This document shows, one piece after another, positions 1-64,000 of a stretch of DNA of 64,000 nucleotides. Position 1 is the first letter of the stretch. Each line of letters opens with the position of its first letter. The position numbers and the translations under genes were made by a program. The DNA lies in the NCBI GenBank assembly GCA_963575745.1, contig CAUYUJ010000286.1, positions 1 to 64,000 on the forward strand. Reading direction: 5' to 3'. The DNA comes from Prorocentrum cordatum (Eukaryota). The notes beneath the pieces are model-generated. The model saw nothing but the letters and a program-made list of their open reading frames with translations, was not told the origin of the DNA and did no database searches.

Positions 1-5
1 TCCTC

Positions 6-2947
6 ATGACTTGCGAGGGCAAGCACGGCGTGAGGAACCCGTTCGACAGCATTCAGAAGCTCGACGTCATCGGCATGAGGTTGAAGGACAGTGCCGACCT
101 GAAATGGGCAATCACTTGCTTGTACGACATGTGGCAGATGGGGTCGGTCGGCGAGACCATTGGGGAGCGCCAGCTGAAGGGGCAGGCGCCAGGCATGCAG
201 GGTAAAGGCTGGGTGGAATTGGCCATGCTGAAGCGGTCCTTGCGCGACGTCCTGCTGAACGACTTCGTCAACGCAAAGGGCTACGCGCCTGAGGTGCTCA
301 GCCAGATGCAAAGCCTGACCGTCGACATCGCAAGCTACCGTGGGAAGTTCGGCATGCCTGGCAAGATTGCCCCACGGACCTTACCTGTCGCGCCGGGTGG
401 AAGGACCTCCCCTCCTCCTTATCGTTTTCACTCTCATCCTCCTCATCCTCCTCGTCTCCCTCATCCTCATCCTGCAGTCAGGAGTCCGCGGAGAAGGTCT
501 TCAGGCTGCTGGAGGACTTAGGGGCGGCATCAAGGTCCGAGGGCATCGGCCGGGCGGAACCCGACGACGACTCGGGCGGTCGGGTCGGGCGGGCCCCTCG
601 GGCGGCCAGGGAGGGGAGGGGAGGTGATGTCCAGGAGCCTTGGGCGGCGTCGGGGTTCGGGGTTCCATCGCTCAGGATATCGTGTTCGCCTCGGAGTACG
701 ATGGCTACCTCAAGAAGAACCTTGTCTTCAGGAGGAGCCCCCAAGAGATGCTCGCGCACCCCCCGTTCAGCGACATCTTGGCTTCGGCGGACGAGAGCTA
801 CCGGAACGAGATCGGGGCGGTTCCCGAGGCCGCAGAAGTGACGACGGTCGTGGTCGACGAGGACGAGCCCATCGTCCACTGCGTGGAAGCGGAGCACATC
901 CCGCTCGCGAGCAGCACCAACGAGGAGATCCACATCGCGACTGTCGACGAGGCCACCATCTCGAAACTCAAGCGCCTGAAGAAAGACGTGTTCCAGCGGG
1001 TCCGCACCCAGGTGCAGTTGCGCGCGCCTCAGTCGCCGCCGGGCGAGGGGGCGCCAGGTTTACCTTGAGATCGGCGGTTGCAGCTCGACGCGGTTTGCCC
1101 GCCGCGATCGGGGTGCGAGGCGATCGGCCGATGTCTAATCCTCCGCCTCATCCCTCCTACTCGCCTCCCCTTTCCCTCCAGCGATGCCCCTCTCCCCCCG
1201 TCCCCTCTTCCTCGCTTTTTTTTTTCTTCTCTGGGCGCTTCGCGCATCCCCAAGCCCGACAGCCCATCCAACAACGATGCCCAGGCGAGTTGAGGTGTTG
1301 TTGTGAGAAGTTGTAGGAAGTCTCTTGGAGCCATCTTGGAGCTATCTTGGGGTCCTCTTGGGGCCCTCTTGGGGGCCGCTTCGGGCTCTTTTGGGGCCAT
1401 CTCGGGGCCCTTTGGGGTCTCAGAGACCCTTTTGGAGCCATCTTGGGCGATCTTGGCAGAAGGGAAGGAGGGGCTGTGGAAGCCCAGAGGGCTGGTGGGT
1501 TTGGCGGCGGAGACTCAGGTTTCCCGAGCCTGCCACCGAGACCGAGCTGGCGACGCTCATCAGGGAGAGCAGCGCCTATCACGAGGGCTTTAAACCGCAG
1601 GTGTCGAAGACGAAGAAGTACATCGGTGTGTTCTACGACCAGAAGGTCGCCGGCCAAGGCGACGCGCGGCCGAACGCGAGGCCGCCCTACTTGAGGAACG
1701 CGCACATGGAGAAGCACATCTGCGCGGCCATCAAGGCGGCCCCGGTTGCTGCGGATCCTGAGGAGCAGGAGTGCTATCGTCAGCGCGTTGCCCTGGGCCC
1801 TGGCCGGGCGCTCGCCCTGCCCGCCTCGGGGCAAGGCGTTCGCCTGGGGGGGCCAAGGGCAGGTGCGGGGGGATAGCCGCACCAGGATAATGCTCCGAAG
1901 CACTTGCCCGCGGAGCTCGCGTTCTTCGCGTGCGACGGGGGGAAGACTGGGCAGGAGACGACGCTCATGAACGAGTTCGTCGACGAGAGCAACAAGCCCT
2001 ACCACAAGTCCAAGCGCGCAGTGACGGTCATCTACTCGGAGGAAAGCGTGGTGAACCGCCTCAAGATCAAGCGCAGAACCACGGCTGGCGCGCTCCAGGC
2101 CGAGAAGATGTACATCGTCACCGGCAAGGCGATCGAGATCGAGGACAAGGCCAGGCTCGCGTTGAGCGGCACCACTGTCGGGGAGCACATCAGTTGCGCC
2201 TGGAGGTCCTGGAGCGACCCGAGCCATTGGACGATGAAGCGCAAGCACAAGGCGACCATCATCACGAAGAAGGACACCATTGCGAACGGTGGCCGCGGAC
2301 CCGGTCACGACGAGGAGGAGGGGCGCAAGGCGGAGAAGGAGGAGGCCAAGGCCATCACGCCGGAGAGCGAAGAGCAGGTGTTCTGGTGGGCACCGCCGCC
2401 CACCCTGCAGGATGAATGGATCCACAACTTCAACCTTCGCGCGGTGGTCGACCTCACTCCCGGGGATGGCGCCAGGGCGATGTGCTGCATCAAAAATAAG
2501 ATCCCATACGTGGCCATCTGCTTCCACCAGGAGAACGTCGAAGCCTTGTACGACCATCTCTTCAAGGAGACCATGAAGGAATCGTTGAACGAGGGCTGCA
2601 AGCAGCTCTACTCCTCGGAGCTGGCGGCCGTCGTCGTCGACAGCCGGAAGGCTAAGACCGAGGAGAGCGGCACGGACACGGCCGACAAGAAGAAGGGCGC
2701 GAAGAACAAGACCGGCAGCAGCGGCGGTAGCAAGGACGGCGGCAAGGACGGCGGTGGCAGCGGCGCCAGCGGCGGTGGCAGCAAGGACCCCATGGACCGC
2801 TCGGCACTGGTGGATCGCATCCGCGCGCTGGCTGGCGGCCCCGCTGCCAAAAGGCGCAAGAAGGAGAAGGCTGAGGATGACGCCGCTGAGGGTGAAGATG
2901 GTGCGGACTCCGTCTCCGACGTCGAAGAGGAGGCGCGATGGTGTTGA
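6..2947 (+). CDS. Multi-exon gene (5' end probably outside window); C-terminal region resembles a divergent beta-class N6-adenine/N4-cytosine DNA methyltransferase domain
   Basis: Inferred exons <6-403, 478/482-514, 676-1016/1019, 1519-1768, 1886-2947 join in frame via GA/GC/GT-AG introns. Last exon reads VFWWAPPPTLQDEWIHNFNLRAVVDLTPGDGARAMCCIKNKIPYVAICFHQENVEALYDHL, with the spacing of the N6_N4_Mtase C-terminal motifs (KPxxLxxxxI...VLDPFxGSGTT..A....R..IGIE....Y.....RL). No DPPY/SPPY motif is evident. K/G/S/acidic-rich tail. Confidence 0.6.
1236..1500 (+). mobile_element. Short copy of a MITE-like element inside intron 3 (same family as 25529-26252)
   Basis: Shares GCTTCGCG.ATCCCCA..AGCCC..CCAGGCGAGTTGAGGTGTTGTTG start, internal (GGGCCCTCTTG)-like subrepeats and CCCAGAGGGCTGGTGGG end with the 25.5 kb copy. 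Confidence 0.6.
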
Positions 2948-4049
2948 GCGGTGGTGGACGAGTCTGGCTAGCGGCGGTAGCGAGCGTTCTCGCTGAGGGC
3001 CTGGCCGAGCGCGCGCCGCCGGGAGGAGGAGGAGGAGAAGGGAGGAGGAGGAAAAGGAGGAGGAAACGACGCTCGTCTGCAGTCCGAGGCGCCCCGTGGC
3101 CGATCAGCGAGGCCGCGGGCGCTTCCATTTGATAATGGCGCCGCTGCCAGCAGCACAATGGCACACTGCAGGGTCTTGGAGCGCGACCGTGCCTGCTGGC
3201 AGCCGGCGCCGCTTCGGGGGCCAGGGCGAGTTGCGCGCCGCCGGCTGTGACGTTTCGCAGCAATGACGTGCCGCTTGGGTGACGTCACTACCCTCCTCAT
3301 CCTCCTCGTCCTCCTGCTCATCCTCGTCGTCGTCGTCCTCATCGTCATCTCCCTCCTTGCAGTCGCTCGCGCTGCCTGGTCGTCCGCCCCCCTCCCCCCC
3401 CGCCCCTCCCATGGTCTTCGTCGTCGTCGTCGCCGCCCCCTCCCCTCCGGCCCGCCTGCCAGGAGGCGCGCCGAGAGCTTCGGCGAGGCGCCTCGCGCGC
3501 GCCGCGCGCCCGCCGGGGGGGGGGGCGAGGAGGGGGATGGCGAGGAGGAAGGAGGGTGAGGAGGAGATGGGCGGCGACGACGCACGCACACGACGACGAT
3601 GACGACGACGGTGGCGACGGCGACGACTCGTGACGACGACGACCGCGACGACGGCGGCGGCGACGGCGGCGGCGGCGGCGAGGACCCCAGGGCCTCGGGC
3701 GGCGCCGCCCGAGGCCCTGAGGTCCTCGCGCCCTGCCGATGGGACTCCCAGTGGCCCCTGTAACGATCGATACCGCTGCTCGTTCTGCTGGAGAGCCTTC
3801 GTCGCCACGGCTGGATTCGCGTCGAAATTCTGGCCAGAACGCGACCTGGGAGACTAATTGGCGTTCCATCGGCAGGGGGGGGACGAGAGTCGCATCCTGA
3901 AGAGCCCAAGAGGATGCGAGGATATTCAGGAGGAGGATGAGGAACATTCGCCTGAACAGTCGGAGGACAGGTCCGAGGGAGAAGGGAGACTTCGACGCCC
4001 GCGTCTTCGGCGCTAGCACTCGAGCGCACTCGCACTCGCACGACGGGCC

Positions 4050-4553
4050 TCACTTGTGGGCCTTGGGCTTGGCCTTCGGCTTCGCCCTCGCGGCGGCCTT
4101 GTTGGGCTTGGCCTTCGGCTTCACCCTCGCGGCGGCCTTGGGCTTGGCCTTCGACTTCTTCTTCGGCATGGCCTTCGGCTTCTTCTTCTTCGGCGTGGCC
4201 TTCGACTTCTTCTTCGGCATGGCCTTCGTCTTCGTCTTCGGATCGATGTGCTCGTCGAGGGGGTCGTCGAGGGGGCTCGCCTCGGCCTCGATCAAGCTGG
4301 AGGGGGGCGGCGTCCAGCGCCACTTTTCTTCCACCTGATCGCCGTCCCAGTTCAAACCGACGAGGACCCCACGCCATCCCTCGCGCACGTCCCTCCCACG
4401 CCACCTTTTCATCTCGACGAACGATTTCGGCGATGTCTTCTCTTGGGCAGCCTCGGCCTCGGCTGCGAGCTGGGCAGCCTCGGCCTCGGCTGCGAGCTGG
4501 GCTGCACGCCCTCGGGAGTGGCGGCTGGCCTTGCCGCCGCCGCCGGTCGGCAT
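4050..4553 (-). CDS. Small basic protein with histone-H1-like Lys/Ala/Pro-rich C-terminal tail
   Basis: 167-aa ORF with a Trp-rich middle (RWRGRDVREGWRGVLVGLNWDGDQVEEKWRW) and tail KAMPKKKSKATPKKKKPKAMPKKKSKAKPKAAARVKPKAKP. Relict spliced leader 57 nt upstream of the ATG. Confidence 0.65.
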   Translation of the reverse strand: MPTGGGGKASRHSRGRAAQLAAEAEAAQLAAEAEAAQEKTSPKSFVEMKRWRGRDVREGWRGVLVGLNWDGDQVEEKWRWTPPPSSLIEAEASPLDDPLDEHIDPKTKTKAMPKKKSKATPKKKKPKAMPKKKSKAKPKAAARVKPKAKPNKAAARAKPKAKPKAHK

Positions 4554-4610
4554 GACTGTCGCGCGGGCTGTCGGGCGCTTCGGGCTTGGGCTGTCGGGCG
4601 CGGCTGTAGG

Positions 4611-4632
4611 CTTGAGCCAAAACCGCTACGGA
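4611..4632 (-). other. Relict dinoflagellate spliced leader
   Basis: Reverse complement TCCGTAGCGGTTTTGGCTCAAG matches DinoSL TCCGTAGCCATTTTGGCTCAAG at 20/22. Confidence 0.85.
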
Positions 4633-4880
4633 TGGTTCCTGACACCGCGTCGATCGTTCAAGGCGTCGGCGTTCACCTGGATGTTGCGATGAAGTCGGTG
4701 TTGGATCCTGACGCTGCGTCGATCGTTCAACCTTGGGCGACCGGCGGCTTTCCGAGTTCACCCTCGAACGCCCGCGCTGGGGTCGCCACCGCGCGGCCGC
4801 CTGTCGAAACGCCTAGGCCCACGCTGGCCAGCATGTTCAGAACATCTCACGTTTCCTCCTCCACCTCATCCTCCATTCAT

Positions 4881-4902
4881 TCCATTGCCGTTTTGGCTCA
4901 AA
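4881..4902 (+). other. Relict dinoflagellate spliced leader
   Basis: TCCATTGCCGTTTTGGCTCAAA, 18/22 to DinoSL, upstream of the HAD-domain ORF. Confidence 0.8.
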
Positions 4903-4951
4903 TCGTATCCTGCGGGCCGCCCCTTGGCCATCCCGCGGGCCGCCCCCTTCG

Positions 4952-5775
4952 GCCCAACTTCATATGGTGGCGTGCCCACTTCGAAGCGCTGGAGATTGCG
5001 TGACTCTGTGCGCTGGAGATTGCGCTTCGGGAGATTGTGGCTGTCGACCTGATCTCGGAGCGCAAGCCGTTGGAGAATGGCACGCGCCGCGGTCAAAGTT
5101 GGCGTCGATCTTGGCGACGTCATGAGCACCAGGGACACCGGTGATGACAAGAAGCCAGAGGGCGACGACATCTACGCGGCAGTAACGCGAGGTTTTTTCG
5201 CGCTCGCCTTGTTGTTCGGCATGGTGCATGGGCTGGAGAACCTGCACATCGTGAGTCGCTCCCAACGTGGCTCGTGGCGGTCGTACCACAAGAAGCACGG
5301 TCACGTTGAGGCGTGGCCCGTGCGCTTCGTCAAGCAGACAGGGCTCGTCGAGATGGGCATGCCGCCCAACTTCATATGGTGGCGTGCCCACTTCGAAGCG
5401 CTGGAGATTGCGTGACTCTGTGCGCTGGAGATTGCGCTTCGGGAGATTGTGGCTGTCGACCTGATCTCGGAGCGCAAGCCGTTGGAGAATGGCACGCGCC
5501 GCGGTCAAAGTTGGCGTCGATCTTGGCGACGTCATGAGCACCAGGGACACCGGTGATGACAAGAAGCCAGAGGGCGACGACATCTACGCGGCAGTAACGC
5601 GAGGTTTTTTCGCGCTCGCCTTGTTGTTCGGCATGGTGCATGGGCTGGAGAACCTGCACATCGTGAGTCGCTCCCAACGTGGCTCGTGGCGGTCGTACCA
5701 CAAGAAGCACGGTCACGTTGAGGCGTGGCCCGTGCGCTTCGTCAAGCAGACAGGGCTCGTCGAGATGGGCATGCC
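4952..5775 (+). repeat. Perfect 412-bp tandem duplication (4952-5363 / 5364-5775)
   Basis: Both copies begin GCCCAACTTCATATGG and appear identical. The duplication yields a truncated chimeric ORF 5077-5415 in front of the full ORF 5489-7120. Confidence 0.95.
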
Positions 5776-7120
5776 GCTGAACCACCTACATCTGTGCGAG
5801 CGGAAGAGTGGCGAGAAGGGCAAGGGCGCTATCGCTTCCAGACTGGGACTCACGCACCACATCGACAACGACATCGAATGCCTTTGGTCGATGGTGCACG
5901 ACGATGACAACATGTGGGCGAACATCGTCGAAGAGAAGGGCTTCTTGGTGATGTTCACTGAACTGAGGCCAGTCATGAATAACAAGTGGATGACAAAAAG
6001 CTTGCGCGAGTGCATGTGCGAAGCTGGCTCGCGGCAAGAAGTCGCCCGTCTCTTTGAGTTGCCGCATGTGGACGGTCCTGGCGCGTGGGACTGGCTCGAT
6101 CAGCAAGGCCCACCGCATCGCCGATATTCTGGCACAACGGTGGAGCGCGTCCGACAGGAGCTGGACGAATGGCTAGCATCATCTACAAGGCCTTTAACGT
6201 CCACGTGGGGTTCGCCACCGATTGTCCCCCGGCGTGAACGCGATGATGACGATGATGAGTGGCGTCGTCAAGAAGCACGCCGTCTCGAAATCAAATACCG
6301 AGAAGAACTGGCAGCCGCAGACGCTAAAGCGCAACGCGATGCGGAGGAGCTCCGACAGCAAGAAAAAGCAGAAGAACGAGCTGAGCAAGTTCGACAACAT
6401 GAAAAACGCATCCGACAGCAAGAAGAAGCAGAAGAACGAGCTGAGCAAGTTCGACAACATGAAGAACGCATCCGACAGCAAGAAAAAGCAGAAGAACGAG
6501 CTGCTGAGCAAGTTCTACAACATGCACAACGCATCCGACAGCAAGAAGAAGCAGAAGAACGAGCTGAGCAAGTTCGACAACATGAAGAACGCATCCGACA
6601 GCAAGAAGAAGCAGAAGAACGAGCTGCTGGGCAAGTTCGACAACATGAAGAACGCATTGCAGCTCTTCGCGCTGAGGAGGATCGACTTCGCGCAACACAG
6701 GAACGGCTACAGCAGCATGTGCTAGTCAGCGACGCTCTACGACAACGTCGAGAACAGGACGCGGCGCTTCACAACAACTTCCGCGCGTTGGAGGCCCAGG
6801 CGCAGGGTATGGCAGAAGAACTTTCACGCCGCAGTGGTGACTGGAAGCCGTGGAGCACGTGGGCCAGCAACGAGCGGTGCAACGACGGGTGGAACTACAA
6901 GAAGTACAAGAGGGCCATGGAGCACGCCATGCGGATCCGCCCGAGTCCAGCATGTGTGCGCCGCGTGGTAACCCCTATGTGCGCATCTTGTCACATCAAT
7001 CAGCCTGGTGTGTACTGTCCATATTCTTTGCGCTCCCCATGTTGCCAGAGCGCTTCGTGGGCGGGGCGGGCCAGCAGCTCCAGCGCCAACGCCAACGAGT
7101 GCTGGCAACACGCTTTGTGA
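5489..7120 (+). CDS. HAD-superfamily (5'-nucleotidase/deoxyribonucleotidase-like) domain + coiled-coil repeats + C-terminal Cys-rich Zn-binding motif
   Basis: Motif I VGVDLGDV, motif II LHIVSR, motifs III/IV KGAIASRLGLTHHIDND. About five 20-21-aa repeats RIRQQEEAEERAEQVRQHEE (6350-6660). C-terminal CASCHINQPGVYC...SPCC. Confidence 0.7.
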   Translation: MARAAVKVGVDLGDVMSTRDTGDDKKPEGDDIYAAVTRGFFALALLFGMVHGLENLHIVSRSQRGSWRSYHKKHGHVEAWPVRFVKQTGLVEMGMPLNHLHLCERKSGEKGKGAIASRLGLTHHIDNDIECLWSMVHDDDNMWANIVEEKGFLVMFTELRPVMNNKWMTKSLRECMCEAGSRQEVARLFELPHVDGPGAWDWLDQQGPPHRRYSGTTVERVRQELDEWLASSTRPLTSTWGSPPIVPRRERDDDDDEWRRQEARRLEIKYREELAAADAKAQRDAEELRQQEKAEERAEQVRQHEKRIRQQEEAEERAEQVRQHEERIRQQEKAEERAAEQVLQHAQRIRQQEEAEERAEQVRQHEERIRQQEEAEERAAGQVRQHEERIAALRAEEDRLRATQERLQQHVLVSDALRQRREQDAALHNNFRALEAQAQGMAEELSRRSGDWKPWSTWASNERCNDGWNYKKYKRAMEHAMRIRPSPACVRRVVTPMCASCHINQPGVYCPYSLRSPCCQSASWAGRASSSSANANECWQHAL

Positions 7121-7542
7121 TTAACATTGGCTGATTCGGCCATCGCGTGCAGAAAAACGGCATCCTTTCCTCCACCTCCCCGCTTCCCCCCTCTCTGATG
7201 ATGAGCCTCCGGGGGGGAGCTGAATTAAGTACTTCCCCCACCTTGTTTGAGCCATGCGGCGCCTACAACGGCCCCAAGAGACCTCTCAGACCCCCTTTCC
7301 CAAAGGAGCCCCAAGAGCTCACTCCTCCTCGGCCCCCGTGGGAGGAGGAGGAGGAAGGGGGGGGGGGGGGGGCGGACGGATGAGGAGAAGGAGGAGGAGA
7401 GAAGAGGACGACGATGCGATTTTTCGGCGAAAGCCGACGCCGTTGCCCTGGCTGTTGAATTACCTGAATCATGTCTGAACGAACTACTCCTCCTCCTCAT
7501 CCTCCTCCTCGCCGCCTCCTCCGGAACCGTCTGGCGCCAGGG

Positions 7543-8961
7543 CTATTGCGCTGCTGCTGTTGGAGCGCTGCACTGGGAGCAGAGGAACTCTTCGGAGGCG
7601 AATTGTGACCTCGAGCCTATTGGCACCAAAGTACCAACGCTTCCGGAGACGTAGGCCGGGCACCTATCGCACGGCACATGAGACCCCGGCTGAGCGTACC
7701 AGAGCGGCTCACACCTCTTCAGGCTGGCCACGCTCCACTTCTGCTCGAGAGTCGGGCCCTTGTCGTCGTCGCCTGTCTGAATACCGTCGCTCCACGAGAC
7801 GCTCCGCTTCTTCTTGGAAACGCCCGCAGAGCTCGAAGTGGCGTCGGTTTTCCGCTTCTTGAGCTTCGACGGGCCTGGCGGGCCCGCCAGCGCGCTCGAC
7901 GGCGGAGGCTGCGCGGGCCGCTGATTGTCGCACATGATGCTGGGGTACACCAGCCTGCCCGCGAGCGCCATCTGCCCGAACTTGTAGTGCTTCTCCTTCA
8001 ACGTTTCGGTGATGCCGTACAAGTTCTCGAGGTGCTTGAGCGCGGCCTGTATCTCTTCGCGCGACTCCTTGACACTCGGCCACGTACGGCGCCACAACTG
8101 GAAGCGCTCCTCGCTGTTGAAGACCTCCTTCATCATGCCCATCTTGATGGACACGAACTCAGCGCCGAGGTGCTGGAGGTCGTCGTGCAGGAGCTTGTAG
8201 GCAAGGATCTGCGCCGGGCCCTGGGACCGCGGGCGCCCGCTGCCCGCTGGCGCCGCGCGCGCCGGTGGCGCCGATGGCGCCGGTGGCGCCGGTGGACCTG
8301 GAGGCGACGGCGGCGCCTCCGCCGCCCCTGAAGTCTTCTTCGGAGAATCCGAGAGCTCCGATGACTCCGAGTCCGAAGAAGAATCGGACGACTCCGTCGA
8401 CGACGGCGTCGCCGGCGGCGGCGTGGGCGGAGGCCCCCGAGTCGCCTGCTGCGGCGTGGGCGGAGGCCGCGCCGTCGAAGCCGTCCCGCTGCCCTCATTC
8501 TTGGCGCCCTCGCTCCTGGTCGGCGTTGGCGGCGCTGGCGACGCCGGCGCTGGCGACGCTGTCCTGCTGGTCCGCGCACGGGGGCCCATAAGGTTCCAGG
8601 AGCCTTCGTCGCCGAACTTCGGCCAGAGGTCTTCAGAGACGGTCGCCCTGTCACGCCACAGCTTGCTGCCACCCCCGCCCCCCCACCAGCTGGCGAAGCG
8701 CCTGACCACGCCACGATGCTGTTGCTTGCAGGCCTTGTCCTCCGGAGACGCACACACCAGCTCTAGGTACTCCTTCGACGCCATCGCGGGGAAGGTGATG
8801 TCGTCGCGCATGAGCAACATTCGGAAGAACACCCCGAACTTCTTCACCGAGGAGGGGTTGCACTTCTTCACCAGCCAGTCCTCCCGGAAGCGATAGGACA
8901 CTAGGGGGAAGTAGACCACGTCGTCGATGCAGTTCTTGTGCTTGCTGGTGAACACCTCCAT
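7543..8961 (-). CDS. Hypothetical protein (~472 aa) with Pro/Ser-rich linkers and C-terminal CxxC...CxxC zinc ribbon
   Basis: Long ORF with coding-like GC3 bias. Probable start MEVFTSK at 8961. Ends PCDRC...FLCSQC. Relict SL at 9115-9128 (-). Confidence 0.7.
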   Translation of the reverse strand: MEVFTSKHKNCIDDVVYFPLVSYRFREDWLVKKCNPSSVKKFGVFFRMLLMRDDITFPAMASKEYLELVCASPEDKACKQQHRGVVRRFASWWGGGGGSKLWRDRATVSEDLWPKFGDEGSWNLMGPRARTSRTASPAPASPAPPTPTRSEGAKNEGSGTASTARPPPTPQQATRGPPPTPPPATPSSTESSDSSSDSESSELSDSPKKTSGAAEAPPSPPGPPAPPAPSAPPARAAPAGSGRPRSQGPAQILAYKLLHDDLQHLGAEFVSIKMGMMKEVFNSEERFQLWRRTWPSVKESREEIQAALKHLENLYGITETLKEKHYKFGQMALAGRLVYPSIMCDNQRPAQPPPSSALAGPPGPSKLKKRKTDATSSSAGVSKKKRSVSWSDGIQTGDDDKGPTLEQKWSVASLKRCEPLWYAQPGSHVPCDRCPAYVSGSVGTLVPIGSRSQFASEEFLCSQCSAPTAAAQ

Positions 8962-9114
8962 CGGCGAAGGCTCCGTCGTCGCGCGTCGCAGGCCCAAGGC
9001 CGCGCCGCGCAAGCAGGAACCCGTCGCGCGCCGGGCCGGCGGAGGCTCGCTGAGGCGCGCAGCCCGCCGGGGCGCGAGCAGGAACCCGTCGAGGTTCGCA
9101 GCTCTGAAAAACAA

Positions 9115-9128
9115 AGCCCAAATGGCTA
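9115..9128 (-). other. Partial relict spliced leader
   Basis: Reverse complement TAGCCATTTGGGCT, 13/14 to the DinoSL core, upstream of the 7543-8961 ORF. Confidence 0.6.
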
Positions 9129-9205
9129 TACGAGGAGGAGGATGAGGAGGAGGAGGAGGACCAACACCGGACAGGACGCCCAGAGGACAAGATTTTGCTG
9201 GTGGG

Positions 9206-9965
9206 GCGGTTTTAAGCGGAACCCCAGGAAACGCGAGGTGTGCTGGGCTCCCTCCCCTCCTCCTCCTCCTCCTCCCCCCTCCTCCTCCTCCTCCTCATCA
9301 TCCTTCTCCTCCTACCTACCTACTAGTCAGTTTGAATCAATGCCGCATCCTCCTCTGCCTCCCTCCCTCCTCCCTCCGCCCCTCCTCCCTCCCTCCTCTC
9401 CTCTCCACTCCACCGCCTCATTTCATCTCCTCCCCTCCGCCTCCCTGGCCATCGTGTGCAGAACAAGAGCATCCTCTCCTCTCGTCCGCCTCCTCTTCTC
9501 CGCCATCTCCTCTAAGGCATAATCCGTGCCAGCTGCTTCGGCTGACCCATCCACCCTCAGCTGCTTCGGCTGACCCATACTCCACCCCCGCCCAGCTTCA
9601 GAAGACTTCGACACGACCATCCGTAACAACGGATGATATTTCTAAGGCTGATTGCCCAAAATGGGTGTTGGGGAGCATGCGAACCCTGTGGCCGAACCAG
9701 CCAACAAACGTTAAACGAGGCCGAACCAGCCAGCCCGACTGGCGCTGTCTCTTCAAAACGAGGACCCAACACCACAGGGTGGTTGGGAAAGCGACCTCCA
9801 TCCGTGTAATTTCCGAAGCTGTTAAGACGAAGTGATGAAGATGGGAGGAGGGAGGGGGCAGCGGGAAGAAGGTGGGAACGCGGGGCGCTGTCTCTTCAAA
9901 ACGAGGACCCAACACCACAGGATGGTTGGGAAAAAAGCCCTGCGGGGACCCCTCCTCCCTCCTCC
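9206..9965 (+). repeat. ~760-bp dispersed direct repeat, copy 1
   Basis: Near-identical to 16762-17520. Starts GCGGTTTTAAGCGGAACCCC and contains two TTCAAAACGAGGACCCAACACCACAGG.TGGTTGGGAAA hairpin modules. Confidence 0.95.
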
Positions 9966-10445
9966 TCCTCCTCCTCCTCCTCATCCTCCTACCTCCTCCT
10001 CCTCCCTCCTCCCTCCTCCTCCCCCTCCTCCTGGGGAACGATTCTGAGCGGATTTGGGCCGCCGTTGTATCACTGCCGTTGTCTCAAACGGCTCTCCTCC
10101 GACCATTGCTCGGACTTCTTCTGATCGTGTGACGAGCCCCTCACAGACGTCACTGCTCCGAGGAGGGGCGCCACTGCTCCGAGGAGGGACGGGAGCGAGA
10201 GGACCGAAGAGCGAGGAGGTTCGAGGATCGAGGGCCATCCTCCGCTGGGTGTCCGAGGAGGAGGGGGAGGAGGGGGAGGGGGAGGGGGCTCAGGAGGAGG
10301 AGGGAGCTTCGGGGGGTGCCCGAGAGCCCAAAAACTGCACTCGCGACGACGACGACGATGGTAACGCCATGCAACGAACGACGACGGCGATCATGATGAT
10401 AATATCGATGATGGTGATGATGGTGATGCGTGATGGCGACGATGG

Positions 10446-10467
10446 ACGTGGCCCGTTTTGGCTCTAC
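10446..10467 (+). other. Relict spliced leader upstream of the DNMT
   Basis: ACGTGGCCCGTTTTGGCTCTAC contains the TTTTGGCTC core, 40 nt before ATG 10508. Confidence 0.55.
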
Positions 10468-10507
10468 CCTAGCGGGCTTTGGACTGAGAGCTCGCCCAGT
10501 CTATACC

Positions 10508-11857
10508 ATGGACGACTGGTCCATGCTCGTGATAGACACGCCGCCCCAGCAGCGGAAGCCCAAGGCCAAGGCGGCACCGAAGCCCAAGGCCAACGGGCGC
10601 CCGGCGCAGTTCGTCGTTCGGAAGTCGCCAGCAGCCGCTGTTCCGATCAAGAAGTCCAAGCGCTCGATGGCGCCGCCGGTCACGACAAGGAAGCCTGCCG
10701 TCTCAGACTCGCGCGGCGCCGGCAAGAAGTGGAAGGCCCCAGATGTCGTCGTTCTCCGGGACATTGATCTTGAGAGGGTGGTCTTGACGGGCGAAACGGA
10801 TGGCAAGATTCTGTTCGGCAGTGATTGCGCGGGCATCGACACTGCTAAGCTCGCCTTGGAGTTGCTCGGCATTGGCAACTCCATTGTGCACGTGTTCGCA
10901 TCGGAAATTGACTTCGCCACGCGCAAGGTTATCATTGCCAGCCACCCCGACTTGTGCGTGCTCTATGGAGACATAACCACCCGCGATAACGCGGCGGTCC
11001 CGCGGGTGGACTTGTACATCATCGGATTCCCTTGCCAGCCGTTCTCTGTGCAGGGCATCCACGCGGGGATTGCAGATCCTCAAGGCCGAGGCATCGTGGT
11101 GTTTTTCGCCCTAAACTACATCCAGACCAAGCTACCGACGGTGTTCGTCTTGGAGAACGTTGAAGCCCTGACTCACCAGAGGTTCCAGGAGGAGCTGAAT
11201 GCCATCTTGAACTTTCTCGTCAGCCTCAAAGGCCCCGACGGTACCCCCGCGTACACTGTGAGCATGTCCGTCCTCGACACGTTGAAGGTCGGTGGCTTGC
11301 CGCAATCACGGCGCCGATTGTACATCACAGGAGTGCTGTCCAAGAAGTCCAATGTGCACACGAGTTGGCCGAGCGAGATCCCATACACGCCAATCGAACA
11401 GATCTTGGACAAGCATTCGGACAAGCTCGGCACCTTGCCAGTCCATGACTACCAGATCCACAACTTCACCCGCCTGGTGGACAAACTGTCTCAACATCAA
11501 GACATATTCGCCAAGACCAACATGCTCATCGCCGAGCTTGACTGCGGCAAGACCAGGTCGCCGCAATACGGCTGGGGGTACGCTCCGTGTTTGACGCGCA
11601 ACCGGTCTGGCGGTGGGGGCTTCTGGATCTTTGCCAAGCACCGATTCATGACGCTGAACGAGCTCGAGCGCCTTCAAGGGATCCCCCCGGGCCGCATCAA
11701 CTACGAGGACGCGTGCAGTCCCCGCCAGTACGCTCAGATGATCGGGAATGCATTCTCTGTCAGCGTCGTCGGCCGCCTCACGAGGAACCTTCTTGTGCAG
11801 GCTGGTTTTTTCAAGCGGCTCGCTGACCCGTGGCGGAGAGGCAGCAGTTCTGCATGA
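10508..11857 (+). CDS. C5-cytosine DNA methyltransferase, intact and intronless
   Basis: All motifs in order: I FGSDCAG (variant), II FASEID, III GDIT, IV GFPCQPFS (catalytic Cys), VI FVLENV, VIII GGLPQSRRRLY, IX RFMTLNELERLQG, X QMIGNAFSV. Basic KPKAKAAPKPKA N-terminus. Confidence 0.95.
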   Translation: MDDWSMLVIDTPPQQRKPKAKAAPKPKANGRPAQFVVRKSPAAAVPIKKSKRSMAPPVTTRKPAVSDSRGAGKKWKAPDVVVLRDIDLERVVLTGETDGKILFGSDCAGIDTAKLALELLGIGNSIVHVFASEIDFATRKVIIASHPDLCVLYGDITTRDNAAVPRVDLYIIGFPCQPFSVQGIHAGIADPQGRGIVVFFALNYIQTKLPTVFVLENVEALTHQRFQEELNAILNFLVSLKGPDGTPAYTVSMSVLDTLKVGGLPQSRRRLYITGVLSKKSNVHTSWPSEIPYTPIEQILDKHSDKLGTLPVHDYQIHNFTRLVDKLSQHQDIFAKTNMLIAELDCGKTRSPQYGWGYAPCLTRNRSGGGGFWIFAKHRFMTLNELERLQGIPPGRINYEDACSPRQYAQMIGNAFSVSVVGRLTRNLLVQAGFFKRLADPWRRGSSSA

Positions 11858-11892
11858 CGCCTCGCCTCGGCGCGCAACGATGAACGGCGGCC

Positions 11893-13105
11893 GGCATATG
11901 TGCATACGTAAGTGTGCGTGCATGTGGGTGTGTACCTACATACATACGCATGAGTGTGTGTATATATGTGTATGCGCATGTATATTATACATACATACAT
12001 ACGCATGTGTGTATGTATGTATGTATGTATACATACATACATACATGCATACATACATACATTTATGTGTATATGTATACATACATACATGCATACACAT
12101 GTATATACATGCATACATAGGGTATGTATGTATGTATACATACATACACATGTATATACATACATACATAGGGTATGTATGTATGTGTACATACATACAT
12201 AGGGAGGCCCATCAACCCGACGAAACCCCGTTTGCGCGCGAACGGGGTGTCGTCAACATTGAGCGCTCAATGTTGACGAAACTTGGTGGGCTCAGGGCGC
12301 CCTTAAGGGTATGCGCGGAGGCGCGGGGCGGCCCAGCAGCCTGACGAAACCCCGATCGCGCGCGATCGGGGTTTCGTCAACATTGAGCGCTCAATGTTGA
12401 CGAAACTCGGTGCGCGGGCCCTGCGGGGTGTGACGAAACCCCGATCGCGCGCGATCGGGGTTTCGTCAACGTCCACCGGTCGCCCAGGAGCGCGCGCGCA
12501 CCGAGTTTCGTCAACATTGAGCGCTCAATGTTGACGAAACCCCGATCGCGCGCGATCGGGGTTTCGTCAGCTGGCGACTTCTGCCAGCGGTCCTGGAATC
12601 AGGCCTTTAAGGTATCTGGTATTCGCCGCCCGTCGGGGCTCTGAGTGGTGTCTGTTGCGACTCAGACAGTCGGGGCCGGCGTGAGAAAACGTCAACGCTC
12701 CTTTGCCATCTTCAACCGTCGCCATCGTCAGCCCCCCCCCGTGTCTGTTAAGTCGCTACCATTTGATCATCATGGTCATCAGCCATGATCATCATCATCA
12801 TCATGATCATCATCATGACGATCATCATCATCACCATCGATCATCATCATCATCATCAACACATGACTATAATATACTATAATCACAATGATAATCATAC
12901 TCCACCCCGTGCGATGCGATGGCGACGCGACGATGATGGCGGCGGCGGGCATATGCGCATACGTAAGTGTGCGTGCATGTGGGTGGGTACATACACACAT
13001 ACGCATGAGTGTGTGTATATGTGTATTCGCATGCATATGTACACATACATACATACATACGCATGCGTGTATGTGCATGTGTATGCGCACGCATGTATGC
13101 ATGTA
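11893..13105 (+). repeat. Two related (TACA/TATG)-rich segments (11893-12200 and 12947-13105) flanking the palindrome array
   Basis: Both start GGCATATG.GCATACGTAAGTGTGCGTGCATGTGGGTG and run into alternating purine-pyrimidine microsatellite. Confidence 0.8.
12219..12570. repeat. Nested perfect palindrome / inverted-repeat array
   Basis: 76-bp perfect inverted repeat (12341-12416 vs 12495-12570). Each arm is made of a 38-bp palindrome TGACGAAACCCCGATCGCGCGCGATCGGGGTTTCGTCA overlapping a 36-bp palindrome GTTTCGTCAACATTGAGCGCTCAATGTTGACGAAAC. A third 38-bp copy lies in the spacer (12431-12468) and a degenerate copy at 12219-12282. Confidence 0.95.
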
Positions 13106-13492
13106 TGAGGAGGAGGAAGAGGAGGAGGAGGAGCAGGAGGAGGATGTGCACCAGCAGGAGGAGGAGGACGACGACGACGACGACGAAACGATTTTTCAGG
13201 CTAAAAAGCCGCAGCCGCTGGCTGCTAAATTCTCTGAATGTCTGAACTGACTTCCTTCTCCTCCTCCTCCTCCCTCCTCCTCCTCCTCCTCCTCTCTCCT
13301 CGTCGCTCTCCCCCCTCCCTCCCTCCTCCTCTCCTGCTCCTTTCCCCATCCACCTCCGCCTCCCCCCTCCTCCTCCTCATCCCCCTCATCCCCCTCATCC
13401 TCCTCCTCCTCCTCCCCCCTCTGCCGCGGGAAGGCTGGCACAGCCAGCGCACGCACAGAAAGGCGGAGGTGGAGGGAGGAGCACAAACAGGC

Positions 13493-14858
13493 TTAGGCGC
13501 CTCCCGCCCTCCTGGCGATGTCCGCCTCTAGAATCTCGCGCCTGCCGCGGGCGTCGAGTGCCATGCGGCTCAGCCGCCCCTCTGCGGCCATCCTCTTCTC
13601 CATGATGCGTTGCGCGACGCCGGTCCAGTCCTCGAAGTAGCCGTGCAATTGGTAGATGGGAAGCCCTTTTCCCTGTCAGGCCCCCACCCTGCCCCCTATT
13701 CCCTTTCCCCCACCTCCGAGGGGGGGGGGCGGGGATATAAGGGCAGAGGGGGGAGCTTACCTGTATTGTTGTCCTCCCCCGTCCTCGTACAACTTGCGAC
13801 GCCAAGAGTGCGCCCAAGCCTGGGGAGAAGGGAATTGACACCACCACCACCACCAGTGACCAACAGCGCGAGGAGCCAGAGGGCGGGGATATACTATCAC
13901 CGCCCTACTCCCCGAGGCGGGGATATATTATCCCCGCCTTGGGCAGGGGCATCATGGGCATCCTCGCTGGAGGTGGCCCCCCTGGCGGTGGGGGCGTCGC
14001 TTCTCCTTGCCAACCGCGCCTGTGAATTTTTCTGGCGATCCGACCACTGGGCCTCCGCCTCCTTCTCCTCGCGCATCAGCACCTCCAGCGATTGGCATGG
14101 GTCCTCCTTCTTCGCGCGAGGCCCTGCTGGCACTGGCCCTTGGGTACTGGCTTCGCCGCCTCCTTCGCCTCAGCGAGGAGGCCCCGCTGCTGGCCCTTCT
14201 GGTGCTGGGCCTTCTGGTCCAGGCCCTGCTGGTCACCGTCCTGCTGATAGCCCTGCTGCTGGCACTGGCCCTTCTGGTGCTGGCCCTGCTGGTAGCCCTG
14301 CTGGTCCTGGCACTTCTGGTGGTAGCCCTGCTGGCCCAGGGCTAGCAGGAGGGCCAGTTCCTTCGCCTTCGCCTTCACGAAACCCGCGAGGTCGGGCTCC
14401 TTCTTCGCGAGGCCTGGCTCCGCCGCCTGCTCCTCCTTCGCCTCCGCGAGGGCCTTCTGGTGCTGGACCTTATGGTCCAGGCCCTGCTGGTCACCGTCCT
14501 GCTGGTAGCCCTGCTGGTCCTGGCCCTGCTGGCGCTGGCCCTGCTGGTAGCCCTGGTGGTGGTAGCCCTGCTGGTAACCCTGCTGGTACTGGCCCTCCTG
14601 CTGGTAGTCATGCTCCTCCACCTCTTTCGCCTCCGTGAGGCCCGGCTCCGCGAGGAGGTATGGATCCCCCACCGCATTGTTGAGGAGATGAGCGGGCGGC
14701 GGCCCAGGAGGCGGCGTCGGCTCCAGCTTCACCTTCTTTCTGAGATGAACGGGCGGCGACCCCGGTGGTGGCCTCGGCCCAGCCTTGCAGCGCAGTGCAG
14801 GAGGCCGCATCGGCGGGGCCCTGTCGGGAGGCGGCGGGGGCCTGGGCGGCGGCAACAT
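13493..14858 (-). pseudogene. Putative spliced gene for a Pro-rich/Gln-rich (YQQG repeat) protein, with frame disruptions
   Basis: ORF 14076-14858 appears to continue in another frame (KKEDPCQSLEVLMREEKEAEAQW) after an extra CG near 14115. Further exon-like blocks at ~13761-13819 (GTAAG donor) and 13493-13672 (GKGLPIYQLHGYFEDWTGVAQRIME...). Phases do not join cleanly. Confidence 0.4.
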
Positions 14859-15198
14859 TCTGACGCCCCGCCTCCGAGAGCCGCTTGATGAAGAAGAGGA
14901 AGAGGTGGAGACGGGGGAGGAGGAGGAGGAGATTCCCTCTTCCTCCTCCTTCTCCTCCTCATCCTCCTCCTCCTACTCCTCCTCCCCCCCCCCTCGCTCT
15001 CCTCCTCCTGCCATCCTCCGAGGGGCGCGGAGATCATAACATCATAACATAGCGCATAACACATATCGTCATAGCGTCATAGCGTCTCGCGCCTCGCGGC
15101 CAATGCCTGGAAGCCTGGAAAGCCGCCTTCCTCGAGAGGGGCGGCGCGAGGGCGCGAAGATGACCAGATAACCGCACTATGAGTTTTGACAGTGCTCA

Positions 15199-15224
15199 TC
15201 CGCAGCCGTTTGGGCTTCCTCAAG
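15199..15224 (+). other. Relict spliced leader upstream of the dioxygenase
   Basis: TCCGCAGCCGTTTGGGCT[TCCT]CAAG, 19/22 to DinoSL with a 4-nt insertion. Confidence 0.7.
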
Positions 15225-15265
15225 GCGCAGACGCCAGCAGCTCAAGGCTGCACCCGCGCCGTGCC

Positions 15266-16402
15266 ATGGAGCCATATGTTATGGGCGTCGCCATGTGTGC
15301 CGTAGGCATGGTCGTGGGCGCCATGTGTGCCGCGAAAGTGCTCAGGCTCGCGGGAGACAGGCTCGCCGTGCACGGGCCCGAAGCGTCCGAGAACTGGTCC
15401 GACGATCCCGAGCCGCCGGAGTCGCCGTCGTCGATCCTCCTGTCTGCAGCTACTGCTGACCCGAGAATTCCTTGGCGGACCCGGTGGTCCCAGCGCCGGG
15501 CGCCAGCGCCCGCAGGGTCGCCGCCGAATGGCCCGGTGAGTCCTGCAGCCCCCGCCCTGGCGGACGCGGTGGTGAACGCGTCGGCGCGGCCGCCGCCGAG
15601 CACGCCTCCGCCGAGCGTACCCAGGCCCCCAGCAGGGCCGCCGCCGTCGGCCCTGCAGATACCGCCGCCGCCGCCGAGGGTGCCCGCGCCGCCAGCAGGG
15701 CCGCCTCCAGGTGTGTTCTTTGCGGAGACCGTGGCGCAACGTGCAGATGGGGATGCGGCATGGCGTTTCTTCATGGATCACGGCTTCGTCGTGATCGACC
15801 TCGGCCTGGACGCCGAGGACTTGCTCGCCTTGCACAGAGTTTCTGTCGACATGGCGTTGTTGGCGCCCATGCCTGCCACGAAGCACAATCGTGGGACGGG
15901 GCGCACGTGCGTCAACAGTATTCAGAATATCTACCGCGGCGCTTGGCAAGAGGCTCTCAAGATCATCTTGCGACGTCATCAGACCTCGTTTGTGCTGGCG
16001 GAGTTGGTCAAGGCCTACAACATCAAGTTTCACGATTGCGGCGGTGACTACGTCGAGCAAGGTGTGGACGACGCCACCGAGCTCGCTCACAGGAACCCGT
16101 GCGATTGGCATCGGGACTGCAACTACTACCTGCAATGGTTCTGCATATCAGTCCTGACGGCGGAAACAGACCTCCGACATGGACCGCTGTTTCTGGAGAG
16201 CTGGAGTACCAACAAGGAACAGGTGATTTTCCTAGGCAAGCCTGGGCTTTGTGTAATTAGAGATGTGTGGAACTTGCACCGCGGCAGTGCAAACACATCC
16301 CGCATGCCGCGGGCGATGCCCAGTTTCCGCTTCTGCACTGGCAACAATGCCAGGCCAGATGCTATGACCCCCCAGGACCTTCTAGAGTTCATTGGTCTAT
16401 AG
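15266..16402 (+). CDS. 2-oxoglutarate/Fe(II)-dependent dioxygenase, PhyH-like, with N-terminal hydrophobic helix and Pro-rich linker
   Basis: FFMDHGFVVIDL domain start, HxD in DWHRDC, GPLFL, distal His and 2OG-binding Arg in GKPGLCVIRDVWNLHRGSANTSRMPR. Confidence 0.85.
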   Translation: MEPYVMGVAMCAVGMVVGAMCAAKVLRLAGDRLAVHGPEASENWSDDPEPPESPSSILLSAATADPRIPWRTRWSQRRAPAPAGSPPNGPVSPAAPALADAVVNASARPPPSTPPPSVPRPPAGPPPSALQIPPPPPRVPAPPAGPPPGVFFAETVAQRADGDAAWRFFMDHGFVVIDLGLDAEDLLALHRVSVDMALLAPMPATKHNRGTGRTCVNSIQNIYRGAWQEALKIILRRHQTSFVLAELVKAYNIKFHDCGGDYVEQGVDDATELAHRNPCDWHRDCNYYLQWFCISVLTAETDLRHGPLFLESWSTNKEQVIFLGKPGLCVIRDVWNLHRGSANTSRMPRAMPSFRFCTGNNARPDAMTPQDLLEFIGL

Positions 16403-16761
16403 ACATCTGTGAGGGAATGGCCCACAAGGGGCCCCATTACACCATACTTCGAATGGCCCACCTGCGGCCCGTGCAGCGTGCATCTCAGCGCGAATTGATT
16501 TGCGCCAACAGAAGGTCTCAGCCATATGTCAGGCTGAACGACCGAGTATCCTTTAGTGTGCATCTCTGCCGGCAGAGTTTTCGATAGCTGTTGCCATGTC
16601 TGTTTGCATGCACGCTCGCAGAGCGAACCGACCTTGCCTCGGGCAAGCCTTGGAGTGAAAAGAAGTGCAGCCTCTCTCTTCAGCGCTGGTGAGCGGTGTC
16701 GTCTGCCTCGCGGGGTCGGGCCAAACAAATAGCTATCGACACCCCAGGCTAAAATACCGAA

Positions 16762-17520
16762 GCGGTTTTAAGCGGAACCCCAGGAAACGCGAGGTGTGCT
16801 GGGCTCCCTCCCCTCCTCCTCCCCCCCCTCCCCCCCCTCCTCCTCCCCCTCCTCATCCTTCTCCTCCTACCTACCTACTAGTCAGTTTGAATCAGTGCCG
16901 CATCCTCCTCTGCCTCCCTCCCTCCTCCCTCCGTCCCTCCTCCCTCCCTCCTCTCCTCTCCACTCCACCGCCTCATTTCATCTCCTCCCCTCCGCCTCCC
17001 TGGCCATCGTGTGCAGGACAAGAGCATCCTCTCCTCTCGTCCGCCTCCTCTTCTCCGCCATCTCCTCTAAGGCATAATCCGTGCCAGCTGCTTCGGCTGA
17101 CCCATCCGCCCTCAGCTGCTTCGGCTGACCCATGCTCCACCCCCGCCCAGCTTCAGAAGACTTCGACACGACCATCCGTAACAACGGATGATATGTCTAA
17201 GGCTGATTGCCCAAAATGGGCGTTGGGGGGCATGCGAACCCTGTGGCCGAACCGGCCAACAAACGTTAAACGAGGCCGAACCAGCCAGCCCGACTGGCGC
17301 CGTCTCTTCAAAACGAGGACCCAACACCACAGGGTGGTTGGGAAAGCGACCTCCATCCGTGTAATTTCCGAAGCTGTTAAGACGAAGTGATGAAGATGGG
17401 AGGAGGGAGGGGGCAGCGGGAAGAAGGTGGGAACGCGGGGCGCTGTCTCTTCAAAACGAGGACCCAACACCACAGGATGGTTGGGAAAAAAGCCCTGCTG
17501 GGACCCCTCCTCCCTCCTCA
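16762..17520 (+). repeat. ~760-bp dispersed direct repeat, copy 2
   Basis: Near-identical to 9206-9965. Bracketed by a 35-bp direct repeat (16703-16737 / 17532-17566, 33/35 identical). Confidence 0.95.
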
Positions 17521-17593
17521 TCCTCCTCCTCCTGCCTCGTGGGGTCGGGCCAAGCAAATAGCTATCTTTAGGCGAGATATACCCATTGTAATA

Positions 17594-17625
17594 TAGCTTT
17601 TTTGGTTCGAGCATTTTGCTCGAAG
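17594..17625 (+). other. Tandem relict spliced leaders
   Basis: TAGCTTTTTTGGTTCGAG (14/18) followed directly by a 5'-truncated CATTTTGCTCGAAG, the tandem arrangement known for recycled dinoflagellate mRNAs. Confidence 0.65.
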
Positions 17626-17687
17626 ACCCACGCAGTCAGGCACATCACTTTACTACAACATCAAATCACTTTACTACTACATCAACG

Positions 17688-18461
17688 ATGGACGCTTCGT
17701 GGGAACCCCCTCAGCAGGTCAGGCTGCAGAACGGGGCATGGAGGCCGGCTCCTTGGTGCAAGTGGGTAAATGATAACTGGCGGTGTTACATGTGCAGCAG
17801 CAAGGGCGTTTGCATGACTCCAGAACATATTGCATCTGAGCTCCACGTGCGGCGCACGGACGTCAAGTGTGGCTACTGTTACACGTACACACGTGAGTTC
17901 GGGTCGAGGATCGAGGAAGTGTGGACGCGCGAGGACTCTATCCGTGCTGCTGAGCCTGATCAGCCTGACACGCAGGACGCCGTCGCTCCTCCAGCGCTCC
18001 CCGGTGGTCCTGCAGGGCTCCCCGACCCCGCGGCCCAGGGTCAGCTCGCCGGTGGCGTTGTCCAGGCCCCGCTGCCCGGTGCTCCAGGGCTCGTCGCGAC
18101 GCAGCCGACGCCCCCGAAGATCGACGCGATGCAGACGACGCTCGATGCGAAGATCGACGCGATGCAGACGACGCTCGATGCGAAGCTCGATGCGCTGCAG
18201 AGGACGCTCGACAGGCTGGACGTTATGCAGACTGCAGTGGACTCGAAGCTCGAGAGGCTCGAGGCTGCAGCGGAATCGTTGCAGACCAACGTGGACGCGA
18301 AGCTGAAGGGGCTTGGCACTGCAGTGGACTCGTGGCAGACTGTAGTGGACGCGAAGCTGGCCGCGGTGACTGAGAAACTCGATAAGATCGATAGGATGTT
18401 CACGAGTCCACCGCGCGGAATGGGAGCGGTGGCTGCGCGGGCTGCGCGCGAGGCCTCGTAG
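17688..18461 (+). CDS. U1/matrin-type C2H2 zinc-finger protein with C-terminal 11-residue-repeat coiled coil
   Basis: CYMCSSKGVCMTPEHIASELH (CxxC...HxxSxxH), Pro-rich linker, KIDAMQTTLDA repeats. Confidence 0.75.
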   Translation: MDASWEPPQQVRLQNGAWRPAPWCKWVNDNWRCYMCSSKGVCMTPEHIASELHVRRTDVKCGYCYTYTREFGSRIEEVWTREDSIRAAEPDQPDTQDAVAPPALPGGPAGLPDPAAQGQLAGGVVQAPLPGAPGLVATQPTPPKIDAMQTTLDAKIDAMQTTLDAKLDALQRTLDRLDVMQTAVDSKLERLEAAAESLQTNVDAKLKGLGTAVDSWQTVVDAKLAAVTEKLDKIDRMFTSPPRGMGAVAARAAREAS

Positions 18462-18589
18462 CGTTGCTGGCCTGTTGCCTGGAAGGAAGAAGATGGAGGA
18501 GGAGGAGGAGACGGGGAGGGAGGGAGGAGAGGGAGGGAGGAGGAGCAGGGAAGACATGTTGAATAGACGGCGCTCGCATTTTCCCTGTC

Positions 18590-19180
18590 AGCCTAGGCGG
18601 CGCAGGACGTTATGCAGCGCACTCGTTGTTAGATCTGCGATAGGGCATCCTAAGGAGCCCGATTGCAGCTTGAATCCTGAGGTAGCCTAGCCAGCGCGAC
18701 GAATAGGCAGAGCGCCGGCGTACCAGAACGCCCCTCATCGCCATCCTGATCCTCATCCTCATTATCATCACAACAACATCACAACAGCACCGCCACTTGA
18801 GGATCCCAAGCTGGAGGAGGAGGAGAAGGCGGTTCTCCTCCTGACACCTGGTGGATGAAGCAATGTCGATACCGCTGGATGACACTCGTCGCCGCGGCTG
18901 GATTCGCCTCGAGATTCTGATCCGAACGCGCCCCGGGCGAGGTCCAGCGAGTAGCGGTATCGATGTTGCTTCGAGTAGTGAGTGAGTGAGTGTGTGTGTG
19001 TGTGCGTGCGTGTGTGCGTGCGTGCGTGGTTAGCCCCCCCCTCGTCCTCCTCTAATGTCATGCATTGCAGCAACATGTTCTTAACGCTGTAGAACATGTT
19101 GGCGTCAGGGGCACCAGTAATGATGAGCTGCATGGAGTGCAGGATAGACTCTATTAACTTTTTTGTTGTTGCATTGGCTT
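18590..19180 (-). CDS. Putative small spliced gene or pseudogene of unknown function
   Basis: Exon-like blocks KKLIESILHSMQLIITGAPDANMFYSVKNMLLQCM (~19040-19175), NIDTATRWTSPGARSDQNLEANPAAATSVIQRYRHCFIHQ (~18848-18968) and DGDEGRSGTPALCLFVAL (~18690-18745), separated by simple-repeat introns. Middle block is 39/45 nt identical to 3799-3843. Confidence 0.35.
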
Positions 19181-19545
19181 TTCACCCAGCTTGCCTGCGT
19201 GAATCGTCGTCATCGCCGAACCTCGCCGAACCTCCTCTCCCTCTCCTCCTCCTCATCCTCCTTCCTCGTCGTCCGACGACGCGGAGGCTCGAGCGGGGCC
19301 GGCCCGCCCCGGCCTCGCGGAAGCCCTCGGCCGCCTCGGCCTCGCCAGCCCCTGCGGCGCGCGCCGGCCGGCCGTCTCTCCTCCCGCCGCCCTCCTCCTC
19401 CTCTCCTCGTCTCCACCACCACGATTTCCTCGACCTCCTCCACCGCCTCTCTCCTCCCCCCTCCTCCTCCTGACCTCCTTCACCGCCCCCCTTTCCTTAG
19501 ACCACCCCTCGCTTCCTGGCTGACGCCAGACTCCATCTGCCGGCA

Positions 19546-22500
19546 ATGGACGGCTGGGATGTTTTCTTGGACGCCATTCCGCCGCCGCCCGCCGCGCCTA
19601 GCGGCGGGGCGACGCGCCCGCGACCCGCCGCCAGCAGCCAACCGCCAGCCCTGGGGGCGCCGCTGTGCAGGGACTTCCAATTCACTCGCCTCAGTGACTA
19701 CACCATCGACAAGTACGAGAAGCACGTCGACTTGTGTGATTCTGTAGATTGCGTTATCTGTTTCGCAGCTAAACGCCTGGGTACATCGCACTGGTTCTGG
19801 CGCGAAACCCTCTTGGACCCTCTGGCCCCAGACCGCGGTACGTGGGCAGCGTTCGCGACGATGTCGACGGGAAGGCCAGCGCTGGGCTGCTGGATATGCT
19901 CTACAAGCACCAAGATGAACAAGCCCGGCCTCGCCCAATTCAGTTTGGATTCGCCTGATGTCCTGATCCAATCCAACATCAAGAAGCACGTGAGCTCACA
20001 GATTCACAAGGAGCTGAGCAGCGTCGTCGTTGGCACCATCGCATCTGGGAAGACGCCTGTCCAAATTACGGTTCCTGGGGCCCCATCTGTTTCGACTTTC
20101 AGAAGCCTCCTGCAGGCAGTTCGGGGAGAGGGCCCATCCGACCTCCCCGCATTCGGAAGAGCAAGAAAGAAGAGACGCATGGTTTGGTGCATAGCCGAGG
20201 CATTGCGGTCTCTATTGCGCTCCTTCTTCAAGAAGAAGACAGTGTCTTCTATTCTGCAAGACACTACGGAGGAGGTCCTGCTCATGCGCATCAGGGGCTG
20301 CGATACGAACATCAACGTGATGAGCGGTATCGTCGGTGTATGTGATTTGACAAAGCCGCCGTTCAACGGCAGAGCGACTGGCATCCGGGACGCTTCCCTG
20401 CACGTCCTTCGGGAGTTTTGCACGCCACTTCGGGGCCCGCCGTTTTCGAAGAAGCACGGCAGATTCGACCAGAAGCTGTTCAAGAGCGTGTGCGAGTCCG
20501 TGCAGATGTATACAGCTGACTCTGCAGCGCCGGAGCAAGTGGCTGGCAAGTTCTTGAAGGACCTTCTGCCGCTGCTGCTCTCCTTCTCTTTTACTCTCCT
20601 CCCTCCTTCTCCTCGTTCACTCTCCCTCGTCTTCCACCTCCCTTATCACCACCTCCACCGCTGCTGCTCCGCCTCCTCGTGCTCTCCTAACCCTCTTTCT
20701 CCCCCTCCTCCGCAACCTCCGTTCCCTTCTGCCCTCCTCCTCTCCTCCTCCGCTCCATCCCATTTTCCGCGCCCTGAGAGGACGCCGGGTGGGCCCAGGC
20801 AGCTAGGTGCATTTCTCGCGACGTGCTCCCTAACTTGAAAAAGGTTGCGCAGGACAAGCCCCACGGCGTCCGGAGGGCGTGCTCGAGGGCATGGGCTGCA
20901 GACCAGTACCTGAGCGACACGGCGGACATCATGATCCTCGCGAAAGGTTCGATCACGACCCTGATACAGAACTCCCCGACGTTCAAGGGATGGTTTCAGC
21001 AACACAATGAGAAGTTGGATCACTGCCCGTTCCAGGCCAACAGGATCCGCGACCTGAGCTTCGCAAAGCATCGCTTCAATTCGACGCAGAAGCCTTTCGG
21101 GCGACACGTCCTGATGTTCAAGAGCGTGATTGCGACGGCAACCCAGATAGCTACCTCTCGCGTGGGCAAGCAGGAGAGCAAGCTGGCCTCGGCGTACTTG
21201 TCCTTTCTGGACGTGGAGCGCGCAGTCACGTTGGCTCTCCTGGCAGATGCGGGGGACGAGTGCAACATGCTCATCCGCGTCATGGACACCGAGCGCATGG
21301 ACGTCTCTGCTGTTTCCATGAACTTGCGCGCCTTCCTCAGCAGGATCCATGCTCTCTTCGTTGATGAACATTGTTGGAAGCTCGGCTACACGCAGTACAT
21401 GGTGCAGCAACTTCAGGAGCCCGTGCTCCTCCTCGCAATGGATGGTCAGAAGACGCTGGGATGCGCGGCCGGCGTCCCCGTCGACGTCAAGAGGAGGTGC
21501 GTGCAACGGATGGCTAATTGGGTCCACTTGGCCCGCGAGACCATACGTGCAGAAATTCCAGAGTTCGAGATCATCTACGCGATGAGGGCATTCAATCTCG
21601 GCGAGCTATCGCAGTCCCTCGGCGCGCCCGCACAGGGTTCGCAGCATGACCTAGGGAATCAGACTATGTCCCAATTGCGAGCAAGTTGCGACAGCTTGGC
21701 CGAATTCGTCTGCGTGAACCCGACCGCACTGTTCAGCCAGCTCAACGACGTGAGGCCGATAGCGCAGCAGATGCTGATAGACCCGTCTTGTACTGGTACT
21801 ATTGCCGCGTGGGCGATGGCGGTTGCCGAGTGTCAGAAAGACGCCCGAAACGCGAAGCTCCACCCGGTGGGGGCGTTGAGGCCAGTACTGATGACCTTCG
21901 GCGCCTACGGCCCGAGCACTAGCGGCCTCGAGCAGAACTTCTCGCAGATCCTCAACCTCGCTGGCGCGAATCGGCCAGACAAGTGGGGGGGCTACATACA
22001 GGACGAGCTCGTGATCAAGCAGCCGTGGAGCAAGGGCCACATCGATCGAGCGGCGGCGCTGGCGCCTAAGATCTGGGCAAAGATTTACGGACCGGTTCGC
22101 AGGCCAAGAGTGCGCGTCCGCATGGACATTCACAAGGAAGCCCCCGCAAGGGCGCGCGACGTCAACACTGAGACGTCCTGGATTCGGGGCAGGCGCGCCG
22201 ATGTTCAGGGCGTTGTTTCCCAGAAACGGCCAGTCGACTTGACGAGCGCCCCGGGCACGCGGACCGTCGGGGTTGACGGATGGACCGCCGACCACGAGAA
22301 GGAGGTGAAGTTCCAGCAGAATAAGAGGCAGAAGCGTTTCCACGATTCCGCGCTGAATGGAGAGATCCCGGAGGACCAGCTGGCCTGCGCCAGCGAGGAC
22401 CCAGGATGGAACAATGAAAATTTCCTCCTCACCCTCCTATCCCTGGCCCCGCCCCCCTCCCGTCCCTGGCCCCACACTCCTCGCCCTCCTATCATCCCTG

Positions 22501-23489
22501 GCGCCACGTCGGAGGGCCCCTGCGGGGCGCGGGAAGTCAGCAGGGGAAAAGCTGTGCACAGGGGGAGGGGGCTGAGGGGGGGAGGAGGAGAACACTCGAA
22601 CAGGCACGTGGTCAGCCAAGTCAAAGCGGCGACATGCAACGCAGGAAAACAATGCAATGCTGATGATGCAACACAGCAAAAAACGGGGGGGGAGGACGGG
22701 GGGGGACGGGGGGGGAGGAGGAGGACGGGGGGGGAGGACGCGGCGGAGGAGGAGGACCCAAACTATCTTCTGATTTCGGGGGTGTGTCACCATCAGGAGG
22801 AGCTCAAGGGCGTCCTCGACCAAGTAGCGACGGAGAGAAAGAGGGTCAATGCATACGTGGCGAAGGCCAAGAGACAGTCCGCAGCCGAGGCGCCGCGCGT
22901 CGCACGACTGCGCGGCAAGAATGTTTTCTTCGATAAGTCCGTGGCCCTCCCGGAGGCGAGCCGTGTTGCTGACGTACTAAATAGGAACGGGGCCGGCGTA
23001 GTTGCGACTCGTCCAGAGGCGGACGTGTTCGTTGTTAAGGATGTGGAGTCTCCTGGGCAGCGCGTCCAGTTCGCGGCAGCCCTGATCGGCGGCGTGGTGT
23101 GCACGTTTGTATATCTCGAAACGCGCGGCGCTGCGGGCGTCGCCGTGGCTTACAAGCCGCAAGTCACAATGCATCGGTTTGCTTGGTGTTCGGCAGCGTT
23201 CATAGCTGCGCACCCATCTTCGCACGAGATAATTCGGGGAATGAGCGAGCGGAGCGAGTCTAAATGGACTTTGTATGAGCCTGATTGTAAGCTTGTGTTC
23301 GCAGAGAAGGCGACCCGTCTCAACGCGCAGAAGAAATTCGCGAACTCCGTTGCTTTTGTGACTGCCGGGGAAAAGGCCGATCCAGCCATCTCGTGCGTGA
23401 GAACGCGCCTTACAGGCCCTGAGGCGCTTTTAAAGTATGTGGTGCTGGACCCCGTTCGATGCGCGGTCGGCGCGTGCCATCGACGATGA
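19546..23489 (+). CDS. hAT-like DDE transposase (~1107 aa, 3 exons) with N-terminal zinc finger and C-terminal BRCT-like domain
   Basis: Exons 19546-20559, 20781-22397, 22797-23489 join in phase 0 through GA-AG introns. ZnF GCWIC...KKHVSSQIH; D1 SILQD; D2 YTADSAAPE; DxxH (QDKPH); HRFNS (cf. hAT TRWNS); catalytic E in GPSTSGLEQNFS (cf. PxxSxxxERxFS). BRCT-like LRGKNVFF...LNRNGAGVV...ADVFVV...AALIGGVVCTFVYL. Confidence 0.85.
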
Positions 23490-23857
23490 TTCGGAGTGTT
23501 GCAAGGCTGCAAAACACATTCGAGATTTGGCGAGGCTGTTGCGGCCTGGGCGGTTGCAAGTAAAACACAAATCATCATCATCGTCATCGCCACTGTCATC
23601 ATCATCATCATCATCATCATCACAAGCTCGATCACCTCGGTCATCGTCATCACCGCCGCTGCCGCCACCGCAATCGCCATCATCGCTCGCAGTCGCAGCC
23701 GACGCCCCAACGAAACGAGAGGGGGAGGGGAAGCAGCGGGAGGAGGAAGAGGAGGGGGAGGGGGTGGGGCAGGCCTACGGCGCGAAACACAAACAGACGA
23801 GCAGGGCAATTGCGAAGCCGAAAAAACGTTTCGCAAGAAGCGAGCGAAACGCACCAG

Positions 23858-23879
23858 TCCGCAATGGTTTTGGCCCAAA
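23858..23879 (+). other. Relict spliced leader upstream of the second DNMT
   Basis: TCCGCAATGGTTTTGGCCCAAA, 15/22 to DinoSL, 59 nt before ATG 23939. Confidence 0.5.
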
Positions 23880-23938
23880 TTGATTTGGGCAGGCGCACGT
23901 ACCGCCGTGCAAACTTTTGCCGACCGACGCGGGTCGCC

Positions 23939-25315
23939 ATGGCCTTCAATCAGCAGTCTGCCCCGTTGCCTCTGCGCCCGTTGCCTCTGCGCCCGTTGGG
24001 CTTGCCGCCCCGCCCGCGCAAGCGCCCGGCCCCTGAGCTTCCTGTGCAGGAGGAGGACCCACCAGAGGTGGCCCCGGCGGAGCTGGATGATACGCGGCAG
24101 TCGCTGGAGGTGCTGGACGTGGAGATGGCGTCCCAGCTGGAACTCGGCACTGGTGGTATCAGCAGCGACAAGGTGGTCTTGGGCACCGACTGCTCGGGGC
24201 TGGACACGTTCAAGGTCGCTTTGGACGCTGTTCTGGTCAAAGGCGGGAAGGATGTCGTGCACGCGTTCGCGTCCGACAACCGGCTGTGGGCACGCAAGTT
24301 CATCAAGAAGCACAACCCGGGCTTGTGCATCGTGTGCAGCGACATCACCAAGCGCCCCAACAAGCAAACGCCCTACGTGGACATTTACTGCGCCTCGCTT
24401 CCGAACAATGGCCAGTACACGGCACAGGAGCTGTCCGACGGCGTGGATAACCCCCACGACAAGGATATCGTCACGATGCACGTTCTCAACTACATCAAGG
24501 AGAAGAGGCCCAAGGCATTCCTGCTCGAGTCCAGGGCCCACCTCTACAGCGCGAGCATGAAGCCAGAGATGGCGGCGGTGCACGGCTACCTGCAGAAGAA
24601 GCTCACGACCGAGAGCGGCGACCCGAGCTACTACGTCTGGAGCGACCCGATGGACGCGCGTTGCGATGGTGGCCTGCCTCAGGCGTCGCAAAGGTTGTTC
24701 TTCGTTGGCATCCTCAAGACGGCAGTGGATCCCAGGGCCGTTTCCAACCCGTTGACCCTCTCTCAGATGGAGGAGAAGAGCCTCGCGGACGTGCTGGACC
24801 CATACGTCGCGCCACTCTCCAGGCCCGACTTCGACGAGCCGCCAGGCCTGAGTCCGGCCCAGCTCCGCAATTACAAGAAGGTCAAGGACTGGCTCGAGCC
24901 CGCCATAGACGTGAAGATGCCGAACCCCCCTGGCAATCAGATCATCATCTCGGACTTGAGCGTCGGTCCGACGAGGGACCCCGACACTTTGCGAGGATGC
25001 TCGATCGGCCTGACGCCCAGCCGCCCGAACGGCTACTTCATCTGGGGGAGGCAGCGGTTCATGACGACTACTGAGATGGAGTCGCTGCAGGCCATTCCGA
25101 ACGACCACTTTAAGTACGACGGCATCATCAGCGAGAACCAGTACAAGAAGCTCGTCGCTGAGGCGCCGCCTGCCCCGATAGTCGGCCGCGTCTTGCGCAA
25201 GATTTTGCTACAGGTGAAGCTCCCTCCGGCTATCGTGGAGCCCGACCCTTGGTGCCCTTCTTCGGGCTGGGCGAAGGCGAAGGCTTATCCTCCTGTGTTC
25301 CCCTACTTCGACTGA
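23939..25315 (+). CDS. C5 DNA methyltransferase-fold protein, predicted catalytically inactive paralog
   Basis: Collinear with 10508-11857: LGTDCSG, HAFASDN, SDIT, GGLPQ, RFMTTTEMESLQ retained. Motif IV is SLPNNGQY (no PC), motif VI is LLESRAH (no ENV), motif VIII is QASQR, motif X is LVAEA. ORF uninterrupted. Confidence 0.85.
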   Translation: MAFNQQSAPLPLRPLPLRPLGLPPRPRKRPAPELPVQEEDPPEVAPAELDDTRQSLEVLDVEMASQLELGTGGISSDKVVLGTDCSGLDTFKVALDAVLVKGGKDVVHAFASDNRLWARKFIKKHNPGLCIVCSDITKRPNKQTPYVDIYCASLPNNGQYTAQELSDGVDNPHDKDIVTMHVLNYIKEKRPKAFLLESRAHLYSASMKPEMAAVHGYLQKKLTTESGDPSYYVWSDPMDARCDGGLPQASQRLFFVGILKTAVDPRAVSNPLTLSQMEEKSLADVLDPYVAPLSRPDFDEPPGLSPAQLRNYKKVKDWLEPAIDVKMPNPPGNQIIISDLSVGPTRDPDTLRGCSIGLTPSRPNGYFIWGRQRFMTTTEMESLQAIPNDHFKYDGIISENQYKKLVAEAPPAPIVGRVLRKILLQVKLPPAIVEPDPWCPSSGWAKAKAYPPVFPYFD

Positions 25316-25528
25316 GGTCTGAGGCCCCGGTCTTGCCGCGCTCTGGTGGGGCCCCGAGACGGCTGAGGGGGGCAGGGGGAGGGGGAGGGAGGATGAGGAG
25401 AAGGATGAGGAGGCAGGATGAAACGAGTGCCTAGTAGCTAGCTGCCGCCCGAGCGAGGCTCGGAAGGAGGGGATAGCCACTCCCAGAGTGCGACCGTGCC
25501 TGCTCGCCAAAATCCTTAACGCTTCGCG

Positions 25529-26252
25529 TATCCCCACCAGCCCATCCAGAAACAATCGCCAGGCGAGTTGAGGTGTTGTTGCGAGAGGCTCTCGGAGGTC
25601 TCTTGTGGCCATCTTGGGGCTCTCTTGGGGTCCTCTTGGGGTCCTGTTGGGGTCCTCTTGGGGCCCTCTTGGGGCCCTCTTGGGGCTCTTTCGGGGCCAT
25701 ATTGGGGCCCTCTTGGGGCTCTTTGGGGGAGTCTGAGAGGTCTCTTGGGACCGCTTTGGGCCCCATGGCTCAGCCCCCCCCCCCCATCGGAGGCTCAAAG
25801 GCCGTCTTGGGGCCCTCTTCTTGGGGCGGGGCTCTCTTGGGGCGCTTGGGCGTTCTTGGGGCCCTCTTGGTGCCTCTTGGGCCCCTCTTGGGGCTCTCTT
25901 GGGCCATCTTGGGGCGATCTTGAGGCCTCCGAGGCCCATCGGAAGCGAAAAGGCGAGAAGGCCAAAAACATTGATTTTCCTTAAGTTTTGGAGCCATTTG
26001 GGCCTCTCAGAGGGGTCCTTGGAGGGCTCGGTGGGCACTTGAATTCGTCTTGGGGCCGTCTCGGGGCCTCTTGGAGGTATGTCGGAGATTATCTTGAGCC
26101 ATCTTGAGCTATCGTGCGCAATCTTGGGCTCTCGGAGGGCCTCTTGGAGCCATCTTGGGCCATCTTGGACGCTCTAACCCTTCCGTCTCCCCAACAGTCC
26201 ATCCAACACCACGTACTGTTAAACCACCTACGCCCAGAGGGCTGGTGGGATA
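25529..26252. mobile_element. MITE-like element with ~14-bp terminal inverted repeats
   Basis: Left TATCCCCACCAGCCC, right GGGCTGGTGGGATA. Internal ~11-12-nt GGGCCCTCTTG subrepeats. Relatives at 1236-1500 and, inverted and partial, ~7265-7320 and ~30400-30680. Confidence 0.6.
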
Positions 26253-26626
26253 ACCTCTTCGCCCCTGGTCACCCTCCCTCACCCTCCCCCCCTCCCCTCA
26301 CCCCCCCCCTCCTCAGCCCCCCCCCTTCCCCTCACCCTCCCTCACCCTCCCTAACCCTCCCCCCCCTCCCTCACCCTCCTCCCCTCGCCCCTCCTGTCTT
26401 CGCCTCCTCCCCCTCCCCTCACCTCCTCCTCCTACTCATCCTCCAACAAGCTGTGACTCCAAGAGCCTCCCTTCCCCCCTCCCCCTCCCACTTATCCTCC
26501 TCCCCCTCGCGCGGGCGCCGCCCCCGCCTCCGGCAGGTGGTCGACGCGGCGGTCGACGTCGTCGGCGAGGGGAGGAGGGGGGGGCCCTGCCGGCGAGGGG
26601 AGGAGGGGGGGAGGAGGGGGGGAGGA

Positions 26627-26678
<52 letters not shown>

Positions 26679-27127
26679 TAGACGACAACGATGAGCACTA
26701 CGACGACCACGACGATGAGGTCGGCTGGTTCGGCCACAGGGGGAGACGACGACGTCAAGGACGACGACGACGACCACGACCACGACGCGATCGTACCCCC
26801 TGCGATCCACATAAAAACGTGGTGGAACCACGTTCCCCCTGCAATCCACATATAAACGTGGTGGAACCACGTCCCCCTTGTTTCATTTTGTTTCACTTAA
26901 GGCCCCTATGTTTCACTTAAACCCCATGGGTAAAACCCCAATGGTAATGATGATGGTGCGTGCCGTGTCGGGAGAGGCCGCGCATGCCTACGCGTTTTTT
27001 TTCCCGGAAAGGGCTTGAGCCCAGGGTTCTCTTTTAGATGGTTTCCCCCCGGGTTTGACGGGAAGAGGGCCAGCGAATTTCTTTTGCGATAAATAACGAG
27101 TGGGAAGAGGGCCGGCGAATTAAAATT

Positions 27128-27555
27128 CGAGGATGTCCCTAGCGAAACGTTTGTTTTTCAGAATTTATTGAGGATGTCTCGAGCGAAACGCTTGTTTTGT
27201 GTTGTAGATTGTCCTCTCCTGGGGACCTGAATTCTGAGGATCTCTCAAGTGGATTGCTTGTTTTCACGTGCCCAGGTCTTGAGGATGTCTCGAGCGAGAC
27301 GCTTGGTTTCACGCCTCCAGGTGGCCCAGACAGATGTCTAGCATGAGGATTTGTTGAGGATGTCTCGAACCAGAGGCTTATTTTCACGTGTCCAGGTCGC
27401 CCAGGCGGATGTCTAGCATGAGCATTTGTTGAGGATGTCTCGAGCGAGACGCTTGTTTGCACGTGTCCAGGTTGCCCAGGCTGATGTCTAGCATGAGGAT
27501 GTGCTGACAACGTCTTGAGCGAAACGCGTGTTTTCACATGTCCAGGTCGCCCAGG
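27128..27555 (+). repeat. Degenerate tandem repeat (GAGGATGTCTCGAGCGA.ACGCTTGTTTTCACGTGTCCAGG core)
   Basis: About 7 imperfect copies visible. Confidence 0.85.
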
Positions 27556-28410
27556 CACAGCACAGCCCTCGGTACGGTACATCAACATCGATACCCTTAG
27601 CATTGCAGCCTGGCATGTTGCCTGGCACGTTCCGCGGAGCGTCCCGTGGCGAGTCCCCCTGGCACGTCGCGCGGTGCACGTCCATTGGCACGTTCCGTAG
27701 CGCGTCCCCTTGGCACGTCCCGCGGTGCGTGCCCATGGCACGTCCCCTGTCACGTCGCCTGGCGCGTCCCTTGGGACGTTCCGCGGCGCGTCCTCCTGGC
27801 ATGTTCCCTCTGTCGATTGGTTCTGGGGCAGCTACCATCTGCTCAGGCAGCTCGAGCTTACGATCCAGATCAGTTCGGTGAGGACCCGAATGCCAGGGAG
27901 GACTCGATCCACAACGCTATATAGAGCACAATCGCGGCATGGCACATCGCAGTTCAGCACGGCCCAGCACAGCACAGCCGTCGGCACGGTACATCAAGAT
28001 CGATACACTCAACTATGCACCTTGGCACGTTCCTTGGCGCGTTCCGTGGCGAGTCCACCTGGCACGTTGCGCGGCGCGTCCCCTGGCACGTCCCTCGGCA
28101 CGTCCATTGGCACGTTCCGTAGCGCGTCCCCTTGGCACGTCCCGCGGTGCGTCCCCATGGCACGTCCCCTGGCACGTCGCCTGGCGCGTCCCTTGGGACG
28201 TTCCGCGGCGCGTCCTCCTGGCATGTTCCCTCTGTCGATTGGTTCTGGGGCAGCTACTATGTGCTGAGGCAGCTCGAGCTTACGCTCCAGATCAGTTCGG
28301 TGAGGACCCGAATGCCAGGGAGGACTCGATCCACAACGCTATATAGAGCACACTCGCGGCATGGCACATCGCAGTTCAGCACGGCGTAGCACAGCACAGC
28401 CCTCGGCACA
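27555..28410 (+). repeat. ~412-422-bp tandem duplication with TGGCACGTCC subrepeats
   Basis: Copies start GCACAGCACAGCC at ~27555, ~27967 and a partial at ~28389. Confidence 0.9.
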
Positions 28411-28413
28411 GCA

Positions 28414-28525
<112 letters not shown>

Positions 28526-31500
28526 GATGCACTCAGCATTGCATGTGCCGTCGCCCAATCCGGTGTCTTTGAAATGTTGCAATGCCTTACATTTCTATAT
28601 TCCTTTTCCGGGTTCGTGGGACGATCATGTTGCAATGTGCGCGTATGACGTGGCAACAACGTCTGCGTAGTTGCACACGCGTGCTCGCTGTCGCTGGCGA
28701 TGGCGAGGTGGATGAAATCGTTAACTTGCGCAGCGCTTGATGATGATAAAAAATCTGATAAGATAATGCACAAGTTGATGAGCAACGTTGCGTTGAAAAG
28801 GATACATGATGACGTGTGAGGGGTGTGCCGACATGGGCGTGGCGGTATACGCGCGCAACCACGGTTCAGGCTACGGGGCCACGACGAAGCGTGCGAGGAG
28901 TGGCGACGACGACGACGACGAACCGTGCAGGCAGGCAAGACGATACCTTCGATACCACTAAGACCAGCCCAGACGGGGCCGCACGGAGGCGGCAACGAGC
29001 GGGCACCGGGCGGAACCCTGGGAGACCCGGCGCACACGTCTTGCGTCGGCGGCCAGGCAGAGGGACTGCGCTGGCGAGCTGAGCAAAGCGGGGTGCGTCA
29101 GGCGAGTTCAGCCAGCCGCATTCTGGGGAGGGCACCGGGGACGATTTTGCTACGATGTTTTACCATTTGTTGAGCTGTTTGACTGTTTCTATTTTTCGTG
29201 CATAATCCGCCTGTGGGAGGACCAGGAGGAGAAGGGCAAGGCGCCGGCCCAGGAGGGAGACCAGGGGGAGCCGGGACCCGCTCAGAGCAGCCCCGGGATG
29301 TAAATCCGGCGAGCACGCGAGGTGGCGACGTGGCGGCGACGGGCGCCCACAGGCCGGAGCCCCGGCAAAGCCAGCCACAGCACGAGGCGGCGACGAGGCG
29401 GTGGCGGGCAGCACAGGGTGAAAGCCTGGCCAACGAAGCCACGTACTCGGGGAGAGAAGTGGGAGGTCCTTGCGTAGTGCGAGCACTGTGTGGAGAAGAA
29501 TCCTCGCGCAGGGCGAATGCCAGGCTCAAAGCACGGGCTGGTTTGGAGCTGCCACAGCGCTTGCAGCGCACGCAACTCTCGGAGGTGGCACCAAGACCAG
29601 AGCCGACGGAGTACCAGTGACAGTGCCAGGGGGGTCTACTGCTCGCGACGTGGCTGTGGCCCTTTTCCAAAATGAGAGGGTCGTCAGGATGGAGCAGTGT
29701 CATCGGTACAACTTCTCACGGGTTACCCTTGCACTTTAGAGAGAGAGAGAGAAGAAATAAAATAAAAAGCTACGCAGGCTGGGGGCAGGGAGCCTAGGGC
29801 TTGGGGCCAAGAGTAGGAGCATTCGCGCGGCAAGCGCTGGATGGCTTGTCACAAGACGGAGCTGTGAAGCCGACGCGCGACTCAGGCACCGAGCTAGGAA
29901 CGGAGATGCCTGCCAGGCTCCCAAAAGGGCTGCGGACCCAGCCCGAAGGCACGAACGGACCCGATCAAGGCGGTGCCGAGCGCAACGCTTCGGGACACGG
30001 CTGCTTCCGCCAACGTGCCGCAGGCACGTTGGGGCGCTGTAGGATGCCCGTCAATTGTATGGTAGGGCTTCTGCACTGCTACTAGGGCCGACCCCTCCCC
30101 CACAGCCAGCATCCCAGCTCTGAACATCGCCGCCCCGCCTGGATTTGACCCACAGCGTCCCATGCGGCCTCGTAGACGGCTCCACGCCCCAAGTCCACAA
30201 GACGACGTCCGAAGGATCTCTCTCACATGATCCAGATCTTCCCTCAGCTTCCCAAGAGGGCCCGAGAAGCCTTCAAGAGACTCCCCAACGAGACCTCCAG
30301 AGAGTCTCTCAGAGGCGACGAAACAGAGGGAAAACAAAACCAAGCATTGCGTGGTACTTCCGAATTGTATTTGCTTTTGACCGCCTCGGAAAAGCTTCGG
30401 AGAGCTTCAGGGAGACCCAAGGCGGCCCAAAACTGCCCCAAGAGCGCCAGAACACAGCGCCTATGCTGCCCGAGAACCCCGAAAGACGGCCCAAGTCCAA
30501 GACGGCCGCAAGACCCACGCAGACGTCGTCCCCAAGATGATGCAACCGAATTGTTCGCGAGAGCTCTGCGAAATTACCGCGCCCACGACGGCCCCAGGAC
30601 CCCCGACGGGCTCCCAAAGCGTCCGAACGGACCCCCCAAGAGGGCACAAAGTGGCCCCCAAGAGGCCCCCAAGAGATCTCCACAAAAGGGAGGAGAGAGA
30701 AGGAGGAGGAGGGGGAAAGGAGGAGGAGGAGGAGGAGAAAAAGGAGAAAGAAGGAAGGAGGAACAAGACAACGATGCTGTGGACAAAGAAGTGGCGCTTC
30801 AGACCCGCACCAGTTCAAACAAAGCACTGAACTGAAGCGGACCGTACATTCGCCATCTTTCCTGCTGCGCTGCTGCGTTGGTACGGTGGCGAGGTTTGCC
30901 GCATTCAGCAGACTAACGCAAGAACCAGGTGCGCGAGCACTATGTGGAGCCTCGTCCACGTCTTCATCCTCGAGCCCTTCCTCACCCTCACTCTCATCCT
31001 CGTCATCATCTACTACTTCTCCCAGCCATCGTCCTCGCATAGTCCCGCTCCCCCATCCGTGCCCCCCCCTCCCACTTCTCTCTTCCGCATGGGACCACTC
31101 CTGTTCATTGATCTCATGAGGCCAAATGTACTGTAGAGTCACCCCAACAATCGAGAACGGTTTCCACACCGGTGGCCCTGCAGGAGACCCTGATCCTCGA
31201 AGGCCACTGAATTCAGGGCTGAACCTAAACGGTGTTTTTCGTTTTCGTGTTGTTTTCGTTGTCCCTCGCAAAACGAGGTAGAAACGAAAACGGCCCACGA
31301 AATCAGCAAAAACACCGTTTAGGTCCAGCCCTGACTGAGTTTCCTCGCCTGCCTCAGACAACGAGGTCCTCGAAGGATCCCCTCGCACAAAGCACACGCA
31401 GGCTGCTCGCGGTGACGACACGTGCACTGGAGGAACGAAACGGAGGCGGGAACATTGGAGACTGATGAGCTAGCATTGTGGATGCCATGACAATGGACAC

Positions 31501-32668
31501 TCTAACAATCCCATCATTGAATTCAAGATATGTTTAAAGTGTGCAGAACATGTTATAAAAATGTTTCAAACATGTGTTTACATATTTAGACATGTTTGAA
31601 ACATCTTTTAAACATCTGGAAATGAGTTGGCAGCTTGCTTTCTCTCCATTAATCGACTTGCACAAAGCTAGCATGGTCATCCTCCCAGATGAGACACCAC
31701 GCGATGCTCTGAAACTTGCGAGGAAGATCAGGCAATGCACTCAAGGTGAGCCTTGCCCTGCTGGGAGAACTGCTTGTGAATGGACTTCAAGGTTTTCCTC
31801 CCCCGCCCGCACACGAATGAAACAGGCATACTCTGATGAACCCTTCTAGTCATCAGGACAAACTGCTCCCTCTGTTGTGGTCAGTTGCACTCACGTATAG
31901 CACTACATCCCACGCATGACAAAATCCTGCTCCATGTAAGGCCCTCGAGTAGCTGAGAAGGAACTTCTGAACAGAAGCTCTGTGAGACCCTGGTGCAGCC
32001 CCGGCAGGTCCCCGCTGCCCGAGCCCCACGACGAAACATTTCCCCCACCCATCCATACGTGGGAGCATAAAACAAGTTTGAAGGGGCCCTGGGACACACA
32101 AGCAAATACACACAAATAAAAAGATTCCCCATATTTCCCCATATTTTCTGGGTTTTTGTCTTCCCCACCACTTCCCATATTTTCCCATATTTTCTGGGGG
32201 ATCGACGATTAATTGTGTCTGTGTGTTTTTTTCCCTCCTTGAAAGTTGCCTCGGAGGAAGGCCTCCTTTGACGGTGCCTCGGATCGCTGGCCCAACGGCC
32301 TCCACCGCAGACGCCCCGCTGCCACACGGCCAGCCATGAAGAAGGCGTTCCCCAGACAGAATACTCACCTGACCTCTCTCGGGAACAGCCCGCGTGGAAG
32401 GAACGCGGGAGGGGACTCGGTCAGACTGTCGCGCCGGCTCGAAGGGGCGCGACTCTGGCTGCTTTGGTCGCTCCAGGGATGCGGCCCACATCTGGCATGG
32501 TCCGCGGGAAGGGCTGGTCGACTCCTCCCATGAGCGGAGACTGCTGGCGTCATCAGACTGCACGGGACTCTGTTGGAACGTCACGGCCGCTCAGATGGGC
32601 CAGTACCCCCTCGCCTGCCATGAACTTCAATTGAAGGACATCGTGCTCTCGGCTGGAGTGCCTTGAGT

Positions 32669-32845
32669 TTCGTTTAAACGATCCCCATCCCCAGCGGCGT
32701 GGCCTGGGCCCCACTGGCCGATTCCCCCCCCTAGATGGGGATATAGGCCGTTCCCTTCGGGTTTCGAAGAGTGTGTCCCCTACTGGGGCGGTGACTTGGT
32801 GGGGGTCTCGAAGGGGATGCTGGGGGTGGAGGTCGGTCAAGCGAT
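32669..32845. mobile_element. Degenerate copy of the ~180-bp MITE at 48018-48196
   Basis: Shared CGATCCCCATCCCCA...CTGGGCCCCACTGG...GATGGGGATA...CTTCGGGTTTCGA...TCCCC.ACTG blocks. Confidence 0.65.
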
Positions 32846-34309
32846 GACTGATGCCCGGCCGGGAGGTCGAGGAGAGCACCGCGTGGCAGGGAGCGCCCGG
32901 CAAGCCCTTCTGGCAGGCTGCCGGCGTGCCCCGTCCGCGACATGGGCAGGCCGCCCCGCACCGCTGGGGAGGGGACACTGCAGGGGCCCCCAGGGACACT
33001 CCAACAAATGCACACCCGATCCCAGGATTCCCCATGTCTTCTCACATGTTCTCGATGCTCGTCTTCCCCCCCCCCCACTCCCCATCTTTTCCTGGGGGTC
33101 AGCGAATTCACTGTGTCTGCGTGTTTCTCCCCTCCTGAGACACCTCAACCGACTCCGCCTCCTGCTATGACTACGCCATGTCGCTCGCCGGCGAGACGTT
33201 GCTGGCGAGCACCGAACCGCGACTGCAGGGATCTCGGAGAGGAGGAGGAGGAGGAGGAGGAGGAGGAGGAGGAGGAGGAGGAGGAGAAGAAGAGGAAGAG
33301 GGGGAAGAAGGGGAGGAGGGTGAGGGGGAGAGGGAGGAGGAGGAGGAGGAGGAGGAGGAGGAGGAGGAGGAGGAGCAGCAGGACGAGGAGGAGGAGGAGG
33401 AGGAGGAGGAGAGGGAGGAGGAGGAGGAGGAGGAGGAAAGAGGAGGAGGGGTCGCCTAAGCCCTTCGGAGAAACCCTCCACATGCGGATACCTGGAGGTG
33501 CTGCCTCCTCTCCCCCTCCCGATCGCGAGGAGGCCTCGAGGACAGGGGCGGGGGCGGTGCGAGCGAGCGGGCGCGCCGCTCTGCTTCCGAGCGCGCGCCC
33601 TGCACGCCACCAAGAGCGGGAGCGCGGGCAGAGTACGGCTGCGCTCGCGGAGGGGGGAAGGGGAGGATAGAGGGCAAAACATCCACCCCCAGAAGTCGGC
33701 GGTGGACAAACCTGCCTTTGGTAAACCTCCCCTTTGTGAAAACGGCCTGGGGCCGAAACCGACGGACCTGGGCCCGCAAACATGACGGCCGCGACGCCCT
33801 CTCGCGAACCGAAAACTGCCAATTCCTTAATCGACGTGTCAGGGTAGGAGGTCTATTCTCCTTGCTAAAAAAACAGACTCTACCCCTCCCCCCCCAGCAT
33901 TATCGGCCCCCCTTTCGGGTATGTAAATCATATATGATTATGACCACATGTCCATGTCCATCCGAAATATGAATGTACACCTATCCCTGGGGGGCAGATA
34001 TCGACCCCCCTGAGGTTCGCGGGGACATCTTTTGTTCTAACATAACACTTGCTCACGAATCCCTTGCAAAGAAAGGGGACGAAGTGCACACGCGCGCGCC
34101 GTCGCGCGCGCATGCCGAAATCCTCCAAAAACCTTGGGCGTCAGAAGGATTACGCAATCGAGTTTCCAAAAAAACATACAAAAACACAGAATTCCGCAAC
34201 ACGGATTTGCTAAATTACCCTGTGGCGTACCCAACCCATTTGTATCAGCGGAAACCATGAGTTGGCCGAAACTTGTATGGACAATCAACTTGATGTGTAA
34301 GCTACTTGG

Positions 34310-35340
34310 GAGGCGTCACTGTGCTGGGCCCCGCAAGCAGGCCTCGAAAGTGGCGACAGTTTCACAGATCGTAACCCCCCAGGGATGGCCAGGTCTAATT
34401 TGAATATGCGTGTGGCGTCACTGTGCTGGGCCCCCCAGCAGGCCGCGAAAGTGGCGACAGTTTCACAAGTCGCAGCCCCCCAGGGATGGCGAGGTCTAAC
34501 TTGAATCCGCCGTGGGTACCCACTGTGCTGGGCCCCCAACAGGCCTCGAATGTGGCGACAGTTTCACAGATCGCAGCCCCCCAAGGACGGCGAGGTCCCA
34601 TTTGAGTCCGCCGTGGGTACCCACTGTGCTGGGCCCCCCAGCAGGCCTCGAAAGTGGCGACAGTTTCACAGATCGCAGCCCCCCAGGGATGGCGAGGTCC
34701 CATTTGAGTCCGCCGTGGGTACCCACTGTGCTGGGCCCCCCAGCAGGCCTCGAAAGTGGCGACAGTTTCACAGATCGCAGCCCCCCAGGGATGGCGAGTC
34801 CCATTTGAGTCCGCCGTGGGTGCAGACTGTGCTGGGATGGCGAGGTCCCATTTGAGTCCGCCGTGGGTACCCACTGTGCTGGGCCCCCCAGCAGCCCTCG
34901 AAAGTGGCGACAGTTTCGCAGATCGCAGCCCCCCAGGGATGGCGAGGTCTAATCTGAATCCGCCGCGGGTGCACTGTGCTGGGCCCCCCAGCAGCCTCGA
35001 AAGTGGCGACAGTTTCACAGATCGCAGCCCCCCAGGGATGGCGAGGTCCCATTTGAGTCCGCCGCGGGTGCAGACTCTGCTGGGCCCCCCAGCAGCCCTC
35101 GAAAGTGGCGACAGTTTCGCAGATCGCAGCCCCCCAGGGATGGCGAGGTCCCATTTGAGTCCGCCGCGGGTGCAGACTGTGCTGGGCCCCCCAGCAGCCC
35201 TCGAAAGTGGCGACAGTTTCGCAGATCGCAGCCCCCCAGGGATGGCGAGGTCACATTTGAGTCCGCCGCGGGTGCAGACTGTGCTGGCCCCCCCAGCAGC
35301 CCTCGAAAGTGGCGACAGTTTCACAGATTGCAGCCCCCAG
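34310..35340 (+). repeat. 102-bp tandem satellite, ~10 copies
   Basis: Unit CCACTGTGCTGGGCCCCCCAGCAGGCCTCGAAAGTGGCGACAGTTTCACAGATCGCAGCCCCCCAGGGATGGCGAGGTCCCATTTGAGTCCGCCGTGGGTAC. Flanked by related blocks (34057-34210, 35590-35740) that recur inverted at ~62920-63300. Confidence 0.95.
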
Positions 35341-35769
35341 CTGCCCTCGAAACGCAGCGACGAGCCAGGTAAAAGGCAGGGGGGAAGAGGGGGGCGGGAT
35401 TCGCGCGAGCAGTGCTCTATTCAAAACGAGAACCCAACGCAGGAGGGTTGGGAAAAAGCTTACGCGCGAGCTCTTGCGAAATTACGACAACCTTAGGTTT
35501 TTCAAGATTTTCACAAAATGCAACCAAACGGGCTTCGCGCGCGCGCATGTCGAAATCTGTCGAACGCCCTTGCGCGTGTGCCGTCGCGAGAATCCTCTGC
35601 AAAAAATGGGACGAAGTACAGACGCGCGCGTCGTCGCGCGCGTATGCCGAAATCCTTCAAAACCCATCGGCTTCGGAAGGATGTCAACACCGTCTGTCCA
35701 AAAAACCTTCAAACACACAAGGTTTCGACACACGGATTTTCAACAAAAGCGTGCGCGCGCGCTCTTGCG

Positions 35770-36430
35770 TCGTCGTCGTCGTCGTCGTCGTCGTCCTCCC
35801 TCCTCCCGCGTCGTCGTCGTCGTCGCCTACGTCGTCCTCTGTCTTTCCTCGTGGTCGTCGTCGTCTCCCCTCCTACCTCGTCGTTGTCGTCGTCGGCGTC
35901 GCCGTCATTCCTCATTCCTCGTCATTCGCGTCGTCGCCGTCCTCCCTCCTCCCTCGTCGTTGTCGTCGTTGTCGTCGTTGTCGGCGTCGTCGTCCTCCCT
36001 CCTCCCTCGTCGTTGTCTTCGTTGGCGACGTCGTCGTCGTCTTCGTCGTCGTCGTCGTCGTCGGCGTCGTCGTCGTCGTCGTCGACGTCGGCGTCGTCGT
36101 CGTCGTCGCCGCCGTCGTCGTCGTCGTCGTCGGCGTCGTTGACGTCGTCGTCGTCGTCGGTGTCGTCGTTGTCGTCTTCGTCGGCGTCGTCATCGTCGTC
36201 GTTGTCATCGTCGTCGTCGTCGGCGTCGGCGTCGTGGTCGTCGTCGTCGGTGTCGTCGTCGTCGTCGTTGTCGGCGTCGTCGAAGTCGTTGGAGACGTCG
36301 TCGGTGTCGTCGTAGTCGTCGTCGGCGGCGTCGTCGTCGTCGTTGTCGCTGTCGTCGTCGGCGTCGCTGTCGTTGCCAAGTGCGTCGTCGTCGTTGTCGC
36401 TGTCGTCGTCGGCGTCGCTGTCGTTGCCAA
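35770..36430 (+). repeat. (GTC)n-rich low-complexity tract
   Basis: Degenerate trinucleotide run. Confidence 0.95.
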
Positions 36431-38210
36431 GTGCCATCTGATACCCACCGTCACGGTCTTAAGAGATTTTGCAAATCAAGTTGCGGGTGGGTGGGTGGGA
36501 TGATTGCGCGAGCAGTGGAGTTGACAACTTCAAGTTCGGCAAGTGAATCCACCCCCATCGTAACCACCACGACAAGCGAGGCCGCTTAGGAAACGCACCC
36601 AAAGAAGGAATCGAACAGGGCAGGGCTGTTTCGTAAACGCCCAGGGCCGTTTAGTGAACGCCAACTGTCCAGTCCAGGTGGCGTTTCCTCCCTTGGGGGG
36701 AAGAGGGGAAGGACGGCGACGACAGCAAGGCGGCGGGCAGCGGAGGACAACGAAGACGAAGAGGACCAGGACTAGGTCGGGCCTGTCCCCCTGCCGGCGG
36801 ATGTTGGACGAAAACTAAAAACATAGTCGAAAAATACCCTAAAATGGTCATCAGAAATTGTCCGAAATTCGTCCCCAGACTATTTCTTGACCATCTTTCT
36901 ATATTCCTCCTGTAGAGGGACGTGCCCGACTTAAGACCAGGACGAGAGCGAGGCGAAGGAGGAGGAGGAGGAGGAGGAGGAGGAGAGGAGGAGGAAAAGA
37001 GGAGGAGGAGGAGGGGGAGGAGGAGGAGAAGGGGGAGGAGGGGGAGAGGAGGAGGAGGAGGAGGGAGGAGGAGGAGGAGGAGGAGGAACGAGGGAGGAGG
37101 AACGAGGAGGGGGGCAGGCTGCATGGATCGGCCGCCACCCGCCACTCCTGAGGTTGCGGTCCATGATCTCCCCGGCTCGTCTGAGGGCGGTGCCCGCCTG
37201 GCTGGGGGAGCGGCGGAGGTCTGCGGAGGGAGGGATTATGGAGGGGGAAAAGCACACAGACACAATGAATCGTCGATTCCCAAGAAAATATGGGAGAAAC
37301 TATGGGAAGTGAGGGGAAGGCGAAGACACAGAAAAGCATGAGAAAATATGGGGAATCCTTGGATATGTGTATTTATGTGTGTGTGTGTGTGTGTGTCTCT
37401 GGGCCCCTTCAGAGATGAAGAAAGAAGGACAGGGGAGAGGAGAGGAGGGGGAGAGAAGACGGATGAGAAAGAGGGGGGCAGGTAGGGGAGGCAAAGAGAA
37501 GAGGGTGTTGGAAGATCGGCCACACGCGAGTGGCCCTCGGGAAGGACTGTTACGACCCGTGATCTGTGCGCTGGGAGGCGTGCCTGGAAAACTGTACGCC
37601 TCAGTACCCACCGCAGGCCCCGCACTCCCCTCTGCATAGTCATCCCGCCTGGCGCACGGCCTCCATCGGGGCAAAGCAGACACGATTGGGGGACTGCCAC
37701 CTCCCAGCCATGCAGCGCATTGGCGTTGCCGCACCTAACACTTCCGACGGCTCCATCTTTGTCCAAGTCGCAAAACCCCTGGAGCTCCCGACCCCTTCCC
37801 GGCGACTCGTCTTTCAATCCGACGCCTTGATTGATGCCCCTGGGAGGATCTGGCCGCGCCCCACGCCGCGCGCTGCCTCCCGGCAGCCAGTGCTGGCCGA
37901 CGCGGGAGGGAGAGAGAGAGAGAGAGAAATAAAAGAACAAGAAAGAAAGAGAGAGAGAGAGAGAGAGACGAGAACGAGAAGAAAGCAAGCGACAGCGATC
38001 GCACAGGCGGGAGGCCAAGGCCAGTGGGACGAAGCCGGCGCAACGGACAGAGGGAAGACTCGACAGCAGAGGAAGCAGGGGCCAGAGGAAGGGCGCAGTA
38101 GACGTGGGCGCGCAGGCAGACGGGGCGGGCCTAGGGGCCGGGAGCGGAGGGCCGCCCGCGACAAGGCTGCGACACCTGCGACGACGCCCACCCGGCAACG
38201 CAGGAGGGGG

Positions 38211-38310
38211 NNNNNNNNNNNNNNNNNNNNNNNNNNNNNNNNNNNNNNNNNNNNNNNNNNNNNNNNNNNNNNNNNNNNNNNNNNNNNNNNNNNNNNNNNN
38301 NNNNNNNNNN
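38211..38310. other. Assembly gap (100 N)
   Basis: Run of n. Contiguity across it is not guaranteed. Confidence 1.
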
Positions 38311-41300
38311 TCCTCCTCCTCCTCCTGGGTGCGAGGCGGGGATTCATCCATATCCACCGCCTGGGGACTGGCGTCCTGGCGCCCCAGCGGGCGGCGGACG
38401 TGGACAGATGTTGGCCCCCGGGGGCCCGAATCTATCCACATCCACCGCCTGCCGAGGTCCCCGAAAATTGATCCTCCAGGCGGTGGTCATGTAGAAATTC
38501 CCGCCTCGCCATGGGGCCCTCTGCGGAACGCCAGGGTCGTCCTCGTGGGGGAGGACGCCGCAGGGCTCGTTCGTCGCTCGGGTGGGGCGGTCCCAGGAAG
38601 AACGGCCACGGCGAGCGGCCGCGGCGTGGCTTGGCCGGCAAAGACCCCTGTCGGCCGCCTGCCGCGGGGTGGCTCACCCGGCGGCACCCAGAGCCTGGCT
38701 CGTGCTCCCACCCGGCGTTAAATAAGGGGAAGGGGGGGTCCTGGGGGCCCGGAGGCCACTCCCAGGGGCCGAAAGCGGCGAACATAAAACTCATGGCGCG
38801 ACTTGCTCGAGTCGCCAGAGGTCTCGGGCGCGCCGCCGCACAGTGGCGCCATCCTCTCACGCTGCTCTCGCTCCCCGCGCACGCTCCCGCACCTCTGTCC
38901 CCCACTTCCCGCACAATGCCGCATTCCCTTGCCTCCACCCGAGCCTCCGCTGCCCTCTGGTATCATTATCCTCATCCTCCTCCGCCCCCTCCTCATGCTC
39001 CTCCGAATATTCCGTATACTCCTCATACTCATCCTCATCCTCCTCCACATCGTCCTCCTCGTCTCTTCCCCTGCTTCTTCTGATTGCCCTCCATCAATAC
39101 CTGCAGTGGCCAACCGCAGTCTCAGAAATACCAGTGGCTCGGCGAACGTCGCGTCAAACGAATGAATACACGAGTGAAACATGACTTGGCAGCTCTCGCT
39201 CTAGAAAGTGGCACATTGGAGGCATCTCTGGATGGCAAGTCTATGTGGCTTGACAACGGCAAACCTGGACGAAAGGACTCCCACATGATCCACACCAAAA
39301 AAATGTGAAGTCAAGAGTCTCAAATCCTCTTTCCCAAGCACGGAAGTCCCGAGGACGATCCATACACCGACCGAGCCGGAGCGAAGAACGGTAATGAGCA
39401 GAAGCGGCAGCATGAGCATGAGCCAGGCTGATGAAATCAAGCAGAAGACTCCTCATGATTTGCTAAAACTCGGAGGGGGTGCAGACCGCCCCAACTCTAC
39501 CCCGCGGAGTCTTCATGGTGAGCGTTTTTGTTATCCAGAGTTTCGACATTGGGCAGCACGGGGGGAGGGGGGGGTCTGGCTCCGGACCTCTGCTTAATGC
39601 GACTGTTTGCAGATGTGCGGCCTGCGGGGGAGGGACTCCACCTGCTCGAAACGAGCGCCAAAACAGCCAAGATCTCGGGGGGGGGGGAGGGGGGGGGTAC
39701 GAGGGCCCGCGCCGGTCGGCAAAACAATGAATAACGATCACCATGAGGAACGGCGCCCTGGCTACACCAAGCGCGTGCACACCCCCACCCGAGCCTGGTA
39801 GACCTCCATCTTGGTCATGGCTGCGGCCGCCTGCTTCATGAGGCCTCACAAAAAAATGCAAGCTGTCACTACACTTAGATCAGGCGCCCCCCTACAGGCG
39901 GACTTGGAGCGAAAAATTAAGACAGACAGACAGACAGATAGACAGACAGAGCCCGCGTCGAGGCACCTACGAGGGTGCTCAAACAACCGTCAAACAAATA
40001 GTCAACTAAAACTCAAAAAATCGTCGAGAAACCGTCCCCTGACTATTTTTTTTTCGAATATTCCTCCTGTATAAGAACAGGCCCGACTTAAGACTACACA
40101 TGGGTGGCGGGAGGAGTGAAAGAAGAAGGGTGCTCAGTTCTGCACGCAGACGGCAGAGACCACAGAACCACTCAGGGGAGACGAGATCGACAAGGGATCA
40201 GACGGCGCATGACGGTTGGACCTCGCCCGACCTGGATGCTTGCTGGGGAGGGCCAGCGGACTGGTGGCACACGCAAATCCAGACTGGACCTCGCCCTTTT
40301 CTGGGTGCCGCAAAGCTTGCAACTGCCCCCACTACCTCTTACACCACGCGGGGTTCCCCCCCGGACTGGGACGCATGCAAATACAAACGGCGCATCGACT
40401 TCCCAAGGGCCTGCCACGCGCGCAACGGTCGCCACGTTGCTCCCCTGTTGGTGCACGCAGACCCACCCCCAGGAACTGCCAAACGTCTTGGGCGGGTTAG
40501 GTACATCCATCAGCATTCAATGTTCTACGGTCTCGTTTCCAGAAGTAAATCAAAAGCGTCCGGAATTCCAGAAACAGTCCAAGACCGCCCAAAGACGGCC
40601 ACAAAACAGAACACACTTTTCCGAACTGACAACAAAATTGGCGGGCCCAGCATGGTCCAAATCCGTGCCTGAGATAGCCCATGGGGCACGATCCGTATGA
40701 ATGGTGCGCCGAAATAAGCGGGCGCATGCTGTACGAACGCCCCAGCTGTGGCCGCACGTAAGTCGAACTCTCTGCGGGGCACGACTCGTGAGAGAGGAAC
40801 GCCGAAACGGGCATGCAGGCAGCAGCACGTAGCGCAGCAGCAGCAGCAGCAGCAGCAGCAGTGGCAGGGAGAGGAAGAGAGAGAAGGGATGAGGAGGTGC
40901 ACGGCGCAGCGGAGAGAAAACGAGGACCCAACACGACAGCAGGCTCGCGGAAAACGATGTGGAACTCAGTGTCTTGAGCACTATAAGACCGCATGGCTAA
41001 CAGTTGCACGGATACTGTTTCCGAATGCCGTCAACGACAGGCGTGCCAGGAGCAGGGCGCCCTGGTCGCGCGACGGCAACCCCCTACGGGCGGACTCGAC
41101 TGGACAGGACACGCGAAAGAAGGACACGAGACCCTTCTGAGGGCCACGTTGCCACAGGAATGCAAGAAGCATGGGTCGCGAGACACAGGACACCAGGGTA
41201 CCCTTGATCTGGCAGGGTCCACCTACTAATCTGGGCCGACTCCACCCAGAGTTCTCGAACTAGAACAGGAGCGATCACGCAAGGGGGGGGGGGGGCCGGA

Positions 41301-43394
41301 CGGGCGGCGCGGCGCGCGCTCCCAGCGGAACCCAAACTGGCACGCACGCTGCCGACCAGCCTGGAGCGCCCGATTCGCACTTTGCCCAATACCTCGCGCT
41401 TCGCTTCGCTTCGCTCGCAGCTCGATGTCCCGTTGGACGAAGCTGTTCGCGCGGCCGCGGCCGCGCGCGCGCGCCCGAGGCGCGCGGAGGGGGCCACCCC
41501 CCCGACACGGGCCCCCGCCAGGAGGGCAAGGAGTAGAAGCCGCCTAGGCCTCGCAGGAGAAGCCGCTTGGGCCTCGCAGGGGGAGAAAAAAGGGCCCAGA
41601 AGTTTCGGGGCCCAATACCTCGCGCTCCTCCTCCTCCTCCTCCTCCTCCTCCTCCGCCTCCTCCTCCTCCTCCTCCTCCTCCTCCTCCTCCTCCTCCTCC
41701 TCCTCCTCCTCCTCCTCCTCCTCCACGCGGCACTGGCGCCTCCCCCCCCCGCCCAACGGGCGTGCCAGGAGTGGGGGTTCGGGCGATGGCGCACGGGACC
41801 AGCCTGGGCGATGGCGCACGGGACCAGCCTGGATTTTCCAGCCGCAGCGCGCTGTCCACGCGGCGGCTGAGAGAACGAGAATGGGTGGCCCAACAGGAAC
41901 TGCATGCATCACCCCAGACTCGCGATCAGCACGCGTGCGTGGCCCTCCTGAGCACCGCCAACCGCTGGCTGCTGCCCCGCCGCCACCTGGCAAACGGCTG
42001 CGTGGAGAAGCCCCCAACGAAGAGACAGGCTCGCTGCGCGAAGTCCGCCGAAGACGCGGCCGATCAGCCCCTCCAGGCCATCCTCGCCGCGACGAGACGC
42101 GCTGAAGTCGCCGCGCAGCTCGGCGAGCTCACCAAGCACCGACTCGAGGGCAAGTCGCTGCCAGCGCGCGCCGCCAACGAGCCGCAACGTCCTGCGAGGC
42201 CCCCCGCGCGCGGCATTGGCCTCTCGGCGGAAACCCACCGACCGAGGAGTCGGATAGGCCAGCTGGCGACCTCTGAGCGCGCCAAGGCCCTGCGCCCCGG
42301 TGGACCTCGGACGACTGCCCCCGACACGCTCGGAGACCTCGGGAGCAGACGGCGCGCCCTTGAAACGTGCTCCAACGACGCGAACCCCAGCCTCGACGAT
42401 GTGTCCACGCAGGTGCTCTCTGAGACCGCCGCCCTCACATCTTGAAGCCGGTTCCTTGCTCGAGCCCGGCGCTGAAGTCGCACGCGTTGATACCAAGCTG
42501 GCCTGCCACCCACGCGCCACTACTCGCCGCTGACGAAGGGAGAGCTGGGAGCCGCGGCAGACATTGCTCCCGTCAGCGCTGCTGAGTCCTTGGTCTCGTC
42601 CGGAAGCTCCTGCATGCGCGGGTCGTACGCCGCCTTGAGGGTTCTCATTGCGTCCGGGAGCTGGGTCGTTATGCGCTGGGTGGAGATACCGAGGACGTCC
42701 ATCATGCCAGCAGGAAGACTGTCGAACATGGCCCCTCCCTCCACATGGGCCTTCAGACGCATCTCATCCGTGCGCATTTCGCATCACGAGACGAACGGAA
42801 ATCCACCCTCATCTGGGCGGCCATGCTGTTGACAGAACATGAGGGGGCAATCGGATCAGCAACTCAACAATTACAGAGGCTCTGGGACTACACGAAGAGG
42901 AGTTGGCTCCGTGTGCGGACCCACTCCCTTGAGCCAGAAGGGGGAGGCCCCGTTGCATCCGGCCAGCGCTCTGGGATGGGAGAACCACGAGGGACGCGGC
43001 GGCCGCTGGCGCGTGGCGCTCGGCCCCTTGACTCGAGGCACCTGGTCCCCGAGATGCACCCGTCGTCGCCGTACTCGTCGTTCTTGTCATACTCGTCGGC
43101 GTCGGCGGCGGCGTCGGCGTCGTACTGGTCGTTGCCTGGTGGGGTCCTGGGCCTCACGGGTTTATCGTCCCTGCCGGAAGCACGTGCCTACAGTACACGT
43201 TGGTCGGAAGAATCGACACCTAGACTTGAATACACATATGAGATTGAATAGGAAACTGTGCAAAGCAAATTCGGCTTCGGCACGCCCTCGAAAAAGGAAG
43301 GGAATGGGAAATCCCTTCGACTGTGAAGTAGGAAGGTGCTCAAGATATACTGCGATCTGCGCTTCCAGAAATACACATGTGACCCACGAGTTCT

Positions 43395-43850
43395 GAGGTA
43401 CATGCTGGCTTAGAATCCTCGACAGGCGCCTTGCCGACCGCGTGCTGCAAGATACTCGATGTGTCGATGTCACGCTACATTTCACTCATATGAACAACTG
43501 CACATGCCTCTACGCAAAAAAAATCTGATAAAAAGCCTATCGGAGCCGTGCTGGGATTCTGCATCATGACGTCCTCCACATGTCAGGCGTGTCAAAGCAG
43601 CATGGCCAATGAACAAAATGCACAGCAACATGAGTGGAGAGCTCCCCTTCAAGGCACTACGTTCGACTTTCTGTCGCCCTCGGCGTGCGAATGCAGGTGC
43701 AATACCGCTCATCCTGAGTCGTTCGATGTGCTGTGATTTCGCAGGGTGGGGCAGCCTGCGTGAATCTAGCTCGCAAAAAGTAAATTGGACCAAGACCAAA
43801 GTTCGAGATACTCTGAGAATGCAATACAACGATGGACTATGAGCATGACC
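43395..43850 (+). pseudogene. Possible highly decayed non-LTR reverse transcriptase fragment
   Basis: Frame-broken motifs in RT order: WLRILDRRLADRV, KAY, VALGVR.Q, MQYNDG. Confidence 0.3.
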
Positions 43851-45969
43851 AGCGCTAATGCGAGAGCACAATTCTAGATCCCGCAGGGTGCCACGACAAA
43901 GGCGAGAGCACAATTACGTTGCCCGACCCTGAATACCGATGGCGCTACAGCGAGAGCACGCGTCTGAATCATAGGTCTTGCCGACGTTAACCTGACAGCG
44001 AAAACTTGAATCCCAGATGTAGCCCGTGCGTTTGCAAGAACGCCACGGTCGATTGTTCTACTGGGCCAACGGTGTGGGCGACGCATCGGCGGGAGCATGA
44101 TGATGAAGTTAGAGATTGTGCAGATATTACTGCATTGAAATTCTGAGCGGGAGCACCACTGCGCCTGTGTTACGGCGGGAGCATGGATTGATGCGACAAA
44201 ACGGTACTCAAACACAAAATTATGATAAGTATTGCTCGCGGCATCGCCATCATTATGTTTCAGACACCAGAAACAGCTGGGAGCGAAGCGAGAGCACCAT
44301 GCGGGGCACGGTGGTTCGAGGCACGCCGCTGTCGACTTGCCAACAAAATCATGGCGCGCAGGGGGCACGCCATGTTGCCATCGGTCGTCAACCTCCACGC
44401 GAAACCTCACAGCGACTTGCTTCAATGCGGCACACACGGCGGCAGACACGGTCGGGCGCTGCCAGCCAGCACCTTGTATAGAAGAAGAAAAAAAAACATT
44501 ATCATAAACTTTTGGCGCACTCCTTGGATTCGCGCTGGACCCCCCTCCATGGCGCGCGGAGCGCGCCAGGGTCGGCGCCGGAGGCGCCGCCGAGGGGCCC
44601 AGGCGCGGATCCAAGAAATCCGCGCGGAGCGCCAAAAGTTTACTGTGTCTATGCGGCGTTTCCTCCTCGACTGCAGGGCGGCGAAACCACCGCTCGGGCG
44701 CATGGCTCCTCGTCCACATCCCTGGCGTGGGGAGGAGGAGGAGAGGAGGAGGAGGAGGAGGAGGAGGAGGGGAGGAGGAGGAGGAGGAGGAGGAGGGGGA
44801 GGGGGGGAGGAGGGGAGGAGGAGGAGGAGGAGGAGGAGGAGGAGGAGGAGGAGGAGGGGGAGGAGGAGGAGGGGTAGGATCGTCGGTCCGTTGCCGCGCC
44901 TGCCTCCGAAGTCCTGCAGCTCCTGGCGGAGGGCAGGCTGCCCCTGGGCGGCTCGACCCCCGGCAGTTCACCCGTGTCCCGTGCCCCCCGCTCCGAGCCA
45001 CGGCGCGTGGGAGCGAGGTGGCCGAACACCGTCCTTATTCCACATCGCATGGGCGGAGGGGGGAGGCCCCCTACAGTGAGGGTCTTGACCTAAGGAACCC
45101 AAAACAAAGAACGAGGCCCCTCTTTTCCATGCGTTAAATAAACTTCGATTTCCGGTCGAAAACAGAAGGAAAACCTGAGGCACGCTGTGAAACACGTAAG
45201 GAACGCGGAGCCCCTCCCCAACCAAAAGGGTTCCTTCTTCAGGGCCCCTACTGCTTCGCAAGGGAACTCAAGGTCCGGTTCGACGCATGCTCCGCACAAC
45301 TGCTGCGGTGCGGCGGCGGCCCACTGTTTCCAAAAGACTGGAAGGAAGCCTGGGCCGTGCAAACAGAACCGCGAAGCGGCATCTGTATATACATATATGA
45401 TACACGTATACATATATATATATATATGTACATATATGTATAGATCTATGTGTAAATATATCCGCAACCTTGCCTTCAGCACGTACTGGAGAGCCCAAAA
45501 GTCCATCGGTCCTGGAACATCAACACACTCTTGCAATCGTGAAGGCCCAGAACTCCTGAAGATTCCTTGGGTGTGCCTGGTGAGACTTCCGAACCCCACG
45601 GCACCAGGACGGCCCAGGAGGGCCCCTCACAGCCGCACAGAAGCGAGGAGCGGATGCTTCGCAGCGAGAGAGCGCGTCGGTCCTCGCTAGGCATGTTGAG
45701 CTCTGAGATCGTGCTCTCCCATCTTTTCAAAGACATTGCGAAATTGCCTTTCCTGCGGGCGCACATCTCATGGCGGGCAGCAGTGCTTGTAAGCGCGGGT
45801 CGGGGAGAGTGAGAAGATGCAAGCGGGAGGGAGGCTTCAATTCCGACCAGCTCGGCTCCACTGAAGGCCTCCTTGTCATCTGCTTGTTCGTCCGTCCTCC
45901 AATCATGCAACCTCCTCATGGTCCTCCTCACTGCTACCGAAATCCTGTATCTTCCGCGTGCTTTTCCTC

Positions 45970-46747
45970 CGCCTGCACATCCAGTTCCTCCTCCTCCAAC
46001 TCATCCTCATTCTCACCTTCCTCCCACTCCTCCTCCTGCATCTCCTCCTCCTCCAACTCCTCCTCCTCCTCCTCCTCCTTCTCCTCCTCTTCATCCTCCT
46101 CCTCTTACTCCTCCTCCTCCTCCTCCTCCTCCTCATCCTCATCATCATCATCATCATCATCATCAACAACATCATCAGCAGCAGCATCATCATCACCACC
46201 ACCATCATCATCGTCATCATCAGCATCATCAGCATCCCTTCGTCCCCTTTGTCCCGTCAGAATGGAATGAGAGAGGAGCGGCAGCTGGTGGAAGAAGAGT
46301 GGACAGGAGAGGTCGGGTCAACTCTGCGTTCGTGAAGTAGTGGATGCCTGTCTTGACCGAACGACATTGGTACACATTAAAAACGTCGACGACGAGATGA
46401 AAATGACGACGGCGGCGGTCATGATGTTGATGACAATGATGACAATGATGACATTGATGATGATGATTATGATGATGATGGTGATGATGATGATGATGAA
46501 GACGACGGCAAGGAAGATGATGATGCTGATGGTGATGATGATCATTATCATGATGATGATGCTGCTGCTGATGATGATGATGATGATCATGATCATGATG
46601 ATGATCATGATGACGACGACGACGACGACGAGACGAGACGAGACGACGACGACTGCGAGAAGGAAAAACCGTCGACGAAGCGATGACAGTGACGACGGCG
46701 GCGCTGCTAACGATGCTGATAATGACGACGAGGAGAATGATGATGAC

Positions 46748-46797
<50 letters not shown>

Positions 46798-46810
46798 CGA
46801 TGACGATCCC
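45970..46810. repeat. (CCT)/(CAT) and (GAT)/(GAC) low-complexity tracts
   Basis: Degenerate trinucleotide runs on either side of a short unique spacer. Confidence 0.9.
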
Positions 46811-48017
46811 CATGATCACTGTCACTCTCAGGAGCTCCATGTCTTGTTTACCCTGGTCGCCCCAAGCTCTGGTGCGCAGAGGGCGGCAGGACTGCATGAC
46901 TCGTCGTCGCGGGTGCCGCGGCGGCCCGGGCTATGTGCAGCCAGATCGTCTGCCAAAACGTGCTCGACGTATGTATTGGGATCTGATTTGGAATCCACGT
47001 CTGGAACCTGTCCTGTCGATACCCTGGCCACCATGCCGAGCCGACTCCCGCCAGGGACAAGAGGACTACGCGCGTCATTCCTCCGGTCCCAGGGGCATGA
47101 AGACGGTACACACACACACACACATACACAACATTGCAAACCCGAGCAGCGCACCAGATGAAAAGAGACCCAGGAACGCAAAAAAACATGCCGTGGACGC
47201 ACCCCACTCGTCTGCAATATGTGGCAATATTAACGAAATCATCCAAGACGAAAGAACGTTTGGAAAGGCATACTGGATCTTCTGCGAGCTGCACGGGAAC
47301 GCGTCACTCCGACCTCTCAGAGCTCACGGGAGGCGAGGTTTTATGCAGAGTAAAACGTTACTCCGCTGGACCTCTCAGGAGCTCACAAAAGGGTTAACAC
47401 AGTTGCGCAGTTGGCAACAGTTGGCAGCACCCCGGGAAGCAAAGTAGAAGGCAGGTAGGAGTTTGGAGGCAAGAGGAGGGAGGAGGCGGGAGCAGAGGAA
47501 TAGGAATGAGCAGCAATGCTCTGGTCTGATCAAAAAGAATACGAACCTGACACAGGAGGGATGCGGAAAAACAAGCACGGGATCACGGCTGCTTCGACTC
47601 AAGATGACACGCGGTGACGCCGTGGCGTTGTGGCACGACTCGTGCGCGGCTCCTGTACTCGCACAGAGCGATGCCCAGCAGGGTGCGCGCCCGGTATTCG
47701 GGAGCATCCTCTCATGTCAGGGTGTACATCGTGGAGAGAAGAGGGGGAGAGAGGGGGGGAGACGAAACGAACGAACAAACAAACAAACAAACAAGCACCA
47801 ACCAAAACCAAATCATGAAGGAGAGAGACACGGAAGGGGAGGGAGAGAAAGACGTACATAAAGCGATGAGGCTGACACAGCAGCTGAATATGGAAACGCA
47901 CTGGAACGGATGATAAAAGACACGGGTAGGAAATCTGCAGACTCCTCGGCGTGTGAAAGACGCCGTCAGTGTCGTCGTCGTCGTCGGCGTCGTCGTCAGC
48001 CCCACGTCGTCATGAGC

Positions 48018-48196
48018 ATCGTTCAACCGATCCCCATCCCCACCAGGGTGGGCTGGGCCCCACTGGACGAATTACCCCCCTGATGGGGATACAGGCTGCT
48101 CTCTTCGGGTTTCGAGAGGCATATCCCCAACTGAGGTGGTGAGACGGTGGGGCTCGAGATGTGGATGGGGATGGGGATAGGGATCGGTTAAACGAT
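48018..48196. mobile_element. ~180-bp MITE-like element with 17-bp TIRs
   Basis: Left ATCGTTCAACCGATCCC, right end reverse complement ATCGTTTAACCGATCCC (16/17). Internal GGGGATA...TATCCCC stem. Confidence 0.75.
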
Positions 48197-49086
48197 ACTG
48201 ACGTCAGTCCCACGGACTTCGAGGAACAAGAGGAAGGAACGTCGTAGTGAAGTCGACTCCCTTCCCTCTATCCCTTCCCTGCTGGGCGGGAGGGGTTCTT
48301 GGGGGGGGGCCCGGGCCACCATGCCGCCCCCCCCCCCGGGGGGAGCCGCGGGTCCAGGGGGGCGTCGCCAGCGGGGGTCTGGGGGAAGGCCCCGCCTTCG
48401 GGGTCGGCGGCACCGGCCGTGAGGCCTTGGCAGCAAGACGCGCGCGAAAAGATAGACGACAGAGAGCAGGCGCGAGGAAGGATTGAGATGTTCTGCTACA
48501 CCGCCATTCCCGAAAACGTTAACACCAAGCACGCCAACACTCCAACACCCCTTGAGATGGCAACGATGTTGGAAAGGGACACGTTTGCATGGGCTCATGC
48601 ACCAAAGCGCTCTAGACCGTGAAGCAAACTTGCAGAAATTGGAAAAAAGCCGGCGAAGCCTGAAGAGCACGGCGCAAACACATCAAGGAAACGTGGCTAC
48701 AATGACCGCTGGGGGGGCCTGTGGACACACGACCCGGGATCATATATGGTCGAGAGTTTGGGCCCCCCCACCCTCAATGCTAATGCCATCGGCCCCCCCC
48801 CCCCCCGCGCGATGCCCCCCCCCCTGTGGGCGTGGGCGTGGCGTGGTGGCTCCCCCCCCCGTGGATGTGGTGTGGGTGTGGTGTGTTGCTGTGGGTGTGT
48901 GCAGGATGACGCCATCGTCCTCCTCCCCCCCTCCCTCCCCCTCTGTGGGTGTGGGTGCGGCGTGTGGCTGGGGTTGGCGTCATGTTGACAGCTCGGGTGC
49001 TCGACGTCGTCGCCGCCGCCGCTGGTGGTGCCGTCGACGTCGTCGTCGTTGTCGTCGTCGTCGTTGTCGTCGTCGTTGTTGTCGGT

Positions 49087-49125
<39 letters not shown>

Positions 49126-49949
49126 TTCGTCGTCGTCGTCATTGCCGTCGTCGTTGTCTTCCCCCTCCTCCTCCTCCTCCTCGACCTCCTCCTCCTCCTC
49201 ATCCTCCTCCTCCTCCTCCTCCTCCTCCTCCCCCCATCCCATCTGAAGGGGGTGGGGGCCCGAGGACCCTGGGACCCATCCCATCTGGGGGGGGAAGCCC
49301 GAGGACCCTGAGCCCGCGATCATATATGACCACACACTGCCACACGAACGTGTACGCATGCAAACGGACATGCCAATTATCTGACTGGTGGTGCTATTAC
49401 ATTCAATATGATTGACCTCCTGCTGCGTGTATTGCAACAGCTGCTGCCGCTGCAAAGAATATTGGGGCAGCTGTTCCCCCTACTGTTTACACTACACATG
49501 ATGGCCTTTCTGATACCACCACTCGCACTGCTCCGACTGCTTGCGCTCGCGTTCGCTCTCTTACGAGTTTCTGTACATGGCTTGTCCAACCCAACTCCTA
49601 TCCATACCATGATATCCCAGCCCCTGCTCCTGCACAGCAACTCGTGGTGCTACTGCTGCGCCTGCTCCGAGTCTTCCTCGCCTGCTCACTGCCATCACTT
49701 GCCCCTCAAATGCCCTGCTGCACTTGCAAGAATCCTTGCCAGCGTTTGCAGATTGCTGACTCATCAGCTTCAGAAGCTTTTCCCGGTGTTCGCAGGCCAC
49801 GTTGCCGAAATAGTTCTGGGGGGGAAAAGCGGCAAGGGGGAGGGGAGGAGTGCTCCCGACAGGGGATCAATGAAAACACGCTACCCTGTCCTGCGCGATT
49901 CCTAATACCCAAAATCATCCGAATCGCAAGCAAACAGCCGCCACCACCT

Positions 49950-50345
49950 TCGCATCATGATCATGCGTAATTCCCTTATCCGTGAGAGCATTCGGACTCC
50001 TTTATATCCGCTCGCGCTCATCATCTGGAGAACGATCTGATCAAATGGTGCTGAAACTGTTGCGCATGAAATAACGCTGCGAACAGTCTGCGCGCGCATG
50101 AATGCGCAACCCTCACGCCGCCTCCTCCGCTTCGATGTCGTTGAACACCTCCTGGCCCTCATCGTTCAACCACTTCGGAACCGGAATCTTCTGCGGCCCT
50201 GGCATTCAGCACGATGGTTGTGCAACATGAACACGCATTGCCCCAGCCAACTCTAATGAACGCAAGCTTCACATATTAGAGTAAGCCCACAGGGCTCCTT
50301 CTTCACAGCATCTAGCCAGATAACGAAAGCCGTACATCATATGTG
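49950..50345 (-). pseudogene. Decayed non-LTR (LINE) reverse transcriptase fragment
   Basis: MYGFRYLARCCEE...*YVKLAFIRVGW (cf. DxxKAFDRVxW), REGCA / RLFAALF (cf. RQGCPLSPxLF) and a YA remnant, in correct order with stops and frameshifts. Confidence 0.45.
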
Positions 50346-50799
50346 CCTCCTTTACCGATGACCTCGAAGCAAGCTTTCTGCCGTAAGAGGTCCGCCCCTG
50401 CACACCGAATACGAACCCTCTTGTGCCTCGGACAGAGAACACCTTTTTACACGCGCAGCGTGACCTTTGCGAAGCGGATGCCGGCTATGCCACCCGCAGC
50501 ATCCATAGTCACGGATACTCGAGTGGATGTCCCCAGTGTGCCAATGATCACCCGAAAAAAAGACCTCTAGAGAGCTTGGCTTTCGTGGAAATCACGGTGC
50601 TACGAGGCTGGGAGGACCCAAACGGAGGAACTGATGGACGTCGAGATCAGCAGCCGTCTCTGTAAGAACATCATGTGACTCGTGTTCTTCCTTCTGAGCG
50701 CTCTAGAAGAGAACTGCAGACCCGCAGGTGCCCCAGGAACGAAAATGTACCCTGGCGAAGGATCCCACCCTACGCAGTTGTGCATACGACGGTTGTGAG

Positions 50800-53700
50800 C
50801 ACTGCCTTCGGTGGAGCTCCCCGTGGGCACGAGGCACGCGCAGGGTGCAGGGCAATGGGGCGGGGCCGCCATGCGGGGGCTGCCGCTGGAGCCTTCGGTG
50901 GAGCGCCCTTGTGGGGCCACGACACGTATGCGGGGTGTGCCAAAGTGGAGGGGTGCGGCATGGGAGCCATGCCACTGGGGCCTTCGGTGGAGCTCCCAAA
51001 TCGGGCCACGAGACGTGCGAGGGGTGTGCCAAAAGTGGAGGGGGGCGCGGCATGCGAGCCATACCACTGGAGCCTTCGGTGGAGCTTCCCGCGGGGCCAC
51101 GAAACGTGCGAGGGGTGTGCCAAGTGGAAGGGTGGGGGGCTGCATACGAACCATGCCACTGGAGCTCCTCATGGGGCCACGAAACGTGTGAGGGGTGTGC
51201 CAAGGTGGAGAAGGGGTGCGGCATGCGAACCATGCCACTGTGGCCTTCGGTGGAGCTCCCTATGGGGCCACGAATCGTGTGAGGGGTGTGCCTGAGTGGA
51301 GGGGGGCGCGGCATGCGAGCCATATCACTGGAGCCTTCGGTGGAGCTTCCCGCGGGGCCACGGAACGTGCCAAGGGTGTGCCGAAGTGGAGGGGGGTGCG
51401 GCATGGAACCTTCGGTGGAGCTCCCTATGGGGCCACGAAACGCGCGAGGGGTGTGCCAAAGTGGAGAGGGAGGGGCGGCATGCCAACCATGCCACTGGGG
51501 CCTTTGGTGGAGTTAACATAGAGGCCGGCCACGGAACGTGCCCAGGGTGTGCCAAAGTGGAGGGGGGTGCGGCATGGAACCTTCGGTGGAGCTCCTCATG
51601 GGGCCACGAAACGCGCGAGGGGTGTGCCAGAAGTGGAGAGGGGGGTGCGGCCTGCGAACCATGCCACTGGGGCCTTCGGTGGAGCTCCCTACGGGGCCAC
51701 GAAACGCGTGAGGGGTGTGCCGAAGTGGAGAAGGGGATGCGGCATGCGAGCCATGCCACTGGAACCTTCGGTGGAGCCCCCCACGAAAAGCGCGAGGGGT
51801 GTGCAAAGCGGAAGGGTGGGGGGCCGCATGCGAACCATGCCACTGGGGCCTCCAGGGGAGCTCCCCATGGGGCCACGAAACGCGCGAGGGGTCTACCAAA
51901 GTGGAGAGGGAGGGGCGGCATGCCAACCATGCCACTGGGGCCTTCGGTGGAGTTACTGTAGAGGCCACGGAACGTGCCAAGGGTGTGCCGAAGTGGAGGG
52001 GGGTGCGGCATGGAACCTTCGGTGGAACTCCTCATGGTGCCACGAAACGCGCGAGGGGTGTGCCAAAGTGGAGAGGGAGGGGCGGCATGCCAACCATGCC
52101 ACTGGGGCCTTTGGTGGAGTTAACATAGAGGCCACGGAACGTGCCCAGGGTGTGCCAAAGTGGAGGGGGGTGCGGCATGGAACCTTCGGTGGAGCTCCTC
52201 ATGGGGCCACGAAACGCGCGAGGGGTGTGCCAGAAGTGGAGAGGGGGGTGCGGCCTGCGAACCATGCCACTGGGGCCTTCGGTGGAGCTCCCTACGGGGC
52301 CACGAAACGCGTGAGGGGTGTGCCGAAGTGGAGAAGGGGATGCGGCATGCGAGCCATGCCACTGGAACCTTCAGTGGAGTTCTCCGTGGGGCCACGAATC
52401 GTGCGAGAGATGTGCCAAAGTGAAAGGGTGGGCGGCTGCATGCGAACCATGCCAGTGGGACCTTCGGTGGAGTTCCGCATAGTGCCACGAAACGTGTGAG
52501 GGGGGTGCCAAGGTAGAGAAGGGGTGCGGCATGCGAACCATGCCACTGTGGCCTTCGGTGGAGCTCCCTATGGGGCCACGAAACGTGTGAGCGGTGTGCC
52601 TGAGTGGATGTGGGTGCGGCATTCGAGCCATGCCACTGGAACCTTCGGTGGAGCCCCACGTGGGGCCACGAAAAGTGTGAGGGGTGTGCCAAAGTGGAGA
52701 AGGGGATGCGGCATGCGATCATCCTCCCGCATGTAGACCCTCCCACTGGGGTTTTCCGTGGAGTTCTCTGTGGGGCCACCAAAACTGCGAGGGGTGCCGA
52801 GATGGGTGCGGAACAACATGTGGACTTTCCCACTAGGCCCTTCGGTGGAGTTCCCTCTGGGACCACGAAACTTGTGAAAGATGTGCCGACATGGAAGTGG
52901 CTCCGCATGCGGACGCAACCATTGGGGCGTTCGGTGGCGTTCCCTTTGGGGCTACGAAACGGGATGGGTGCGGCGAAAGCGGCGGGGAGCCGCATGTGGA
53001 CCCTGCCGCGGAGCCTTCGGCGGACATCCTCGTAGGACCACGAAGCGTGTGAGGGGCGTGCCGGAATACATGTACAGGACACATACGGACAGTGCCACTG
53101 GGACCTTCGATCGACCTCCGTATGGAACCACGAAACGTGTGAGGCGCGTGCCGAAAATGGGCGGTCAAACCGCAGGCGAACGCAACCACTGACGCCTTCG
53201 GTGGAGCTCCGTATGGGGCCACGAAACGTGTGAAGGGTGTGCCGAAAAGGGGCGGGGGGGGGGCCGAACAAAATGCGAACGCAGCCGCTGGGGCATGCGG
53301 CGAAATCCCCTGCGAAGCCACAAAAAGCGTAAAGGGTGCACCGAAATGGGAGCGGAACAACATGAGAACGCAGCCAGTGGGACTAACGGTGGAGATCCCT
53401 ACGGAACCACAACGCGTGCTGGGTGTGCCGATTTTGTGGCGGAACCGCATGCAAATGCAGACACTGGAACCTTCGGTGGAGCCCCCTTCTGAAGCCACGA
53501 AGCGTGTGAGGAGTGTGCCAAAGTGGACGGGGGGCGACATGCCAACCATGCCACTGGGGCCTTCGGTGGATGTCCCTCTGGGGCCACGAAATGTTTCAAG
53601 GGTATGCCAAACTGCAGAAGTAACGGCATGCGAATCACGCCACTGGGGCTTCCGGTGGAGCTCCCGATGGGGCCACGAAACGCGCGAGGGGTGTGCCAAA

Positions 53701-54090
53701 GTGGAAAGGGAGGGGCGGCATGCCAACCATGCCACTGGGGCCTTTGGTGGAGTTAACATATGAGGCCACGGAACGTGCCCAGGGTGTGCCAAAGTGGAGG
53801 GGGGTGCGGCATGGAACATTCGGTGGAGCTCCTCATGGGGCCACGAAACGCGCGAGGGGTGTGCCAGAAGTGGAGAGGGGGGTGCGGCATGCGAACCATG
53901 CCACTGGGGCCTTCGGTGGAGCTCCCTACGGGGCCACGAAACGCGCGAGGGGTATGCCAAACTGGAGGGGGGGGCATGCGAACCATGCCACTGGGGCCTT
54001 CGGTGGAGCTCCCATGAAGCCACGAAACGTGCGAGTGGTTCGCCAAATTGGAAGAGGGGCGGCACGCGAACCATGTCACTGGGGCCACGG
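50800..54090 (+). repeat. ~70-88-bp tandem satellite with higher-order structure
   Basis: Unit AACCATGCCACTGGGGCCTTCGGTGGAGCTCCCTATGGGGCCACGAAACGTGTGAGGGGTGTGCCAAAGTGGA...GCGGCATGC. A multi-monomer block recurs at ~51360, ~51968 and partly ~53670. Confidence 0.95.
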
Positions 54091-54699
54091 CGCTTACTCA
54101 ATGCACTCCGGCGGTAGGACCCCACGTGGAAAACACGCGCAGTTTGCCCTGAGCCTTTTCCCCTTCGCCCGGGCGGACTCCCTCCCCTCGTCTCTGCTCT
54201 GCCCTCGCATCCTTTTCCTCCTTATATTTATCCTCCTCCTCCTCCTCCTCCTCCTCCTCCTCCTCTTCCTCCTCCTCCTCGTCCTTCTCTCTCTCTCTCT
54301 CCTCCTCCTCCTCCTTCTCCACCTCATCCTCTTCATCACCCTTCCCCCACCCCTCCCCCCTCTCTTCGTCCCCCCCCCCTGCTTCTCAACGTGCACTCCC
54401 CCCCCCTGGTCGGGGCAAGCAAGTCGATTTTCCTCGGCGCCGTCGACGCCTCGGCCAACACGCGCGCGTTTTCCGTCGGCTAGATCGCGAAGCCCTGTGG
54501 GCGACCCCGCGGGCCATGTTTTTGGGACAACCCCGCGGGCCGCTGGGGCGCGGCGGCAGGCCGCCGGAACAACCCCACGGGCCAGTCCGTTGGGGCAACC
54601 CCGCTGGCCTCGAAGCGGGCGCGGCCGCGCTCAGGCGGGGGGCAGCGCGAAGCCCGGCCGCGCGGCGAGCTGCTCCGCATCGGCTGCGGAGCTCCGCTC

Positions 54700-55430
54700 T
54701 CCGCTATCTCGTCGAACTTCGGGAGCGCTTTCCGCGGGGGCGCCGGCGGCCCGCGCGCCGGCCGCAGGATCGACATGTTCCGCACACACGCGGAGCGGGG
54801 GAAGACGACGTGGAAGCGCAGCCACCACTGCTCGTCCGACATGCCCGCGCGACCAGCGTCATCATCCTGGGCGCAGTCGACGGCGCCGCCCTTGCGCGGC
54901 GTCTGGTCCTGCGACAGCGCGGGGGTCACGCGCGACGCGCGCGCCGGGGTGGACCCCGAGCGGCGCACGACGCGCGGCCCCGAGCTGTACCAGGTGAACG
55001 CCTTCTCGAAGGACCTGAACATCAGCAAGGTCCTCGCCCGCGCCTCGGCCTCGCCGTCGTCGTCCGCGCCTTCAGCGCCCTGTAGCAAGACCTCGGCGAC
55101 CTCCTGGCAGGTCGGGGGCTCCTTGAAGCCGCGCACCAGCAGCCAGACCCCCCCCGCGTTAGGTTGCGGGGGCGAAAGAGCTGGCCTGGCGCGCGCCCCT
55201 CGCACCCCCGCTCGTCTGGGTGAAAGTCGAAGGAAACGATGGAGTCCCGTTGCTCTTGCACGAGCCCCAACTTATTCAGCTCCTCCTGCACGGCCGCGAA
55301 CGGGACTTCCATGCCAACGCGCGCCGGCAAGACGCCGTGGATGTCCCCCGTCTTGCGCATGTTCGGGAATTCCAAGAGGCGCCGGCCCGCGCCCAGGTCG
55401 CCTTGGATCGCGTTGTTCTCGTCTACGGCC
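54700..55430 (-). pseudogene. Decayed C-terminal half of a Pif1-family (Helitron-type) helicase
   Basis: RKTGDIHGVLPARVGMEV...KLGLVQEQRDSIVSFDFHPDE, then after a frameshift VRRSGSTPARASRVTPALSQDQTPRKGGAVDCA (cf. RxQFPL..A...T...SQGQTL...VD) and WWLRFHVVFPRS (cf. YVxxSRA), with key residues mutated. Confidence 0.7.
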
Positions 55431-55697
55431 TGCAGGAGAAGGGGGGGCGCGCCCAGGACCGCGCGCCGCGACGAGCACGCTCGTTTATCCACGAGGCCCC
55501 CCCCTGAGACTTGTTCAACATTCTAACGCAAGGTGCCCCGACAGATACAAGTTTCGGATGACCCGCCCCGACTACCAACCTGCAACGAGGGGCCCCATAG
55601 GAAAAGGAGGCCCTGCCTGAGACCCCCTTCCGACGCACTTATCTACGAGGGCCCTGCCTGGGGCTTCTTCAAAGCTCAGGCGTGAGGGGCCCAAGAC

Positions 55698-55737
<40 letters not shown>

Positions 55738-57134
55738 CACAAGGTTCGGCTGACCCGCTCCGATTCCCCACTTGGAATGCGGGCCCCATAGGAAGGGGGC
55801 CCCCGCCTGTGACTTCCTCGCAAGTCACTCACAAATGAAGCCCCCGCCTGAGGCTTCTTCAAGATGAGTGCATGAGTGTGTGACTGTGTGCATGTGTGCG
55901 TGCGTTTGTGTGTGAGTGTGAATGCGCGTGGGCGTGATTTCAATGATGATGGTGATGCCGATGAGTGGGCGAGTGGGTGAGGGGCTGAGTGATGCTGAAG
56001 ATGATGGTGATAGTGATGAGCGCGAATGCGCGAGCGCGCGAGCGCGTGTGTGAGCGAAGTAAGAGGGGGGCGGGATGATGATGACAATGATGAGTTTCCT
56101 CCCGCGCAACACCTGGACTACTGAACAGCAGAACTGCCCGTCAGCTAACGCGCCCAGACGCGTAAGACAGGCGGACAGAAACACTCGAGAGGTTCCACGG
56201 CTGCCGCGGCTGAAACCGAGCAGGCAAAAGTCGGGGAGGCATGGAGGCGATCGATCCATCCCAGCCGAGACCATGCAGTAGGCCTGCCGCCCGAGAGAGT
56301 CGGGCGGCCAGAGACGGCGCGGGCGGGCAGACGGCACGCACGCGCCCCGACCTGGCGCGGGAGCACGGACAGCCACGAACAAAGAAAACAGACAGAGAAA
56401 CAACACCCCAGTCGCATCAGGTGCGCCTCGCAAATGCGAGGACCGTCGCAGCGACTGGCGGATCTGGATGCCGCCACGCACGGAGAGGGGGCGTGGAGAC
56501 GAGAGGCGGCAGCAGCAGCACTGGAGAGCCAAAAGGAGTATTCTGGGCGAGAGCATTCGGGCGGCGACGACTCGCATCGGCAGCGTCGCGCAGATTCGCA
56601 TCGGCAGCGTCAAGGGTGAGCCCCAGCCGGCTGGACGGGTCTTGGCGGATCCCCCCGAAGCGCAAACAGCACCACACTACATAGGAGGAAGATGAAAGGT
56701 ACCTTTCTTCCCCGAGTTTACGGTGTGGACGACATCGCCGTCATCGTAGTCGTCGTTGTCGCCACGGCGTCGTGGATATCGCCGCATTCGAAGACTCCAA
56801 CGCCGTCATCGCAAAACATCGTCGGCGTCGTCCTAGTCGACGTCCAGATCTTCGCCATTACTATACTCAATATGGTCACGGTTGTCGTACTCATGACGTC
56901 GCCACCGTCACCCTGCCTGATGCGCTCCTCCCTTCCATCCCGCGGCGCGGACCCTGTGCCCAGGCGGCGATGAACTGCCGCGAGAGGAGCGCGGCGAAGC
57001 CCGCCGAGGCCAAGAGGCTCCTCCAAGGCGAGAAAGCTAGCAACAGGAGCACCAAGGTAAGATATACCTCCTACGCCTCGGCGGGGACACGAGCGAAGAG
57101 CATGAGACAAATCCTACAGATTCCGCTGAAGTTG

Positions 57135-57900
57135 TAACCCGGGGGCCAACAATCCAGTTTGAGCCCCGTGACTTGCCCTGAAAAAAGAAAACAGTGCGAG
57201 CCCCGAAGTAAGCACTTCAATTGAAAAAAAACAATGGTCACCGGGGAGGGGGATCAACAATAATTATTATTAAATACTGAGAGGGTTCAACAACAATAGC
57301 AGCAACAGCAACAACAACAACGACAATCACTTTAAGACTGCTCGCTCTTACTGGCACGCGTGACTTGCATTCCGTATACCCCGACCCTCGATACCCGCCC
57401 ACCTCGTCTTCGAGTGCACCCCCTTTCGAGGGGAATCTCTTCCTTGTCGGCCACTGACTGAAGTGCGAAGAAGTCTCGAGCGAGAGCGCCATCAACGAGT
57501 TCGGGGGTCTCTCTGGCCAGACGCTCCCGGAATACATATGGAAAAATATTGAACGGGAGCCCTTGTCGCTTGAGTTCGGGGGCCTTCTTGGCCAAGGGCT
57601 CTCGGATGAAATCGTGGGGAAATATCGAGCAGGAGCCCTTGTCGTCGTGGTTGGGCCTCCGCCAACTCAATTGAATTGCCAGGAAATCTCGAGCGACAGC
57701 GCCGTTCCAGACTTCGGGGGCCTCTCTGGCCAGGGGGGCTCGGGGTAAATGTTTCAAGAAGTATCATGCGGGAGCCGTTGTTGTCGTAGCTGGGCCTCCA
57801 AGGGCCCACGTTTAGGGTCAAGCCAACGCTCGAGCGGGAGCCTCGTTTTCAGAAGAAATGTAGCCGGCCTCGAGGCGAGAGCCAGCGGAACCGCTTCCGG
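57135..57900 (+). repeat. Dispersed repeat family with (CAA)n tract; further copies ~60400-61200, ~62050-62690, ~63440-64000
   Basis: Shared CCCGGGGGCCA..CAGTTTGAGC, GGGGGATCAACAATAATTATT, (CAA)n and TTAAGACTGTTCGCCCTTATC..CCCTCGATACCCGCCC blocks. Confidence 0.85.
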
Positions 57901-57974
57901 AGATCAACCATAAATGTTATTTAAATATGAGTAGTCAACCACAACAACAACAACAACAACAACAACCAACAAAG

Positions 57975-58087
<113 letters not shown>

Positions 58088-58189
58088 AACGACGACAACG
58101 ACAACGAAAACGACAACGACGACGACGATGACGACGACGACGACAACAACACCAACAACAACAACAAACTGGCGACGCCTCCTGGCACC

Positions 58190-59600
58190 GCGGCATACAC
58201 GGAGCAATCGACCTCGATTACTCCGTGCATCCGAGGCAGATTCGAATTGGATTCCTATTGGAACCTGCATAGTGGATACACGGGGTAATCATACTCGATT
58301 ACTCCGTGTATCCGAGGCAGAATCACATTGATTCCTATTGAAACATGCAAATTCAATACACGGAGCAATCGCACTCGATTGCTCCGTGTATCCGAAGCAG
58401 ATTCTAATTGGATTCCGATTGGAACCGACATATTGGATACAAGGAATAATCGCACTCAATTATCCGTGTACGCGAGGCAGATTCTAAAATGATTCGTATT
58501 GGAACCTGTATATTGGATACACGGAACAAATCGCATTCGATTACTCCATGTATCCCAAGCAGATTATAATTGGATTCTTCTTGGAACCTGCAGATTGGAT
58601 ACACGGAGTAATCGCACTCGATTTATCCGTGTATCCGAGGCAGATGCTACTCGGAGTCCTATTGGAACCTGCACATTGGATACACGGAGTAATCGCACTC
58701 GATTATTCCGCGTACCCGGGGCAGATTCCAAGTGGATTCATATTGGAACCTGCATGTTGGGTACACGGAGAAATCGCACTCGTTTACTCCGCGTATCCGA
58801 GGCAGATTCTACTTGGATCCCGATTGGAACCCGCATGTCGGATACACGGAATAATCGCACTCGAATACTCCGTGCATCCGAGGCAGATTTTGATTGAATT
58901 CATGCTGGAACCTGCATATTGGAAACACGGAGAAGTCGCACTTGATTACTCCGTGTATCCGAGGCAGATTCCAATTGATTCCTTCTGGAACCTGCAAATT
59001 CAATACACGGAGTAATCGCACTCGATTACTCCGTGTATCCGAGGCAGATTATAATTGGATTCCTATTGGAACCCGCATGCTGGATACACGGAGTAGCCGC
59101 ACTCGCTTACTCCGTGTATCCGAGGCAGATTATAGTTGGATTCCTATTGAAACCTGTATATGGGAGACACGGGGAAATCCCACTCGTTTACTCCGCGTAT
59201 CGGATGCACGGAATAATCGAACTCGACTACTCCGTGTATCCCGAGCAGATTATGATTGGATTCCTATTGACAGCTGCAATACACGGAGCAATCGCATTCG
59301 ACTACTCCGAATACCCGAAGCAGATTCGAATTTGATTCCTATTGGAACCTGTATATTGGATACACGAAGTAATCACACTCGATTACTCAGTGTATCGAAT
59401 ACACGGAGCGATCGAACTCGATTACTCCGCGTATGCGAGGCAGATTATACTTGTATTCCTATTGGGACCAGCATATTGGATACACGGAGTAAGCGCACTC
59501 GATTATTCAGTGAATCCGAGGCAGAATATAACTGGATTCCTGGTGGAACCTGTATATTTGATACATGGAGTAAACGCATTCGATTACTCCGTGTATACGG
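58190..59600 (+). repeat. 81-bp tandem satellite containing a 40-bp hairpin
   Basis: Consensus GGATACACGGAGTAATCG-CACT-CGATTACTCCGTGTATCC followed by GAGGCAGATT.TAATTGGATTCCTATTGGAACCTGCATATT. Period 81 (58597, 58678, 58759). About 17-18 copies, flanked by (CAA)n. Confidence 0.95.
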
Positions 59601-61224
59601 GCGCCAGCAAGCGTCGCTAGTGACAACAACAACAATATCAATAACAACTATAATAGCCACAGAACAACAACAACGACAGCAACAACAACAACAATCATTA
59701 TAAGACTGTTCGATCTTACTTGCCCGTGTGTCATTCAAAACGAGTTCCCCTGACCCCCCTTTTTGTGTTCGATCACTCCCCCTTTGGGTGGACTGTTTCT
59801 CTTTGCGGGGGGCCGCGGGCTTAGACAGGCGGGCAAACGTGAACGGGCGGACAATCCTTCGTTGGCGTACATGTGCCCGCCATTGGAATTTGTGTGGGCC
59901 CTGCAAAAAAAGGGGGGGGAACGAGGGAGAGCGGGAGGAAGGGAGGGGGAAGGACGAAAGAAGAGGGAAAACGCCAGGAGAAAAAAGAGCGAAGAGGGGG
60001 GCGGTTGATTAGAGGCAGAGAGAGAGAGAGTGAAACACAGATAAGAGAGGTTGAGAGAGGGGAGAAAGAGAGAGAGAGAGAAAGAAAAAAAATAAAATAA
60101 AGAAAGAAAAAAAGAAAGAAAGAAAGAAAGAGGAAGGAGGCAGGAGCGGGGAGGGAGAAGGGAGGGAGAGGAGGGAGAGGGGATAGGGCAGAGAGGCGTA
60201 AGGATGAGGGAAGGGATGAGGAGAGGAGGGAGGAGGGAGAGGGAGGAGGAGCAGGAAGGTAAGAGCCTGAACGTTCGAGGAAGTCCCAGGCGAAAGCGCC
60301 GGTCCTGAAGGAAGTCTCGGACGGGAGCCCACGACGGGCGGGCGATCCCCTGACGGGCGGGTCGGGCGGGTGGGACATTCAAGCGGGATGTCTGAGTATG
60401 AGTATGGCGACGGCGCGATTCCTAAGAAAATTGTGACGGTGCCCTTGGCGCAGCGTGTTTCCTGAGCGTCGACAGCGCGATGTCTGAATAATTGCATGGA
60501 AGTCACAGGCTAGAGCGCAATTCCTAAGTAAAAGGTTAGGGGCTCTCTGGCGGGAGCGGGGGTCTTGATTACATTGCGAAGAAATCTTGGCTCAATTACG
60601 AGGAAGTCTCAAGCGGGAGCGCCGTTCCTGAGTAAATTGTAGAGAGGTCTCAGATGGGAGCAAGGGTCTTGACGAAACTACGAGAAAGTCACAGGCGGGA
60701 GCACCGATCCTGAGTAAATTGTAAACAATTCTCCAGCGGGAGCCGTTGTTGTAATCCCCGGGGCCAGAGGCGCAGTTTGAGCATCGAGACTTTCCCCGTC
60801 AGAAAACAGGGTGCAAGCGTCGAGGGGCACACTATGATTGAGAAAAACAATATGCACCGGCGAGGGGGGATCAACAATAATTATTCTTCAAAAATGAGAA
60901 TCCAACAACAACAACAACAACAACAACAAACAGTTTAAGACTGTTCGCCCTTATCAGCTCGAGTGTCCAATAACGCGTACTTCCCAAACCCTCGATACCC
61001 GCCCTCTTCGTCTTCGATCGAACCCCTTTCGGGGGGTATACCAATCTTCCCTGCAGGCCGGGCCCCGGCAAGCGGCGGGGCGGCCGCGGACCGTCGGCCT
61101 GGCCAGCGGCAGCGCTGATCGGCGGGGCGGCCGCGGACCGTCGACCCGACCCCAAGAGGGACGGACAGGGGACCGACCACCACGACGACGACGACGACGA
61201 CGACGACGTCGACGACGACGGCAA

Positions 61225-61257
<33 letters not shown>

Positions 61258-61289
61258 GCGAAAGCGAGAGCGAGAAAGAACGACAACAG

Positions 61290-62040
61290 AACCACGAAGG
61301 ACACGAAGTAGGCCACGAAGGGCGACAGCGGGGACACGAAGGGAATGCGTATGGGGCCACGAAGAGCGCGAACGAGCGTGGGCCACGAAGGGCAGATAAT
61401 GCGGGGCCACAGAAGGCAACGATGGGGCCACTGAGGGTAGCACCTGGGCCACGTAGGACAATGAGGGGGCCACAAACGGCGACAGCGGGGCCACGAAGGG
61501 CATGCACATGGGGCCACAACGGGCGCGAACGAGCGGGGGCCACGAAGTGCATACGTATGTTGGGCCGCGGAGGGTACGGACGGCGCAACTGAGGGCAGCA
61601 ACGGGGAAACGAAGGGCAGCGAGGGGGCCACGAAGGGCGACAGCGGGGCCACGAAGGGCATGCATATGGGGCAACCACGGGCGCGAACGAGCGGGTGCCA
61701 CGAAGGGCATACATATATGGGGCCACGAAACAAAGCGAGGGGGCCACGAAGGGCTGCAACGGGGCCACGAAGGACAGCGAGGGGCCACGAAGGGCTGCAG
61801 CGGGGCCACGAAGGGCTGCAACGGGGCCACGAAGGACAGCGAGGAGGCCACGAAGGGCTGCAACGGGGCCACGAACCAAAGCGAGTGGGGCTGCAACGGG
61901 GCCACGAAGGGCAACGAGGAGGCCACGAGGGGCTGCAACGGGGCCACGAAACAAAGCGAGGGGGCCACGAAGGGCTGCAACGGGGCCACGAAACAAAGCG
62001 AGGGGGCCACGAAGGGCTGCGACGGGGCCACGAAAGGCAG
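61290..62040 (+). repeat. ~21-bp minisatellite GGGGCCACGAAGGGCTGCAAC
   Basis: About 30 degenerate copies. Confidence 0.95.
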
Positions 62041-62507
62041 CGAGATCGAGTCCTAGGTAATCTGTGAAGGAGTCCTAAGCGTGAGCGCGACTCCTGGGTG
62101 CCTGGGTGTCGGGAGCGCAGCGCTGGAGTAAATTGCCAGAAATTCCAACGCAAGGGCGCTATTCTTCAGTAAATTGCAAGGAAGTCTCCAGCGATAGCGC
62201 GACTCCAGAGCGCAGGAGGAGCGATTCCTTAATAAATCGCAAGGAAGTCGCAAGCGAGAGCGCGATTCTTGAATAATATGCGACGAAGTCTCGGGCGGGA
62301 GCGGGGGTCCTGGCTAAATTGTGAGGAAGTCTCCAGCGGGAGCCGTTGTTGTTGTAACCCGGGGGCCAGGGGGCCAGTTTGAGCAGGAAGACTTTCCTTG
62401 ACACAAAAAAAGGGTGCGAGCCCCAGGGGGGGCACTTCAATTGAAAAAAATATATGTGCACCGGTGTGGGGGGATCAACAACAATTATTCTTCAAGAGTG
62501 AGAGTTC

Positions 62508-62545
<38 letters not shown>

Positions 62546-62580
62546 CCACCACCACCACCACCACCACCACCACCACCACC

Positions 62581-62626
<46 letters not shown>

Positions 62627-63473
62627 CCACAACCACAACCACAACCACAACCACAACCACAACCACAACAACAACAACAACAACAACAATCATTTTACCC
62701 GAACGCGTGGTGTTCTCCCCAGTGCCAGGGTTTTCATACGACACCAGGCAATACCCCCACTTCGTGGGGGGGCATTACAAGCTCTACCAAATATCCAAAC
62801 GACTCTTCGCGACCACCCAAACCCAGCTTCCCGCCCTATGACGTTGGGACACTTCACTTCGTGGCGTGCGGACGACCGTGGCTACTACACTGGCGTGGGG
62901 TACACACCCACAGAACCCAATGGTTTTTGGAGATTTCGGCGTGCGCGCGCGAAGAAAAAACGAATGTGTCCCGCATGGTATTATTTGACAGGGATGATGG
63001 CCCTGGCAGGTGCGCAACCGTTGTCGCAGAAGTTCGAAAAAGTTGCTCGCAAAAGCCCGTTTGACAGAAATGTTTAAAAAGTGTTGGGTTTCCTACGAAT
63101 CCGCAAGAGCGCGCGGGATGAGATTTTGACATTTTTTTGTTGAAAAACCATTGGTTTTTTGATGTTTTTATGTTAAAATCGCTTCCGAACACTAAGCTTT
63201 TGGAAGGATTTCGTCTTGCGCGCGCGAATGTCCACTTTACCTTATTTTTTGCAAGGGATTCTTGAAATTTGATTATATTAGAACAAGAAATGTCATTTTA
63301 TAGTGTTTTTTGCAAGGGAAAGCGGATTACAACAAAACAACCGGATCTGGACACACCCTTTTACCTGAGGCTTCCTCACGAAAATGATGAAAATGTGGCT
63401 GCGGCCTAGGCGCGGCGGGGGGGCGCGCACCAGGGGGCCCAACAATAATTATTCTTTAGAATAAATAATGTTC

Positions 63474-63554
<81 letters not shown>

Positions 63555-64000
63555 GACAACAACAACAATCATTGTAAAACTGTTCGCCCTCATCTGCTCG
63601 AGTGTCCAATAACGCCTATCTCCCAAACCCTCGATACCCGCCCTCTTCGTTTTCAATCGAACCCCTTCTGGGGGGACAACAACAACAACAATCATTTTAA
63701 GACTGTTCGCCCTTATCTGCTCGAGTGTCCAATAACGCGAATTTCCCAAACCCTCGATACCCGCCCTTTTCGTCTTCGATCGAACCCCTTTTGGGGGGTA
63801 TACCTTTCTTCCATGCAGGCCGGGCCCCGGCAAGCGGCGGGGCGGCCGCGGACCGTCGGCCTGGCCAGCGGCAGCGCTGATCGGCGGGGCGGCCGCGGAC
63901 CGTCGACCCGACCCCAAGAGGGACGGACAGGGGACCGACCACGACGACGACGACGACGACGACGACGTCGACGACGACGACGGCGCGACGACGGCGACGA

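What the first reader, a model, noticed from the sequence alone, without database searches (positions are those of the whole stretch)
1..25315. Candidate giant hAT-type DNA transposon carrying a DNA/nucleotide-modification toolkit
Seen: about 11 genes packed into 25 kb, followed by ~39 kb with no recognisable intact gene. The island holds a hAT-like transposase, an intact C5-DNMT, a dead DNMT paralog 450 bp downstream of the transposase on the same strand, an N6/N4-MTase-like gene, a PhyH-type 2OG-Fe(II) dioxygenase, a HAD nucleotidase-like gene, two Zn-finger proteins and an H1-like basic protein, on mixed strands. Established: Symbiodiniaceae retrotransposons carry C5-DNMTs; fungal KDZ-type DNA transposons travel with TET/JBP dioxygenases; phage base-modification clusters combine MTases, 2OG oxygenases and nucleotidases; dinoflagellate DNA contains 5mC and hydroxymethyluracil. 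Inference: a large cut-and-paste element that writes or edits its own DNA marks. I do not recall this cargo set being described with a hAT transposase. Neither terminus is identified here.
Basis: partly seen in the sequence, partly recalled or inferred. Interest (0 to 1): 0.9.

Follow-up and report, generated by a model that had tools for sequence, protein, structure and literature searches.

The report
hAT-like gene linked to DNA methyltransferases
A dinoflagellate gene cluster really does put a transposase-like gene beside several DNA-modification genes, and part of that pairing recurs in other dinoflagellates, but nothing shows that the 25 kb moves as one giant transposon.

Summary
The window comes from Prorocentrum cordatum or a very close relative: the nearest proteins are 98-99.8% identical.

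- ORF 19546-23489 belongs to a family whose model matches Hermes hAT transposase plus tandem BRCT.
- 10433-11857 is an intact C5-DNMT.
- 23939-25315, 449 bp downstream of the transposase-like gene, is its catalytically dead sister paralog.
- The left-edge gene belongs to a large dinoflagellate family with a ParB-like plus beta-class N6A/N4C methyltransferase fold.
- 15179-16402 looks PhyH-like by language-model features only.
- The HAD and zinc-finger calls have no support from any library.

A core trio recurs in dinoflagellate metagenome contigs. hAT-like followed by C5-DNMT occurs in L017 and L018. hAT-like with the ParB/MTase-fold gene occurs in L008, L017 and L018. L008 also has an AlkB-like oxygenase.

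A single 25-kb element is not shown.

- No TIR or TSD was found.
- The left gene runs off the window.
- Two genes carry spliced-leader relics.
- A 778-bp direct repeat brackets three genes.
- Close paralogs are annotated on different contigs.

Verdict: partly supported, interest about 0.6.

The parts
3..2944 (+). Gene A (3' part). Coding-like pieces are 3-518, 628-1065, part of 1307-1873, and 1877-2944. It belongs to a large dinoflagellate family with a ParB-like plus beta-class N6A/N4C-methyltransferase fold. The window's left end cuts it.
   Evidence: High GC3. Homologs lie in L008 9361-12862, L017 15960-20601 and L018 14500-18862. The family has 1922 representatives at E<=1e-3. A model of member P0058 (pLDDT 80.9) matches M1.HpyAVI, M.RsrI, CcrM and M.PvuII with probability 1.0, and ParB/Spo0J/Noc with probability 0.97-0.99. 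0 of 25 members have a Pfam hit.
4053..4631 (-). Gene K. It is a 167-aa ORF (4053-4553) with a Lys-rich, H1-like tail, headed by a relict dinoflagellate spliced leader at 4611-4631.
   Evidence: Translation and GC3 of 0.87. The spliced-leader match has 2 mismatches in 21 nt, against 0 expected in 100 shuffles.
4882..7120 (+). Gene B (ATG 5489, stop 7118-7120). A relict spliced leader at 4882-4902 heads it. Its 5' end is duplicated by an exact 414-bp tandem repeat (4952-5365 and 5364-5777).
   Evidence: Spliced-leader relic. Tandem duplication at 100% identity. No hit in Pfam, PHROGs, NCBIfam or PDB.
7546..8961 (-). Gene C, of unknown function. Its C-terminus is Cys-rich.
   Evidence: GC3 of 0.79 and translation. 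No family hit.
9206..9982 (+). Left copy of the 778-bp direct repeat.
   Evidence: 97.7% identical to 16762-17538. The left edge is sharp and the flanks are unrelated. A possible 5-bp duplication, GTGGG, lies outside the pair.
10433..11857 (+). Gene D, an intact bacterial-type C5 cytosine DNA methyltransferase.
   Evidence: PF00145 E 1.6e-37. TIGR00675 125.6 bits against a cut-off of 100.65. M.HhaI E 2.7e-10. Motifs are intact. Close copies are 99.8% (P0052) and 98.7% (CAK0788983) identical.
14079..14858 (-). Gene E, a Gln/Pro-rich low-complexity ORF.
   Evidence: GC3 of 0.85. No family hit.
15179..16402 (+). Gene F. It has a Pro-rich N-terminus and a probable PhyH-type 2OG-Fe(II) oxygenase domain at the C-terminus.
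   Evidence: For residues 185-412, the Atlas feature search gives a score of 0.95 with 170 shared features, and 21 of 30 hits are PhyH clusters. HxD and a distal H/R are seen by eye. Pfam, PHROGs, NCBIfam and PDB phmmer give no hit.
16762..17538 (+). Right copy of the 778-bp direct repeat.
17688..18461 (+). Gene G. It has a Cys/His-rich N-terminus and a coiled-coil repeat.
   Evidence: Translation. Only sub-threshold coiled-coil hits.
19546..23489 (+). Gene H, a hAT-superfamily transposase-like protein with a C-terminal tandem BRCT. The likely intron runs from about 20578 to 20798. A probable in-frame intron runs from about 22410 to 22800.
   Evidence: 11 homologs and alignment A1. The model of family member P0005 matches Hermes transposase in all 10 top ranks (E 2e-7 to 1.5e-5, about 570-595 columns). 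It also matches BRCT repeats of BARD1, BRCA1 and KKT4 with probability 1.0. The D, D, E, His and Trp columns are conserved, in the window too. Exon limits come from P0002 and the alignment.
23939..25315 (+). Gene I, a catalytically dead C5-DNMT paralog that is the sister of D.
   Evidence: PF00145 E 6.6e-10. It is 31% identical to D, E 7e-53. PCQ, ENV and GN are lost, and the same losses appear in P0012 and P0013. The D and I clades are sisters (SH-aLRT 96), and I has a long stem.
25520..26170 (.). Dispersed minisatellite-like repeat with the unit GGCCCCAAGAG. Other copies lie at 1236-1456 (direct) and about 7202-7320 (inverted).

Best explanation
The 25 kb is a gene-dense stretch of a Prorocentrum cordatum-type nuclear genome. 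It contains a conserved, co-inherited neighbourhood of three families.
- H is a hAT-derived DDE protein with a BED-like N-terminus and a C-terminal tandem BRCT.
- The second is a bacterial-type C5-DNMT lineage. Here it has split into an active copy (D) and a dead copy (I) that lies directly downstream of H.
- A is a ParB-like plus beta-class MTase-fold protein.

Around these sit a PhyH-like oxygenase (F), two retrogenes (B, K) and lineage-specific ORFs. Satellite DNA lies next to the island. The island as a whole is not one transposon.

I read the trio as a low-copy, largely vertically inherited module that duplicates locally. It descends from a hAT element and now probably acts on DNA marks or repair.

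Shown: the folds, the motif states, the D/I sister relation, and the recurrence of the linkage.

Inferred:
- H still binds or cuts DNA, because its catalytic residues are kept.
- The BRCT repeat ties H to phospho-dependent repair factors.
- D methylates cytosines.
- I is a non-catalytic DNA-binding or regulatory subunit.
- A loads on DNA through its ParB-like part.
For: Folds:
- H family against Hermes plus BRCT.
- A family against N6A/N4C methyltransferases plus ParB.

Linkage beyond this window:
- A DNMT with intact motifs lies 2-3 kb downstream of H-like, on the same strand, in L017 and L018.
- An A-like gene lies downstream of H-like in L008, L017 and L018.
- That is 3 of the 5 loci with at least 3 kb downstream of H for A-like, and 2 of 5 for DNMT. 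L017 and L018 are diverged copies of one arrangement.
- L008 has an AlkB-like oxygenase next to H.

Low copy and long residence:
- The word-indexed search returned 11 H-family proteins at E<=1e-3.
- The 20 metagenome loci collapse to 14.
- In the GC-rich loci the H reading frame breaks at one conserved place.
- Identities are 25-35% with the full architecture kept.

Not one element:
- No TIR or TSD.
- Spliced-leader relics at B and K.
- The 778-bp repeats around D, E and F.
- A runs off the window.
- The dead motifs of I are conserved in copies at 89-99.6% identity without stops.
Against: - Catalytic D, D and E are intact in H, which fits an active transposase just as well.
- P. cordatum holds several 95-99.8% copies of H, I and D. 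That could reflect recent transposition rather than the general gene duplication of this genome.
- The genes next to H differ between lineages (DNMT, AlkB-like, and an ORF that looks glycosyltransferase-like by eye only). This is what variable cargo looks like.
- The A family is very large, so some H-A proximity could be chance. I had no control set of dinoflagellate contigs.
- No genome was held, so copy structure and flanks could not be examined.
Confidence: 0.45

Rival explanations
1. A composite hAT-type DNA transposon, active or recently active, has a core cargo of a C5-DNMT and the ParB/MTase-fold gene, with an oxygenase in some lineages. Its limits differ from 1-25315 and are not visible in this window.
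For: - Catalytic residues are intact, with a Hermes-like fold.
- Linkage with DNA-modification genes recurs in diverged contigs, and the neighbours vary.
- Several near-identical copies exist in P. cordatum.
- An inverted pair of a dispersed repeat at about 7202-7320 and 25700-25790 would enclose genes C to I.
Against: - No TIR plus TSD was found.
- The inverted pair is a minisatellite-like family that is also present in direct orientation at 1236-1456.
- H is low-copy, and no two metagenome loci share an element with different flanks.
- Close copies of H, I and D are annotated on different contigs.
Confidence: 0.27
2. The whole 25 kb, with about 11 genes, is one giant hAT cut-and-paste element.
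For: Genes are dense here and gene-poor satellite DNA follows. Several genes have functions related to DNA modification.
Against: - Gene A is cut by the window edge.
- Only H, the DNMT and A recur elsewhere.
- B and K are retrogenes with spliced-leader relics.
- D, E and F have their own flanking direct repeats.
- No termini were found.
Confidence: 0.08
3. This is a chance neighbourhood. Multi-copy dinoflagellate gene families, duplicated by retroposition and segmental duplication, happen to lie together.
For: - The A family has 1922 clusters.
- P. cordatum genes commonly have close paralogs.
- Spliced-leader relics show retroposition at this locus.
Against: - H is followed by a DNMT on the same strand in the window, in L017, in L018 and probably on the 9,410-bp contig.
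- An A-like gene lies within about 5-17 kb of H in the window and in three loci.
- The H and DNMT lineages are small: 11 and 33 proteins found.
Confidence: 0.12
4. This is a remnant of an integrated virus or virus-like element that carried a phage-style DNA hypermodification cassette.
For: - The gene set (ParB-like, N6/N4-MT fold, C5-MT, 2OG oxygenase) resembles phage 5mYOX clusters (PMC13229309, passages read).
- The nearest Atlas clusters for F and for the L008 oxygenase include viral ones.
Against: - The H family has no relative in IMG/VR.
- No capsid, polymerase or packaging gene appears in Pfam or PHROGs.
- The genes have introns and a conserved intron place.
Confidence: 0.05

Closest known systems
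Hermes and other hAT transposases
   Same: The H-family model aligns with Hermes over about 570-595 columns at probability 1.0. The two Asp, the Glu in the C-terminal S-x-S-G-x-E-x-x-F-S block, the His after the second Asp and a Trp are all conserved.
   Different: - No Pfam hAT dimerisation or BED hit.
- It carries a C-terminal tandem BRCT.
- It is low-copy.
- No TIR or 8-bp TSD was found.
SymbioLINE-Dnmt and SymbioDIRS-Dnmt3 (de Mendoza et al. 2018, PMC5890265, passages read)
   Same: These are dinoflagellate mobile-element genes linked to C5-DNMTs, with DNMTs that lack other domains.
   Different: Those are retrotransposons with RT, endonuclease or tyrosine recombinase, and with hundreds of copies. 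Here no RT or integrase domain exists in the window. The partner is a DDE hAT-like protein, and the copy number is low.
EpiLTRs, retrotransposons with both adenine and cytosine methyltransferases (bioRxiv 10.64898/2026.05.21.726589, passages read)
   Same: One unit holds a 5mC-type and an N6A-type methyltransferase.
   Different: EpiLTRs are LTR retrotransposons of other eukaryotes. Here the MTase-fold protein lacks a clear DPPY motif, and the GxG is often lost in the family.
Phage 5mYOX / ParB DNA-hypermodification clusters (PMC13229309, passages read)
   Same: ParB, C5-MT, N6/N4-MT, 2OG oxygenase, glycosyltransferase and HAD genes occur together.
   Different: No TET/JBP-type oxygenase is found here. 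F is PhyH-like and the L008 gene is AlkB-like. The genes are eukaryotic with introns. ParB and the MTase fold are fused in a protein of about 960 aa.
KDZ/Plavaka transposons with TET/JBP in fungi, and DNMT3L with DNMT3A (both recalled, not read here)
   Same: A DNA transposase travels with a DNA-base-modifying enzyme. A dead methyltransferase paralog is kept beside an active one.
   Different: The transposase superfamily and the enzymes differ. No evidence that D and I interact.

Membership tests
hAT superfamily transposase | RNase-H-like DDE core split by a large all-alpha insertion domain | tested here: met
   Foldseek ranks 1-10 are all Hermes at probability 1.0 for family member P0005. The window's ORFs align with it along its length.
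hAT superfamily transposase | Catalytic D, D, E plus a C/DxxH-type His and a Trp | tested here: met
   The columns are conserved in alignment A1 and present in the window protein. They were assigned by motif order, not by superposition. The Hermes residue numbers are recalled.
hAT superfamily transposase | Pfam hAT C-terminal dimerisation domain and BED finger | tested here: inconclusive
   No Pfam hit at E<=5. A Cys/His pattern is seen by eye. PF25431 matches L009 below its cut-off only, at E 4e-4.
hAT superfamily transposase | Short TIRs and an 8-bp target-site duplication | tested here: not met
   49 candidate pairs all involve tri-nucleotide microsatellite sequence (the script's own flag marked 5). 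0 inverted exact matches of at least 12 bp lie between 17400-19700 and 23400-27500.
hAT superfamily transposase | Several copies with shared ends and different flanks | not testable with these tools
   No genome is held. Read laying gave nothing. Every pair of metagenome loci that align at high identity is a set of overlapping contigs of one locus.
C5 cytosine DNA methyltransferase (PF00145) | Motifs I, IV (Pro-Cys), VI (ENV), VIII (QxRxR) and X (GN) | tested here: met
   Gene D.
C5 cytosine DNA methyltransferase (PF00145) | Catalytic Pro-Cys and ENV in gene I | tested here: not met
   Gene I reads SLPNNGQ, LESR and AEAPP at these places. The same is seen in P0012 and P0013. The fold-level Pfam match is kept.
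Beta-class N6A/N4C DNA methyltransferase | Fold with the circularly permuted motif order | tested here: met
   P0058 model against M1.HpyAVI, M.RsrI, CcrM, M.PvuII and MboIIA at probability 1.0, TMt 0.5-0.64. The window's 1877-2944 aligns to that part.
Beta-class N6A/N4C DNA methyltransferase | (D/N/S)PP(Y/F) and FxGxG motifs; Pfam PF01555 | tested here: not met
   0 of 25 members hit any Pfam family. No DPPY column was seen, and the GxG is lost in many members and in L017/L018.
PhyH 2OG-Fe(II) oxygenase (PF05721) | Profile match and the HxD...H facial triad | tested here: inconclusive
   No Pfam hit at E<=5. Atlas feature score 0.95, with 21 of 30 hits PhyH. The triad is seen by eye only.
HAD phosphatase / nucleotidase | Profile match and the DxD motif | tested here: not met
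   Gene B has no hit in Pfam, PHROGs, NCBIfam or PDB.
DNMT-bearing retrotransposon (SymbioLINE / SymbioDIRS) or LTR element | RT, endonuclease or tyrosine recombinase beside the DNMT; LTRs with TG..CA | tested here: not met
   No such Pfam domain appears in 318 ORFs. The 778-bp repeats start GCGG.
Dinoflagellate retrogene | Relict spliced leader at the 5' end | tested here: met
   K: 2 mismatches in 21 nt. B: 4 mismatches in 21 nt, or 1 in the 3' 12 nt. 18 of 20 shuffles give 0 hits at 4 or fewer edits.

The most novel reading that the evidence does not exclude
Dinoflagellates carry a hAT-type element, or a system derived from one. Its transposase-BRCT protein travels with a phage-like DNA-modification cassette: a C5-methyltransferase, a ParB-fused N6A/N4C-methyltransferase-fold protein, and 2OG oxygenases of varying type. 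The cassette marks the element's own DNA or its target sites. The very large ParB/MTase-fold family (about 1900 clusters, no Pfam model) would be its dispersed footprint.
Probability: 0.22. Interest if true: 0.85.

Novelty: new variant of a known kind. Interest (0 to 1): 0.6.

Why it matters
Dinoflagellate DNA is heavily modified with 5mC and 5hmU. Transposon-borne DNMTs are so far known in this group only from retrotransposons (PMC5890265). 5hmU has been tied to transposon silencing (PMC11572971).

A DDE-transposase-derived protein that stays next to cytosine-methyltransferase and ParB/MTase-fold genes across diverged dinoflagellates would be a new kind of link between mobile-element machinery and DNA marks. 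It would give concrete genes to test.

Two things stand regardless of how the transposon question is settled.
- The ParB plus beta-class MTase-fold family is large and has no Pfam model. My three literature searches turned up no paper that describes it.
- The conserved dead DNMT paralog is a clear case of a retained non-catalytic methyltransferase.

Tried and rejected
- The look-up of sequencing runs listed no RNA holder.
- Complex prediction of D (115-474) with I (70-458) gave no answer, score 0.00. It is not evidence either way.
- PDB phmmer found nothing for F, B, A, the L014 ORF or the L008 ORF.
- PHROGs and NCBIfam on 14 ORFs hit only the two DNMTs.
- The search for related loci with the 13-row alignment A1 failed for lack of a conserved stretch. 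The 6-row A3 worked.
- The IMG/VR scan for the H family found none.
- The TIR/TSD scan gave only microsatellite artefacts. My reversed-sequence control was not a valid control, because reversal preserves inverted repeats.
- dN/dS of H between near-identical metagenome variants had too few changes, 1-10 per class.
- Spliced-leader-like stretches before C (about 9113-9135) and I (about 23860-23882) were seen by eye but are not significant. One inside D's coding region at 10452 I dropped, because the same peptide is kept in the expressed-size copy P0016.
- The reading of the 778-bp repeats as LTRs is rejected. There is no RT or IN, no TG..CA, and no PBS or PPT by eye.
- The DLTPGDG stretch of A as a SAM motif is rejected. 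It is not conserved in L017/L018.
- The search of earlier findings was blank three times.
- The exact look-up of nine window ORFs in the protein collection found none of them.

Full report
**Source and layout.** The window has about 60% G+C and one 100-N gap at 38211-38310. No whole genome is held for it. The nearest database proteins are named Prorocentrum cordatum and are 98-99.8% identical to window ORFs. None of nine window ORFs is in the protein collection letter for letter. The source is therefore P. cordatum or a very close relative, and the database proteins are other copies. Using codon-position G+C (real frames have GC3 of 0.7-0.87) I find ten coding-like gene models in 1-25.3 kb. 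I label them A, K, B, C, D, E, F, G, H and I. Beyond 25.3 kb I see microsatellites and three satellite arrays, at 34.3-35.3 kb, 50.8-54.1 kb and 58.2-59.6 kb. No ORF there passes a Pfam cut-off. No fetched protein matches there either, apart from a low-complexity repeat at 25.5-25.7 kb.

**What the libraries see.** I scanned 181 stop-to-stop ORFs of at least 150 aa over the whole window, and 137 ORFs of 72-149 aa in 1-26.9 kb. Pfam reports only PF00145, twice: D (E 1.6e-37) and I (E 6.6e-10). Relaxing to E<=5 on 18 ORFs adds nothing for H, F, B, C or A. PHROGs and NCBIfam agree.

**The two DNMTs.** D has the Pro-Cys, ENV, QxRxR and GN motifs and matches M.HhaI. I is 31% identical to D (E 7e-53) but has lost Pro-Cys, ENV and GN. 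The same losses appear in copies at 89-99.6% identity, without stop codons. In a quick maximum-likelihood tree of 45 rows, the D and I clades are sisters (SH-aLRT 96). I sits on a stem about three times as long as D's (the careful search did not finish). I starts 449 bp after H's stop codon on the same strand.

**The transposase-like gene.** H has 11 relatives at E<=1e-3 in the word-indexed protein search. None of them carries a Pfam domain. The alignment shows a Cys/His N-terminus, two conserved Asp, an invariant His, a Trp, and a Glu in a C-terminal S-x-S-G-x-E-x-x-F-S block. All of these are present in the window protein, which is split by one clear intron and probably a second, in-frame one. 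An AlphaFold model of member P0005, built with this alignment, has pLDDT 77 and pTM 0.65. It matches Hermes transposase in all ten top Foldseek ranks (E 2e-7 to 1.5e-5, about 570-595 columns). Its C-terminus matches BRCT repeats. The fold of hAT is met. The termini of a hAT element are not.

**The left-edge gene.** A's last exon aligns with ORFs in L008, L017 and L018. A profile of these finds 1922 cluster representatives at E<=1e-3, with 985 at E<=1e-10. Full-length members are about 950-1040 aa. Named members are from P. cordatum (four contigs), Symbiodinium sp. CCMP2592 and Heterocapsa arctica. None of 25 members has a Pfam hit. A model of P0058 built with 67 rows (pLDDT 80.9) matches beta-class N6A/N4C DNA methyltransferases at probability 1.0, and ParB/Spo0J/Noc at 0.97-0.99. 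The family keeps the block before and around motif I. The GxG is often lost and I see no DPPY column. It is therefore MTase-fold with activity open.

**Other genes.**
- F's C-terminal half scores 0.95 against PhyH clusters in the protein atlas, with 170 shared features and 21 of 30 hits. That is a lead, not a test.
- B (HAD-like) and the Cys-rich C and G have no support anywhere.
- K has a Lys-rich tail.

**Test of co-occurrence.** A scan of JGI metagenome contigs with a six-row H alignment gave 20 loci, which collapse to 14 after merging overlapping contigs. One locus carries a near-perfect spliced-leader relic, so these are dinoflagellate DNA. Five loci have at least 3 kb downstream of the H-like gene: L007, L008, L014, L017 and L018.
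- Two (L017, L018) have a multi-exon C5-DNMT with intact motifs 2-3 kb downstream on the same strand.
- Three (L008, L017, L018) have an A-like gene further downstream.
- L017 and L018 are colinear over at least 17 kb at 65-83% identity, so they count as one arrangement seen twice.
- L008 also has an ORF that the atlas places with AlkB-type 2OG oxygenases: score 0.94, 184 shared features, 25 of 30 hits.
- An ENA contig of 9,410 bp appears to hold both an H-like and an I-like protein, judged from contig length only.
- None of B, C, E, F, G or K has a match in these loci at E<=1e-3.

The core linkage is real as far as I can test it. Two cautions apply. The A family is so large that I cannot put a number on chance. 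And the tree places the L017/L018 DNMTs outside the D+I clade.

**Against one 25-kb element.**
- (a) A scan for 8-bp TSDs with terminal inverted repeats of at least 12 matches in 16 nt enclosing H gave 49 pairs, all involving tri-nucleotide microsatellite sequence (the script's own flag marked 5). My control there was invalid. No inverted exact match of at least 12 bp lies between 17.4-19.7 kb and 23.4-27.5 kb.
- (b) A is cut by the window edge.
- (c) K and B are headed by relict spliced leaders at 4611-4631 (-) and 4882-4902 (+). The first has 2 mismatches in 21 nt, against 0 matches in 100 shuffles at up to 3 mismatches. This is the mark of mRNA retroposition.
- (d) D, E and F lie between 778-bp direct repeats that are 97.7% identical, with sharp edges and a possible 5-bp flanking duplication.
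- (e) The annotated P. cordatum proteins closest to H, I and D sit on contigs of 73,420, of 79,162 and 564,844, and of 667,674 bp respectively. The H copy is partial, so a downstream gene could be off its contig, and gene models may be incomplete. This is suggestive only.
- (f) An inverted pair of a dispersed repeat (about 7202-7320 and 25700-25790) would enclose C to I. It belongs to a GGCCCCAAGAG minisatellite family that is also present in direct orientation at 1236-1456.

**Reading.** I take the trio H, DNMT and A as a conserved module that descends from a hAT element. Here it is embedded in an ordinary, duplication-prone gene array (confidence 0.45). The main rival is a still-mobile composite element with undefined ends (0.27).

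**Literature.** I searched five times and read passages of five papers.
- PMC5890265 describes DNMTs in Symbiodinium LINE- and DIRS-type retrotransposons.
- The 2026 preprint 10.64898/2026.05.21.726589 describes LTR elements with both adenine and cytosine methyltransferases.
- PMC13229309 describes phage clusters that join ParB, C5-MT, N6/N4-MT, glycosyltransferase and HAD genes with TET/JBP-type oxygenases.
- PMC11572971 shows that a dinoflagellate TET/JBP homolog makes 5hmU and links 5hmU to transposon silencing.
- PMC4738411 surveys eukaryotic adenine methyltransferases, including ParB-linked ones.

None of the listings or passages I saw describes a hAT-like/BRCT protein linked to these genes, or the ParB/MTase-fold family of dinoflagellates. 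I did not read the papers whole or their supplements, so this is not proof of absence.

Noticed in passing
window 4952-5777: An exact 414-bp tandem duplication (4952-5365 and 5364-5777, 100% identical) repeats the 5' UTR and the first ~96 codons of gene B. It is either very recent or an assembly artefact.
   Followed up: partly
window 12341-12570: A 230-bp imperfect palindrome (86% self-complementary) lies between D and E. Smaller nested inverted repeats extend from 12219.
   Followed up: no
window 34312-35338; 50804-54086; 58195-59600: Three satellite arrays have units of about 102, about 90 (also 171) and 81 bp. The 3.3-kb array at 50.8-54.1 kb is 70-80% self-similar.
   Followed up: no
window 42928-42942 (-): A third spliced-leader-like 15-mer (2 mismatches) lies in the stretch without recognisable genes. 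It may be the relic of a decayed retrogene.
   Followed up: no
L014 3520-5595 (also L010 4851-5321): The ORF downstream of the H-like gene has a DCDN...GG.DE pattern that looks glycosyltransferase-like by eye. Pfam and PDB phmmer give no hit.
   Followed up: partly
P0007 and P0173 (protein records): An H-like and an A-like protein are both filed under one 'MAG: bacterium' record series (GY772_). These families are otherwise dinoflagellate, so the bin probably holds eukaryotic contigs.
   Followed up: no
window 15400-25350 (runs X1-X6): Small runs (129-1634 million letters), including marine metagenomes, hold 0.51-0.78 of the sampled words of this stretch. That would be much for a single-copy locus of a 4-Gb genome.
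   Followed up: no
window 9684-9702 and 17239-17253 versus 26723-26741: A 15-19-nt exact inverted match links the 778-bp repeats with a site 1.4 kb right of gene I.
   Followed up: no

Follow-up and report, generated by a model that had tools for sequence, protein, structure and literature searches.

The 64,000-nucleotide stretch of Prorocentrum cordatum DNA analyzed here (the window; contig CAUYUJ010000286.1) carries a normal-looking DNA C5-methyltransferase gene, DNMT-A (A), and a paralog, DNMT-B (B), whose product has lost its catalytic residues and which we consider probably both dead and retained by selection. The explanation that we somewhat favor is that B is a pseudo-methyltransferase of M.HhaI-like orphan descent with a noncatalytic job, our best guess for that job being the modulation of A-type methylation. 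The two intronless, same-strand paralogs are present as the initial annotation of this DNA described them, with B in a frame of 458 aa.

RESULTS

Organization of the locus

A and B are separated by 12 kb of DNA that contains three genes (Table 1). Nothing in the data ties B physically to A, and their annotated P. cordatum relatives are recorded on different contigs (667674 for those of A; 79162 and 564844 for those of B). A tblastn search found no third methyltransferase copy in the window. The two copies of the direct repeat, which are 97.7% identical by self-BLAST, bracket A and the 407-aa ORF. This ORF has a GC3 of 0.72 and has neither a Pfam match nor a solved relative. The 281-aa ORF contains 33- and 54-nt tandem repeats, and its Pfam matches, all subthreshold, are to helical repeat families. 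In this region, the mere presence of an open frame says little, given that the DNA is GC-rich and that a spurious 652-aa antisense ORF (antisense GC3, 0.60) overlaps B.

Table 1. Coordinates of the genes and repeats discussed, as positions in the window
Feature	Position	Strand	Remarks
778-bp direct repeat, copy 1	9206..9982	+	Self-BLAST
DNMT-A gene	10433..11857	+	PF00145 match, full catalytic motif set, basic N-terminal tail
ORF of 407 aa between A and B, possibly a PhyH-type Fe/2OG dioxygenase	15179..16402	+	Atlas lead (0.92) to PhyH-bearing clusters
778-bp direct repeat, copy 2	16762..17538	+	Self-BLAST
ORF of 281 aa between A and B, repetitive coiled-coil-like segments	17616..18461	+	Context
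Neighbor gene directly upstream of B	19546..23489	+	Two long ORFs, weakly hAT-like
DNMT-B gene, dead paralog, 458 aa	23939..25315 (ATG to TGA)	+	PF00145 match, 31% identity to A

A resembles an intact orphan methyltransferase

Judged by its sequence, A is an intact stand-alone C5-methyltransferase that fits the M.HhaI-like orphan family fully. Its ORF spans 10430 to 11857 on the plus strand; the ATG at 10433 gives a protein of 474 aa, and an alternative ATG at 10508, the start used in the initial annotation, gives one of 449 aa. The relative P0265 has the same 474-aa length as A from the ATG at 10433 and is identical to it at 473 of 474 residues, and P0006, from P. cordatum, is 98.7% identical. 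A matches PF00145 with an E value of 1.6e-37 and 130.1 bits (Pfam cutoff, 22), its best solved relative is M.HhaI (E = 2.7e-10), and its GC3 is 0.77. The motifs GSDCAG (10817), GFPCQPF (11024), ENV (11153), GLPQSRRRL (11294), and GNAF (11744) are all in place, and A retains each of the 10 columns that are invariant across 80 active relatives. Motif I, which the initial annotation regarded as unusual in both paralogs (GSDCAG/GTDCSG), turned out to be nothing of the kind: xGxDCxG is a hallmark of the whole family and is shared with the giant-virus MAG loci L001 to L004, which are 31 to 35% identical to A. Orphan DNMTs that lack companion domains, some of them viral in origin, are described in one report (PMC12344493).

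B has lost its catalytic residues and is predicted to keep the fold

The sole Pfam match of B is to PF00145 (E = 5.1e-10; 39.7 bits, cutoff 22), and its identity to A extends over 369 residues (E = 1e-53). Its motifs lie at 24182 (GTDCSG), 24395 (SLPNNGQY), 24524 (LESRA), 24671 (GLPQASQRL), and 25154 (VAEAP). Where A has GFPCQ in motif IV, the catalytic Pro-Cys is absent from B, with Asn in place of the Cys (24404 to 24406). In motif VI, ENV has become ESR (NV to SR at 24530 to 24535) with the Glu kept; in motif VIII, the first Arg is replaced by Ser (24686 to 24688; QASQR versus QSRRR in A) with the second Arg kept; and in motif X, GN is replaced by AE (25157 to 25162). Cofactor motifs I to III are present, with FASD as motif II and SDIT as motif III. 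The inventory of lost and kept motifs in the initial annotation was accurate. In M.HhaI, Cys81 forms a covalent bond that a C81S variant does not form, as stated in one report (PMC3089467). Given that the thiol for this covalent step is absent, we infer that B is unable to methylate cytosine at C5.

The loss had also been called targeted, and a count of conserved columns bears this out. Across 42 active relatives, 54 columns reach a conservation of 85% or more, and 18 of these columns belong to motifs IV (with its loop), VI, VIII, and X by our own assignment; B is changed at 13 of these 18 catalytic-motif columns versus 5 of the 36 others (Fisher p = 3.5e-5). Of the 10 columns that never vary among 80 active relatives, five are kept in B and five are lost, namely, the catalytic Cys and four others. 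Of 259 database relatives, 255 have the catalytic Cys, the 4 without it being three B-clade rows and the unrelated P0239.

The AlphaFold model of B has a pLDDT of 82.3 and a pTM of 0.82. Compared with M.HhaI, it gives a Z score of 26.1 and an rmsd of 3.1 Å over 281 residues, with both domains covered and the alignment spanning model residues 77 to 429 and chain residues 10 to 325. B is predicted from this model to have a complete M.HhaI-like two-domain fold, consisting of a catalytic domain and a target-recognition domain.

The dead state is shared by the whole B clade

The six other B-type sequences are 99.6% (P0262), 97% (P0002), 88 to 90% (P0001, P0264, and P0263), and 52% (P0003) identical to B. 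All six share the dead state, with PN or RN in motif IV, ES(R/K) in motif VI, a lost first Arg in motif VIII, and AE or KE in motif X. Neither outcome named in the initial annotation as counting against a retained pseudoenzyme was seen: no copy keeps PC or ENV, and none has an internal stop, although P0003 ends early, after about residue 340 of B; P0002 has a gene-model gap without a stop. Every B-clade row retains motifs I to III, the motif VI Glu, and the second motif VIII Arg.

Only two B-clade clusters were recovered in an exhaustive phmmer search that covered 1.84 billion representatives; the A clade was next best at 2e-41, with the following match at 2e-27. A careful IQ-TREE phylogeny of 40 rows makes the dead clade the sister of the A clade (support, 98/95), and the same grouping appears in a quick 52-row tree (SH-aLRT, 95). 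B is a paralog that separated long ago from its sister, the A lineage. It lost the Cys, NV, the first motif VIII Arg, and the motif X GN ahead of the diversification of the B clade, and the protein has remained intact, with both domains, ever since.

Retention of B and competing explanations

A different account of B is that it is a nonfunctional duplicate in decay, which looks intact because GC-rich dinoflagellate DNA seldom makes stops and the copies in the sample are young. The recent evolution of B does look relaxed. Its protein changes approximately 3.4 times faster than A (37/383 positions versus P0001 for B and 10/354 versus P0004 for A in the MTase domain, a comparison that presumes a common source for P0001 and P0004). 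The recent changes in family-scored columns avoid conserved columns only weakly in B (8/6/13 by conservation tercile; p = 0.056), with 8 of 27 in the most conserved tercile compared to 0 of 9 for A. Decay would also be compatible with the truncation of P0003, with the long chance ORFs that are common here, such as the antisense frame over B, and with a simulation of neutral substitution in which the frame was still open in 88 of 400 runs at 89% identity. At 52% identity, however, the frame stayed open in 1 of 400 runs of this simulation, which ignores indels, and the dead state is older than the split at that identity. Conserved sites changed less after that split: identity between B and P0003 was 75, 52, 44, and 40% from the most to the least conserved quartile of family columns (p = 2e-5), and the bias persisted when the A clade was dropped from the yardstick (p = 3.7e-5). 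The GC3 of B, 0.84, is the highest among the ORFs measured, and the confident fold prediction and the lack of internal stops in the six other copies likewise argue against decay, which we consider unlikely. Far less probable in our view is that B is still an enzyme with other chemistry, acting on another atom or substrate or using as its nucleophile the Cys five residues upstream (DIYCASL). The motifs and residues kept throughout the B clade would suit such an enzyme, as would the conservation of this Cys (B151) in the clade, but the residue of A that aligns with B151 is an Ile in a strand, outside the catalytic loop, B has other residues in place of motif X and of most of that loop, and we know of no precedent for catalysis by a C5-MTase fold without the loop Cys.

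The conserved neighbor of B is not A but the weakly hAT-like gene upstream, and B could be tied functionally to that gene and not to A, as the dead methylase accessory of a hAT-type transposon or of a domesticated transposase. In such an arrangement, B might guide the neighbor to particular DNA or might occupy sites and so shield the neighbor's DNA from host methylation. The neighbor ends 450 bp before the ATG of B on the same strand, and its two ORFs (19546 to 20838 and 20823 to 23489; GC3, 0.69 to 0.73) form one spliced gene in the P. cordatum model P0268. The neighbor has a BED-like CxxC..H..H motif, hAT-like motifs, and a C-terminal extension, and one of six members of its family matches PF05699 (Dimer_Tnp_hAT; E = 0.0083; 16.3 bits), features that weakly support a transposase-like or transposase-derived product. 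That match is under the Pfam cutoff of 21.4, the ORFs in the window itself have no PF05699 match, and no relatives were found in the PDB, including by profile search, or in the Atlas. Near-identical copies on several P. cordatum contigs (B on 79162 and 564844; the neighbor on 73420) would fit a mobile unit, as would the records of the neighbor homolog P0267 (95%) and the B homolog P0263, each on a 9410-bp ENA contig; the two are probably on the same contig, as inferred only from the equal size. Transposon-borne DNMTs are known in Symbiodinium, where SymbioLINE-Dnmt and SymbioDIRS-Dnmt3 are, like A and B, intronless dinoflagellate DNMT genes, as one report has it (PMC5890265). Unlike those elements, the window has no RT, RNase H, or integrase domain in the 38 ORFs scanned across it (7 plus 31), and B is dead. 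No terminal inverted repeats were found between 18400 and 26600, where the only matches were of low-complexity purine/pyrimidine sequence. Adjacency to B is itself weak evidence, given that unidirectional gene arrays are described as normal in dinoflagellates (PMC11071213). We regard a functional tie of B to this neighbor as rather unlikely.

DISCUSSION

B has lost its catalytic residues and yet is kept as an intact protein with a well-folded model, which makes a nonenzymatic job probable. B may have retained the ability to bind SAM or SAH and DNA and to hold a cytosine in the flipped state. SAM binding by B may be lost, given that the cofactor pocket is formed in part by motif X. Our best guess, made by analogy, is that B would modulate methylation by an active A-type enzyme, acting as its partner in the manner of DNMT3L and DRM3 or by occupying target sites. 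That B works together with A itself is a more tentative suggestion and is doubtful at present. M.HhaI-type enzymes are monomers, and an A-B heterodimer is therefore not expected a priori. We would also entertain, as an unlikely but more ambitious proposal, that B is a third independent dead-DNMT regulator, derived in this case from an M.HhaI-like enzyme of bacterial or viral type, which would flip bases without catalysis at A-type target sites and recruit or stimulate A or shield DNA, possibly that of the hAT-like neighbor. Because both genes are small, intronless, and stand-alone, A and B can be expressed singly and together and offer a clean test case.

Dead paralogs steer active DNMTs in mammals (DNMT3L) and in plants (DRM3), and both belong to the DNMT3 lineage. 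Like B, DNMT3L and DRM3 of flowering plants each have an active C5-MTase as a paralog, in their case a de novo methyltransferase, and have lost catalytic residues but are nonetheless conserved. B differs from them in its descent, given that its family profile matches M.HhaI at 3e-53 and DNMT3A at 2e-8 and that its sister group is the orphan A clade. B also differs in having no ADD or UBA domain and in keeping motifs I to III together with a complete target-recognition domain. In its fold and the order of its motifs, B matches the M.HhaI-type and orphan C5-methyltransferases, from which it is set apart by the absence of the catalytic Cys and of four more family-invariant residues. The retained pseudoenzyme proposed in the initial annotation is supported as to its being dead and kept, on the combined evidence of the clade-wide dead state, the fold, GC3, site conservation, and the simulation. 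The roles suggested there (cofactor, methyl-DNA reader, transposase-targeting factor, or inhibitor) are hypothetical, and because the family is M.HhaI-like and not DNMT3, DNMT3L serves as an analogy only. DRM3 is needed for normal DRM2-dependent methylation, and Dnmt3L is said to act analogously, in one report (PMC2965745), and complexes of DNMT3A, DNMT3B, and DNMT3C with DNMT3L have been solved, according to PDB titles.

We found no description of a dead DNMT of this kind in dinoflagellates in open-access papers and preprints. If our reading is true, a conserved dead M.HhaI-like orphan methylase would show that the dead-regulator solution also exists outside the DNMT3 lineage, and if B works like DNMT3L and DRM3, it would represent a third, independent origin of that solution. 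Dinoflagellate DNA methylation is described in one report as extreme and its control as unknown (PMC5890265). If the more ambitious proposal were true, B would offer a way into how dinoflagellate genomes set or evade their unusual, near-complete CG methylation.

RESULTS

A and B are paralogs, one with and one without the catalytic residues. The two C5-methyltransferase genes, A and B (see table), share 31% identity across 369 residues (E 1e-53), and no third methylase copy was found in the window by tblastn. All catalytic motifs are present in A. In B, GFPCQ is replaced by SLPNN, ENV by ESR, QSRRR by QASQR, and GN by AE, and motifs I to III are still present (GTDCSG, FASD, SDIT). The open reading frames, the matches to the Pfam C5-methyltransferase domain PF00145, and this motif read-out thus bear out the initial annotation, which had described, at these coordinates, a paralog pair with these losses in B. 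A search with B alone against PDB sequences gave no methylase match at E<=1.

Features of the window
Feature	Position	Strand	Description
Spliced-leader relic	4611-4631	-	21 nt with 2 mismatches
523-aa ORF	7543-9114	-	GC3 0.83; no Pfam family
Direct repeat, copy 1	9206-9982		778 bp; copies 97.7% identical
A	10430-11857	+	Likely ATG 10433 or 10508; PF00145 E 1.6e-37; uninterrupted
407-aa ORF	15179-16402	+	HxD...H pattern; Atlas 0.92 to PhyH-type dioxygenase clusters (giant viruses, haptophytes)
Direct repeat, copy 2	16762-17538		As copy 1
Neighboring gene	19546-23489	+	Two ORFs, joined in spliced P. cordatum model P0268
Antisense ORF over B	23150-25108	-	652 aa; GC3 0.60
B	23939-25315	+	458 aa; PF00145 E 5.1e-10; uninterrupted
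Tandem-repeat array	34300-35340		Long, diverged; copies 75-94% identical
Assembly gap	38211-38310		100 N
Tandem-repeat array	50800-54100		Long, diverged; copies 75-94% identical
Tandem-repeat array	58190-59400		Long, diverged; copies 75-94% identical

The losses in B are concentrated in the catalytic motifs. An alignment of 42 active relatives gave 54 columns that were at least 85% conserved; with columns assigned to motifs by us, B was changed at 13 of the 18 columns of motif IV and the catalytic loop, VI, VIII, and X, compared to 5 of 36 elsewhere (Fisher p=3.5e-5), as expected from the earlier claim of a targeted loss of catalytic residues. Ten columns never vary among 80 active relatives; of these, B retains G, P, P, E, and the second R and has lost G199, C202, S206, N243, and R294 (A numbering). 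The Cys is absent from only 4 of the 259 database relatives covering that column, namely three rows of the B clade and the unrelated P0239. This last protein (ENA, 617 aa), a member of the same methylase family, has lost the Cys, both motif VIII Arg residues, and GN, which points to a recurrent origin of dead copies within the family. The motif I shared by A and B had been called unusual; the sharing stands, and the rarity does not, given that xGxDCxG is the motif I hallmark across the whole family and also occurs at four giant-virus MAG loci in IMG/VR (L001-L004; 31-35% identity to A). The active methylases of these contigs have the same motif I, VGTDCSGIEAP, as the dinoflagellate family, and the family is therefore common to protists and Nucleocytoviricota.

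The dead state is shared by all six other B-type sequences. A word-based search returned three relatives of B, and phmmer, run exhaustively against 1.84 billion representatives, gave 562 matches at E<=1e-3 with only two B-type clusters; cluster look-up added further members, for a total of six besides B. These are P0262 (P. cordatum CAK0805313, 99.6% identity to B), P0002 (P. cordatum CAK0809999, 97%), P0001, P0264, and P0263 (ENA, 88-90%), and P0003 (Logan/ENA, 52%), truncated after about residue 340 of B. In every one of them the Cys is replaced by Asn, the Asn of ENV by Ser, and the first Arg by Ser or Ala; Glu also replaces the Asn of GN in all six, with the column alignment of P0003 doubtful because it ends early. 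Copies of B with PC or ENV, which the initial annotation had considered evidence against a retained pseudoenzyme, were thus absent among these six. No DNA of B relatives was confirmed in two metagenome scans and one viral scan.

In an IQ-TREE phylogeny (40 rows, LG+C20), the dead clade was sister to the A clade with support of 98/95, and a quick tree of 52 rows gave the same grouping (SH-aLRT 95). Both stems are long (A, 0.92; dead clade, 1.66), so this placement calls for caution over long-branch attraction. The phmmer ranking points the same way, with the A clade next after the B-type clusters at 2e-41 and the following match at 2e-27. The family profile gave a full-length match to M.HhaI (E 3e-53) and only a weak one to DNMT3A (2e-8); A and B are thus stand-alone "orphan" methylases of bacterial/viral type, as this term is used in PMC12344493, and not DNMT3 relatives.

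Three genes lie between A and B. The 407-aa ORF had no support from Pfam, PDB, or IMG/VR, the 281-aa ORF is repetitive, and the neighboring gene ends 450 bp before B. The family of this neighbor has a BED-like CxxC..H..H zinc finger, HRFNST, and TSGxExxFS, which we take to be reminiscent of hAT transposases, and its C-terminal extension is also conserved in P0269. There are six relatives (25-99% identity), and one cluster comprises 19 members on contigs of 3.4-7.3 kb. The family has no Pfam annotation, PF05699 being detected in one of six members below threshold (E 0.0083), and a PDB profile search and Atlas returned nothing. No terminal inverted repeats were found around B and the neighboring gene. 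Their adjacency is probably conserved, given that the ENA contig listed for P0267 (a homolog of the neighbor, 95%) and the one listed for P0263 are both 9410 bp long. The direct repeat flanks A and the 407-aa ORF, and each copy stops just upstream of a gene start, that of A in one case and that of the 281-aa ORF in the other. The repeat may represent a leader or intergenic segment that was duplicated, or what is left of an element. The 523-aa ORF, which sits immediately upstream of the cluster and on the other strand, is probably a real gene, given its GC3.

DISCUSSION

We consider it likely that B has been retained by selection. Four lines of evidence support the retained pseudoenzyme of the initial annotation, short of proof: site conservation, neutral simulation, GC3, and fold. 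A pseudogene is expected to change evenly across sites. Identity between B and P0003 fell from 75% in the quartile of columns most conserved in the family to 52, 44, and 40% in the successive quartiles (267 columns; Mann-Whitney p=2e-5), and the result held with the A clade out of the yardstick (p=3.7e-5). The dead state itself is older than the split between these two sequences. When the DNA of B was substituted neutrally to 52% identity over 320 codons, the frame remained open in 1 of 400 runs (substitutions only, no indels). The GC3 of B is 0.84, compared to 0.77 for A and 0.60 for the overlapping antisense ORF; the latter is an artefact of the codon bias of B, and ORF length by itself therefore tells little in this DNA. 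An AlphaFold2 model of B from a 70-sequence alignment reached a pLDDT of 82.3 and a pTM of 0.82, with disorder in the tails only (residues 1-39 and 443-458). It superimposed on M.HhaI with 281 residues aligned (Z 26.1, rmsd 3.1 A), and because chain residues 10-325 of M.HhaI are covered, both M.HhaI-type domains are predicted to be present. Several observations count against retention and toward decay. In the neutral simulation, the frame was still open in 88 of 400 runs at 89% identity, and P0003 is truncated. The methylase domain differs at 37 of 383 residues between B and P0001 and at 10 of 354 between A and P0004, so that B evolves about 3.4 times faster than A, provided that both pairs represent the same pair of sources. 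The recent changes in B avoid conserved columns only weakly (8/6/13 by conservation tercile, p=0.056; A, 0/4/5). The ENA contigs with B (1820 bp) and with A (1557-2155 bp) are of mRNA-like sizes; among the matches listed, the 20 rows of sequencing runs with part of B included no RNA run, and the P. cordatum nuclear proteome supplements contained no match to the accessions or to "cytosine."

We also weighed where this cluster comes from. The window is GC-rich (about 60%) and eukaryotic, and all nearest named proteins come from the dinoflagellate Prorocentrum cordatum. The spliced-leader relic, found with the dinoflagellate motif and matched in none of 100 shuffles, is consistent with a retroposed copy of an mRNA and with a dinoflagellate origin of the window. 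A retrogene origin was rejected, given that this single good match lies far from both A and B. An endogenous giant-virus island was not adopted either: giant-virus MAGs hold members of the A family, distant ones only, and IMG/VR had no close relatives of A, the 407-aa ORF, or the neighbor family. The arrangement differs from SymbioLINE/SymbioDIRS (PMC5890265), since the 38 ORFs scanned gave no match to a reverse transcriptase or integrase domain. Rfam gave no match over the whole window.

How B might act can be considered from its residues. In M.HhaI, the motif VI Glu and the second motif VIII Arg hold the flipped cytosine, and Cys mutants of this enzyme bind DNA tightly. B retains the equivalent Glu and Arg and the recognition domain which, together with cofactor motifs I to III, make it plausible that B still binds DNA and perhaps SAM/SAH. 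C5 methylation by B would be excluded, given that B lacks a thiol equivalent to the catalytic Cys of M.HhaI, which bonds covalently to C6 (PMC3089467). CpG observed/expected is about 1 in all genes and thus leaves no methylation footprint. In the P. cordatum annotation, relatives of A and relatives of B are assigned to separate contigs, which limits the evidence for a functional pair to paralogy and the 12-kb linkage in this window. Our search of open-access papers and preprints returned no account of a dinoflagellate with a dead DNMT paralog. B could sit on target sites, acting as a reader or a shield, perhaps on behalf of the hAT-like neighbor. By analogy with DRM3 and Dnmt3L, dead paralogs on which an active methylase depends (PMC2965745), the most likely role of B would be to modulate its active paralog.
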